Position numbers and translations under genes: made by a program. The notes below the pieces were generated by a model that was not told the origin of the DNA, did no database searches, and saw nothing but the letters and a program-made list of their open reading frames with translations. Positions 1 through 64,000 of a DNA stretch of 64,000 nucleotides are shown piece by piece (within the stretch, counting starts at the first letter, position 1; each line of letters opens with the position of its first letter). Source of the stretch: Schizochytrium sp. TIO01. Taxonomy: Eukaryota; Protista; Bigyra: Labyrinthulomycetes. The stretch is from NCBI GenBank assembly GCA_004764695.1, contig SMSO01000025.1, positions 1,488,001 through 1,552,000 of the forward strand, in the 5' to 3' direction.

Positions 1-3000
1 CGTTAAACGCGGATTCTTGACTGACAGCACTGGATTCAAGTGTCTCGATATCTTCTAGCGATTGTATATCTCCTCCCTTAATACGAAGCTCTCCAGCAAG
101 ACCATTTGTAGAAGACCCAGACTCTAATAAGAGATCCCCACCTTCTACACCTTCGCCGGCATTAATTGTGACAGATCCGCCCGTACTAAGGGCACTAGAG
201 CCTGCCTCTATAGACATAGAGCCACCTATGCTCGAGACACCAGTTGCACCTCCAGCGAGAAGACTAAAGGAGCCGCCATCTGATCGTCTACTAGAACTAG
301 ATCCAGCAGAGAGCCCAATGGATCCTCCGACACCCCCAGCTCCAGCAGCAATTTTCAGGTGACCTGCACTTCCACCTGATGGCGAGTCTCCAGCGAGAAT
401 CTGAATAGAACCGCTCTGAGACGTTGATTCACCTGCTTCCACGGTGATATTTCCAGAATCGCCACCGGTTGATTGACCTGTACGGAAAACCATACTCCCT
501 GAAGAACCACGAGCCGTACCAGTGGTTAGAGTCACTTTACCAGATAAAGATCCTGATGCATCACCAGTAGCAATTTGCAAATCTCCTGTGCTTGCTGATG
601 CAGATGTGCTAAGGAGAGCCGCACCAGATTGACCTTCATCAGCAGTGCTTTTACCTGAAGAAAGTACTAAATTACCGCCAACCCCGGTGTCAGCAGTAGA
701 AATACCACCTAAAAGAGAAACAGATCCGCTATTCCGACCAGACTGACCAGCCTTAATCTCTACATCTCCAGCCTGACCCACGGAGTCTCCAGAGTACAAT
801 GAAAGCTTTCCAGAAGCTCCAGAAGAAGACACCGAGCCAGAATGAACAATAACGTCACCACTGGCCAATCCAGCTGATGCTGCACTGGCCATTCTCAATT
901 GACCGGACGTATCAGACGAACTGCCTCCCGTTTCAATAACCACAGATCCTCCTAATGAACTGGCACTAGTTGTGTTTCCAGCTTTAATTGTGAGGGATCC
1001 TCCATCACCAGTGTTCGTACCTCCAGCAATTATATTGATGGAGCCCGCCTTGCCCCCTGAAGCCACGCCTGTAGCAAGGCTCAAATCTCCGGCTTTGCCT
1101 TCAATTGCTTTTCCAGTCGCAATTTCAATCGCACCTGAGCCTCCAACATTTTCAGTCGCAGCATTATAATAGTCCCCTGCATCAGCAGTGGAAATTCGCA
1201 ATGAGCCACTTACATCTGAGGAATCGACACCAATGGTAAAGCGCTTATGGATCACTTGGAGTGCGCCGACTAAATCAAGTGTGACAGCTTGCTTGTTTAC
1301 CTCGTGAAAATCTGCAATTGAGAAGTTCTTTTCCGGAAACGTAAGATTTTCAATAATGTTGACATACTCTGGGAATACGGTCTCAAGTTCCTGGGCGATT
1401 ACACCACGAACAACAGCGGCTTCTCCAAGTCCTCGAATAGCTCGCCATTGAGCTGTGTACTCATATTGTCGAAGTTCAATATTTTGCAAGCGGTGATATA
1501 CAGTTGCCATATCAGCATCAACAATGTTTTGTTTGATTCGTTGATCTGACGGATACATGATTGCAGTCGTCTGAATCGGGACATGCGAGTAGATTTCATC
1601 TTGGCGAACCCGAAATGTGATGTTGCCGTGAACCATGTTTTCAGTATTACCAATAGTAAATTCAGACTCCAGATTGGTGAATTCCATCCGAACGTCATTA
1701 CCAGGTTCGAAGACAATATCTTCACCTTCACTTGAGTTCAGACGAATACTACCATTACTAGATACTTCAATGCGAGGCTCAAATGACGCGTCCTGGATAG
1801 TAACCATGCTATTTTCATTATCCCCTGGACTGAGCACAATAGAACCACCAGATTTTCCGGTTCCAGCACGGAGTTCGATATCACCTGTATGACCACCAGC
1901 TGATGAACCTGTGCTGAGTATAATTGAGCCACTTGCTTTCACCGCAGATCCAGTTCTGAGCTCTAAGTCACCCGAACTCGAGCCGGAACTCCTGCCGGAA
2001 AACAACCGCAGTGCACCAGTCTTACCACTGTTCATAGCAGAAGACACCTCAATTGAGCCAGAGCTCTGAGGACCAGCACCAGATATAAGAGTAACCATAC
2101 CGCCCTCGCCCTCTTCAGAAATACCACCTTGCGCGAGAAGGTCGCCACCACTCGACAGTCCAGAGCCTTTGCCTGCATTCAACATGATATTGCCTCCAAG
2201 AGAAGAATAAAGACCATCACCAGCAGAGATGGATACGTTTCCCGGTTGCAATCCAGTTCCCGCAACAAGGTCTACATTTCCAGCTTTGCCCTCAGGAGAC
2301 TTACCACTGCTAATTCGAACTGACCCAGCAGAACCAGAGTCAGATGAACCCGAGCTGATAGTGATGTCTCCTGCCCGCTCTTCACCGTGGCCAGATTCTA
2401 AAGTAATTGACCCAGCCACACCTTCACTCTCACCAGTTTTAATCAAAGCAGAGCCCGACTCAGCTGAAGAAACCTTGGTGAAAATCGACACGTCACCGGA
2501 GCTCCCACCGGACGAGCTAGTACCGCTTGAAAGGCGTATACTACCTCCAAGAAGACCAGATATTGAATTGCCACCTTCAATCTGAATATCTCCACCATTA
2601 GAATCGCGAGAAGTTCCACCTGTCAGAGATATGGAACCTCCCATCGCTGCACTGCTCTCTCCGCCTCGTACATGGACGTTGCCGCCAAGACCAAGGTCAC
2701 TTTCTCCGCCCGACATTCGTAGCTCGCCGCCTGCAGTTTTGCCCGACCCACCGAACAATTGAACATCACCTCCTTGTTTCTGGCGGGAAAGCCCCCCTTG
2801 CAGACGAACCTGAGAGCCTACGCTATCACTTGCACCTGAAATGATCGCAATCTCACCTGCAGAAGCGCTCTTGGTATCACCTGAGGTAATCACTACGTCC
2901 CCACTTGATCCATATAATGAGTCTCCGGAAGCAATGCGCACACGACCTGAATTAGGGCTGTCAGAGGTAGCTTTGGCAGACCCAACGCTGACCGAAGCTG

Positions 3001-6000
3001 TTTTTGTTGAATCTTCCGAGGAACCCACTGTGAAGTGAGAATGTTGTTCCTGTAGGGCAGCAAGAATATCAATGATAAAAGCAACCTTATCGATCACATG
3101 AAAATCATCATACCAAACTCCTTGTTCTGGAACCCCCCACGCTTTGACAGAAACATACTCCGGGAAAACCTCCTGCAAGTCTTGCGCGATGACTCCACGC
3201 ACAAAACTTCCATCGTGTCGGCGTATCTTCGCCCACTCTTCAGTGTATCGGTATTTCCGAACTTCCACTTGTTGCAATCGTTGTAAGATCTCGTTTTTAT
3301 CAATACTTTGAATGTCACGTTTAATTCGACGATCTGATGAACTTTGAGTACTTGGAGTATGAAGTGGCACATGAGAATCAACCTCGTCATCCTCGATACG
3401 AAACAAAGTCTCATTTGCGGAGGACGACCAGAATCGTGTTCCAGATGTTGACCGGGCTTGAAAGTCAAGAATTCCGTCAGATGTGACATTAATGTCAGCA
3501 CCTTGTGCAGACATGAGCTGAAGCTTGCCATCATCAAATACAGTTACCACACTTTCTCCTCCCGAAGTTTGCATTTGGACTAACGAGTCTACTCCACCTG
3601 AAGAGAGGCTTACATTTCCACCAGAACCACTTGATGCAAGTCCACCTTTCAAATAAACGGACCCGCTTGCAGTATCAGCAGTACCACCAATAAGAACAAC
3701 ATCACCTCCAGTTGTAGCCGATCTGCCCGCGGATAATGTTACATCCCCACCTATAGATCCTGCACTTCTTCCTACCAGGATGTCAATAGACCCGGCTTTA
3801 TCAGCACCTGCCTCTGAAGTTTCAATCTGAATCTTGCCAGTATTTCCACCATATCCAGTACTAATAACGACATCACCTGATGTTTGCATGATACTCGAGC
3901 TAGCATCTCCAGATTGAACATACACCTGACCACTTGCTCCCAATGAGGAAGTGGCAGATGAAACCGAGACAGAACCGGAGGCACTCGTTCCTTCTCCAGA
4001 TGACAACGCAACCGACCCGCCAAAGCTATTCTCGGCAATACTGTCACCACCAGAAATATTGACAGTTGCACCATCCAGGGATTCAGCACTAGTACCAGGC
4101 TGAATAAATACGTTTCCAGCATTGCCCGCAGCTCCAGAGCCCAGAAGTATATTTCCAGACACGCCAGATGGAGCAATTCCGGAGGAAATGTTAACAAATC
4201 CAGATGTGGCACCTGGCGCTGCTGCTGATGCCAGACTTGCCGTGCCAGTGACACCCCCAGGAACAACAGAACCACTAAGAAGGTTCAGATTTCCTCCCAG
4301 AGTTCGTGCATCACCCGCAATGATATCAATGTTTCCGCCAGACATGTCCGAAGAGTTCCCAACACTGAGAGTAATGCCCCCGGCACTGCCACTGGTCGAC
4401 GAAGCTCCAGTGCTAAGTAAAATTGACCCTGATGAACCACTGATAGCCTTACCAGTAGTAATAGAAATGATTCCGGAATCTCCTTGGATAGTGTTTGCAG
4501 AAGAAACACGGACGGATCCCGAGTTTCCAGAAGCAATTGCAGAGCCACCCTGGAGGTTGACATTACCACCTGTACCAGAGGATGTTGAACTCGAGCCAGC
4601 CTTAATTATTACATCACCACCTAGCGCAGAGCTACTTTCTCCAACCTGAAGAATAAGAGAACCGGCTTGCCTGCCACCTCCTGCATTACCAGTTGAAAGG
4701 GTGACATTGCCACTATCTCCAGAACCAGCGACACCAGACCCAAGTAGCACACTTCCACTCGCTCCAGCAACAGAGCTACTCGTCATTATGTCTACGCCGC
4801 CACTAGAAGAACTGGAAGACGCTCCACTACGCAAGGAAAGAGATCCACCAGTCAGAACCGAGGAGCTACCGGCACTTAAGTATACTGAGGCGCCACTAGC
4901 AGTTTCTGAGAGCGATGCTCCTGCATGAATGTCTATATCACCAGCTGAACCAAGACTTGAATTTCCGCTAGAAATCTGAATATCTCCTGACCTTGCTTCA
5001 TTCTGTGAAACTGCACCTGATACCAGGGATATCATTCCTGATGCAACCCCAGAAGAATTTGTACTTACAAAAATAGACCCACTACGCGCAGACTCTGCAC
5101 CACCACCGGAGGTGAGGTAAATATTACCGCCCGAGTTACCAACAGAGGCTGTTGCGCCGGATGTGATTTTCACATCACCGCCATCACTACTTTGTGCGAG
5201 GCCCACTTTGAGTTCAAGGTTCCCAGGTACACCTGCACTAGAAGATCCAGTGGTCAAAAAGATACCACCACTTGAGCCGTCTCCGCTAGATCCAGTAGAA
5301 ACTAGAATGCTCCCAGAGTCTCCACGAGGAGAGAAACCTGTTTGAATGGAGACCGCACCAGAAGAGCCAGGTGCACCACCCTCCGCTGAAGCAATATTAA
5401 CTGTACCGCTGTTGCCTTCAGAAGCATAACCGGAATATATTGAAACTTGGCCACCAGTGACATCGTCAGCGTTAGATGTAGTATTACCAGCAAATAAGGA
5501 AACATTTCCCCCACTACCAGTGGATGCGACACCAACACCAATATCAATGCTACCTGCAGAACCGCGAGAAGAGTCTCCGGTTCTCAAGGAAATAAAACCA
5601 GTGTCTCCAAAGGAAGCTGTGCCTGTCTGCAAGGTAATAGCACCTGACACGCCATCGGTACCTGCATTAGGAGTATTGATTGAAACATTTCCACTTGACG
5701 TTGCCTGGCTTGAACCACTCTCTAACAATACTGATCCACCAGGTCCAGCCACGGAGCCAACCTGTGCACCAGCAGAAATGCTTAATGAGCCGCCCACGCC
5801 AGAATGTCCTTCGCCCACACTAATCTTTACATCGCCGGCACTTCCACGACGGGAATTACCAGATCCAATTGAAACTGATCCAGAGCCTCCATTACTTGCA
5901 TAGCCCGAAGTAAGATTCAAAGATCCAGACGATACACCATAAGATGAAGCAATCACAACATCTCCCGAAGTCAAAGATCCTTCACCGGACAATATTCTCA

Positions 6001-9000
6001 CTGCGCCACCGACACTGCTTTCTTTGGTTGCATTACCACCAGCAATAAGAACACCAGCACCTGTGGCTGCGTTCATTGATTTACCAGGAACAATGTGGAT
6101 ATCCCCTGCTTGTCCAGAAAGAGCATCTCCAGTACTGAGAAAGATGCTGCCAGACATTCCAGACGAGGAATCCCCAGTTGCGAGTGTTAAGAGTCCTGAG
6201 GTTCGACTGGATGCTCCTGTCTGAATCACAATATTACCGCTCTTTGATTCAGAGCTTGACCCTGACTGAACGGTGATATTGCCCCCTAAAGACCTACGGG
6301 AATGTCCAGAAATGATATCAACATTTCCGCCACGAGAGGTGGTCAGACTAGATCCTACAGAAAAGCCTGCGCCTAAATAAAGGTCACCTCCTCCGTCCTC
6401 TCCAGAGCCAGCAGTAACATTGAGGGAGCCACCTTTACCATCAGCAGATGAACCTGATTCTAGCAGAATCTCTCCTCCCTGGCTAGATCCACTTGACCCA
6501 ACAACCAATGAAATAGAACCAGAAGAACCTTCTGTAGACGAACCTGACTGAATATTGACATCTCCACCATTTCCGTAATTTGCTGCGCCACTTGAGATCT
6601 CAACACCTCCACCATTGTGATCTGACGTAGCATCTCCAACAGAAATTACAATACCGCCCGAGGAACCTCTTCGGCCAGCACTAGGAGTAGTGAGAAGGAT
6701 CTGACCGCTTGAAGACATGGTTGATCCTCCAGAAGTAATTTGAATACCGCCGCCTGTTCTTGATAAGGAAGCTGTGTCTGAAATCTGTTGGCCAGCAACC
6801 ATCATGATCCCAGATGCCTCCCCCGACGCAGAGCTTCCTACGTAGAGATTGATCGAGCCAGATTTCTTCCCAAATGAATCCCCAGTGGAAAACTTCAAAT
6901 CGCCTGTGTTACCTTGCCCAGAGCCAGAATGAATAGAGACAGACCCGGTTCCTCCTACTGTAGTGCTACCACTTCCAGCAGATGCGATCAACACATCCCC
7001 AGATTGTCCAGACAGAGTTTTAGATACTCCAGATTCAATACTGACGCCACCTCCGGATTTGGAGGCGCTTGACCCAGCGTTAATAGATACAGACCCACCA
7101 AGATCTGCACTGGATCCAACGCTTAAGGTGATCCCACCAGCAGATGCACCCAAAGCATCGCCTGTAATTAACTCGATAGCACCAGAGGAGGCTTCATTAC
7201 TTGCGCCTGTTGTCAAAGATACAAAGCCAGAGCTCATTTCGGCATGGGCAGTATCTAGAGTTAAAGAACCAGAAGATAAACCGCTGCTGGACCCAGTCAA
7301 GAGAGAAATAGATCCACCCGGACGAGCACCCATAGCAGATCCAGCTTGGATTTGCACGTTTCCGCCGCCGATGGAAGTACTTGATCGCACTGACTCGTCG
7401 TTACCAGCTCGGATTGACACGCTTCCACCACCTCCTTGGATCTGACCAGAACTCACCCCACTTCCAGCAGCAAGGGTCAGATTACCTCCTGTCACCGACC
7501 CAGTTGAATTTCCAGCAGTAATATTCACACTTCCACCTGAGACAGCCCTTCCTGCCACGAGCTCGACAGAGCCACTTGAACCATCTGAGGATTGACCTGT
7601 AACGGCACTAAAGCTGCCAGAACCAGCAACGGCATCAGAAGTGGATAAAGAAATACCACCAGAAGAGTGTGAACTGCCAGCAGATGATGTTTTAATGTTC
7701 ACAGACCCACTGTCACCATTGCCGCTAGAACCTGAAACCAAGCTGATTGATCCACCGGTAGACTTCCCGGAGTTACCAGCTTGAACAGATACTGAGCTTC
7801 CAGCACCACTTTCAGAAGTACCAGCCTCCAAGGAGATACCTCCAGATTGCGTCAAGCTAGAACCTGTACGAATGTAGATTGCGCCACCAAGACCAGAGTT
7901 AGACATACCAGTTCCAAGATAAATGTCACCACTTGATCCGGTAGAACTAGGTAAGTATGATGCAGTTGAGATGTTGATAGCTCCGCTAACTCCAGATCGA
8001 CTGCTACCAGAGAAAAGCTGAATGTGACCACCTGTACTGGATGTATCTGTCGTGCCACCTGCCTGAAGAGCAACGTTTCCACCAGGACCCTCAGAAGAAC
8101 TACCAACTATAAGCGAAATGTATCCAGCCACTCCATCAGCGCTTGAAGAACCAGTCTCAAGCTTGATGGAGCCAGTATCTCCACGCGCGGCATCTCCAGT
8201 CAAAAGTGACATGCTTCCACTATTACCGACCAGACCTGGCTCCACTGTACTAATTAAAATATGCCCACTACTTGATCGCAAGCTCCCGCCAGACGAAATA
8301 ATGACACTTCCACCAGTCTCAGAAGCGCCATCACTATAACCGGCCGCCATGGTGAGGTTTGCACCAACTTCCCCTTTACTTGCACCAACATGAATATTGA
8401 TTTCACCAGCAACACCAGAACTCGTCACAGCACCAGTATATATTCCAACTGAACCAGTACCACCATATGTAGTGCCACCTTCTCCTGTGGAAAGGCTTAT
8501 AGTGCCGCTTGAGCCGTACGTCCCTCCTGCTTGGGTGGAAATAGAAACATTTCCGCTTGTCCCAACGACACTAGAGCCGCCTTGAATAAAAACGCTTGAT
8601 GCTACACCACTTGAGACAGACCCAGCTGTGATAGAAACGATACCAGATGTGCTCTCACTTGCGCTAAGCCCTTTCCCTGGCTCTATAAATATACCACCGC
8701 TTTGTCCAGATGTTGACGCACCAGTTTTCAAGTGCAGGGAGCCACTGCCGATAGAGTTGCCTTCTCCAGTAGAGAGAAGGATCTCGCCGCTTTGCCCCGC
8801 AGATCCTCCTGCAGCCGTGACGAGCTTCACAGTACCACTGTTTGATCCTGAGCTAGCTCCTGATACTATTTCTACGTCTCCACCTGGAGATGATGAACTA
8901 GTGTTTCCAGCTGCAATGTACACTTGACCACCTTGTCCAGAGTCCCCTGGACCAACAGCAAGGCGAATCTCTCCGCCATGACCAGAAAATGCAGTTCCAG

Positions 9001-12000
9001 TAGATAGCTGGATCCCCCCAGAGTTACCCTTCGGTACTATTTCCGGTGCTCAAATAGATGCCGCCACTCATTCCGCCAGAAGTTCCACCCTGCATCGTTT
9101 CAATGCGAATCATGCCGCTGGTCGTGGAAGCACTTCTACCTGCTTTGACTATGACATCACCGCCGGTATAGCTCGTAGAATTACCACCAAGAATATAAGC
9201 AGAACCACCAGATGATAAACCAAAAGTTGAACCTACTGAGATAGTGATACTTCCAGCACGAGCGTCGGAGTCACCACTATGAATCAATACGTTGCCTGAA
9301 GTTGCTCCGGCATAGGATGCATAATTGGATCCAAGTGTTACATTTCCACTACCAGTACGACCAGTACCAGATGTTATGTTCACATCGCCACCCTTGCGAA
9401 GCTTAGAGAGCCCTCCAAACATAGTTACATTTCCACCGTCGCGTGTTGAAGATATACCACCTTGAAGAGACACAGACCCACCATCTGCAGCAGCTTCGCC
9501 AGCCTGGATCCGAATTTCACCCGATTTGCCTGCGGGAGACGCAGAAGTCTCGACTACGACACGACCAGATGATCCATCAGTTGCGCCGGCGATTCCGGTT
9601 GATAATCGAATCTCTCCACTGTCTCCACTTACACCGCTCGCCGCAGTTGTGATCATTACACTTCCACTTGTGCTTTGAGAGCTTGCTCCCGATGCAATGG
9701 TGACGTCCCCGCCTTTAGCCAAAGATGATGAACCTGCACCAATATGAACAGTGCCACCAACCTCCGCTGACCCATCGCCCACACTCAAGACGAGGTTGCC
9801 AGCCTTACCACCAGACGATGCACCTGTCTGAAGACTGACCGACCCTGAGTCTCCTAGCAGGGTTGCACCAGTAGATAGCATTATTGATCCGGAATCTCCA
9901 TCTCGAAGCGCGCTTGCCGACTTCAAAGAAATAAACCCACTCGCAGACTCCAAGCTTGCACCGGTTTCAATTGAAAATGAACCACCAGCCGAGTCACCAG
10001 ACTTAACTGAACCTGCAGAGAGTCTGATGGAACCTCCGGGAGCGTCATCGCTATCTCCAATAGAGACCACAACATCCCCAGCAGGCCCATCATCAGAAGA
10101 ACCCGTAGAAAGTTGGATTGTTCCAGTCCCTCCAGTTGATGACATACCTGTGGCTAAGTTGATACCACCCGAGCCGGCACCAGGAGCGGAGCCGGCATCC
10201 TTTGTTTGAATTGAAATATCACCACTACTTGAGCGGCCACTCATTCCGCTGGTAATTTTTATGCTTCCACCTTGCTCAGCTTGGGCACCATTTCCAGTAT
10301 TTCCAGCGGAAATTACAATGTTACCAGCACTGCCCAAACTAGTTTCACCAGCAAGGAGTGAAACATCACCGGCGCCAGTACTCCCAGAACCACTCTGAAT
10401 AATGACAGAACCAGAGGCACCAGCTGAGGAATTGCCCGAGTTTATTGCAACAGGTCCGGATGTACCAAGAGCTTTTCCTGTTTGTAGCATAAGAGAACCA
10501 CTTTGAAGTTTAGTAGAATCTCCAGATGTGATATAGATCCCTCCACCGTTGCCATCCGTACTTCCGCCACCTTGAAAGAAAAGTTGGCCTCCATGAGCAG
10601 AACCGCCGTTACTCGTGCCTGCAGAAAGAACAATTGATCCGCTTGAACCCTTTGCAGAACTTGCTGTTTTCAGAATCAGATCACCCGAAGAACCACCTGA
10701 TGCACCAGGGAAGCCAGTATGCAAACTAATAGATCCACTATTGGCTGAAGAAGCATCGGCATCGGCAGAGGTGATATTGATCTGCCCAGTCGATTGGTAA
10801 GCACTTCGACCAGATTTAATTGAAACACTACCTCCATCCCCTCCTGATGAATACCCAGCTGAGACAGTAACATCACCACCCTTACCCGAGTCACCGGCGC
10901 CGGCAATCACAGAGATAGACCCTCCACTACCTTCAGACGCAGAACCCGTGCTCAATATAAGATTACCCGAGTTGCCCTCGTTTGATGCGCCTGAGGCAAT
11001 TGTAATATTTCCAGTACGTTTACCAGTGTTTGTGTTTGCATCACTAGAACGAATGACAACATTTCCCGTATCAGAAAATGTTGAACTTCCAGAAACAACT
11101 TCGACGCTGCCTCCTCGACCTCTACGTGCTGAACCAGCTGAAATCGACACAACGCCACCACTGCTCGAAGTACTTGAGGCGTGCGTAGAGCCAGCTGTGA
11201 TATTAACAGAGCCACCATCACCATAAACTGCATCTGCAGCTGTAACAGCGTCACCTGCGTCTAATAGTAAGGACCCACCTGAGGACATACGCGAACTGCC
11301 TGCCGTCACTGAAACATTAGCACCGCGCCCTGCACGCGTTGTACCTGCAGATAAAATTATGGCTCCAGCAATATCCGAAGAACTTGTGGATGTCACAGAA
11401 CCAGTTTCCAGTCGAAGGGAGCCAGAGGCGTCGCTTGAAGAATTGCCTGTAGACAAAGTTACGTTACCACTCTGACCTGCGGAAGATGCAGGTGTTTGGA
11501 TATAAATCCCACCGCTTTCAGCCAATGAGCTATGGCCCGACACGATTTTGATGTCACCTCCACCTCCTCGGGTCTGATTACCAGCCTCTAGAGTTAGACC
11601 TCCGCCTTTGCCGCTGTTTCCAGAGCCTACAATAAGCTTAAGTGAACCCCCGGCAGCATCTTCAGACGACCCTGATTGTAAGAAAAGAGATCCAGAGTTT
11701 CCATCGATGCTATCACCAGTTGCTAGTAGTATATCTCCACTCTGTCCAACAGATCCCGAGGCTGAGGCGGTCTTTATTTGAACGGGTCCACTTTGCCCAC
11801 TGTCGCTTCTACCGCTCTTAATGAAAACAGCTCCACCCTGAGAACTCATACCAATAGCATCGCCTGCTGCAAGAGAGATGTTCCCTGTTGCTTCACGACC
11901 CCCTGTGGTTGCCCCAACGGCGAGGAAGATCGATCCTGCAGATCCAGAGTCCGCCTTGCCTGTTTCAATAAGAATGTTTCCAGTTCCACCATGAGGTGAG

Positions 12001-15000
12001 GTGCCAGTGCTTAATTGAATAGCGCCAGAGTCACCTGAGACACCCCCCTTGTGAGTTTGGATACTGATCGAGCCACTGGTGGTTGATGCTGAAAAGCCAG
12101 AAACTAAAGACACAGAGCCGCCGGTTGTTCCTGAGGCGCTCGTAACATTCCCTGCATTAAGTCTAATGTCTCCACCTGGACCAGCCACTCCAGAACCAAC
12201 TTGAAGCTTGATTCCGCCACCTGCAGTCTGAGCAGACCCAGTAGTGAGGGCAATAGAACCAGACTCGCCCCGGGAAGCGACTCCTGTCTGAATATTAACT
12301 TTTCCAGAAACACCGCCAATATCCCCAGAGCCAGCATCTGAGGTCTTCAAGAGTATTCCACCACTCGAAGTCTGAGAAGAAGCTCCTGATGTGATCTTGA
12401 TAAAGCCTCCAGTACCTTCGCCCGTGGTCCTACCAGCTGTCAAAGTAATATTATTTCCCTGACGATCACTAAAGGAGGTACCAACAGATAAATTTATAGC
12501 GCCTGCTAGCCCATCATTACCATCAGCATCCCCAGTTTGTAGAGACACTTCTCCAGAGATGGAATCATGGGCAATTCCTGAAGTTATCATGATAGCTCCA
12601 CTGGAACCTGCTTCCCCAGCCTCTGCAGATGCGATTTGAATACTTCCACTTGTGGTATCTACAGACGCGCCACTCACAATCATTACAGAGCCACCCGTTG
12701 TCTCCTCTGCTGAGCCTCCATAGACGAGCACATCTCCGGACTCGCCATCGACAGTTTTACCTGGCCTTAAGACTATAGAGCCAACGTCCCCGGTTTGGGC
12801 CGAACCAGTTTGAATAGTAACTTCGCCTGTTATACCAGAGTCTGACGCGCCAGTACCAATCAAAACATCCCCAGTTGCTACAGAAGAGCTTCCCTCAACA
12901 TCGGCAGTTGTCAAATTGAGTTGTCCAGAATGGCCATACTTTGATGTCCCACTTTGAATAGCAATTGAGCCGCCGTGACCCTGCCCTGATGCATGGCCTG
13001 CCTTGATAGTAATATTGCCTCCACTCTTCAATGAACCTGCGGAGGCTCCTGACAAAAGAACTACGGATCCACCTTGCCCTTGCGCAGTGGAGGTACCATT
13101 GCCTGCTGCAAGGAACAAGTTACCGGCATGATGCGCTACGACTGTACTCATAGAGTTACCAGCGGTAATCTGCACATCTCCAGCATCTGCAACACCTGCA
13201 GAGCCCACCGCGAGAATGATACTTCCGGACTTTCCACTTTGAGATGTACCTGTTCGCAATTCTACAGCTCCGGAGGCTGCAGTCTCCGAAGCAGAGCCAG
13301 AGGAGATGCTAACTCGACCGCTCCCAACTTCCGAAGCTCCACGCGTACGAAGTTCGATTTCACCACTTGCACTCATAGCACTTGCGCCTGAAAGAATTCT
13401 TACCGCACCTCCAGTTTGGGCAGATTTTGAAGTGGCGTTACCGGCGATTAATGTGACATTTCCACCGCGTCCAGAATTGCCTGTTCCTACTTGGAACAAT
13501 ATAGCGCCACCTGCACCTTCACCCGCAGAGCCTGTACTGACTGAGAAAGAACCAGATGTTGCACTGTTAGAATTTCCGGTGGAGATTTCTACACTGCCAC
13601 TGGAGCTATCATCATTCGACGAATTTTGGGTGCGAATGTAAATGCTTCCACTGATACCGTCCTCAGATGAGCCAGTCAACAGAGAAATATCACCACCGAT
13701 ATCCCCGGTTGAATTTCCTGCTTGTAAGTCAATGCTGCCTCCTCGCCGTGCACCAGTACCAACCTGAATCGAGATACCACCTCCTGCTCCAGAGACCGAA
13801 GATCCTGTCTGAAACACCAGTTGACCTGAACTGGCCCCGACCGTGTTTCCGGTGGAGAGAGATATCACTCCGCTTGAAGAAGATGCTTGCGACGTTGATG
13901 CTGTAGCTAGAGATACATTGCCGCTTGGAGATTGCGACGAAGATCCACTTACAAGTCGAATGGATCCTCCTGTTTTTCCAGAAGCAGTCGTTGTGTTACC
14001 GGCAGAAATTTCGACATCTCCTCCGGGTCCAAGTTGTCCAGTACCAACTCCGATACGAATACCTCCAGACGTACCAGACACTGCATTCCCTGTGTTTAAT
14101 ATTATGTCCCCAGAGTCCCCACCAGTACTTCGGCCAGTGAAGATCTCTACAACGCCACTGGCGCCGTCAGATCCACTGCGAGCACTGAAGATAGTAACAT
14201 TTCCACTTGTACTCTGTGCGCTGTAGCCAGACCCCAAGATTAAATTGCCACCTGTTAAACCATAGCGAGAGGATGTATTTCCTGCTTTGAGAATAAGATC
14301 AGCACCTACACCGGACATAGAAGCACCGACCTCGATACCAATCTCCCCTGCCTTGCCATCCACACCATCGCCTGTCACTAAACTGATTGAACCTGCGTTG
14401 CCTGCTGTGGCGTTTCCAGTGGAAAGCAATATTGATCCTGATTCACCACCGGTAATCCCACCGGTTGGAGTACGAATGATGATCTCACCACTCGTTGTAC
14501 GTGCTGATGCTCCAGACTCCAGAATAATATTGCCGCCAGTAGCAAGGGACTTTTCATTTGCCAATGACGTACCGCCAGCTGAAAGCCAGATATTGCCTCC
14601 GGGCCCGGATCCTGCAGTTCCGACCAGGATGGAGACATTTCCGGTTGAACCTTCTAGCGCATCTCCTGTGTGCATAAGCAAGGAACCCGATGCACCATCA
14701 GTTGCAGAACCAGTAGATATGGTTAACTCCCCAGAAGTTCCATCGAGGCCTGCATCTGCAGTAGCCACGGTGATAGCACCACTTGAAGTAGCACCGCTCT
14801 GCCCACTGCGAATAGTAACGTTTCCACCTTTTGCAGTTTGAGCATCACCACCTAGAATCAAAACATGACCACCAGCCACAGTAGATTTGCTTTTTCCTTG
14901 AGCACGACCACCAGAAATCTTAATATCTCCACCGTCGCCATCGCCTACTTCGTTTGTGCTTAGGCCTGCACCGGCAGTAAGGACAATGTCACCACCTTGT

Positions 15001-18000
15001 GTTCCTGTAGTGTTACCTGCAGACAAAAGGATCGAACCACCGTCTTTCAAAGTACCAGCGCCAACTACCATTGAAATGTTTGCACTAGTCTCCGCATTTC
15101 CCGTACGAAGAATGATTTCACCAGCAGCACCATTAGAGGCCGTCCCTGTGATAAACTGAATAGCGCCGCTATTGCCTCGTATACTTGCTGCAGGTGCAGA
15201 TTCGATATAAATTGACCCGCTACTCGATGCATCAGACTGACCAGATCGGAGGCGAATGGACCCACCAGTACCGCCAGACAAGCCCATACTACCAGCACGG
15301 ATCGTAACGTTTCCACCGTTTCCAGTTGCACCCTTTCCAACTGTGATGTTAATATTACCACCATGACCACCTGCAAGAGAATCTCCTGTCGTAATCGTAA
15401 AGTTGCCCGAGTCTCCAAAGGATGCAGCTCCAGTGACCAATTGCATGTTTCCAGACACCCCCTTCAAACCAGCGTTGGCAGAGGCAATTGTAACATTCCC
15501 GCTGGAGCCACCTGCACTCCGACCAGAAATCATGGTAAGGTTACCTCCATACCCACCTTGAGAGAACCCAGCAGCAATATAGACTTCGCCACCGACGTTC
15601 TTCGTGTCATCAGATCCCAACGTAGCACCGGCACGAATTATAATCCGGCCGCCATAACCAGAGCTTGCGTCTGTGTTATTTCCAGCAAAAATCTCAACTG
15701 GGCCACCGTATTGGCCTTCGGCTGTAGTATCGCCAGCTTTAAGTCGAATTCGACCACCTGTGCCAACTGTAGCTGATCCAACACTTAGATCAATGCGACC
15801 ACCAGCACCACTCTTCATTGCATCGCCTGTGTTCAGAACAATAGCGCCAGACGTACCCTTGGTTGCAGTACCAGTCGAGAGTTGAATGGGTCCACTTGTC
15901 CCACCCAGACCGGTTCCACCTGTAGGGGTCATAATCGAGATGGCACCCGATGAGCTTGTGGTCCCTTCACCACTTGTAATGCTAATGAACCCCCCAGTGA
16001 AGCCCGGAGCGGTGGTATTTCCAGCCCGGATTTCAACGTTACCACCGCTGTATGTTTGGCCTGTACCAACCAGCAAGCGGATGTTGCCACCGCTGCCACC
16101 AGTTGAATTTCCTGTGAGAATATCGATACCTCCAGATGACTGGCGGGTACCAAAGCCAGTTTCTAGTTTAATGTAGCCGCTGCGTCCGCTAGTTCCTGAG
16201 TTGGAGGTCTGAATGTTGACAAAGCCACTATCAGCGCCTGCACTGAGACCTGTCATCATTGAGATCGACCCCCCTGTACCTGTAGCAGAGTTTGATCGAC
16301 CCGCAGTCATTAGGATGTTGCCACCACGGCCAGAATCACCTGTTCCAATACTCATGATGATGTCCCCTCCATGCCCATCTGCGGCGTGACCAGTGGTCAC
16401 GTTGAAAGAGCCAGATGAACCTGCTTGTGAATTGCCTGTGGTTAAGGTCATAGCCCCGCTGACACCATCAGGTCCAGAGTTAGAGGTAAGAATAGTAACA
16501 GAACCTGAGGTTCGGGAGCTGCTTTTGCCCGTGGCCATATAGATCTGCCCACCCGTACCACCTGTACTGGAACCGCCGTTCACATAGATACTGCCACCGT
16601 CATTGGCACGACTCTGTCCAGCAGCAAGACCAGCAGTAATATTGATATGGCCTCCAGATCCACCATTCGTACGGTCATTTGAAAGACCATGCCCAGCTTG
16701 GATTTTAATAGGTCCACCACGAGTTCCCTCGGTAGTAGTATTACCAGCTACAAGGGTGATGTTGCCACCCTTCGAGAATCCGCTGCCCGATCCAGTACCC
16801 ACTTGGACTATAAAGCTGCCACCACGACCGTCCATAGAGGTACCTGTGGTAAAAGAATAAAGACCTGAGTTGCCTGATGAAGTAGTGCCTGTTTTAAATT
16901 GGATGGAACCACTGACACCTTCTTTGCCAGCATTTGGCGTTGAGATCCAGATGTCACCACTCGAAGAATAGGAGCTTGCGCCAGAGGTGACAGTTATGGA
17001 GCCTCCGGAGACCTCATTTCTGGAGTCAGTAGTATTCCCTGCCATGAGGTAGACGTTGCCACCGCTGCCAACAGATCCAGAACCGACTGTCATATTAAGA
17101 TGGCCTGCTTTCCCGTCCATAGCTGCGCCGGTTTCAATGTGGATGTAACCAGAATCACCTTCACTTGCGGTACCAGTACGAAGGATCATACGTCCAGAGA
17201 CACCGGCTGAGCCAGCATTGGCAGTTTCCAACACAAGCTCGCCACTACTGCGTTGAGAGGAGTAGCCAGTTGCCATGAGAATAGAACCACCAGTTCCCCG
17301 CACGCTCGAGCCTGCATTCAGCGTAATATTTCCACCTCGATCTTGAGAGTTCAAGCCAGCAGCATGTCCACCATACAAATGAATATCTCCACCATCTCCT
17401 CCGTTTGAGCTAGAAGATGAGCTACCTTCACCAGCACGAAGTTCTATGCTTCCTCCTTGTTGGGCTGCCTTGGTAGTTTCACCAGCAGTGATCAGAACGT
17501 CACCGCCATCCTTCTGATTACCCCGACCAACAAATAGTTCAATGTTTCCACCTTTACCACCTTTGGCATCTCCAGAGCGCATGCGAACAATACCAGAATC
17601 GCCATCAGTACTGTGACCAGTTACAAGAGATATGCTACCAGAGACACCATCTTTGCCCGCATCGGCGGTAGAGATGTTAACACGTCCACTTGAGGTTTCT
17701 CGTCCAAAGCCAGTCGTGAGGAGAATAGATCCACCGCTGCCCTTATAAGCTTGACCACCAGTCAGATTCACGTATCCACCAACATCATTCTCGTCTTCGC
17801 CGAGTGCTTCACCACCAATGATGGTCACATTACCACCATCACCACCATTAGTCCCATCGTCACTAGAGCCAAGTCCACCTCGGATTTCGACATACCCACC
17901 AGCTTTCTTATCTGCAGTAGACTCGCCAGCAATCAAGCTGATGTAGCCACCGTTTCCTGAGTTTCCCTGCCCAACTTGAACTGTGAAGGATCCACCATGG

Positions 18001-21000
18001 CCAGATGTTGCTTTTCCTGTGTCGAATGAAATTTCGCCAGTACTACCTTTACTAGAAGTGCCTGTTTCAAAATGCATAGCACCACTAACTCCCGATTTTC
18101 CGGCATTTGGTGTGTTGAGATAAAACGACCCGCTTGATGTTTCGGAGGAGTATCCAGTTTTCATACGAATCTCACCTCCACTTCCTTTCTTCGCTGTTGT
18201 GGTGCCTGATGTTACATAAATGTCCCCTCCAGAGCCGGAATTACCCGTACCAACGAGTAGTTGAATATTTCCAGCATTGCCATTGTTCGCATTGCCAGTG
18301 GTAACATAGTACGCTCCAGACGGCCCATTGGTTGAATCACCTGTAGCAAGAGAGATGGAGCCCGAAACACCCTTAGTGCCCGCATCGGCTGTACTAATGA
18401 CGATATGTCCACTAGTCGTTGCCTTGCTAAAGCCAGATGTAAGTAAAATATCACCACCAGTTGCCTGGCGAGCGTAACCAGCTTGCAACTCAATATTTCC
18501 TCCTGTGTCGTATGAAGAAGTGCCTTGGGCTGCTCCACCATATATCTGGACCTTACCACCATTGCCACCATCAGAAAAGTCAGTACTTGAGCCCTCGCCA
18601 GCTGTGAGAACAATATCACCTCCAATCGTTGCTTTATCTGTAGCCTCGCCAGCAGTGATGAGAACATCACCACCATTTCCACTGTGGCCAGTTCCAACAT
18701 AAAGGCGAATGTCACCTCCATGCCCTTCATTGGCCTCTCCTGTGCCGAGAGCGATCATACCTGAGTTGCCGTCACTTGTGGTTCCTGTACTGAGTGAAAT
18801 GCCACCAGAAACACCAATAAGACCTGCATTTGGTGTACGGAGGGAGAAAGATCCGGAGCTCGTCTGAGCAGAGTATCCAGTTGTCATGGAGATATAACCA
18901 CCAGAAGCTCCGGAAGAGTCAGTGGTAGTACCTGCAGATATAGATACGTGTCCACCTTCTCCATAGTTACCAGTTCCAACAAAAAGGTTGATAAAACCTG
19001 ATTTTCCGCCCATGGCCTTGCCTGTCTCGATTGAAATAAAACCACTATTGCCTAGGCTTGTTGTTCCCGTGGACAACGTCATTGCTCCGCTGATACCAGA
19101 GCTTCCTGCGTTGCTTGTGTCAATGATAATGTGACCAGAGCTTGTACCCGTTCCGGTACCGGAGGTGATTCGCATAGAACCACCCGTGCCAGCAAACGAG
19201 CGACCTCCATTAATAATTACGTCACCACCAGCATCAATGGCAGCAGTGCCGCGGGCTTCTCCACCATAAATCCCTACATAGCCACCATCACCACCATCAG
19301 CCGAGTGCGCACTTGCTCCTTGGCCCGCTCGAATCTCGACGGCACCACCAGCACTTGCGGCATCCAGACTCGTGCCTGCGGTGAGCAGGATAGCACCACC
19401 ATCGCCCATGTCACCAGTACCCACAGAGAGAACGATATCTCCACCTTTACCGTCAGTGGCATATCCTGTTTCCAACGCCATTGTTCCAGAGTCTCCGGCA
19501 GTAGCAACACCAGAACGAAGCACAACATCACCGCTTACACCGCTCGTGCCAGCATCCGAGGAAGCCACTAGAACCGACCCACTCGAGCGCTCAACACCAG
19601 CACCTGATGTAATCGAAATTGAACCGCCATTACCACCGGCTGAAACACCACCTGCAAGCTCAACGTTACCGCCAGCATCTGATGTAGAGCGGCCTTTAGC
19701 TTCGCCACCAACGAGTCGAACTAGACCGCCATTGCCGCCATTGCTGAGGTCATTGTCACTGCCCTCACCACCAGAAATGATAACCCGACCTCCAGTAGCA
19801 GCATTAGACTTGGCAAGACCAGCAGCAATAATGATATCGCCACCGTCTCCTTCCTCAGATGTTCCGACTGCAATGCTAATGTCTCCTGCAGTACCATCGT
19901 TTGCGGCCCCTGTAGTAATAGATATAATGCCTGAGTCTCCAGCTGAGGTAGTCCCAGTGCTGAGAGTGATGGACCCAGAAACTCCAGCAGGTCCTGCGTT
20001 CGATGTGAAGATTGAAACGCTTCCACTTGATGTTTCTGTACCGACTCCGCTTCCAAGGATAATATCACCACCGTAATTGTTAGTACTTTCACCGCCTTGG
20101 AGAACGATGGCGCCACCAGGTGAGTCAGAAGAAAAACCACCGATCAGATAGACTTCGCCACCACTGCCTGCAGATCCTCCAGATGAGGCATCGCCTCCAG
20201 CATCTCCACCACGAATGATAACATCTCCTCCACTTCCTCCGTTAATAGATGAACCTGTGCCTGCAGTGAGCTCAATATTACCTCCAGTGGAGTCATCCTC
20301 GGTAGAGTCACCAGCACTAAGACTAATAGAACCACCGGTTCCAGAGCCCGAAGTGCCAATACTGATGCTCACAGAGCCTGATTGTCCGGTACCCTGAGCA
20401 GACCCACTCGCAATGACAATGTCGCCAGCAACACCTGAACCGGTGTCACCGGTCTGAATAGTGATTGATCCAGTACCTGCACTTGAGTCATCACCAAGGC
20501 TTGATGCAGTAAGTACGGAAACTCCACCTGAGGACGAGTTACGCGCTGTTCCACTTTCGATGGTAATATTACCCCCAGACAAGCTTGGGTCAAGAGTGCG
20601 ACCAGCCTGGAGGGATAGGTCACCACCACGACCGGAGGTACTTAGACCAACTGAGATAGATATGGCTCCTCCTTGACTTGAAGATGAGTTTCCAGACACG
20701 ATTTGAATTGAACCTGCATCCCCAGCAACAGCATTGCCTGTGTTAAGGTTAAGCTGGCCGGAGGATCCTGCAGAAGCCGATTCAGCAGAGGTAAGGTAGA
20801 CATCACCAGAACCAAGGCCCAGACTCGTGCCACTCTCGATATGGATATCTCCACCTGGTCCCGCTTGTGCCGATCCACCATATAGAAGTAGATCACCTCC
20901 TGAATCAGATGTACCAGACCCGTTGGCTACACCTCCGGTGAGCTGTACGCTTCCACCTCGCTGACCGTATCCGCCGTCAAGCCTGATGGCACCACCAGAA

Positions 21001-22460
21001 CGGGTTGCTTCAACAGCTCCTCCTGCTACAAGTTCAATATTTCCACCATGTCCGCTTGTTGTGGCAGTTCCAACACTAAGCAAAATACGTCCGGGCATCT
21101 CACCATCCGCATCGCCAGTCTCGAGCACAATGGAGCCGCTTGGCCCATCAATTGCTGATCCAGTGAAGAGATTGATTGAGCCTGATGATCCGCCTGAGGG
21201 ACTGGAGTTGGCACTCATAATGGTGATGTGGCCTGAAGAAGAACTGTCACTAGCACCAGAGGCAAAAATAAGGTCTCCACCAGTCGCAGCAAACGCTTCA
21301 CCTGCAGTGATTTCTACGTTGCCACCTGTGTAGACACCTGCCTCTGATGCAAGAGTCTTGCCAGCCTGAAGGCGGAGAGAACCAGGTTGCAGAGCGGCAT
21401 CACCAGTAGAGAGAAGGAGGCTACCAGAGTTACCAGATGAGGAGCTTCCCGATGTAACACGGATATGACCAGATAGGTCGATAGCATCTGCAGAGGCAAT
21501 GCTAATTCCACCGCTAGTAGTGCTCTGGCTTGCTCCAGAGAGGAAATCAAGACGGCCGCCGGTTGCGTGAGAAGAGTAGCCTGCACGCAAGATAACCCGT
21601 CCACCAGTTGCATCTGTCGATGAGCCTGCTACTAGTTCCACATCACCACCAGTGCCGGCACCACCTTGAGCAGTGGTACCAGCACCGGTGCCAGCAGAAA
21701 GTCTAATGTGTCCTCCTGCGCCGCGGTTATAGTTGAGGCCATCACCAGCGTCAATGGTGACATCACCACCACGCTCATTGACCCCTGTGCGGTTTCCAGC
21801 AGTCACATTGACGTCTTCAGCAGATTGCAAAACCAGTGCTGTGTCAGTGAGGCTGAACTCAAATTTGTTGCCAGTCTCATCGGCTTCGCCAGACACAGAG
21901 ATGTGTCCGCCGCCAAATACTGGATCAGGCTCTACCACAAGATTGCCAATGACTCGGTTGATACCTACAAAGGATGCTGGACATGGCGGGTCAAAGACTG
22001 TTCCGCGGCATCCGTTGGAAAAAACTTCTGTGAGAATCATACAGGAGCTCTCCGAAGGGCACCACGCACAGTCTTCATGAGACGCACAAGATTCGCAATC
22101 ATCAAATTCACCGCAAGCCGGAGGAATAGGACAGGAGTCCTGTGGCCCAAGCCAGTCAGGGCAAAACGTGCCATTGTCAGTCGGGCCATATTGATCTCCG
22201 CCAACGCAACGAAGGGTAGATAGACAGAACCCACATCCTGGAGTTTGAAGGCACGGCATACAAGTATTTTCAATTTCGTACCAGTATGGATTGTCACCTG
22301 TGCTTTCGTGTACGGCACAGGCACTGTTGGAATCGCCATCAACAGCGGCGATGTTCATGAGTGCAAGAAGAGCAAACATGCCCAAGAATGTATGGCGCGG
22401 CTTCAGGGTATGAGGCCGTCCATTCGCGTAAATTTGGGAACTTTTATGGATTCGCGACAT
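1..22460 (-). CDS. Giant secreted Gly/Ser-rich repeat (beta-solenoid fibre) polyprotein with 2 PSI-like domains and at least 2 internal Peptidase S74/ICA domains; one frame break at ~9027; 3' end outside the window
   Basis: ORF 9024..22487 (4487 aa) starts at TTG; the first ATG is at 22460 and a second at 22379. It ends GAA GGG TAA, but the +1 frame continues in repeat register (..STGNSTEG|NSGGIQLSTGTAFSGHGGEIRLAVG..). I read that frame as open from 9025 to base 2 (..ETLESSAVSQESAFN). The track lists no terminated ORF in that frame, consistent with no stop before the window edge. Confidence 0.9.
1240..1549 (-). other. Peptidase S74 / ICA domain 2 (MYRF-like)
   Basis: Manual translation: MYPSDQRIKQNIVDADMATVYHRLQNIELRQYEYTAQWRAIRGLGEAAVVRGVIAQELETVFPEYVNIIENLTFPEKNFSIADFHEVNKQAVTLDLVGALQVIHK. 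Ser codon 1547-1549, Lys codon 1532-1534, same frame as ICA 1. Confidence 0.9.
3040..3337 (-). other. Peptidase S74 / intramolecular chaperone auto-processing (ICA) domain 1
   Basis: Manual translation: SSSDRRIKRDIQSIDKNEILQRLQQVEVRKYRYTEEWAKIRRHDGSFVRGVIAQDLQEVFPEYVSVKAWGVPEQGVWYDDFHVIDKVAFIIDILAALQEQH. It has SDxRxK (Ser codon 3335-3337, Lys codon 3320-3322) and the G[VFL]IAQ[DE]..vfPe.V motif. Confidence 0.9.
21978..22319 (-). other. Two tandem PSI-like (plexin/semaphorin/integrin) Cys-rich domains
   Basis: TCMPCLQTPGCGFCLSTLRC...CPDW...CP and DCESCASHEDCAWCPSESSC...C...CP match the PSI pattern CxxC-x(4-5)-C-x-[WF]-C-x5-C. Confidence 0.75.
22335..22388 (-). other. Signal peptide/hydrophobic leader of the giant protein
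   Basis: FLGMFALLALMNIAAVDG follows basic residues (KPRH) and directly precedes a Cys-rich extracellular-type domain. Confidence 0.7.
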
Positions 22461-23898
22461 TGTGAAGCGCAAAAAAATGATAATCAATTTGCTCCTCAGT
22501 CTCTTGAATAAACCAAATGTTCCCTGTACAAACTAAGCTTCGAAGCACCCAAATGATAGGGAGACAGAACCACGGAAATGCCAAGAAATGGCTCTTGTCT
22601 TTTGGGACTTATCTCTAACAGAAGGTTGCAAAGCTACTAGAACTTATTTCGTGGTTCAATGAAAGGACCTTATTACAATAACAAGGTCAATAAAAGAACC
22701 CAAATGTAAATAAGAGAAACGAAAATCCGATCTCTCTATTACAGACAAAATCACACGCTGCAAGCGAATTATAGCAGGGCTTGAAGCCAAATGAAAAGGC
22801 TTGAGCTTCGCACAACCTGGAGCGAGTTCCTTCAATAGAAAGTCGTCGCCACACGAGACGAGAGAGACGCCACTCCCAAAGAAGGTAACAAAGTGAAAAG
22901 AGAAAAGCCGAAAAAAGAAAGCAAAGAGAAAGAAAACAGAAAGAAACCCACTCTAATTATCAGGTGACTGTGAAAATAACACCACTTAAAGGGCAAAAAG
23001 AAGAGGAGCAACCCACTAACTAATAAGTGGTACGCTTTCCTCCTTTCTCCTCTCTTCTTTCTTTCCACCTCTGCTTTTCTTCCTTCCTCCAGCTAGCTCT
23101 CCTCGAGAAGAAAGCGACCTCTTGCAGGCCTGTCTCTACACGCACGCTCCACGTCCGCTCGCGCTGCCGCGACCTCGACGACGCGGCTCCCGGCCAGCCA
23201 GAGACTGAGTCCTTCACGGTCAGGCGAGCAACTAAGCAAGCCAAAGCCAAAGGAGGCCTGCCTAGTCCCTGATACCCCAAACTCTAGCGAGCTCCCTTGC
23301 TCGCTCCTTCGCTCGATGCCGATCGATGCAACAGCACCGAATGCCGCTGCTGCCTGCCGGTAGCAGATCGACCCGAGGACCGACCTGCCTTTCCGACCGA
23401 CTTGAAGCGGCCTCCGCTACCGCTCTCGACCGCTTTCACGCCCGGACGCCTGCTTGACGTCGAGCCTCGCACGCGCAAACCGCCCTCGGCAGCCGCGCCT
23501 CCCGCCTGGAGTCTGCTGCGCTCTTCTCTTCTCCTCCTCTCTTCTGCTTCTACTTTTACGCAATTTTATATACTAATTATCCTCTGATTGCATCATAACT
23601 TGTATCATACTTATAAATAAGATAATATCATTTTGCTTACTCAATTCTCTAGCTTTAAAAATAATATGTATATTTATTAAAACTTCTTGTTTAATCGTAT
23701 GACGAGAGAATATATTATAATACAAGTTGCATTTAATTTCTATTTATTAATTTTTATTAATTAAAGGAAAGGTTTAAGTTTTAAAAATAAAATAAAAACT
23801 TTCATCGAATATTAAATAAACCATGCAGTAAGTGAGATGGTAAAGTCTCCTGGTACAAACATGTTTTTCTTTTTCCTGTTCTTATCTCTACTTGTTTA

Positions 23899-23940
23899 AT
23901 AATAAATAATAATAATAATAATAATGATGATAATATAATA
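23899..23940. repeat. Imperfect (AAT)n microsatellite in an AT-rich intergenic block
   Basis: aataataaataataataataataataatgatgataatataata. Confidence 0.75.
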
Positions 23941-26685
23941 TATTAAAAATCTCCTTTCAACGTTTGCAAAGTACGTAGATACTTAAGGTAAACTGGGTAG
24001 GGAATATAAGATCGAGAAACACAAGCACGCCGCAGTCTGCGAAATCCTTCGTTTACAAGCGAGGCGTCAACCAATGGCTTCGCCTGGAGCCTTGGAAAAG
24101 CTGGGTCTTCTTGATTGCAGAAGTGGTAGTAGCAATGAAAGCCATCGTGATCATGATATGATTTCGTGGTAGGCGTTCCGAACAGAATATATCTATATCT
24201 CTGCTACTTTTTTTTTTTTTTTTTTTTTCCCTAAAAAACAAAATCAAAGTAAAGCAAGACAGAGTAGTAAAGAAAAGAAATATCTACTAACCAATGTGGT
24301 TTTGTTATTTCTATTCTGGTCAGGTCGAATTAATCTTCAATGTCGGATCAGCAAAGGATCTTCTCCTTCTCCCAGGCATCCTCGCCATAAGCCATGGCTT
24401 CGCTTAACATTCCTTTTGCTGCTTTGGCTCCGAGTTAATTAATTCACCCTGTTCTATTTGACTTGAGCCCAACGAAAACATGCATACCATATGAGTATGA
24501 AATGTATGCATGAATGCATCTATGTAGGTAGGTACAATCTAATTCATTGAGGCAATCTTTCTTTAGAGCTCAAAAAGATGTGATGATTTATTTTTCCTGG
24601 TCTCAAGCCATAGCTGCCAGACTAGAGACAGGACCTGGAGAGGGAATAAACAACGCATTGTCGCACTATAGTTGGTGAGAAGCGCCAAAGGGTGCAGACG
24701 GTCTTCATGTCAGTATTTAGCATCACTATTCTTGTGAGTTTTTACAAGTTCTCTGGAGAGCCAACCGTCATAGTGTCTTCGAATACTTATTATTATTATT
24801 ATTATTATTAATGTTATTAATAAAAACCAAAGCAAAGAAACAAAGAAGAGCTATTTCAACGTTCATTATTACCTCCAACAGTGTGCTTTCAGGAAGCAGT
24901 GTGTTTTTCTTCTATTAAAATACCCTTTAAATCTTTAGGACGCTCGGAAGGGGAACGAGTGAGTGCTTCCCCTTTCGGCGTCTTTCAGATCGACCACACA
25001 ATGGCATTTAATTGATACAAGAATCATATCACCGTTATAGTGACTAATCAGGCAGGTCCTTCGAAAGGGTATATAGCATCTGCTTAGAACCCATTTAGGT
25101 GCCCATTGTCGTGCGATCTTCTCGAGATCACACGGGAAAAATCATTCGCAGCGTTGCTTTGACTGGGCGCTCTCTAGCTAGGGACAAGAGCGAAGTGTTG
25201 TCAGATATTGCGTTAGACTACGTTACTGATTAGAGTTTCGACCCTGCAACAACTCGTGGTTTCGTGTTCATTGAAGCCCTTGCTTTTTTTTTTCCCACTC
25301 TGTAATCAATATTAAACTTGTATTTCATCGACAAAAGCTCCCTCCATCCGAAGCGTCTTTCTTTCGCACTTTTTTTTTTTTTTTTTTTTTTTAAATTCAT
25401 CCACGCAGACGCAGATGCAGCCGTAGAAGGCTTTTTTCTTTTCTTTTCTTTTCTTTTCTTTAAATAAATAAGGTTTGATTAATTATAAACGTGCCCTATA
25501 TACAGATGCGCAGTCCTCGTGACTCCTAAAGCTCAAAGCGATATGAAAGCTGGTCCTCTACATATCAGAGGGCCACCGACGCCACTTTCCGAAGAGAGGG
25601 CATCTCACCTCGCTGCTTCATGCCATCTACGGCCGTGGATGGAAAAGCTTCTTCTTCCTCTTATTGTTCTGTTTATTATCAATACAGATATCATTCAAGT
25701 AAACAAAACAATGCTTATATATTTGATGCGTTTCTTCTTTTGCCCGCAATGAAAGCAAAACCACACGTGTAGATAGACAACTTGAATGAACATGGCGATT
25801 GGGTGAGATCCGGAGCCTTTCCATGAATAGTTAGTTAGTTATTACCACTTAGCACAATGTCAATCAGACTTCTTTTTTGCTGCACTCCCCTAAAATCTCT
25901 CCAAACGTTTTTAATTTTTTAATTTTAAAATTTAAAAAATTAAGTAAATAAAATCATTACATTTTATGAACGAATGGATAGCCATTAGGGTCATTTGGCA
26001 TCATCGCCAAGTGAGTAGGAGACTACGAACTTCATATCCAGAAGACTTGAAGCGAGGAATGCTAAATCTAAAAGGTCCGATTGGAGTGCAAATGCAGCTT
26101 CGCTGGCAAATAAGTCCACGAGTCTCAGTCAATAAGCAGTGAAGGGAAAAAAACCATACATCATGAACCCTCTATCTACTTATCAGCTTCCGTCCTCTAC
26201 CTAGTAGCTAGCTACTTACTCACTGCCTACCTAAGATGGATCTCTGCGGCGCAGCCATCCGCTCTTCCACTAATTGAGGTGGTCAGTCAAAATCTTTCAT
26301 CGATTTCTTCTTCTTCTTCTTCTTCTTCTTTCTCAATTTAAATTAAATGTCAAAGCGAAACAATCAACGAGTATGTGGATACTCAAGTACTAGGGACCTG
26401 CTAGGTGCATAGGCAAACACTGCTACTAGGACTACATAAGTAGCTACTACGCCGCGGGAGAAGGAGAGAAAGAGCTTTCTAATAGAAACAAGCACCGACT
26501 CGTTTTCCTTCTATCGATTGAAGTTGGCTCTAGACCCTAGATCGACGCTAGGCAATACGCATAGCGCGGGACTTGCGTGTCTTTCTTTTCAAGAATTTCG
26601 TAATGCGGTTCACACTCTCACCTTGCAGGCGAGCCAAAGAAAAAGCGTTTTCCTCCTTTTTCACTTCAAGGAGAGAAAGACCTCC

Positions 26686-26686
<1 letters not shown>

Positions 26687-26733
<47 letters not shown>

Positions 26734-26734
26734 T
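26687..26734. repeat. (CTTT)12 microsatellite
   Basis: Perfect 48-bp tetranucleotide run. Confidence 0.95.
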
Positions 26735-29700
26735 GAGAGAAGGAAAACGTAGGTAGATAGGTTAAATTACAACAAACCTGTTTATTTTTTATTTTTTATA
26801 ACTATATTAGTGTATTATAAAAGCACCTAAGCATGGTGAAAGACACGGCGCGTGGCGAAAGGCTTCATTAGTAGGTATCTATCTATCTATCTATGTATCT
26901 ATCAATCTATGTGCCAAACTAGTTCAAGCAATAATAATCGTCCTAATGAAACAACAATAACAATCGCAAAGTTCCGAGAGAAAGAAAAGTCAAGAAGAGG
27001 TTTTGTAGGAAGACAAATAAAGCCTGGGGAGGATAGGCCGCTTTAGTCTCCGGGCCTCCATCTTGCAGCCTTTCCCACAGCCCAGGGCTGCGGAGAAAAT
27101 ATCCTTGGAAGGACTGACTTCGTTGCTCCCCTTTGCCGACTAGTCGTTGGCGGCGGACGCAGAAAATCAGAGGGGAGCCACTGGACACAACGCACATGCC
27201 CGTCACAGCCTTCGAGAAGAATCCATAGGAGACGAAGAAAGCTAGACCAAGATGGCTGTGGGGAGGAATGTGCGCGACTTCGGCCTTTCTGAGTTGACGC
27301 TCCTCTTACTGCTGCAGGAAGTAGTCCAGGAGAGTTTTAAGAAGAAGATACAGTATGGTGCTCCGAAATGGATACAGGACTCCCATAAAGCGTCCCTCCG
27401 AGGTCAGGGAGCCAGAGGTAATAGATAATATGGTAATAGAGGTATGTACTTTCCCATCTTCCTCTTTTTTATTTCTGTTTTTAGTTATTTGATTTACAAA
27501 GAGAGGAGGGGGGAAAATCATATACTTATTTTTTAAAAGAAGTAACCAAATGAAATTTATAATTTTTTATGAAAAAAAAATATATATATATACTTTTTAA
27601 AACTTTTAAGAAATGATGTATGTGTTCGCTGTTCGCTGTCTTCGAGTTGACGCAGCATCTTGTTGGTTTTGAAGAACTAATGAAGGGGCAGGTCCTTAGC
27701 GTATAATTCGAAAGGAGCAGCATGGTCTGGTATCGAAGTGGCTAAATTGACGAGAACTCTGGAGCTGCAAGCAACGGTAGTAGTAACGCTTGAATAATGT
27801 GAGATAGTGCTTCAAAAGTGCAGTTTTCTTGAACGTTAGAGCTCGGGCAATGATACTCAATAGAGAATTTGCAAGGGTCTAACACTTTGAGAATTATTGA
27901 AGTCCACGCAATAGAGATTTGTACTCCATTTTCAAGCATACACGTGTAACAATCGAGAATTTTTAATGTATGAGACTTTGATCATTCTATGTTCTGATAA
28001 AGCATTTTCAATTATTTCCGTCATCTTATGCGACTTATATTTGCTAGTCTCATTAATCAGCAAATCTACATGATCATCTTGCTTGCTTTTCAACTCTCCA
28101 AGGAGCCAAACGGTGCCAATTGTTGAATTCTCAACGAATTTCTTCTCCGAGATGTACTGTAAACATCGAACATCGAATAAATTGTAATCGAACTCTCTAA
28201 AACCCATTCGCAGCGCCTATGCATGAGATAAATCGACATTTTAGTACATAAATACACATTACAATTCGAAGCCATTTTCAAAGCAGCTCCAAGATTGTTT
28301 GTATTTTTTTTAGAGCGTATCCTTTTACAATTTCCATATTCACATCCTTGTTGGCATTCCAATGACTTTGACATTCTTTTCGGTTTAATAGCAAGACCAA
28401 GTAGCTATCACGGACGTACCTGGGGAATCAGCTGAAGCGATTGCATTTTTTGGTCCAACCAACTCTGTTTTTGGCCTTTACATTTTGAGGAAGCAGATGA
28501 GGATTTTAGAAAAGGCACAGAACTAGCTCTTATAGAGTTTCCATGCGGCAGTAGCATATCTCACCAAGCGAGGAGGGCGGGAAGTCGATCGTGCTGCCTC
28601 ATAATGTCAGCAACAGCAGCAGTACGGGCACTAGTGCCCAGGCGAGGCTTTCGATTTATCATTATTTCATTTTTTTTCTTCCTCTATAAACATAGGTACT
28701 GTTTGTAACCTGAAGTGAATGAATCCTCCATGTGCGAGACGGTGTTCTTGTGTATGTGGCGCCAGGCGCATGCTACTTGGAGAGCACTTGAATTTAAAAC
28801 ACAAGCGAAATGCACCGAATTTTAATTCGAGATGTCTTATAAAATAAAAAAGTCTAAGCCAAATTCCACGAAAGACTGGAGTACCACTCTTGGAACTGAA
28901 CAGGTCTCTGCTCTCTCCATAAGTTATGCGTGATAGCTTTGAACCATGCGTGCATGATGTAAGCAAGCTCTTCGCTGGCGGCCTTGGCTCTCGGCGTTTT
29001 CTGACGCGAGGTCATTTCTCAGGAGGTGATGGTGCGAAGAGGATCTCTTCAATCCCAAGAGGTTGTAATTTGAGGTTGTAATTTGAGGCGGAAAGTGGAT
29101 GTATAAATGAAATGCGGGGGTTCGCATCAAAATTTCAAGAGCACAGCAAAGATTGCCATGCCATTTTTAGACAGGGAACCAGGTACACTACAGGTATGCA
29201 CGTATGTATTATGCATACCAAGGTGGCTAGCTAGCTGGCTAGCTCCGGCCGCGTTCTCTGCGTTGAGCTGCCGCAGCCATCGGCGGACCGCCAATCTTTC
29301 TCCCAGAACAGCACGCACGCAACATTGGGTTGGATTGCCGCCTGCCCATCAAGCACTCGGAGGGAAGGGAGGAAGGAATGGAAGGAAAGAATGGAAGGAG
29401 GAAACAGAAGGAAGGAAGCAATAGAAGGAGAAACAGCACAGGGGAGAGGGAGGGAAGAAAGAAAACCTTTGCTTACGGCTCATGCGCCCTTTAGATTACA
29501 GATTACTCGCGAGAGGCCATTGCCATCGGTCGATCCTCGCTCGCTCGAGACCTCCACGTCCTCCATACGAATAAGGTCTTTCACCATGCCTCTTTCGGCG
29601 ACTGGAGCCTGCAATCGAGGCTCCTGTCTACTAGTAGGTACCGGGAGCGAACGGCAGGGCCGAATCCGCTTGGGCAGGAAGGCGCAAGCAAGCTCGTCGG

Positions 29701-32700
29701 CGATGTGCATGCTCCAGGCTGGAGAGAAAGAAGTCCACGCACGCACGCACGCACGTACGCTCGCTCGCTTTGAGGATGCGTCATTGCCACGAGCCGTGGT
29801 TTCATTCGCCCATGGCGATGCAAGTTGTGCAATCGTTGTGGCTCCGCGATGGGGCCATTCTTGCCAGCGCACACCTGTCTACAGCTAATAACGGGACTTG
29901 ATGAACTCGTCTCTCCAAATACCACCATCCATATACTCAATAATCTAGAGGGAGATAGATAGGATAGATAGATAGTCTGTCTGTCTGCACGCAGTGCTCA
30001 GTGAACAGCGTTCCGAGTCATAGATAGCGATCAAGAGAAACAAGGTAAGCCAAGCAAGTCACTCGCACAGGGCCAAACAAGTCTCTCCGGGCCATCCGCC
30101 AACCAATTCGGAAGCTGCTCAAGGCATGCTCAGGTTCATGCTCTTCTCTGCTCTTCTGTTTTCGAGCTACCGCAAAGATACAGAGTGAGGGAGGGAGAGG
30201 TAGGGCGCTGCTAGGAGTTCCTAGGGGCCATCACGAAGGTCTTTCACAAAGAAATTGGTTGGTTGGACGAGTGACGAGGTTCTGACTGATAGATTGATGG
30301 ATTGATAGGTTGATCGATTCCCAGCGGTTCTCCTGCCCGCTGCTGACCAGGTGGCAGGGGCAGGGTCTTTCTCTTCTTTTCCTTTCTTCGTAGGCCAGCA
30401 AAGAAAGCAAGCAAGCATCGCTGGAGACCTGCCCTTGTTTCCGTGGATCAGAGCCGCCCATCGCATCGCACTCGCGGTTTCTGGGCCTAACGGGGCTCTC
30501 TTCCTACGAGTAGGCACTGCCTACTGACTACTAGGCTAGGTTATCGCCTAGCTAGCTTGCTACCGAGGCGGGTATCGTCGAAAGCAAGCCTTGAAAGACC
30601 CGCCGTTATAGCTCGCTCGTCGAATTCATTCACTTGCAGCAACTGCATCGGCAGCACGGCCTCCTTCTCTCTACAGCCTCGGCTTTGGAGGAGCTTTGGA
30701 TGACGGTCTGGGATGGCGTCGATGTAGCTGCAACGCAGAAAGCGATCGATTTGATTGGCTGCTTGGCTGCTTGGTTGGTTGTCAGTGTGTGCGTGTTTCA
30801 ACCAACAAGTAGCAGACGTCTGTCTGTCTGTATCTCTCTATCTACCTACAAGTGAGTCTGCATGATGCAAAGAGGGAAGAACTGGAAAGAAAGAAAGAGA
30901 GAAAGAAAGAGAAAAAACTCGCGCATGTTCCATTTTAGTTAGTGCTTTTCTTTTTCTTCTCTCTTTTCACTTGTCGCGTAGTCCACTACTACTGTTTACT
31001 ACATAAGGGTAAATTTTATTTACCTGTTTATGTTTTTCTCATTTTTATTTATATTTATTTTAGAATAAATTAGAAGATTGTTTTTAATTAAAATAATTGA
31101 TCAAACCCCTTACTCGAAGGCAGGCCAGTCCAGTCGCGTGGATGTAATGTTTTTTTGCAGACTAACTAGCTAGATACCCAGCACGACCTAGTCGTTTGCG
31201 CAAGTGAGATAATGGCCAAGAGACATCGAGCGCTCTTTATGGCCAAGACCTTTCCTGATCAAAGGAAAGTCTTGTTATCATTAGCACTTTTCTCCGGTAT
31301 GAGCTAGCCAGAAAAAAATATGTATATCATAAAATGAATACTTTCTTTCATTTAAAAAAATAAATAAATAACTAGTAATAATAAAGTCTAAATGACAAGT
31401 AGGTAGACGCGATTTGTGGGTCTCCAGCCAAAGTGGCTCGGCGCATTTGTGGGTCTCGGAGGAAGGAGGCGTTAGAGGGGACAAGCCTGGAGTGGCTTCA
31501 GCTACAACGGGAATTGCTGCTGCTCTAGCTTCTATTTTGAAAGAATCCAAGACTGTGCTCTGGAGGCCGTCCTCCGAGGCAGTGGTGCTGTGTCGAGAAC
31601 GCCTGAAAGATCCTGCAGAGATGGCCACAGTTCGCGTAGTGGTCAGTCAGCCTAGCTTTCGCTTGGCTTGGCGGTCCAAAAGCTTATAAGACTTCGCCTA
31701 GCTAGCTAGAAACCCACTCCTCCTCGGCGCCAACCTCGATGCTTCGAAGTTTATTGTGAACAATACATGACAAAGCGATTCAAAGTCTGCAGTATCATAT
31801 CGAATGCCCATACGAATCATGTTGAGTGCAGGGTCTTCACGAGTAGTTTTGAGTGTTTTATATCCTGACGGAGCTTTTCAAATGAAACGAGAAGCTTCAG
31901 CAATTGACTTGGCGACAACTCTCACTTTCAATTTGCAAACGTTCGCGAAACGCTGGTCACAAGGTTTTTCCCATCCTGCTGACGGCGTTCGTCTATCGCG
32001 GCTGTTAGCAATGTGAATGTGTTTGGAAAGGGGTGGATTCCACGACAGTGCTCATGGCATGGCAGCAGTCAGTACCTGATTGGCGACGCCCTCTTTTCGA
32101 GCTCACATATGAGGAAACAAGTTCATCGCGATACTCCACACGGGTTTGAGGTTTTTAGTTTTTGGTTTTTGGTTTTTGGTTTTTCTCCTCTCCTTTGTAA
32201 GTTACTAACGTCAACAAGGAAAAATTACCTTGTTATCTTAGTTAGAGGGCTAAACGCCAACTTAGAGATGAGTTGCAATGAAAGGTATGTCCACTAGCAT
32301 GTCTTTCATGTTTTCAAAACGCTTCTGTCTTGAAAATAGTTTTAGTCTTTCTAGCTAGCTAGTGAAATAAAAGAAAAGGAAAACGTTAGTAATAGTGCGG
32401 TCTACTCGTATTATTTTTTTCAATTTTAAAAACATATTAGGAATATTTACTTTGGATGTCTTTCAAACACTTATTTTAAATTATAGAAAAGAAAGCAGGA
32501 ACTACGTTTCCTTTCTTCTTCTTTTCTTCTTCTTTTCTTTTCTATTCTTCTTTTTTTTTTTTTTTAAATTGAAAATTAAATTGAAAAATAAAAGTTCAAC
32601 AAGTTTAGCTTCTTATTACTATTTATCTCGCAGCGATTGGTAGGTATTCTCGCAAATCCACACGCCCAAGCCGTGTGCCAATCAGAAGGAGACAAAATCC

Positions 32701-33177
32701 TTGAAATATGCCCTCATTAAGTGGCTCATACGCTTGGTTGTAGTCACCCTCAAACAGGCTTCATGCCATGGAATGTCGCGAACCTTTTGTAGCTTGCTAC
32801 TGCTGTTGTTGATTCTTCTCAAAGTTCAGATTGTTGCCTGAAGTTTTGAGTAAACGACAGAAAGAATATGGAAAGTTTTAGGAACGGTCTTAAAATTAGG
32901 CAGCGCGCACGGAGGCGGTTGAAATCTTTTATCTCATGCTTCTTCCCCAACGGATACCAACGGATCCTTTTATTTTTGAAAATGCGTTGCGCAGAAATGA
33001 GACTTCTTTCATGACAGGCCAATCGAAGACAACCTTGCTTTGTGGTGCTGCGTGAAGGAATGGGAAGTGGCAGCCCCGGCCATTTCCTCATAATTGTACT
33101 GCCAGCCTCGAGGCTGCCAGTTGTCAATAAACGTTCAATTCAAGCCATTTACCCCTGACAATTCAAAACGGGGCAGT

Positions 33178-35404
33178 ATGTGGATTGACTTAAGACGATG
33201 TCGAAACAAAGACCATCCACCAGCCTTGACGGCTAGGCCTTCGAGGCAGATAACTCAGCTTGTAATGTTTCTTGTGATAATGTCTGCCTCGCTTAACTCC
33301 GCAGAGGCTACGACTAAACTTGTCCCTGGTATACCCGTGAATGCTACCATCGATGTAGACATGGGTTCTGAAATTTTCATCCCTCTACAGGCTGCTGTTC
33401 CACTGCCAGAACCACGCGAAAAGGGCGGTCAGCTAAACTGGCCCATTTACATCTCAAAGGACACATTCGGCAATGAAGGAGTATTTGATGATATTGTTAT
33501 TGATCAGGTTTCTCTAACGCTACGCGGGCCTCTATCATGAGTGGGCAGGAGATTTAAGCATGGTAATATCCCACGGTTCGAATGCTGTTACATTATCCAG
33601 CTATCGGGGTGGACGTCGACGACTCGGAGAACCTGTGGCGCGGGATTATGCACGCTTGTCCAGCGCTCAGTTGAAACGCTCTGACTCAAATGATATTCGT
33701 TTACAAGGCAATGGGTATGAATACAGCTTCGCGGATATTGAAGGCAATAACCTTGCGTCTGGCTGCAATGGAACACAGTCATCTACGATGTCAGGGGATG
33801 ATACAGCCGCCTGGCGAGCAACTGATGGCAATATTGTCTCCTCTGGTGTAGCTACACATACAGAAGTTAACCCTTGGTATCAACTGAACCTCAATGATAC
33901 ATACGATATTTCCACAGTTGTTCTATGGGCACCTGACCCAGAAAACCAGATTAATGAAATTCAAATTGTTAAAAGCGTAGGGCTAGTTACTTTGGGAGGG
34001 TGGTTCCGCCTATCACTGACACACAACGGGTTCACCGAGGTCACTGATATTATTCAGCATAATGCAGTCGCGTCGATTGCCTATGAAGATGACAACTCTG
34101 ATGAATTAGGAACAGGAAATGGCGAGTCAATGCAAGCCAAAATTCAAAACCTCCCTAATGTTGGCCTCGTTTCTGTGACACGTAGTGTTGCAGATCGAAC
34201 AGGTGGATATGAGTGGACAATTACATTTCTTACGGAGCACACAGACCTCGAGGAGCTGCAGGTCGAGACTAACAATCTAACAGCAGGGGCGCTCCGAGAT
34301 CCTGCTGATCAAATTGCCAGTGTTGAAGTCACTACGGTGGTCAATGGCACGCAAAATACCTTCTACAACGCCAACATGCAATATGGCGTAGTTTTGGTTT
34401 CGGATACAGATTTTGGAGATGTAGATCTAGTAACAGCTCGGTCAATGGCCTCATATGTGAAGGACTTTGACATTAGGTATCGACAAAGACAGATTAATGT
34501 ACCCATGCCTACGAATACGCGTGGCAAGTTTGTCCGTATTGGCCTTCGTCAAACATCCTACTTAAGTATCGCGGAGGTTCTTGTGTTTTCGGAGGTCTTG
34601 TATTCCTTCGAAACTTTTAATGGAGGTTCGCCCTATCCTGTAGCTAGCTACGCCCCAGAAACTTCATTCGTAGACACATTTGGTGGAGACGAAATCTACG
34701 GCCAGTGGGTATTATCTATTACAGACTCAGTTCAGAGTTATGTATCATATGAGGAAGTGTCTCGGCGACGTGAGGTATATCATGGTACGGGCGCAATCAG
34801 CGATTGGGTCTTGCATGTGACCCCGCGAAATCGCACAACCGGCGAAGTGCTTAGCGACTCAGTTATGACCTTTCATGTTGATCTATCTGCCACTATATTA
34901 ACATTGCCGAAATATGGTACTTTGTACGAGTCAGAAGCTTACACGCGAGGGGAGCTCATTGAGGCAGTTGTAGGCATGGAAATTTACACTGGTCAGTGTG
35001 CTCCTATTGATTGTGCACATAAATTTGGTGTCGGCAATATTTTGTCCACTGACTCATCTGGTTCTGTTGCAAAGGCGAATAAGATCAGACAATACCGGGG
35101 TGTAATTTATGTACCTCGAGATAATTTCCGAGGCACTGATGATTTTACTTTTAAAATTAACGTTGGCACTGTGTCTGATACACGAGTTGGTAAAATTACT
35201 TTGAATGTTAAAAATTGCCGCATCAATTGTAGCAATGACAAGCTCTTTGGCGTAAGACCATCAATCGACGAGTCCCTGGTGACTCCCTGGGATAATCGCG
35301 TTTCCCCTTCCTACCCCCCAGATAAGGTTTTGCAGCCCGAGACGTACGGTGCAAAACTATGGAATGACCCTTACTGTGACAACCCTCCTTGCAATGTGTT
35401 TTGA
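33178..35404 (+). CDS. Secreted multidomain protein (split proprotein-convertase P-domain, F5/8-type C/F-type lectin-like domain, EVQ-type module, C-terminal Ig/cadherin-like domain); one frame break at ~33526
   Basis: ORFs 33094..33540 and 33560..35404 join if one G is removed from GGG 33526-33528, giving IDQVSLTLRGLYHEWAGDLSMVISH, the P-domain H..GDL motif. ATG at 33178. Signal-like segment LVMFLVIMSASLNSAEA. Later motifs: GQWVLSITD..GAISDWVL, QSST..ATDG..THTEVNPWYQLNL, RGKFVRI..LSIAEVLVF, VIYVPRDNFRGTDDFTF. Confidence 0.8.
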
Positions 35405-36435
35405 TCAGATTTTAAAGTTGCAAATAGAATGAAGTGTATGTTTAATATTATATGGATTCACCGTGGATTGATATGCGGTAAATTGTAGCACAAATATCTT
35501 CCAAAAATTGAAATTATTAGCACTATTGCGTGCCTCAGAGCTTGCTGAAAGATGAATTTGACCAGCTAGAGATTCGCTATGACGACAAAGGCAAAAAGTT
35601 GATGAACGACCTGTGCCGGCGTAAGAAGGAATTATAATCTATAGCTTTAAAGAGTTAGAGATCTTGCGTCTCTAGGGCAGCCTAATTAATGTTCTGATTA
35701 GGGGACTATAGCATTCTCATTTTGTGATCGGCACATTTGATGAGGTTAGGTTGACTCACATCTTTAACCATCAATTAAATTCGACTATTTTTGACTCTAG
35801 GGAAAATGTATGTACACTTTGAATCATAACTTCTAATATCTCATGTAAGTCTACTGGTTCAGATCTATTCTATTCAAGCTCATGAGACCGCATAGAGGGA
35901 TGCCTATAGCTTTAGCAATGTCTTGTCCACTAGTTCTTTCGATTGGAGATCTTTGCAATCAATTCGCTTGGAATCATCTCTTTAAAATAAACAAATAACT
36001 AAAAAAGAAAAACTCATATATCAAAATCATGGTGTTTTTTATTATTATAAATCTGTACATCGCATCGATCTAACAGAGCTCGGCGAAGATATGTAAAGAT
36101 GGCAATCTGGTGGTAATGGAAAACCATACAAGTACTGAATTTGTATCGTCATATTCTAATCCATGAAGGGGTTTACGACGCCAGGGCGAGACGAGATAAT
36201 GCATCGTTGAAGATTAAATCCTAAAATAACGCAGGCGCTTCTGTGGCTCCAAAACACCTTTCGTCTTTATTTTATGTTTTCTTTTGTTTTCTTTTTTCCA
36301 TTTCCCCATTGAGTCAATTTCTATGTTTGGCAAACCATGTTTAGTTTAGGATAAGATAGCCGTAAAAATCAAAGCGTTATCAAAGGCATTGATGGCGGTG
36401 TCATCTTTAGCAGTCAAAGCGAGTAACGCCTACAC

Positions 36436-37242
36436 TCAGCGCATGTATGAGCAGTCGAGGAGCTGTCCATCAAACACAAAGTAACCGCGGCAATCCTGGC
36501 GGTCAAGTACTGCTGGGTACCACACCTCATCGTCAGCAGGCATTGACGCAAATGGAATTTTATCCCGTGGCCACCACTCTAGTCCAGGAGCTGGCTCCTT
36601 TTTCACTTTGGCAACTGCCAAGAACTCAAACTCAAGGATTGGATCGCCATGCAGCTCGAAAAAGTCCATCACTCCATATAGTTGAGGCGGTGTCGTTTCG
36701 TCCAGCTTAATGTTTGGGTCAAAACCTTGCACAATTTTATGAACTGTCTCAGGGGTTGCAGCGTCAAGCGAAGGGACACTCTTAATGAGACCTGTCAGAC
36801 GCCCAGCGAAAGGTCCCTCACGGTGTCTGTGCAACAGAACATGCTCTTGGGTAGGATCAAGAACCAGAGCTTGGACAAGAATCTCTGTATCGTGCTCTTG
36901 AAAGGGCTCGCTCATGGAGATCTCTACGCCCATCTCCATGGCCATTTCAATAATCTCAGGAGATGGCTCCGCAGTACATGTCAGGCAAGTACCTTCTAGA
37001 GATGATTTTGACTCACGCAAGCTGGCTCGAGCCCTCGAGAGAGCTAATGCTGCTAGCGAACTTTGTACCTGCGTCAACTCACCTTCATGCTCGCGGACTC
37101 CGGGTTCACTTCGCGCGATACTAAGAACGCGTTGGGAGGTGCCTCCTACACGAGACACCACAGCTGCTGCTGGCTGCGATGCTTGTTCACGTGCCGAAAT
37201 ACCAGCGGCTTGAGCGGCGAGCTTGCGAACTGCGGTCCTCAT
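36436..37242 (-). CDS. NUDT1/MTH1-like Nudix-fold protein with a degenerate Nudix box and possible mitochondrial presequence
   Basis: 268-aa ATG ORF. VLLHRHREGPFAGRLTG and WWPRDKIPFASMPADDEVWYPAVL..RGYFVFDG align with MTH1-type VLLG.KKRGFGAG.WNG and WF....IPF..MW.DD..W.P..L....GYF.F.G. The N-terminus is rich in Arg/Ala/Ser. Confidence 0.7.
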   Translation of the reverse strand: MRTAVRKLAAQAAGISAREQASQPAAAVVSRVGGTSQRVLSIARSEPGVREHEGELTQVQSSLAALALSRARASLRESKSSLEGTCLTCTAEPSPEIIEMAMEMGVEISMSEPFQEHDTEILVQALVLDPTQEHVLLHRHREGPFAGRLTGLIKSVPSLDAATPETVHKIVQGFDPNIKLDETTPPQLYGVMDFFELHGDPILEFEFLAVAKVKKEPAPGLEWWPRDKIPFASMPADDEVWYPAVLDRQDCRGYFVFDGQLLDCSYMR

Positions 37243-40200
37243 CCTGATCAGTTAAGATTCGAAGCTTACAGCGCGAATTGCTTGTATGTCTCCCGCAAAA
37301 CCCTCGCTTTGTAAAAGGACGGACGATGCTGCGCTTCGGATTTGTGTCCCTCCTAGGATCCCCTGCTTTGGTTTCGGGTTTAAAACAAACTTGCCTTCGC
37401 GTTATCGCGCCTAGTCAATATGCTTCCTGTGCCAAACAAGTCGAAGCTATGCGTCTTGCCGGCTTCGAAAATGCAGCAGAGGCTAAAGCTCGTTTGCTTT
37501 GCACGAACGGAGGTTGTCTTCGTGGGTTGAAGTTCCTAGAATCGTTCGATTCGAGTTTTTAAAATATCTGTTCAAGTTCGCTTCAAGTTCGCTTCTACTA
37601 TCTTCGTAAGTGCGGAGGCCTCGCTCGCGCCTTAACGTTCTGAGTTGCGAGCTTGCTATCTTGCAAGCACCCTTGGGGCTTTCGTGAAGTTGTCGCCAGT
37701 CGGAGGTGCGCTGCAAATTTGGTTGCGGGTTCGTGTTGCACGCGTTGCGCATCGCTTCTGGATCCTTCTCCTTCTCCAGGTTACCTGAGTAGGTAATTTA
37801 ATTCCTATTAGTCTCTAGACTAGTAGTCAATGCAGATCGCTAATTAATAAGCAAGCTTCTGAGGTTTTAAAACTATCATTCTTTATTTTGTAAATGAGTG
37901 AAAATTGATTCTTTATTCTTACGAGTTTAGTTTTGCTTCAAAGTTGCCACTGCTCGAGTCTGTCTTCGACATTCGAAAGGCTGCCTTCATGCAACTTCGC
38001 CGATGACCCCGTGTGGATTTCATGCGAGTTTGAGCAGGTCTGTAGCTTTGTTCCATTTGGTTGGCAAGCTCCCGTCGCTCAGAATAGTCATTTTCTGAGA
38101 AGCAGAAGGTAAATTTTTGGAATCAAGTTCTTCTTTCTGTGCCGCGGCCTGCCTGAGTTGCTTGTCTTAAATCGACTTCTGCAACGACCCAACCGTCTGC
38201 TCCGTTTTCACGGATGGTCTTTGATCTCAGGTGTAAGAGTAATGAGGGACCACGGCCATTAATAATAAGATCCAAGATGTGCCAAGCATGGGAGAAGGTC
38301 AATCGAAAGATCAATCAATCATCCGCGACTCAGTCAAACAGCAGCCCATCAAGAAGCCATGCAAAGCACTCGTGGAAGCCATCGTTTGTGCAGCGAGGGG
38401 GTCCAACTTCAGGTTACAGAATAAACGATGCGAAACGGAGCACCCACTGATGGTGGTGGTCTTCTCCCTAAACTGGCTGGAGTGCTGCTTGAAGTGCCTG
38501 GACACTCCGAAATTCTAGGGCTACGAATTACATGCCCAACCAACTTTCGATTGGCATCGTGTGTGAGTGTATGTGTGTGTGAGAGAGAGGAAGCTTCTTT
38601 TCTGGCTTCTTGCAGATACTTAACCGTTTCGGAATAACATCTTGGACTACTGCTTCATGAGAAGCTGCTCTCCCTGGGTGCTCTCGTACCCAAGTCTCTG
38701 CATGGCTGAAGGAAGCCGAGAGGGCTCTGGAATCACGAGTAAATATTATATTAAAGTCGCCTTTCGGGACTAGCTCCTGCAACTCGGAGAGTCCGCAAAG
38801 TGGGTATGCATGGGAGCGTAGAGTGCACACCACGTTTGGGCGAGCTTTGCCTCTTTTATTTCATGGAAATGCGGGTATTCGAACTCGGGGTTGTGATATT
38901 GCTGCCACCGCTGGGAGTGCTCCAGGTAGCATCACGGCGAATGAAGTGGCGGAGGAAGCCATCACCTGCCAACAACTCAATCATGAAAGGCGTCGTTCGA
39001 GGGTTCCGCTCTCAGCCAGTTTCCTTGATATGTCGAAATCTTGAATGCGAAACTTGGAGAACTCGTTGCTCAACTCTGGAGGCGCAACCTGACACAGTCA
39101 CAGGAGACCAGAATCAGAAAATCAGGACGTTTCAAAACCATCTTAGATAGGTTTCCGATTTAGGCGTTTCCCGAAACGCAGCGCAACCGAGTCCTGTATG
39201 AACCTGAGCCACGGTGTTATCTCCATCGGCGTCGATTAGTACCAAAAAGGGAGTCCACTCCAAGTTGTGCACAATGGCTCAAGCTCGACTTCAATCTCAG
39301 CGCCACAGCACTCTCGTTTCGACGAGGATCATGACAGAGTCTAGTAGCGCGTGCGTCGAGCACCAGGAAGACAGGCTTCAGCGAGGTCTTCCTCGGCGAT
39401 GTCTCCTTTCTGTAGAGCTCTGCAAACTAACAAGCACAGCAATTCGACTTGCCGAACTCTTCAGCACCTTGAACATTGAACCATGGAATCCTTTTTTGTT
39501 TTGCAACCTTCATGATGGTTGTGTTAAATTGAGTCGATCACGTCTTACATCGCCGGCGCGTGGCACCTAGCCCCCAATGGTTTCTGCTCTGCCTTGATTT
39601 TGGAGATGTGGCACTACACAACCATTGCAATTAGTCGAACTGGCCGATGCATTGTAAAATTGCGTGGTCCCTCGCTCAAAGTTGGCACGCGCTACCCAGG
39701 CTCTAGCTAGGCATCGTGCACAAAGAAGTCAGAAACACACAGCAATCGCAAGCTCGATTTCTTCAAGCCGGAACTCCATGAGATGCGAGAGAACCGCAGA
39801 CAATTATTAGGTAAACGAGGTAGCTAGCTGCCTATGTTGCCTTCAAGTTATGGCAGCCACAAATGAAGGATCGATCCTGGGTACGGATTTTCAGGTTTCT
39901 CTAATATTACAAGTTCAACTTGCACATACAATCGCCACATGAGTGACTTCGGTACTCCTCATATCCGTCTTCTCGTAGCTTTCTATCGTCATCGTGTGCA
40001 AAATCGAAACATTGGCCATCTTGGTGTAGTAGTAGTAGAAGTAGGAGTAGTACTAATAGGAGTAGTACTCTGCTAGTAGCAGCAGCAGCAGCAGTTGTCA
40101 AAAATCTAGCCTGTCGCGCTTTGCGAAGTTGTCGGCACACGCCACTCAATTCACAAGTGGAGAATGCAGATCAAAGAAGAAACCAAATCAAACGTCACAT

Positions 40201-41024
40201 CCTCGTATTCTTCACGGGTAACAACAAGCGCCTCGTTTGTCTTTCCAACGTGTCAGCAAGGTTTGTTCGCTCACGATTACCCGCGACTATGCCTCGCACT
40301 ACTCCAGTTCGTGTATTATTTGGACCACTATGCTGGTAAATTCTAAAACCCTTATGAGGTCTTTAGGTAGATAGGCTAAAAGGGTGAATAATGCTTTTCA
40401 ACACAGAAGAGAAAGAGGAAAGGTTATGAGCCAACTTGAATGAATTGGCAGCTGGGAAAAGGCAGGCGGTCCTTTTCCATTTCACACCACAGCTCCGGTC
40501 AAGCTAGCCCAGCCTAGCATTTCTTTTGTCTAGGACGTGATTAGGTTTCATTGCTTGGATGTACTTTTTTGAAACCATGCGGTACATGCTGCTTGCACCA
40601 TTTCCAAACAACACAAACACACACTATAACTTGTGTACCACCCCCTAGCGTCCATCTAGTTTAAAAAAAACAAAAAACATTAAATTAAAAAAAAAAGAGA
40701 ATAGAAAAAGTTAGGCCTATGATGTGGTATGCTGTCTTTTTCTTTAAGTAAATAAAAATAAAAATATTAAGTCCATCTTGAGTGAAGAAAGACAAATTAA
40801 TTTGCACCAAGGCAGACCGACTTGACTTGCAACCAAATTTCCTTGTTCTCGCTCGGCCTCTTGAGGTTGGACATCGTGTTAGAATCCATAGCTAAGTTGC
40901 CTGGCCCTGAGTTCCGAGGGACGTGCATTGAGCTTGCATTTCTGGCAAGACGGGCGGCCCTCGTACCAAGAAGGAGCGCTCTTCGCAGCGCTCCGAGGCA
41001 CCGACCGCTGAGCGGGACCAGCGT

Positions 41025-42521
41025 ATGCTAGAGATGTCCAACATGGAGTCCAACTCGAGCCCTCGTGGAGGCCAAAGGCTAGCCTCTTTCGTGGACGAAA
41101 ATGGAAATGACCAAAGAAACGGGTCCGCTGCAAATTCGAGAAACGGTAATACGAGATCTGGGAGTCAAAGAGGCGCAAGAACTGGCAACCAAGGGGTAGA
41201 TGCCATAGAAGACACACGCGCAGCTCGCTTGCAAGAGCGTATGATAGAAGCAGAGAGCGAGGAATCCTATTTGGAGCTGCTGTACTCATTTGGATCATTC
41301 CGCGCCATCTTCTTCCCGGTAGCCATTACAATGATTGCCACAGCACTCACGGTCGTCTACATCAATGACGGTAGCAACGGCAATGGTGAGGGCGGGCTAA
41401 CCACACTGCCAACAGTGCGGGATGAGAGCGACGAAACCTCCAGCGCTGGTAAAATTAGCGCTGCTGCACTTAATGCGTTAGTCATCGTAGCCATCATCAC
41501 TGCTGCAACCTTCCTTATGGTTATTCTCTACAAGTTTAATTGCTACCGACTTCTCGTTGCTTGGCTTATGCTTAGTACCTGCTTACTTTTGGTTCTCACC
41601 ACATCATACCCTGTACAGATTGCATTCTTAGTCTACAATGTGCCCTTTGACTCTATAACCTTCTGGATATTCTTCTACAATTTTGGTATATGTGGCGTTC
41701 TCGCCATCTTCTATCAAAAAGGAATGCACCCCATTGTCGGTCAGTTTTACCTCGTTGCCGTTAGCGTCGTCATGGCATGGGTTCTGCTGCGTGTGTTGCC
41801 AGAGTACACCAGCTGGGCGCTCCTGGTACTCCTCGCTCTTTATGACCTTTGCGCTGTGCTCACGCCATGCGGTCCCCTCAATTTATTGATTGGAATCGCC
41901 AATGATAAAGAGGATCGTGGCGAAACTAGAGGAGACCTTCCAGGTTTACTTTATGAGGCTCGTGTTCATCGTGAAGGTCGCATGGAAAGGTCGGCAGATC
42001 CTCGGTCAGCCCGTAGAGCATCAAATCAGGCAACTAGCATTGCTCCGTTAGCTGGAATTATGTTTATGGCGGATACAAATACCACAATGACCAACCATAG
42101 AATGACATCGATGGACATGGGAGAGGAGAGTAGCGACAATGAAAGTGAACCCCCCCAGCGTCCTCAGCCTTCACGCCCTGCTCACTTGCAAGAGCAACCT
42201 CGACAGGATCCAATGGATTATGTAGAGTCCGAAGCCGAGCGCTTTGCAGACCGTCACTCCATCAAGCTGGGTCTTGGTGATTTTGTGTTCTACAGTGTTC
42301 TTTGTGGTCGCGCAGCTCTGCAGGGATTTTCTACGTTTGCTGCCATTTTTGTCACAGTTTTTGCAGGTTTAGCTGGTACTCTAGTCCTCCTCGCTATGTA
42401 TCAGCGGGCATTGCCAGCTTTACCCATATCTATTCTTATTGGCGTCCCTCTTTACTTTGTGTGCGAGCTTTTGATCACACCTATGACTGAAACGTTGGAG
42501 CTCGACTATGAAGGTATTTAA
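41025..42521 (+). CDS. PSEN: Presenilin (GxGD intramembrane aspartyl protease, gamma-secretase catalytic subunit)
   Basis: Multi-TM 498-aa ORF with LALYDLCAVLTPCGPL (YD), PGLLYE, KLGLGDFVFYSVL (GxGD) and RALPALPISI (PALP). Confidence 0.96.
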   Translation: MLEMSNMESNSSPRGGQRLASFVDENGNDQRNGSAANSRNGNTRSGSQRGARTGNQGVDAIEDTRAARLQERMIEAESEESYLELLYSFGSFRAIFFPVAITMIATALTVVYINDGSNGNGEGGLTTLPTVRDESDETSSAGKISAAALNALVIVAIITAATFLMVILYKFNCYRLLVAWLMLSTCLLLVLTTSYPVQIAFLVYNVPFDSITFWIFFYNFGICGVLAIFYQKGMHPIVGQFYLVAVSVVMAWVLLRVLPEYTSWALLVLLALYDLCAVLTPCGPLNLLIGIANDKEDRGETRGDLPGLLYEARVHREGRMERSADPRSARRASNQATSIAPLAGIMFMADTNTTMTNHRMTSMDMGEESSDNESEPPQRPQPSRPAHLQEQPRQDPMDYVESEAERFADRHSIKLGLGDFVFYSVLCGRAALQGFSTFAAIFVTVFAGLAGTLVLLAMYQRALPALPISILIGVPLYFVCELLITPMTETLELDYEGI

Positions 42522-44045
42522 GCTGCTATTCAAAATTAATTCTCTCAGGAGGCGTCTGGATCCTTCTACCATTTAATGCAATGTATGGTTTGAAAATGAA
42601 TGTATTATCTGCCCTTTCTTGTGTAACCACATGCAGGTAAATCGGTAAAGGTATAACGATGGCATGAGTATCTCAAGATGTTTGCAGGAGACTTTTTTAA
42701 AAGAATTGTTGACAAGTGGCCTAACGTTCACAATTTTAGTTGCATAGTGTTCTATTTGAGTTTAGGCGATAGCATTTAAGCATTCTTACGTCCTAACTTG
42801 GTTGTGTTTAATTGTCGGTAAACGTGTACGGATATTATATTTCGCATCTACTTCTCGCATCTGTAATATGGGCTTCAAGCAACACAGCTATTATAAAATA
42901 ATATTGAAATTCTACATTCACATGGTAAAGCTTTGTTTTGTACCATCTTAAACTTTTTCTGGCAATTTATTTGTCTTCATGTCGCTGCGAAAAACTCTTA
43001 CAACAACTCATTGTCTTGATAAAGAGGTATCCCTATCAATTCATCCATAGCCTCATTGCTTAGCCGACAAGATAGACTTTGTACCAAGTACAAACTACTA
43101 CCAAGAAGAAGCTACTTACCTTTACTACCTAAGATAGGAGTGTATTCTTGACTCACAAAACCAATTTCATGACTGAGGTTCGAAAAAACTTTGAATCGCA
43201 CAGGTATACAACTTGAACGCAAAGCCACTCAAATGCGTATGAAGGTTTTAACATTCTAGTTCTGATACTCGTGTCTTCCCATATGTCATAGAAGCCTGCC
43301 TGTGCATCAAACTCGAACTCCACAACGAAGCATATCTTTTAGCTGCCACAATGAGGTTCCTGGAGCACATGGAATAATAGTAAGAGTTGTTGGATAGTGT
43401 TAGAATCAAACAAGCAAGCAACACGGATAACGAAAGCGTGAAGGAAACACATCTACACAAGCAGTCCTTTGATTTGTTGCTATTCACTAAAAGAAACGCA
43501 ATTACTAGAAACCTGCTAGGTAGACTGTAGAAAAATAGAAGAGGATTAGGGTGACCTACCGACTGTTATAGTATGAAAACTTAGGATATCAAAGATGAAA
43601 GACGAAAGTCAAAAAGATTTGGGGTTGGCAGCTGAGCTGCAAGAGAGAAAGCAGTTGCCATCCCGTCAGAGCGCCTTGGGCCGCTCAGTCCAAAATCGGC
43701 GGAAGCTGTAGGAGCTTCCGAGGCTTCTTGGGTGCCCGCGAGAATCCTGCTTTCTAGGGTTACTTCCGCAGCCCTCGCAAGGGCGGATCCGTGAGCCTCG
43801 TGGTGGCATTGAATTAGTTACTCTACGTCCCAGAGTGTTGCCGCCGCCACGACACGACCCTCTGGATCAAACTACTCATTCGCGAAGTAAGAGAACATCA
43901 AGGTACAGAACCTGCAAACAGCACCAAGGGATAAAGCTAGTTTCTGTTTTGAACTTTCGTTGAACGCAGGGTTTGCACAATTCCACCTGAATTTGAGCAT
44001 ATCAAAATATAACACGAACACTCTCTACACATTTGACCTCTCAAG

Positions 44046-46994
44046 ATGGCCAGTCCATACACACCAATGCCAACTTTTGACCCAGACCCGTCTTTGACAC
44101 CGACGCAATACCCTACAACAGAGTTTCCTACAACAGGAATGCCAACGACTGGGATGCCAACGACTGGGACGCCAACGACAGAAATGCCAACATCGGTGCC
44201 AACCAGGTTACCGACGGCAAGTCCAACAATTTATCCATCAATCGCACTGCCAACCTTTTTGCCAACCAGTGCACCTACAAACTCGACGATAGCACCGACA
44301 CTGTTTCCGACAATGGCACCAACGGCACCTTCAGTGATTCACCATCCAAGTGATGACACACTTTTATGGGGCGGTCTCTCGTACGGGGGGTCTGCTCTAG
44401 TGCTCATGGTTTTGTATGTATTTCTAGCAAGCTGTGCACGAGGTCAAAACCCACTTAAACGATGGCTTTCGCCACGTGGCCCTGTGAAGTGGCGCGAGGT
44501 CCTTGCACGGAATCGCCTCTGCAACATTTTCATCAGGGAGGACACTTTTATTGCACAGTGTGGTATGGATGCCTACATGAGTCTAAGGGGGATACGTCTT
44601 CAGGCTACTGCCATGCTCTTGCTCTCTCTTTTTGTGTCTGCGTCTCTCCTTCCTTTGTATTACATGCAAGCCCAACCTGCTAAATGTGTTGACTATTGTG
44701 CAGGTGTCAAGCGCAACGAGTCACTCGCAGGCGGCGGTTTTCATGAAGATGCTTTTCATTCAGACTGCACATGCTCAAAAGCAGACCAATTTAGCTTGGC
44801 AAATGTTCCCGCCGAGAGCCCATATCTGTGGGCTCCTGTAGGCGGCATTGCACTTGCAACCCTTATTTTATTGTACCTCATCCAACGAGAATATCGTGAG
44901 GTTGTTCGTGTACGCGCAGCATATTGGCTTTCACAACCACCTGAGATGTTCACCGTTCTCTGCGATGACATTCCTCAGCACCTTAATCTGCACACTGTGG
45001 AGGGTCTCCGCGAGCATTTCAGTCGAATTTTCCCGAATCGAATTCTTCGCCTTGATCCAGTTCGCTTTAATGACGAAACCCTTTTGAACCAAATGCGCAA
45101 GGTAGCTAGGAAGCGTATGGAGTGTCATGATCGTATTACTCGACTCATGGCGTTACGCGACCGCTATGGTCGTGTTCCTCGATGCCATGCACTCTGCCTG
45201 AACATGTGCTGGGGTACTGGTTCTGGAGATGTTGGGCACTCAATTATCAAGCTTGAAGCAAAATATGAGACTCTCAACCGTGACTTCGAAGAGCTGTTTT
45301 ATGCGTACAAGAAACTTGAAGACGATGAATCTGCTGGAAAGCTTGCCCGTCCTATTCGTTCGTGCTTCATTACCTTCAGCTCGGCATTTGCAACCTCAGT
45401 TGCATCCCAAACTGTTCTTGACCATCGCTACAGTGTTGTGGCTGTGCGAGCTTCGGAACCTGATGATATTATCTGGAGCTCACTAGGCTATGGTGCTACT
45501 CGTCGTGCTTGTAGCAAATACATGGCACGTTTGAGCTTTTTCGTACTAGTGGTATCATGGGGCGCATTTACAGCATTTGTTGGCGCCATGACTTCTCTGG
45601 ATGCGCTTGAGGCTCGAATTCCTCAATTGCAAGATTTTTTTCACAAATTCCCAGTGATACATGACATTCTCGAACAGCTCGCTCCCCTCGTCCTTTCCAG
45701 CCTCCTTGCAATTGTAAACCCTTTTATTTGCATTTTGGCTCGGATCGAGGCCCGGGCTTCAGAATCCGATGCAGACCAGCTTGCAACAACATGGTACTTT
45801 TTGTTTCTTGTCATTCAGGTCTTTATCTTCTACGGTGTTACAGGCCCAATTCTCAATTCTCTTACTGCGATTCTTGACCATCCTTCAGAGATTGTTAATA
45901 CGTTGGCTGCCAAGATTCCTCAGAATGCATCGTTCTACATGCTATTTTTTGCTTCAAAGTTTGTGACATCTCTTTGTCTCGATATGTACCGTATTGCCGA
46001 TGTGTTTCTTGATCTTCTTCGCAGATGTATATTTGGGGCAGCTTTGTCACATCGAGACCGTCGCATTGCCCGTTGTGGATGCCATGTGCTATCATTTCCT
46101 GCGCATCGGAATTTGTCCGCACTCAATGGTCAGATGCTGCTTCTCTTTTTCATTGCAACATCCTACCTGGTTATTCAACCTCTCATTGCGCCCGTCGCGT
46201 TTCTATTTTTCTACCTTGCCTACTTTGTTTATGGTCGTCTATTTCTTGCAGTAAATATGCAGCGTTTTGATGCTGGAGGTACTCTTTGGACACGGACCTA
46301 TTATTGCTATGTCTCCGCAATTATGGTTGCACAGCTCACTCTGGTAGGTCTTTTGACTCTTCGTAAAGGCTTCTTACAGTCTTCTGCGGTCGTTTTTCTA
46401 TTCTTTACCACCGCATTTGTGGCAGCAATGATCGATTTTCGCTACAGACCACTTGTCAATGCTCTTCCGCTTGATCTGGCAGCTCACATTGATGAAAAAA
46501 TTGACGAGGATGAGCCCGCAGCAATGCTTGCGGCCTCAGTGTGGCAGTATGGTATGCTTACAGGGGAGGATCCTAATTACCTGGGCCGACGGATCGATGG
46601 AAGTTTTAAGGTTGATCATGGGCACAGTCGAACTGGAGCCAGTGTAACCCCAGCACACGGCAGTAACCTTGATGATACCTTTGATACTGGTGATGACGAG
46701 GAGGAGGATGAGATGGACGACCCAATTATGGCATCGTACAGGAACAACTCACAAGCCAATGGACAAAATGAAGGTGGGCTTCGCCACCGCGCTTCGCCAC
46801 CATCTGCGCGTGTTTCTTCCCATGGAAACAGCAGCGCTTTTGAGTTCTTTTCGTATGAGCTTCCTGTGCTACGGGAGCCTCCTGACCTGCGCTTGCCGCA
46901 GTCTGCATCTCATGTAGATATTCCAACTGCAGAAGCGCGCATGATTCGAAATTACGGCGAGAGCTCGAATACAGAACCCCTTTTGCCAAGGTAA
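44046..46994 (+). CDS. OSCA/CSC1/TMEM63-family calcium-permeable mechanosensitive/osmosensitive channel with N-terminal Pro/Thr-rich extension
   Basis: 982 aa. Contains CGMDAYMSLR, FSLANVP, FTVLCDDIP, CFITFSS, ASEPDDIIWSSL, LAAKIPQNASFY, IQPLIAP and FDAGGTLW, with about 11 TM segments. Confidence 0.93.
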   Translation: MASPYTPMPTFDPDPSLTPTQYPTTEFPTTGMPTTGMPTTGTPTTEMPTSVPTRLPTASPTIYPSIALPTFLPTSAPTNSTIAPTLFPTMAPTAPSVIHHPSDDTLLWGGLSYGGSALVLMVLYVFLASCARGQNPLKRWLSPRGPVKWREVLARNRLCNIFIREDTFIAQCGMDAYMSLRGIRLQATAMLLLSLFVSASLLPLYYMQAQPAKCVDYCAGVKRNESLAGGGFHEDAFHSDCTCSKADQFSLANVPAESPYLWAPVGGIALATLILLYLIQREYREVVRVRAAYWLSQPPEMFTVLCDDIPQHLNLHTVEGLREHFSRIFPNRILRLDPVRFNDETLLNQMRKVARKRMECHDRITRLMALRDRYGRVPRCHALCLNMCWGTGSGDVGHSIIKLEAKYETLNRDFEELFYAYKKLEDDESAGKLARPIRSCFITFSSAFATSVASQTVLDHRYSVVAVRASEPDDIIWSSLGYGATRRACSKYMARLSFFVLVVSWGAFTAFVGAMTSLDALEARIPQLQDFFHKFPVIHDILEQLAPLVLSSLLAIVNPFICILARIEARASESDADQLATTWYFLFLVIQVFIFYGVTGPILNSLTAILDHPSEIVNTLAAKIPQNASFYMLFFASKFVTSLCLDMYRIADVFLDLLRRCIFGAALSHRDRRIARCGCHVLSFPAHRNLSALNGQMLLLFFIATSYLVIQPLIAPVAFLFFYLAYFVYGRLFLAVNMQRFDAGGTLWTRTYYCYVSAIMVAQLTLVGLLTLRKGFLQSSAVVFLFFTTAFVAAMIDFRYRPLVNALPLDLAAHIDEKIDEDEPAAMLAASVWQYGMLTGEDPNYLGRRIDGSFKVDHGHSRTGASVTPAHGSNLDDTFDTGDDEEEDEMDDPIMASYRNNSQANGQNEGGLRHRASPPSARVSSHGNSSAFEFFSYELPVLREPPDLRLPQSASHVDIPTAEARMIRNYGESSNTEPLLPR
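44115..44195 (+). repeat. Coding 15-bp tandem repeat encoding PTTxx units
   Basis: atgccaacgactggg atgccaacgactggg acgccaacgacagaa atgccaaca encodes PTTGMPTTGMPTTGTPTTEMPT. Confidence 0.8.
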
Positions 46995-47930
46995 ATAATG
47001 ACAAGTATCTTTGCTAGCTCCCTTTGGAAGCGTATTCGTGGGTTGATTCCTTAATAGCTGTTCTTTGTCTTCCCTTGGCTCATCTTTCTGTTTCTGTTGA
47101 AATAATGTTTCAGCATTGAATTAGCTCCTTGCAAGAGTTGCGAAGGTTTTCTCGCCCATCATATCATATCCTGAATTTGCCAAGGGTTGGTAAGAAGTTG
47201 AGATCCTAAAATTCATAATAACAGGTAGTTTACAAAAGTTTTTTTATTATATTTTAAATAAAAAATACATATAAAACCGAAAATTATGTGAAACAAAACG
47301 ATAGAGACCAATTGGTCGGGGTGAGATTTGAGATCTAGTTTTAAGGTCGTTTCTTCATTTAACTAGGTCAATCTAAAGAAGCATTTCTTTCTTCTTTTCA
47401 AATAAAAATATACGGAGCATGTATTCGATATTGTTTTTAACACTCAGATTGATGCTCTTGCTGAGGATGGATTTCTTCATCATGGGTTGATGTCCTATTC
47501 ATACTGAAGACAAAATCTACTGTCAGTTGCAACTGGTTGCCTTACAAAATTATATAAGCGACCAAGGAGATGCTTGATCCCTTCGAACATTCGTTTTCTC
47601 TGACCAGGGGAAGTATTATTGTAAATGTTAGTATCAACCAAGGAAAAGAACAGAGCCGGGTGAACACAATAAGATGCTCAAAACCTTGTGTTGAAAATAA
47701 ACAGAGTGATGATTACATAGAAGCGAAAATTCTTTCACGTCAAGAGTGTTGTGAAGATAGTGTTATTGGGGCCGTAACTTCCGGTACTCATTTTTGCTAG
47801 GTTCGCACAGTCAAGGACTTCTTAAATAATTCATCTCCTTTTGAAGTTCACAAAATAAAATGTCAAGTAGAACTGGGAAGGTTGTATTACAGCAGGTTGC
47901 TTAACGATGCAAAACTATAGTCACAGTTTA

Positions 47931-50900
47931 TTATGCTAACTCTGCTTTCCAGTCGAAACCACGAAATGAGTCATGCTGAGAAGCAGTAAGACTTCTTCTA
48001 ACTGCACTAGGATCCTCACCTGTGCCAACCTCGCTCATTGAAGAATCAAGGTCGTTTCCATTAGTATCCTTCTCCACAGTTCTGCCACTATGGAATTGAG
48101 GTCCAATTCGTTCATCCTTTTCTACAGAGTGTGTATGACCACAGAACGAGGGAGCGACGTTTACAGCATGCATGGGCTCAGAAGCCGCGCGCTCCAGAGG
48201 GATATAAGACGACATTGACGTTTCATTTGGAGCTACGGGCGAGCTAGGCATGGATGGTGGTGACTTACTTCCAGACATAGATCTCATCCACCCTTTCATT
48301 CGACCCCAAGTAGAGCGGCTCGAGGATCGATGTAGCCCTATGTGTGGACCTGCGGTAACCTCCATTGAGGTCGTTGCACTTGAAGAACGGCTTCTAGAGT
48401 CGCTTCCACCATAGCTACATGCATCACCATTCTCAAAGTCACTTACGCTATCATCCATATGAGAATGTGTATCACTGACATGAATATCAAGGCCTGGAAG
48501 CATTGAGAAGGGTGCTGTAGCAGCAGAATTCTCATCCAAATCACCTGCATTGATAGCCCAGCTATAGGGAGATGAAGGAGAAGTGGGGGTAAGAGAGCCA
48601 CTACTGTGGCTACTCGTACTCGTCCCCTGCGATCGTTTACGTAAGATTGGTAATCGACCTGATAAGGACTTACGATGTGGAGCCGTTGTCTGAGGCGCGC
48701 TTATACTTCGATCTGATGTGTTAAAAGCACTCTTGCGAGTCTGCACTGCCCCAAGAGACTTCCTTCGCGCATTGATATCTACAGGTTCGAGGGCTTGCTC
48801 ATGGACGTCGAAAAGATCGGAAGAGCTGGTGGAGCCTACAAGAAATATGTTATTGGAAGAGTTCTGCCGAGAGAATGAGGTTTTACGTTCTTGGCGATGT
48901 AGGTGTAAGCGTGGTACAAGCTTGTGAAATCCACTGCTATTTTTTAATGACATCCAGTTGAAGCCATTAAAAAATGAGTGACGCTTGATTTGTTCGAGTT
49001 TTAGTCGTTGGTGCGGCCGGCGACAAAGGCAACCTATAATAAGGTCGCGAGCTGAATCAGGTACCTGAACTCCAAGAGGGAAATCAAGGCTCTTCTCAGG
49101 ACTTAAAATAGCCATAAAGAGTTGTCGTTGTTCAAGTTCGGAAAGTGCTCCATTTTCTATGCCTATAGCCCAAAATGGTGGAGCGCCATACAGTAATTCA
49201 AATAAAAGAATTCCAAGCGCCCATGAATCTACAGCACTGCTTTGATTTTCGCCACTTACAACTTCAGGCGCCATATATTCGATCGTACCTACAAAAGAGG
49301 TTGAACGCAGGTCGACACAGCCATTATCTTTATCAAAAGTGCCGGCTTTAGATATTCCAAAGTCACCGATGCGAATATGGCCATCAACATTAAGCATAAC
49401 GTTTTGAGGTTTCAAATCTCTGTACACGTATCCCGACCGGTGCAGAAAAAGCAAACCTTCTACAAGCTCACCCATGATAAATTGCACATGAATAGGGTTG
49501 AGTCCAAATTCGAGCAAGAGGTCACGAGGCGCGCGCCGCCTCCACCCAGGTTTCTCAAAGTACCCAATGTAGCTCAGCGCACCAATGAGGCCCTGTCCTT
49601 CTGCAGCCGCATCCATAGCCAGTCGATACCGCTCTTTTTCAAGTGTAGGTTTGCGGATCTCATGTTCACGAAGCATAGCCTCATGAAGATTGCCACCAGC
49701 GCAATATTCCATTACGAAGAAGAGCATGTCATCAGAATGAAATGCAAATTGGAGGTGGGTGATAAATGGCGAATCTTCAGAGCGCGTCAGAATCTCCCGT
49801 TCGGTAATGATACGCTCAATCTTATTTGTTGTGACGATTTCTGCTTTGTTGAGAACCTTCATAGCAAAGCGCTTGCAAGTTTCTTTGTGTTGCACAAGGT
49901 ACACTTGGCCGCTTCCTCCTGTGCCGACAATGCGCAAGGGTTCAAAATCCTCTGCTCTGGTCCTGGATGCTGTGAGTCCAGCCTCAATAATATCATCTTC
50001 CGTGCCTTGGATAATCGAAGAGGTTTCGGCATCATGAGTGTTTACATCAGCCCCAATTAAATTTTTTGAATTGGCGATTTGATTAGAATTATCCTTTGCG
50101 AGATGCAAAAATCCTCCTTTTTCGAGAGCGGGGCTCATAACTCTCTGATGAGGATGACTTTTTGGAGAGTGCGTCCCTTCGGGCTTTATAGCACGAGATA
50201 ACTCTGCTTCGTGACGTGAGTGAAACGATAGGGATCTCCAAGTGCGCTCAAAATTCTCGTTGCCGATAGTCCATAGCTCATGCACACTGTCCATATGGTA
50301 GATTACATCATCTTCTTCCTCACTTTCAGTTTCAGAGCCGCATGTGTCAAGCGAAGCAATCCGTGCCAGTAAAGGGTTTCTTGGTCCTCGTTGGTAAGGC
50401 TGTTGTTTGAGACGAGAACTTATTCCCAAAGAGTGTTGGCCTTCATCATCCGTTAAGATTTCTTCTATCTCCGAGTCGGTCATAACCTCGCTGTTTTCGG
50501 ACGCAGTCCCTATAGAGCCTCGGCGAGCCTGATTTTCCCGTAATCTACTTAAATGATCTGCAACCTTGATATGATCCCCTTCTTCATCATCAGTACTGAC
50601 AGCAACGCCTGCTTCTGCAGAAGTTGCCCTTGTCCTGGCCCTTGACTTTGGTAGTGTGGGTGCAGTGGTTGCGTTCTCATCAGACTTAACCTTGGGAAAT
50701 CCCTTGAGTCTGGATGTTACGACAGAAAGCTTATCCATTTCCTTGAGGCCTCCGACGTGACCATTTTGATGAGACCATACGCGAAGTCCGCATCGCTTGA
50801 GTTCTGAGCGAAACCTACGGCCCTCTACAGGTCCCCTCGAAAACCTCTGAACTGCAACAATCTTGATGCCAGCAGTTCTCCATCTCTGCCTTGCGCCCCT

Positions 50901-51596
50901 CTTAGTTTGTAGGGCTTTAAGGAAATGATTTATTGCGACAACGCGGTACAGAGCTACGCGCCATGATGCCTGGCATCTTTTTCTCGCTCGAAGTCTCTCA
51001 CCTGCGTCTGAAAATGCTCTTGCAACACGCCAGTGCAGAATTGATTTTCGCCATCTTAGTTGCGAAAGCGTCGGTCCTGTAGTTCTGCGCTCAGAGGTTT
51101 TGTGTCTCCGCCTTGACTCTGCCAGCGCTCGCTCTATAGCTGCTGCGTCCGAATCTTCAGTATGGTCACTGCAACTTGAGTCTACGTCATATCTGCGACC
51201 CTTCAGATCGCTTTTCTGAGTCTTGCTGACCAAGTCATTTGGCCTGGCGACTTGAGCCTCCAGGTGACCCTTGACCACAGATTTGTGAAATTCAGAAGTA
51301 TCATTTGAGAAATTTGTATCAGAACGAGGTTTGCCACTCGTTGGAAACTCCAGCTGGTTCTTTAAGTCCTTTTGGCGTTGGTGCTCCTCATGTTGGCCAC
51401 CGATTTGGGTTGCAAAGGGGCCTTCAATTTCATTCCCATGGAGCATTTCCGATGTCTGCAAACGAGACTGGCCTTGGCTGGGATAGGGAACCTGCGAAGG
51501 TTCATGAGCTTGCAGCTTATCTTCAGAAGCTGGCATGGGAACCCTGTGAATTCCAAGAGAGCTCTGTGAAACAGGTTGAAGCCCAGAGCCGCTCAT
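47931..51596 (-). CDS. AGC-group Ser/Thr protein kinase with long N- and C-terminal extensions
   Basis: Kinase domain ~48969-49946: VGTGGSGQV, FAMKVLNK, TEREIL, YRDLKPQN, DFG, SFVGTIEYMAPE, DSWALG. C-terminal FRGFDW hydrophobic motif. The track start at 51653 is TTG; the first ATG is at 51596. Confidence 0.93.
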   Translation of the reverse strand: MSGSGLQPVSQSSLGIHRVPMPASEDKLQAHEPSQVPYPSQGQSRLQTSEMLHGNEIEGPFATQIGGQHEEHQRQKDLKNQLEFPTSGKPRSDTNFSNDTSEFHKSVVKGHLEAQVARPNDLVSKTQKSDLKGRRYDVDSSCSDHTEDSDAAAIERALAESRRRHKTSERRTTGPTLSQLRWRKSILHWRVARAFSDAGERLRARKRCQASWRVALYRVVAINHFLKALQTKRGARQRWRTAGIKIVAVQRFSRGPVEGRRFRSELKRCGLRVWSHQNGHVGGLKEMDKLSVVTSRLKGFPKVKSDENATTAPTLPKSRARTRATSAEAGVAVSTDDEEGDHIKVADHLSRLRENQARRGSIGTASENSEVMTDSEIEEILTDDEGQHSLGISSRLKQQPYQRGPRNPLLARIASLDTCGSETESEEEDDVIYHMDSVHELWTIGNENFERTWRSLSFHSRHEAELSRAIKPEGTHSPKSHPHQRVMSPALEKGGFLHLAKDNSNQIANSKNLIGADVNTHDAETSSIIQGTEDDIIEAGLTASRTRAEDFEPLRIVGTGGSGQVYLVQHKETCKRFAMKVLNKAEIVTTNKIERIITEREILTRSEDSPFITHLQFAFHSDDMLFFVMEYCAGGNLHEAMLREHEIRKPTLEKERYRLAMDAAAEGQGLIGALSYIGYFEKPGWRRRAPRDLLLEFGLNPIHVQFIMGELVEGLLFLHRSGYVYRDLKPQNVMLNVDGHIRIGDFGISKAGTFDKDNGCVDLRSTSFVGTIEYMAPEVVSGENQSSAVDSWALGILLFELLYGAPPFWAIGIENGALSELEQRQLFMAILSPEKSLDFPLGVQVPDSARDLIIGCLCRRPHQRLKLEQIKRHSFFNGFNWMSLKNSSGFHKLVPRLHLHRQERKTSFSRQNSSNNIFLVGSTSSSDLFDVHEQALEPVDINARRKSLGAVQTRKSAFNTSDRSISAPQTTAPHRKSLSGRLPILRKRSQGTSTSSHSSGSLTPTSPSSPYSWAINAGDLDENSAATAPFSMLPGLDIHVSDTHSHMDDSVSDFENGDACSYGGSDSRSRSSSATTSMEVTAGPHIGLHRSSSRSTWGRMKGWMRSMSGSKSPPSMPSSPVAPNETSMSSYIPLERAASEPMHAVNVAPSFCGHTHSVEKDERIGPQFHSGRTVEKDTNGNDLDSSMSEVGTGEDPSAVRRSLTASQHDSFRGFDWKAELA

Positions 51597-54385
51597 GGTG
51601 CCGCTCAGAATGGGCGACCACACTAAGACCCACGCACTAGCTGCGGTCAGCAATCTAGATGACTGCGCTATATATCAGGATGCCTTGTTTGTGCTCTCAA
51701 ATCTGGAAGTGCGGAGGGTGTCCGCTGCGCGGCGCGCTTTGGCCGTCGCTGCGGACTCAGACTCTCGGTCTGCTGCAAGAAGAAGGAGGCCGTCATGTGG
51801 GCTAATAAAATACGGTCTAACTAGGTTATAATACTCCACATTAACCCCCAACACATGTATAAATACAGTATTTATAATATCCATATTTTGAATTAAGGTG
51901 TAGTCAGGGAGTAAGAGGTGTGTGCTCTGCTCGCAAGGTGCAACTTGATAGTGATTCTGAAAATAAAGCTCTTCATAAACGAAGGTCTTCAAACGCGGTA
52001 GCATATAAGATAGCTTCGGCCTCTAAGTCTATGCAGCTCGAGCTGCCCAAGCTCAATCCGGCTTCTCAGAGGGTTTCCGCCAAGTCTCACTGGTCTCTAT
52101 CGGTCAAGCTGGTTCACAAGAATGGCTCTTTTGTCCACCTTGCTTTATCGCACTAATAATTCAATGACTATGACACAAGTTGAAAGAAAAATGTACATAA
52201 ATTGATGCAAAAGCGGTCTCAAGGCATCTCAACAAATGATTGAGCTTGAGTAGCTGAGTAGAACCTTGCGCATATTTGGCAAGGGATCTCCTTCATGCTC
52301 GCCACTGCTGCGCATTGGAAAATCTATATGGAGAAATTCTGTCCAGAACATATTTCTTTTCTCTTTTTTTTTCAAGACAAGTTTGCGTTTACTAGCATTA
52401 TCACTTTTTAGTTTTGCAACAAAAAAACGAATTTGCACAGGAAAGCACCTTTTGCCAAAGGCGCCAGAAAATGCGTCTTCTTCTTCTCTACAGTGTATCA
52501 ATTCTCGCTTATTTGCTTCTGAAACCCTTCTCTGGGGAAAGTCTAGCGTCTATCAAGTTAGGAGACAATCTCTCGTTCTTGTCCCAATTCATCATCGCTT
52601 CTAGCAAAGCGCCTACTCCAAACACCCCAAGAGCGCACGACATTTCTTCATACTTCAACAATTTTCATTTGTTTACTCTGCACCGGTCTTCATTATTGTT
52701 TACAGCCGCTTCGGCGCACTCAGAAATGCGGAGAGCCAAAAGTGCATTTGAAGCTGCAAGAAACTGGATTGTCTTAAACTTGGCAAAATCACCGAGAAAC
52801 ATATTCACAACGTCCAAGTTTCGCGTCAAGCTGTGCAAGAACGACCTCTTTGCGGTTTTTATTGCCATATTCACTGATTCTTGCCTCGATCCTCGTTGAA
52901 ATCTCTGTAGAGTCCTTCAGTTAAACCTCAGGAGGTCGGTTACGAGGGCCCAGATTTCAACTATATCGCCTTCATGCTTTACTTAGCCTGCATGTTCAAG
53001 GCTCAGAGCAAAACTCCGGACAACGTCACGAAGCTTGTTATTATTTAGTATTGTCGTTGCTCTACCTCGACAAATTAGCGCTGCAAATTTTCCCTGACGA
53101 TAGATGTAGGATCTTATAATTCTCTTGATAATTGGGAAGGGGAAGGAAGTCTTAAATCTCCACTTCTTGTGGTTCGCTGCAAGCTAAGCCTGAGGCTAGC
53201 GCCATTCGCCGCTTGCATGATCCAAGTTACCTAACCTGTAGCGTTCACCAGTCAGAGGCTACTTTATCATTCCCTTTGCCTGGGTAAGAGGACCGTACTT
53301 CAAGGCAAATCACACGTTGTCTAAACTGTTCTGATACTGCACATGCGCTTACATGGATAGCACTCAATATTTGCCAGGAGGTGCCTGCGAATTACTGAGG
53401 TGAGGTTCGGTACTCTCGAGTCTTTCGAGCTCTTCCTTTGCAGACAGACTACAAAGAAACAAACTGTATTTTAGAGCGAGCAACGCACCACTTCGTACCA
53501 CTTCGTAGCCTTCATACTCCCCACCTGTCCACGGTATCGCGGCGGCGTTGAAGTCATTCACATCGTTTTCAAGTGCGCCCTTCGCTTACAGAGCACTCGC
53601 CTATTTCTACTAGCAGTCACTAGCAGTCACTAGCCGTGTTCTGCGTTCTCGTTAAACAAAGAAGAACGAGCTCCAGATGAAAACACAGAGTTAATTAATC
53701 CCCACCTCCCCCACTGAAGGCCCCGAAAGACAGTGGGGGTCCCCCCTACACGGAAAACTTTCGGCGATTCCAAGTCCCGTGGTCCACCAAGCTACACTGC
53801 CTTTAACCTTCCCAGTGGACGGAGTGGCGCAAGAAACCCCTTGTGAGGGGAGCGGGCTCGTCCAGCTCAAGACATTTCTTGGGACGGGTGTGGATCTTGC
53901 ACCGGTGGCTGTGGGTAGCTCCATATGGCCGAAATCATAAGGATGCCAAGAGAAACGAGAATGAATCGCCAAACAGCCCCGCGGAAGGAATCCGAAGAAA
54001 AGGCAGAACTGAGCGCAGCTATTTTGAAAAGGATCCGCAAAAGGACTCGAAGAGATAGACCAGGATCTGGTGATCCAAGCGGCAGCGCAAGGCAGCGCGA
54101 GCGAGCCTCGCAGAGGCCGGCGCCAACTCAGGATTGGCAGCTGGCAAGACCGGGACTCACTCGGACAAAGAAGAGGCCTCAGTTCGAGTCCCCGGCGCTC
54201 CCTGCCTTAAATTTGAAAATGCGCAGAGCTCCAAGGCGCCGCGGAGGAGGATTCGGGCGCAGAGTTTGGAGAGATCTTCTTCTTTGCGGTCGATAATGCC
54301 TCTTAGAGCGGTGGCGGCGGCGGCGTTTCGTTCGACGTATGGAGGGACCGCTGTGGTTCTGAAGCCGCTGAGCAGGCTTCGAAGA

Positions 54386-54538
54386 ATTCCAAGGATTCAT
54401 TCCAAGGATTCATTCCAAGGATTCATTCCAAGGATTCATTCCAAGGATTCATTCCAAGGATTCATTCCAAGGATTCATTCCAAGGATTCATTCCAAGGAT
54501 TCATTCCAAGGATTCATTCCAAGGATTCATTCCAAGGA
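54386..54538. repeat. Perfect 13-bp minisatellite (ATTCCAAGGATTC) x ~11.8
   Basis: Direct head-to-tail copies with no spacers. Confidence 0.95.
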
Positions 54539-54772
54539 GGTCCCGCAAGAAGGACCGCGGCTTGCGCGAGGACATCGGCCTTGGCGGGAGGGAGCCCTGG
54601 CGAGGGCCTTGGAGAAGGCCTTGGCGACTTTTGGACGCGCCTCGGAGGCTTGGCGGTCTCCGCATTCTTCGCAGACGTTTACATACAGTCGAGTTTGGAT
54701 GGATAAACCTGGAGCCTCATCAAGTTTCGAAGATCGACCTTGGGTTTTGCGACAGACAGAGGACCTCCTCAG

Positions 54773-54816
54773 CACCGTTGGCGATGCCACCGTTGGCGAT
54801 GCCATCGTCGGCGATG
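54773..54816. repeat. 15-bp tandem repeat x3
   Basis: caccgttggcgatgc caccgttggcgatgc catcgtcggcgatg. Confidence 0.8.
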
Positions 54817-55356
54817 GAGAGGAGCTCCGCAAAGCGTGGAGCCCGAGGGTCTATCTGCTGCTTGCCATTGGCGGATACACTTGAAGTTTAGCTCGATTTC
54901 CAGAGGCTTCAGAATGGGATCGAGGCCTGCCTGCCCCCATGTGAGCGAGTGCGCCTCTGAAGACCCCGATCGATCGAGCAAGGTCTGTCTGGATTGGTGC
55001 AGTGAGCTTGTTTACGCCTGCTCAACGAATCGGGCGTGGACACTCACACCTGCAGGCTCTGCTGGGCAATTTGGGATCGCCTTGCCGCAAGTTTTCTGTG
55101 ATGGATTTGTTTAGCTATCTATGATCTATCTATCCATCCATCCATCCATTCTCTCCGAGCTTAAGAAAGAAAACAGTCCCGTCCCATTGAAAGAAGTGTT
55201 TTTAATGTTGTGTAATTGACGCCTTCTACAGTCTTCTTGTTCTTCTCGTGCGCTCTTCGCGCAGCCAGCTCCTTGCGACGGCGCTCTCCAAGTGGTTTTC
55301 GGGAGGCTCTTCTTGCTCTTTCTTGGCTTTGGCTGCAGACATGTGACAGCAAACCC

Positions 55357-55483
55357 GTTCGTTCGTTCGTTCGTTTGTTCATTCATTCGTTTGTTCATTA
55401 ATTCGTTTGTTCATTCATTCATTCATTCATTCATTCATTCATTCATTCATTCATTCATTCATTCATTCATTCATTCATTCATT
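55357..55483. repeat. (TTCG/TTCA)n compound microsatellite
   Basis: Degenerate gttc/ttgttc units grade into about 18 perfect TTCA copies at 55410-55483. Confidence 0.9.
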
Positions 55484-56306
55484 TTTATAAAAATTGAGTA
55501 TCCGTTCAGTCCATTTGCGACCCTTCTGCTCGCGAAAGTAGCGAGTGAAAATACGTCCTCAGGAGAACCTCATTCCATATATGCTATCCACGTTGCAAGT
55601 ATTCACATTGCAAGAGAAAGTTCTGCGATATGATTCTTTCTCTGCTTCAAAGGTTTGGTTTGAGAAACTTTCATTTTGCTCAATCTCGGTTCTCGTGCCT
55701 TGGCAAGACTGCTTTAGCGACTATTCTTTGTATCTCGGCTGGCCAAGATTGCGAGCGGGCTTTTGGACAGGCCGAAAGGGACGCAGAGCTCTAGCGACGG
55801 AATGCTCAAATGGAAACGGCGGCCTGCGTGGGATGGGCTTGAAAGTGAAACTAGAGTTTTTAGGGGGAAATTATTATTATTGTTTTTAATTTTAGTTTTT
55901 TTTAATTCATCATCATGATTGTGATTGCATTGAAGAAGAGAACTATATAGATCCTTGACGGCTGTCACGGTAGCTAAGCTGAGGCCGCGAGAGAGATAAA
56001 CAATATAGGCCTGCTGCAGGAGCTTTGTCCTAAGGCAATCCATATATATCCCCATTTGGATTTTGTTTTTTTAATCATAAAATCCCTAATAAAAGATCTT
56101 TTTAGGTCTGAGGAAAACTTTGAACTTACTTTGAGTTTCGCCAAAATAAAAGCCCACTTTTGGATTTTACGCAGGATACGAAGAAGCGAATCAAAACAGT
56201 CAAAGACTGTGAAATCTTGGCGAAAGAAAAGAGGCACCTAGGTTGTGCTACTCAGCCATCAGAACTCTCCCCAGCAAATCCAAAACGCGAAGTGCAGGGT
56301 TACCAT

Positions 56307-56308
<2 letters not shown>

Positions 56309-56349
<41 letters not shown>
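56309..56349. repeat. (AG)20 microsatellite upstream of the DSP-like gene
   Basis: Perfect dinucleotide run. Confidence 0.95.
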
Positions 56350-56351
<2 letters not shown>

Positions 56352-56609
56352 AGGACACGAGCGCAGGCTCAGAAGTCCATTTATAGGTGTAAAGCGCCCA
56401 CAATTGTTCCCTGGTGGCGATCTCTTGCAGGCTCGCTTGCGTACTTGCCACGATCAGATTGATCCAAGCCAAGATCTTGAGGAGAAAGATACTTGCGAGG
56501 CTACAGTTTTTGCTGGGACGGAGTAGAGAAGGCTACACATCCTTTAGTAGGTGTTGTAGCAGTTGTTGTGTTGGACTAAGGCATTCTGTAAGCCAGCAAC
56601 TGGGACACG

Positions 56610-57617
56610 ATGCAAACACGAGGCCAGGCACGCAAAGCCGAATTGCTCAGATCGGCAGAAGCAGGAGAGATACAACGAAACGAACAAGGAGCTGAAGAAT
56701 CAGTTGACGTGAGCAGCAACAAGAGCGTCAACGAACAAATTGTACAAGATAAGGACGACGTGATCATGACGAGCATGGCCAAGCCCAAAAGCAAGAACCT
56801 TAGGCACAATTCCGCACAAAAGCTGGAGCAAAAGGTGGTGGAAAGATTTGATGATGAAGAAGAGGATGATCAAGACGAACTCGGTCTGGATGAAGCAGAT
56901 ATTAAATTTGATGGCACGGAGTTTGTCAAGGGTGTATTCTGTGGTGGCGAAGGCTGTGCTCTTGATAGAGAAGGGCGTAAGGCCAGAGGAATTACGCACG
57001 TAGTAAGCATTTGGAGCAACTTCGAGCAGCGCCGGCCTCCTGACCAGAATATGGTTTCGTCGGGGCATTGGCGGCATTTTAGTCGCGAGAACCGCCCTAC
57101 AGCAGACATGCTAAACCTACTTGATGATGCCGTGGCTTTCATTACGAAGGCACTTCATGACAATGGGCGAGTCTGTGTGATTTCTCTTGAGGGAGTGTCC
57201 CGGTCAGCGACAATTTGTGCTGCGTATCTAATCAAGACATTGAGCATGTCGCTTCGCTCTGCCACAGAGTTGCTTTCCACGGCGCGTCCACGGGTAAGCA
57301 TCAACCGCGGCTTTTGGCGTCAGTTGCTGGTATACGAAACCCAGATCCGCGGAATCGGCTCCATGACCGAGGAGGACTTGCCTGGCGCAATTCTTTTTGA
57401 AAAGGACGACCTGGATGCAATTGCAGACTTGTATCGTGCCTCAAAGCAGCCTATCTCCCCTACAACTGCAACAGGGTTTGGCATGCTCTCGTTGCTGTCG
57501 CATGATTCTAAACGCAAAAGTTATGACTGGCGCAACGCGACTTCCCCGAGACTGAAATCACCCCGTGGCTCCATTGACCAGCTTGATCATGCGTTAGAGA
57601 GCAAAGCCGAGGTTTAA
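56610..57617 (+). CDS. Dual-specificity phosphatase-fold protein, probable pseudophosphatase
   Basis: EFVKGVFCGG, GITHVVSI, LLDDAVAFITKAL..GRVCVISLEGVSRSATICAAYLI and ARPRVSINRGFWRQLLVYE are DSPc hallmarks. The HCx5R loop reads ISLEGVSR. Confidence 0.88.
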   Translation: MQTRGQARKAELLRSAEAGEIQRNEQGAEESVDVSSNKSVNEQIVQDKDDVIMTSMAKPKSKNLRHNSAQKLEQKVVERFDDEEEDDQDELGLDEADIKFDGTEFVKGVFCGGEGCALDREGRKARGITHVVSIWSNFEQRRPPDQNMVSSGHWRHFSRENRPTADMLNLLDDAVAFITKALHDNGRVCVISLEGVSRSATICAAYLIKTLSMSLRSATELLSTARPRVSINRGFWRQLLVYETQIRGIGSMTEEDLPGAILFEKDDLDAIADLYRASKQPISPTTATGFGMLSLLSHDSKRKSYDWRNATSPRLKSPRGSIDQLDHALESKAEV

Positions 57618-58416
57618 GAGAGATTTGCTTACACAAGGCACTTTTCTTCGCACTGCCAATTGTAAAAACTGCAAAAGAGAAAGAGAAAATCAAGGTGTCC
57701 GTATATGCTTCAGATCAGCCAAACCCACACTTACAGTGTCTCACAACGTAATCTTCGTACTTTCCTGATTGATTTAAATTTTGCGGAAGGGACTATCACA
57801 CAGAACCAAAATAAGGACATTAAAGGAACATGACATGGAGGGTAAGGAATGATCGGTCTGGATAGATGACAAGGGACCCGTCTCGTCAGATTCTGTGCAT
57901 TAAACAGTAATCATGACGGATCTATCCAGATTTGAATCGACTAATCAGAGACTGCAATGGACGTGTGAACCACGATGATGGTCTTTCACAGCTCTTGAAT
58001 CACGGTGTTAATGGTAACTTCGTACCGACGGGCTTCGGTCAAAGGTCACCTTTTGTCAAGATTTTATTATTATATTTTTATCATATCTTTTCAATTATTT
58101 TTTATATTCATATTTTCGTTTGTTGGTCATCTTGAGAGTTTGGATCAGTATCTTATATGTGTATGTGCGCAATCTCCAGATATGTTGCCATTAGTTTCAA
58201 AGTAGCGAGGTTGGAGGAAACAGATTTCTTTACTTATATGCCTATGGAAACGAGCAGTACGTTGCCAGCTCATCAAACACACAAAGCCAGCTAGGTATAT
58301 ACAGAGCACAGATTTATGTAGCTACTAGAAGGAGAAGACAATAAAGAAGCCAGAAACAATAGCGAGTGGTAAAACCAAGAGGTTGTTTGCCTCGTGAATT
58401 ATACAGAGGAAAAAAA

Positions 58417-61400
58417 TTAGTCAAAGCCCTTTTCAGTCTGCAACTTTTCAAGACGTTGAGCGAAAAGAACGCTGTTCTCGCAGCGGACAATTCGAAGACC
58501 ATCGATGAGGTCCCGACAAGCCTCCGCAGAGTCAAGCTGCAGGTAGCAAGTATGAGAGAGCTTCTTGCCCATGAGCACGACGTACGTGTCGATTTCACGA
58601 AGTACCTCCATTTCGAATTCGGCAATCTCCTCATCTGTTGCATCTTCCTTCAGCTCCTGCTCCTTACGTTCCTTGACAACAGGGTTCAGGAACGTCTGGC
58701 GCATTACACGATCGTTACGGCCATATAAAACATATTCAACAAAGCGAGACTCGATAGAATGCTCCATCTCGGGTTGCAGAGGGATGAATTCATCCGAAGT
58801 TGCCCCCTGATAGAAAATATGGTTGAGAGGGCCATCAGTAAAGAGAGTAACGCGGCGTGATGCAAGCTCGGCGGGAACCTTGTGTTCGTCCTTGTATATG
58901 TACTTTGTAGGGGTGAACATGACACAATCAAAGCCACGGCGAAGAACTTCACGGATACGCTCACCGAGGTCGTATTTGGCGCGAAGCTGCTCGTCATAAA
59001 GTACGGTGTAAGCCTGTGACAGCATAGCAAACTCACTAGGGTCCACATCCGGATTTTTATCCGGGTGGTAAGATGCAGCAAGCTTGTAGAACTGCTTCCG
59101 AATAACCTTACGGTCTGCGTCGGGCTCAACACCAAGAATGTCATAATGGGTTGCTGGCATGATGTACTTAGGATAGAAATCTTCGGACTTTGGCAGAGGC
59201 ACCTCCTTAAGTTTCTTCAAGAGCTCGCGCTCCTCGGCCTTTTTACGCTCGACCTCAGGGTCAACTGGCGTGGGATCCTTTGGCGGGGTCATAGTGTGCT
59301 TGTTTTCACGCAGAACGGCGTTGTGTACAATAACACGGTACCATTGTAGAATCTCCTTAAAGTTGTTGGAGCATACTTTGAAGCCGTCCTTCTGGCGACC
59401 TGTTTCATAAACAAACATTGCGAATGGCGTGGGCGTGGTGCCCAGTTTTTGTACGTCCGTCTCGATTTCAATACGGTCAAGTGAGAACATTTGCTTTGGT
59501 GTGAGTGAGGAGGAGTCTTTGAAGCAATACAACACTTGCGGTGAGAGACGGAAGAACCGTTTTTTCCACTTGGGTGGGGACTTGCTAAGCCATCTGGACT
59601 TGCGAGACATCTTCAAAAGCCATCCCTCGGCGTTTTTGGGTCCTCCGGTTAGTGCCGTTTCGTCCTCTTCGCTACGAAGGGCGTCGGGATCAGAGGTATC
59701 AACGGTCACCTTGGGCTCTGGGATCTCGGCCGGAGGGCGACTAGGATTCAAGTCACGTGTTGAGGAAAACCGAGGGAGTTTAGAAGAACTTGATGATGAC
59801 TGCTTAACCTTGAGAGTCTGAGCCTCCTTCAGACGATCGCCAAAAGGCACCAGTGCAAGACGTGGGTCTTCAACATAAACCTCCTTTTCAAGCTGCTTGG
59901 CCTGCTCAAGCATGTCCCGCAATTTGGCTTCGCGCTCGATCTGAGATGCGCGGCGCGATTTCTTCTTCTTCTTGGGCTTCTTTGCTTTGGTAGCTGCAGA
60001 CGTGGCAATAGGAGGTTGTTCGGGGCTTGGCTCCTCGTCTTCCTGAGGCAACTGCTGTTCAGCAGAAGCAGAAGCAGCTTTGGATTTCTTGGAGCTTGTA
60101 GAAGTGCTTACCGCAGATTTCGTCGACGCCTTGACGGAGTCCGCAACGCGGGCCTGTTCCTCCTCTTCGTCCTCCTCTGAAGATTCTTGCTCAACGTCAG
60201 CGTCTCGTGCCGCCATTGCTTCAGCCAAATGTACATAACCACCCTGACCATGAGACTTGCTAGCAATCGTTGCTGTACTTCCACGGCGGTCACGCTCGCG
60301 GTTGACCTCTGCAATGACAACCGACGCTGTCCGCGACCGAGCACGAGCTCGAGTTGATGCATTTTGAGCAGCAGCTCTACGTGAGGCTACAGAACGTTTT
60401 CCCTGAACACCTCCAGTGGTAGTTCTAGATTTGCGAGACTTCGACGAGCTCGTACCATTCATGACTTCTGTCGTTGCCGCGGACTTCTTCTTGGTCAATT
60501 TGCTAGATGCCGGGTTACGAGTAGATGTGGAATTTGGCGTGGGGTCCTCCTCTCCATGCTCTCCATGTTTAGTATTTGCTTTACGAACTGTGCGGCGAGT
60601 GCCCGTGGCTGCCTTAGGGCTTCGTCTCGATGCCGAACCAGAGGTAGCTCCAGCTTGATGATTCGTCTTCGACTCTTCAAAGTCCTCTGGCACAAAGGAA
60701 TTGTGCAGCGGTTGGTCGTTCTTATCAAGATGTTGGTGCCGAGGTTCTTCGTAATTCATTGGAGAAGGATTCTCAGCAGGCTTTCGATACGTGGACACCT
60801 GAATGGGGCTGGTTCGTGAAAGTGGCTTGGGTTCCTTGGTGAAGCGCTCTTCGCCGTTCTGTGTGTGCTGCAATGGAGACGCAATTCCCGTGAGGTCGGC
60901 ATTATCATAGTAGTGGTGATGGTGATGATGGTGCACTTCGATAAATCCACTCGCAGCGGTGGCCTGGGAAGGTTGGGAATGCGAGGAAGAGGCGCGTTGA
61001 GGCAGTGAACGCTGCGAGCGCTGATGCATGAGCTGCTGGGGCGACATGAGAACAAAATCGGACGCTCTCGAAGGGGATACAGTTGATGCAGCTGAGGAAG
61101 AGGAGGAGGTTGTGGTTGTACCTGAAGCATACCTACGGAAGGTTGATGGGGGCGGTGGTACGCTTACCTGCAAAGGACCACGAGAGCCAAATGTGCGCTG
61201 CCATTGCGAAGAGGTTGGTACAGATGAGTTTCCCGAGACAGGAATATCGAGATCCACAAAATGCGTGGGGGTAGTTCTTTGATCACGCTCAAATCTGTCT
61301 AACTGGGAGAGACCAGAGTTGCTTGTGGCCCCATAAGAGTTTTGAGGCCAGCTCATCGGCGAAGCATAATCAGAGTTCTGCTTGTTCCATCCGTATGACT

Positions 61401-61875
61401 CACGCGAGTTCGTCGAGCGTGGAATATTGTACGAAGAGGATGGAGCATATGGGGAATCACTGTATCCCTGGTGCCTTGGCTGGAACTGGCGATCTTGTGT
61501 TGGTGATTGTGCTTGTTGGGCAGCCCAGCGTGGAGGTCTTGCTGTTTGTGGAAGTTCCTCACTGCTTCGGGTTGTACTATGCTGGGGCATGACTGCCGCT
61601 CTCATTGCAGCAAGTCTTAGGTCACGAATGAGCTGTCGTCTCGCTTCATAAGGCAAATTAGGATCTACAGAAACTTGAGGCGGTTGATGCTGCCGGTCCA
61701 TAGTCAGGCCCGACCAATGTGTTGTTGACCTTGGTGCTGCAGAATTCGTAGTTTTACTGATACCAGAAGGGCCGTAGTAACCAAAACTATCCATGTCATC
61801 ATAATTGGTCGCCCTCGACGTCCATGAAGGTCTTTGCGATCTCTCCCAGTCAGCCGGCGACTGTGACGAGTACAT
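58417..61875 (-). CDS. PH domain + DnaJ (HPD) domain + second PH-like domain protein with long disordered N-terminus
   Basis: 1152 aa. PH: EGWLLKMS..WKKRFFRL..LYCFKD..EILQWYRVI (~59320-59640). J-domain: HYDILGV..IRKQFYKLAASYHPDKNP..LSQAYTVLYDEQLRAKYD (~58970-59153). C-terminal CYLQLDSAEACRDLIDGLRIV is a PH-type terminal helix. Confidence 0.88.
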   Translation of the reverse strand: MYSSQSPADWERSQRPSWTSRATNYDDMDSFGYYGPSGISKTTNSAAPRSTTHWSGLTMDRQHQPPQVSVDPNLPYEARRQLIRDLRLAAMRAAVMPQHSTTRSSEELPQTARPPRWAAQQAQSPTQDRQFQPRHQGYSDSPYAPSSSYNIPRSTNSRESYGWNKQNSDYASPMSWPQNSYGATSNSGLSQLDRFERDQRTTPTHFVDLDIPVSGNSSVPTSSQWQRTFGSRGPLQVSVPPPPSTFRRYASGTTTTSSSSSAASTVSPSRASDFVLMSPQQLMHQRSQRSLPQRASSSHSQPSQATAASGFIEVHHHHHHHYYDNADLTGIASPLQHTQNGEERFTKEPKPLSRTSPIQVSTYRKPAENPSPMNYEEPRHQHLDKNDQPLHNSFVPEDFEESKTNHQAGATSGSASRRSPKAATGTRRTVRKANTKHGEHGEEDPTPNSTSTRNPASSKLTKKKSAATTEVMNGTSSSKSRKSRTTTGGVQGKRSVASRRAAAQNASTRARARSRTASVVIAEVNRERDRRGSTATIASKSHGQGGYVHLAEAMAARDADVEQESSEEDEEEEQARVADSVKASTKSAVSTSTSSKKSKAASASAEQQLPQEDEEPSPEQPPIATSAATKAKKPKKKKKSRRASQIEREAKLRDMLEQAKQLEKEVYVEDPRLALVPFGDRLKEAQTLKVKQSSSSSSKLPRFSSTRDLNPSRPPAEIPEPKVTVDTSDPDALRSEEDETALTGGPKNAEGWLLKMSRKSRWLSKSPPKWKKRFFRLSPQVLYCFKDSSSLTPKQMFSLDRIEIETDVQKLGTTPTPFAMFVYETGRQKDGFKVCSNNFKEILQWYRVIVHNAVLRENKHTMTPPKDPTPVDPEVERKKAEERELLKKLKEVPLPKSEDFYPKYIMPATHYDILGVEPDADRKVIRKQFYKLAASYHPDKNPDVDPSEFAMLSQAYTVLYDEQLRAKYDLGERIREVLRRGFDCVMFTPTKYIYKDEHKVPAELASRRVTLFTDGPLNHIFYQGATSDEFIPLQPEMEHSIESRFVEYVLYGRNDRVMRQTFLNPVVKERKEQELKEDATDEEIAEFEMEVLREIDTYVVLMGKKLSHTCYLQLDSAEACRDLIDGLRIVRCENSVLFAQRLEKLQTEKGFD

Positions 61876-64000
61876 TTTACTCGACCTTGCTATAGCAATG
61901 AATTGCAGAAAGAGATATCAGTAGCTATGCCTCCGTTGCTCGTTCGCTCTTTCACGTGCCTGAAAGTTGAACTACCCAAGATGATTGATTCACTATTGCG
62001 AACGCACGTGAAGCGTACTGTACAGAACAATCAACTTATCAAGGCCACCTTGGCAACTTCTCACAGGGGGGGTGGAGAGCGATCGATGGCTGTTTGTCTC
62101 GATGGATGGGCCGTAGGCTTGAGTGCAAGGAGAAGTATTACCTTGCAATGAAGTTGACTCTCGTCACTAAGTATATTTTGTTGCGGTTTGCAGACAACCG
62201 TACCGCAAGCTAAGTATGCAAAGGGGCAGTCTTCGCAACCTGTACGCCTCCAAACGCCTCGCGAGGTTTGAAAGGAGTTCACCGGCACGCACAGGCAAGC
62301 AAGGACAAGATGGACTCGGGTTTGTGCAAACTAAAATAAATCACGATCATTCTAATTAGTGATACAGGCAATTTTATAACTTTTTAAAAAAAAAGTGCTC
62401 CTAGTACTACTCCTATTGTTCGCAATAATATAAGTAGTATGTATTTCTTTCTGTGAACTTCTTTTAATTTTGTAAGAGGTGATTCAAGTTCTATTCTAGG
62501 CCTCGCTAGTACCTAGCAACATGAATTATTTTAGTTAAATTTAAATAAATAAGAATATGGGACAAGCCAGAGAAATCAAGTTGGCCACGTCGCAGTCAAT
62601 TTCATTCCATTTTGTTGCAGTCAGTCATCAGCGCATGTTAGTTAACATGCATGCGGAGTAGCACATCCTTGCGGAGAATATTCCGCGATCTCTTTTCCAC
62701 CACCGGTGGGCGTTGGATGCAACGCTCCTCGACTCGACTTCGTGACCGTCGTTATCAAACCAAGCTGCTACCACCATCCTCAAACTTTTATCCAACTTTA
62801 GAACTTCAAGTTCAACTTTGTTTCTTCTTCTAAACTTTCAAGTGGATATTATGATATTGAAACTAGAAAAATAGTACCTTCTACGTGTTTAGACTAGCCA
62901 GCACTAGGCAAGTGAGCACACCCAAACGGAAGGAAATCAGCAGCGCTTTTTTTTTCTTCCCCCTTTCGCACGCGCAGCAGCGCATATGAGCTCAGCGGAG
63001 AAACAAACAAACAGAGCAGAGGCCTATAGGAAAGGCAGCGTGGTGACTCAGCCAGGATGACAGGCACGCCTTCTCAGCGCAGGGGGTGGCTCAAAGGGCT
63101 CTGGCCTGCTCAAGCAGAGGCGAAACTACAAAGCTAAGGCCCCTCCACGCGAGGCGCCTCAATCGGCCTCAGGTGCGTGCAAACTCAAGAGGATTTTTTG
63201 GGCAGGAAAAGAGGATTAATATGGCAGAAACATAGGCGTGACTCTCAGTGGGCCAGGAGGGGACAGATCGCAGCTATGCTAGCAGCAGCGGTGGTGGACT
63301 TGTCTGCTGCGGGGCCACTGTGGGGCAGTCTACGCATATTGGCCGCAGTAGTATACGAATCAGAGGCCCCCACACTGCGCAGTTCGGCGCGTCGAGGATA
63401 GGGATTTAGCTGACCCTCCACTGCGACCTAAACTCTGCAGTGTGCAAGGGGGAGAAAAGTCCTGGCATCGACGCGTGCACACGGCGCGGGGGAACAAAGG
63501 GATCACCACAGATGAGTATGTGGTTGTGCGGTTCCTGACGGTTCGATGTGATGAGTAATATGTAATTGGTTTCTTTACAGCCAACCACGTGCCGCGAACT
63601 TCGACTCCATCCCTCCATGAATCATCACCATGGTGGTTATAAGAACCTAGCGTGATAATTCGAGTGAGCGCAGCGTTCGTGATCAGCTGTGCCAGCCGAT
63701 GGAATCGGCGTGGCCGTCCGGGTTCTTCTGCTTGCACAACCTCAAGGGACGATAGGCGCCTCTATACTAATTGACATTAAAGTTCTCGTAAGGTTTGCAA
63801 GCTCGAGTAGCGCGGTTCAAAGTTGAACCAATAAATGACATACATGCCCGAGGCACGTACACACCTTTTAATCCGCCTAAATTCTTAATCTTGATGGTGA
63901 ATCTGCGCTGTCTTAGCTATTGAGATAGAAAGTAGCTCGCGCAGTGCCGAGCTAGGCGGCGCTTTCAATTGCTTCAACGTGCGTACCTGCCAATCTATCA

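What the first reader, a model, noticed from the sequence alone, without database searches (positions are those of the whole stretch)
1..22460. Candidate new system: a >7,400-aa secreted, self-cleaving fibre polyprotein with tandem internal intramolecular-chaperone autoproteases
Seen: a signal peptide, 2 PSI-like domains, about 6,100 aa of Cys-free G/S-rich repeats, then ICA1, ~500 aa of repeats and linker, ICA2 and at least 400 aa of repeats, still open at the window edge. Both ICA domains keep the Ser and Lys of SDxRxK. The ORF track misses the whole ICA-bearing half. Established: Peptidase S74/ICA domains trimerise, template folding of the trimeric beta-helix N-terminal to them, then self-cleave just before the Ser. 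They are known as single C-terminal domains of phage endosialidases/tail fibres and in the eukaryotic transcription factors MYRF and Dictyostelium MrfA. Inference: a eukaryote uses several internal ICA domains to fold and cut one precursor into trimeric fibre segments. Predicted products are ~6,370 aa (PSI-tipped), 596 aa (Ser-to-Ser, 1788 nt) and a third of at least 516 aa. These could be an adhesive filament, wall/scale or extrusome material. I do not know of a description of this architecture.
Basis: partly seen in the sequence, partly recalled or inferred. Interest (0 to 1): 0.95.

Follow-up and report, generated by a model that had tools for sequence, protein, structure and literature searches.

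The report
Giant protist fibre with internal autoproteases
The stretch is the first fifth of one intron-free gene of about 105,000 bases in a marine protist, whose secreted product of roughly 35,000 residues is built like a bacteriophage tail fibre and carries two intact self-cutting 'chaperone' domains in the middle of the chain, not at its end, an arrangement I found described in no paper.

Summary
On the minus strand a Met at 22460 is followed by a signal-peptide-like segment. Next come 16 Cys in two PSI-like modules, one above Pfam's cut-off and one below. About 6,100 Cys-free residues of 15-residue Gly/Ser repeats follow, then two neck+Peptidase_S74 (ICA) cassettes with Ser codons at 3337 and 1549, 596 aa apart.

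The apparent frame break at 9027-9049 is an error of this assembly. Contigs of four public runs each lack one base there, which gives an open frame.

The gene is far larger than reported. Repeat-coding frames run on for about 83 kb beyond the window edge to a stop at C24:1405272-74, about 35,060 codons in all, with no further ICA. The predicted third product is therefore about 28,000 aa, not 516 or more.

- A three-copy model of repeats+neck+ICA1 scores 0.91 against a best control of 0.25.
- A model of the repeat unit resembles only chains of triple-stranded beta-helix phage fibres, and weakly.
- Relatives in other protists also have internal ICA cassettes. In two of them the downstream copies lack the Ser, so cutting at every ICA is inferred, not shown.

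The scan had already met this gene on adjacent DNA (s1-831048, s1-847192).

Verdict: a real feature and a new variant of a known kind.

The parts
22332..22460 (-). Start codon (Met at 22460) and signal-peptide-like N-terminus: about 25 basic or polar residues, then a 16-residue uncharged hydrophobic segment.
   Evidence: Translation. The open frame begins at 22532. The contig of run X20 ends at about 22565, roughly 105 nt upstream of the Met. No signal-peptide predictor was available, so this reading is an inference.
22131..22319 (-). PSI-like module 1 (8 Cys)
   Evidence: Cys positions. Pfam PSI scores 18.2 bits, E 0.003, below the cut-off of 23.1.
21981..22115 (-). PSI module 2 (8 Cys)
   Evidence: Pfam PF01437 scores 27 bits, E 5.6e-6, and 23.8 bits when scanned alone. 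Both are above the cut-off.
3527..21935 (-). Shaft 1: about 6,100 residues of Cys-free Gly/Ser/Thr-rich repeats. The basic period is 15 aa, with super-repeats of about 94, 148 and 240 aa.
   Evidence: Composition, autocorrelation, register, and 57 paralogous units aligned as A1. AF2 model: pLDDT 83.7 with no intrachain secondary structure. The only PDB look-alikes are triple-stranded beta-helix phage hyaluronidase fibres, Z 2.4-3.8. Three uncultured tailed-phage proteins match in BFVD at E about 1e-5. Pfam and PHROGs find nothing.
9026..9027 (-). One surplus base in this assembly. It creates the false stop at 9024-9026 and the apparent frameshift.
   Evidence: In one search runs X17, X20 and X13 leave out 9026 and run X1 leaves out 9027. 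Both versions restore the same reading, Gly-Asn. The site is GGG in three runs and GGT in one, so the assembly looks like a merge of two alleles.
3338..3526 (-). Neck 1: a non-repeat beta-rich segment before ICA1, ending ...SHVPLHTPSTQSS.
   Evidence: Low-Gly island. Aligns with the necks of ICA2, P0001 and P0002. PHROG 1980 (tail fiber protein) covers repeats, neck and ICA, E 8.6e-20.
2987..3337 (-). ICA1 (Peptidase_S74). The Ser codon is at 3337-3335 (residue about 6375), with the Lys five residues on (SDRRIK).
   Evidence: Matches the MyRF ICA 7dc3 at E 4.6e-7, with the Ser and Lys on MyRF positions 587 and 592.
1823..2986 (-). Inter-ICA segment: a short linker and about 350 residues of the same repeats.
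1550..1822 (-). Neck 2
1190..1549 (-). ICA2 (Peptidase_S74). The Ser codon is at 1549-1547 (residue about 6971), SDQRIK. It is 40% identical to ICA1.
2..1189 (-). Start of shaft 2. The repeats run off the window edge and continue on contig C24 down to 1405275, about 28,000 residues. They end in a non-repeat domain of about 100 aa that contains Cys.

Best explanation
Window 22460->2 (minus strand) is the N-terminal fifth of one intron-free gene of about 105 kb (about 35,060 codons) in an intron-poor marine protist.

The product enters the secretory pathway. This is inferred from the signal-peptide-like start and from the Cys-rich extracellular-type PSI head.

Three chains are brought into register by two internal Peptidase_S74 intramolecular-chaperone (ICA) domains at residues about 6375 and 6971. 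The 15-residue Gly/Ser repeats then fold as an intertwined three-chain beta-helix, like a phage tail-fibre shaft. By geometry this gives a filament of the order of a micrometre.

Both ICA domains keep the Ser-Lys dyad. Each trimerised ICA therefore most likely cuts its own chain just before its Ser. Three products would result:
- a PSI-tipped fibre of 6,374 residues (about 0.2 um);
- a 596-residue piece that begins with ICA1;
- a distal fibre of about 28,000 residues that begins with ICA2.

Shown here: the domains, the dyads, the open frame across 9027, purifying selection, and homologues with the same cassette.
Predicted only: the trimer and the triple helix.
Inferred only: secretion, cleavage, the single 35,000-residue chain beyond the window, and the cellular role (adhesive, wall or surface filament).
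For: - S74 appears twice, well above the cut-off. The dyad is aligned to MyRF S587/K592, whose mutation abolishes cleavage (PMC8326128).
- Four runs restore the frame at 9026/27 and show no joints in 4200-10199.
- Of 28 strain differences in 4200-10199, 24 are synonymous, in the proper frame on both sides of the junction.
- The homotrimer model scores 0.91 against a best control of 0.25, with pLDDT 84 and 95% or more of contacts shared between runs. Its interface is nearly continuous over residues 20-182, which are repeats and neck.
- The repeat-unit model has pLDDT 83.7 and no intrachain strands. It matches only HylP1/HylP3-type triple-beta-helix chains and tailed-phage proteins.
- The only non-repeat islands in about 35,000 residues are the head, the two neck+ICA cassettes and the C-terminal domain.
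- The repeats are homologous from one end of the locus to the other.
- Relatives with internal cassettes exist: P0001, P0002, P0005 and P0159. 104 cluster representatives reach E <= 1e-10.
- The chromosomal neighbours are cellular genes.
Against: - No cleavage, secretion or fibre has been observed.
- The trimer pass may come from the model's memory of solved ICA trimers, as itself warns.
- The structural matches of the repeat are weak (Z below 4), and four of the five AF2 models were less confident than the one kept.
- Beyond the window the frame changes at C24:1464404-503, 1456026-110 and 1415195-444, and many times within 1436770-1439224. Three of these are 1-2 nt indels relative to in-frame paralogous copies.
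- The runs labelled 'RNA?' are only guessed to be RNA, so transcription is not shown.
- Relatives with Ser-less downstream ICAs show that cutting is not the only reason to keep an internal ICA.
Confidence: 0.6

Rival explanations
1. The internal ICA domains act mainly as trimerisation and register-setting nodes. One or both do not cut in vivo, and the mature product stays one continuous three-chain filament of about 35,000 residues per chain.
For: In P0001 the cassettes read SDKRIK, ADERIK and DDTRIK. In P0005 they read SDRRIK and ADSRIK. Among the ICA copies found in 153 related cluster representatives, 6 have Ala, 2 have Asp and 2 have Glu at the Ser position. Ser-to-Ala blocks cleavage in MyRF (PMC8326128), and that S587A protein was crystallised (7dc3 holds three chains).
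Against: Here both copies keep the Ser and the Lys although they are only 40% identical to each other, so the duplication is old. In 105 copies of the family the Ser is present.
Confidence: 0.25
2. The 105-kb locus is not one gene. The distal part, beyond one of the frame changes and especially the garbled zone C24:1436770-1439224, is a second gene or a decaying repeat array. The window would then hold most of a smaller protein.
For: There are at least five further frame changes and a 2.4-kb zone with many shifts and stops.
Against: - The one junction that could be tested is an assembly error.
- Three others are 1-2 nt indels against in-frame paralogues that are 92-95% identical. Polishing of long-read assemblies tends to fail in such sequence, which is my general knowledge.
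- No start, signal peptide, head domain or other non-repeat island occurs anywhere between ICA2 and the final C-terminal domain.
- The frame after ICA2 is open for 8,382 further codons in any case.
Confidence: 0.2
3. Each chain folds on its own into a single-chain beta-solenoid of 15-residue coils, as in insect antifreeze or ice-nucleation proteins. Only the neck and ICA regions are trimeric.
For: A 15-residue period with one Ile/Leu-x-Ile/Leu strand is compatible with short-coil solenoids, from my own knowledge. The structural matches to triple helices are weak.
Against: The confident AF2 monomer model has no intrachain strands at all, which a solenoid would show. The three-copy model places nearly every residue of the upstream repeats in the interface. 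The family's known role is to fold triple beta-helices (PMC8326128).
Confidence: 0.15
4. It is a fibre gene of an integrated virus (a polinton-like or giant virus), not a cellular gene.
For: S74-tipped fibre proteins of up to 3.9k aa are common in polinton-like viruses of protists (PMC12220804). The repeat model matches phage proteins.
Against: The gene alone is 105 kb, larger than the 14-40 kb elements. Its flanks are ordinary cellular genes. It is held nearly identical by 20 runs of 11 studies. The PSI head is a eukaryotic module.
Confidence: 0.04

Closest known systems
Phage tailspike and tail-fibre C-terminal intramolecular chaperone domain (endosialidase endoNF of phage K1F, GA-1 neck appendage, T5 L-shaped fibre; Pfam PF13884 / MEROPS S74)
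   Same: The same domain family and the same Ser-x4-Lys dyad. It lies directly after a neck and a repetitive beta-helical shaft. A trimer is predicted.
   Different: In phages the domain is single and lies at the very C-terminus. All 12 PHROG matches place it in the last part of the profile, most at its very end. There it is discarded after cutting. Here two copies sit at about 18-20% of the chain length, with about 28,000 residues after them. The protein is cellular, eukaryotic, carries a PSI head, and is 10 to 30 times longer.
MYRF / Dictyostelium MrfA (membrane-bound transcription factors with an ICA domain)
   Same: A eukaryotic protein with an internal ICA. It is the closest solved sequence (7dc3, E 4.6e-7). 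Cutting releases the N-terminal trimer.
   Different: There is no NDT80-type DNA-binding domain and no transmembrane segment after the ICA. The protein is luminal or extracellular, not cytosolic. There are two ICAs, and a huge shaft on both sides.
Fibre proteins of polinton-like viruses of protists, with single S74 copies often at the C-terminus (PMC12220804)
   Same: S74 on large modular fibre proteins in a protist setting.
   Different: Those are viral, reach at most 3.9k aa, carry one ICA that is often terminal, and are built from laminin-G or collagen modules. Here the gene is cellular, the ICAs are internal and tandem, and the shaft is an unnamed Gly/Ser repeat family.
Streptococcal phage hyaluronidase fibres HylP1/HylP3 (2c3f, 6wv2, 2wb3), triple-stranded beta-helix
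   Same: Three of the only four solved chains that the repeat-unit model resembles.
   Different: Z is only 2.4-3.8 at 9% identity. No lyase function is implied.
Other giant proteins (titin, about 35,000-40,000 aa; giant bacterial surface proteins, bioRxiv 10.1101/2023.11.21.568195)
   Same: Comparable length, if the locus is one gene.
   Different: Unrelated folds and roles. This one is intron-free and secreted.

Membership tests
Peptidase_S74 / ICA (PF13884) | Match to the family HMM above the curated cut-off | tested here: met
   86.4 bits against a cut-off of 22, with two stretches. 59.2 and 43.3 bits in the genome search.
Peptidase_S74 / ICA (PF13884) | Catalytic Ser and Lys five residues apart (endoNF S911/K916, MyRF S587/K592) | tested here: met
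   SDRRIK and SDQRIK. They align to MyRF 587 and 592 and to the family alignment. The residue roles come from PMC8326128.
Peptidase_S74 / ICA (PF13884) | Homotrimerisation of the domain | tested here: inconclusive
   Prediction only. ipSAE is 0.91 against a best control of 0.25, with pLDDT 84. The pass may reflect the model's memory of solved ICA trimers.
Peptidase_S74 / ICA (PF13884) | Triple beta-helix immediately upstream | tested here: inconclusive
   The interface is nearly continuous over the upstream repeats and neck. The monomer model has no intrachain strands and resembles only triple-beta-helix chains, at Z below 4.
Peptidase_S74 / ICA (PF13884) | Autocleavage before the Ser | not testable with these tools
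   This needs protein chemistry.
Phage-type arrangement of S74 | A single domain at the C-terminal end, released after folding | tested here: not met
   Two copies lie at residues about 6375 and 6971 of about 35,060. There is no S74 at the C-terminus.
MYRF/MrfA | NDT80-type DNA-binding domain before the ICA, and a transmembrane segment after it | tested here: not met
   Pfam finds only S74 and PSI. There is no non-repeat island between ICA2 and the C-terminal domain.
PSI domain (PF01437) | HMM match above the cut-off with the 8-Cys pattern | tested here: met
   Module 2 scores 27 bits and 23.8 bits when scanned alone. Module 1 scores only 18.2 bits. Each has 8 Cys.
Polinton-like-virus fibre | Encoded within a viral element of 14-40 kb | tested here: not met
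   The gene is 105 kb and its neighbours are cellular.

The most novel reading that the evidence does not exclude
One polypeptide of about 35,000 residues, among the longest known, is made from a single exon. It is assembled three chains at a time, and the two internal, catalytically intact ICA domains work as early register-setting nodes. They appear after the first fifth of the chain has been translated, lock three neighbouring nascent chains together, template the PSI-tipped shaft behind them, and seed zipping of the 28,000-residue shaft that follows. They then cut the filament into defined pieces. The cassette would define an undescribed, widespread family of micrometre-scale extracellular filaments in stramenopiles, alveolates and their relatives, derived from viral fibres.
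Probability: 0.35. Interest if true: 0.9.

Novelty: new variant of a known kind. Interest (0 to 1): 0.8.

Why it matters
ICA domains are known as terminal, throw-away folding aids of phage fibres and as the release switch of one family of animal and slime-mould transcription factors. Here the same device sits twice inside a secreted cellular protein of a protist, with enormous repetitive shafts on both sides. That raises a question that can be tested: how do three chains of tens of thousands of nearly identical repeats find their register?

It also offers a possible natural way to make defined micrometre-long protein filaments. If the locus is one gene, the protein rivals titin in length.

Relatives occur in oomycetes (Phytophthora), dinoflagellates and many environmental sequences. 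All are unnamed, so a whole class of protist surface or matrix filaments may be uncharacterised.

On the practical side, the case shows that gene callers and ORF tracks miss such genes. It also shows that a long-read assembly can put false frameshifts into them.

Tried and rejected
- Intron at 9027-9049: rejected. The 'GT...AG' there would span only about 20 nt, and four runs simply lack one base.
- Pfam and PHROGs on the repeats, the N-terminal 320 aa and the C-terminal 180-500 aa found no family beyond PSI.
- Foldseek against the PDB with the repeat model found no match.
- AF2 of the C-terminal 180 aa without an alignment gave pLDDT 45.5 and is unusable. The ESM Atlas gave only unnamed phage clusters (0.91-0.93) and H_lectin at 0.84 for that domain, which are leads only.
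- A search for orthologues of the PSI head among proteins of 2,463-7,836 aa found nothing. Given the length filter this says little.
- Seven literature searches and look-ups in three papers found no description of internal or tandem S74 domains in a cellular secreted protein.
- Expression could not be settled. The runs that hold the stretch are only guessed to be RNA, and they are contigs.
- The cap on read laying (one call) prevented testing the other frame changes.
The frames were searched apart, and residue numbers across the junction were obtained by arithmetic only.


Full report
**1. What is in the window**

The minus strand carries two very long open frames. One runs 22532->9027 (4502 codons). 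The other runs 9049->2 (3016 codons) and is still open at the window edge.

The first Met is at 22460. It is followed by about 25 basic or polar residues and a 16-residue uncharged hydrophobic segment, which looks like a signal peptide. No predictor was available, so that is an inference.

All 16 Cys of the first frame lie in residues 72-184, as two blocks of eight. The 3016 residues of the second frame contain none.

Pfam finds PSI in the second block at 27 bits; that block scanned alone as a 57-aa piece gives 23.8 bits. The cut-off is 23.1. The first block reaches only 18.2 bits.

The rest is Gly (22-25%), Ser, Thr and Ala-rich sequence with a dominant period of 15 residues. The pattern is roughly G-G-x-I-x-L-x-A/S/T-G followed by six small or polar residues. 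Super-repeats of about 94, 148 and 240 residues are also present.

Pfam finds Peptidase_S74 twice in the second frame at 86.4 bits, E 1.6e-24. The Ser codons of SDRRIK and SDQRIK are at 3337 and 1549.

**2. The frame break at 9027-9049 is an assembly error**

The two frames overlap by 23 nt and differ by one base.

I laid contigs of four public runs from four studies on 4200-10199. Three of the runs are guessed to be RNA and one DNA. Every run leaves out one base, at 9026 in three runs and at 9027 in one. None shows a joint anywhere in the 6 kb.

Either deletion gives the same reading, ...S-T-E-G-N-S-G-G-I-Q..., which fits the repeat register. The Gly codon is GGG in three runs and GGT in one. 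The assembly's 'GGGT' therefore looks like a merge of two alleles.

Of the 28 single-base differences between these runs and the window, 24 are synonymous third-position changes, each in the proper frame on its side of the junction. The sequence is therefore a coding region under purifying selection and is continuous across 9027.

Counting from Met 22460, the two Ser are residues about 6375 and 6971.

I did not submit any joined sequence to a tool. The frames were searched apart.

**3. The gene is far larger than the finding**

The window is C24:1488001-1552000. The frame that holds both ICA domains is open for 10,882 codons.

I fetched 120 kb beyond the window edge (downstream in the gene). 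Gly/Ser/Thr-rich frames continue on the same strand through these stretches:
- 1464503-1456026 (2826 codons);
- 1456110-1439224 (5629 codons);
- a garbled 2.4-kb zone;
- 1436770-1415195 (7192 codons);
- 1415444-1405275 (3390 codons).

The last frame ends in a non-repeat domain of about 100 residues and a stop. From Met to stop is 105,186 nt, or about 35,062 codons.

A repeat unit from the window finds homologous units in every one of the frames that yielded a full-length match (A, B, D, F, G), with E down to 1e-20 and below. The distal arrays contain very young copies, with a 217-aa period at up to 90% identity.

In the six long frames the only stretches poor in Gly are the head, the two neck+ICA cassettes and the C-terminal domain. 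An HMM of the cassette finds no third copy.

The frame changes at three junctions are 1-2 nt indels relative to in-frame paralogous copies that are 92-95% identical. That is the same kind of defect as the one shown to be an error. I could not test these junctions because read laying was capped at one call. 'One gene of about 35,000 codons' is therefore likely but not shown. The open frame after ICA2 is in any case 8,382 codons long or more.

**4. Context**

The flanks carry ordinary eukaryotic genes as long uninterrupted ORFs:
- presenilin, an OSCA/RSN1-type channel, a protein kinase, a dual-specificity phosphatase and a DnaJ-PH protein on the upstream side;
- unrelated non-repeat ORFs on the downstream side.

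The genome is 64 Mb in 37 contigs. Twenty runs from 11 studies hold the stretch nearly unchanged. It is a resident cellular gene, not a viral island.

**5. Family membership of the ICA domains**

Besides Pfam, the closest solved sequence is the MyRF ICA (7dc3, E 4.6e-7). The window's Ser and Lys fall on MyRF positions 587 and 592. The crystal is the S587A mutant, which is why it shows Ala there.

PMC8326128 states three relevant facts. S587A and K592A abolish cleavage. These residues equal S911 and K916 of endosialidase endoNF. Trimerisation of the ICA is a prerequisite for cutting.

PHROG 1980 (tail fiber protein) aligns over repeats, neck and ICA together, E 8.6e-20. In all 12 phage families matched, the ICA lies in the last part of the profile, in most at its very end.

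ICA1 and ICA2 are only 40% identical. The duplication is therefore old, and both copies have kept the dyad.

**6. Fold and assembly (predictions)**

Three copies of residues covering 170 aa upstream plus ICA1 gave ipSAE 0.91 (median of three runs) against 0.25 for the best of three controls. The pLDDT was 84, and the runs shared at least 95% of their contacts.

That mark was reached by 21 of 30 proteins solved as pairs of one chain and by 0 of 23 proteins solved as single chains. The calibration used two copies, and on eukaryotes a pass may come from memory.

The interface is almost continuous from residue 20 to 182, that is, through the Gly/Ser repeats and the neck. This is what intertwined chains give. 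Three solenoids lying side by side would not give it.

I also ran an AF2 monomer model of a 245-aa repeat unit, using 57 paralogous units as the alignment (A1). It reached pLDDT 83.7 and pTM 0.69, although four of the five models were less confident. It has no intrachain secondary structure at all.
- Foldseek found nothing in the PDB.
- The wide VIA search found only four chains with Z of 2 or more. Three are streptococcal phage hyaluronidase fibres (2c3f, 6wv2, 2wb3), which are triple-stranded beta-helices. The fourth is a Streptomyces hyaluronidase. Z was 2.4-3.8.
- In BFVD three uncharacterised proteins of uncultured tailed phages match at E of about 2e-5 to 5e-5.

Taken together these favour a three-chain beta-helix, weakly.

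Geometry gives a rough length, and this is my inference. If each 15-residue unit adds one strand layer of 4.8 A, then 6,100 residues span about 0.2 um and the whole shaft about 1.1 um. If a unit made a full turn, the lengths would be three times as great.

**7. Relatives**

A word-index search with the two-cassette region found P0001 (1767 aa, NCBI) and P0002 (2635 aa, EukProt) at E 1e-126 and 4e-105.

An exhaustive HMMER search with repeats+neck+ICA1 found 418 cluster representatives, 104 of them at E <= 1e-10. Most are short fragments, and the match usually covers the neck and the ICA.

Several have repeats on both sides of the ICA: P0002, P0014, P0015, P0034, P0073, P0102 and P0159.

Two have tandem cassettes. 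P0001 has three, reading SDKRIK, ADERIK and DDTRIK. P0005 has two, reading SDRRIK and ADSRIK. In those relatives only the first cassette can be expected to cut.

The repeat alone has relatives in a Phytophthora fragariae secreted protein, in a dinoflagellate gene model, and in proteins where it alternates with Kringle domains. The ESM Atlas lists an S74 cluster that is 83% eukaryotic, mostly Oomycota. None of these proteins has a name.

**8. How it most likely works**

I commit to the following at about 0.6 confidence.

1. The chain enters the ER.
2. When ICA1 and ICA2 emerge, after 18-20% of the chain, three chains trimerise through them.
3. The upstream repeats fold back from the neck as a triple beta-helix, as in phage fibres. 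This gives a PSI-tipped fibre of about 0.2 um.
4. The trimerised ICAs cut before Ser 6375 and Ser 6971.
5. The 28,000-residue remainder, which begins with the ICA2 trimer, zips up behind it and ends in a small C-terminal domain of unknown fold.

Shown: steps 2-3 rest on family membership. Predicted only: the trimer. Inferred only: cleavage, direction of folding, secretion and the cellular role (adhesive, wall, scale or hair filament).

The main rival, at about 0.25, is that one or both ICAs are kept as non-cutting register nodes, as the Ser-less copies in relatives suggest.

The other rivals are these:
- The locus is two genes or is partly decayed (0.2).
- The repeats are single-chain solenoids (0.15).
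- The gene is viral (0.04).

**9. Comparison with what is known, and novelty**

ICA domains are described in these settings:
- as single C-terminal domains of phage tailspikes and fibres;
- as an internal domain of MYRF/MrfA (PMC3742443, PMC3828593, PMC8326128);
- as single copies, often at the C-terminus, of fibre proteins of up to 3.9k aa in polinton-like viruses of protists (PMC12220804).

Seven full-text searches found no account of internal or tandem ICA domains in a secreted cellular protein, nor of this repeat family.

It is not a MYRF member, since it has no DNA-binding domain and no membrane segment. It does not have the phage arrangement, since the ICA is neither terminal nor single. 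I class it as a new variant of a known kind.

The scan had already met the same gene on adjacent DNA. Note s1-847192 described an S74 domain followed by more than 21,000 aa. Follow-up s1-831048 described the last fifth of a gene of about 105 kb and 35,000 residues. My extent figures were computed independently and agree with these.

**10. Limits**

- Expression is not shown, because the 'RNA?' label of the runs is a guess and contigs cannot show transcripts.
- The distal frame changes are untested.
- The C-terminal domain could not be modelled.

Noticed in passing
L020:2257-5193 (-) = G000:C36 about 3324256-3327192: An ATAD3-like AAA ATPase (Pfam ATAD3_N plus AAA) has a signal-peptide-like start and a Peptidase_S74 domain (SDERLK) at its N-terminus, before a long coiled coil and a hydrophobic segment. 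I do not know of an ICA domain in front of an ATAD3-type protein.
   Followed up: partly
L018:4008-5258 (+) on C34; L019:4769-8491 (-) on C6: Two smaller secreted-looking proteins (417 and 1241 aa) have the canonical phage arrangement of one C-terminal S74 with Ser and Lys. They share the motif A-W-C-x(3-5)-G-[DE]-C right after the hydrophobic start. Other readers noted them as well (s1-831094, s1-839314).
   Followed up: partly
window 9026-9030: The false frameshift sits where strains differ (Gly codon GGG or GGT, and a synonymous GAA/GAG at 9030). The assembly seems to have merged two alleles into one extra base. Other frameshifts in this assembly may be of the same kind.
   Followed up: yes
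G000:C24:1436770-1439224 (L010): A 2.4-kb zone inside the repeat array has at least eight frame changes and several stops, flanked by near-identical repeat copies. It is either a badly polished collapse or a real lesion that splits the locus.
   Followed up: partly
G000:C24:1439224-1464503 (L008-L010): Very young tandem repeats with a 217-aa (651-nt) period, up to 90% identical at the protein level. These are much younger than the diverged repeats in the window, so the array is still expanding distally.
   Followed up: partly
P0154-P0156 (proteins from JGI and Logan assemblies): Relatives of the repeat shaft in other organisms alternate with Kringle domains (PF00051). This is another animal-type extracellular module grafted onto the same shaft.
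   Followed up: no
P0160: A Durusdinium trenchii model named alanine--tRNA ligase carries the same Gly/Ser repeats. It is probably a chimeric gene model.
   Followed up: no
L014:7275-7580 (-) = C-terminal about 100 aa of the gene: A non-repeat C-terminal domain containing Cys, with no Pfam or PHROG match. ESM Atlas look-alikes are unnamed phage clusters (0.91-0.93) and H_lectin (0.84). It may be a fibre-tip binding domain.
   Followed up: partly
window 33560-35404 (+) and 36436-37242 (-): ORFs of 614 and 268 aa with no Pfam family at E <= 1e-5. The first was flagged by another reader (s1-849737).
   Followed up: no
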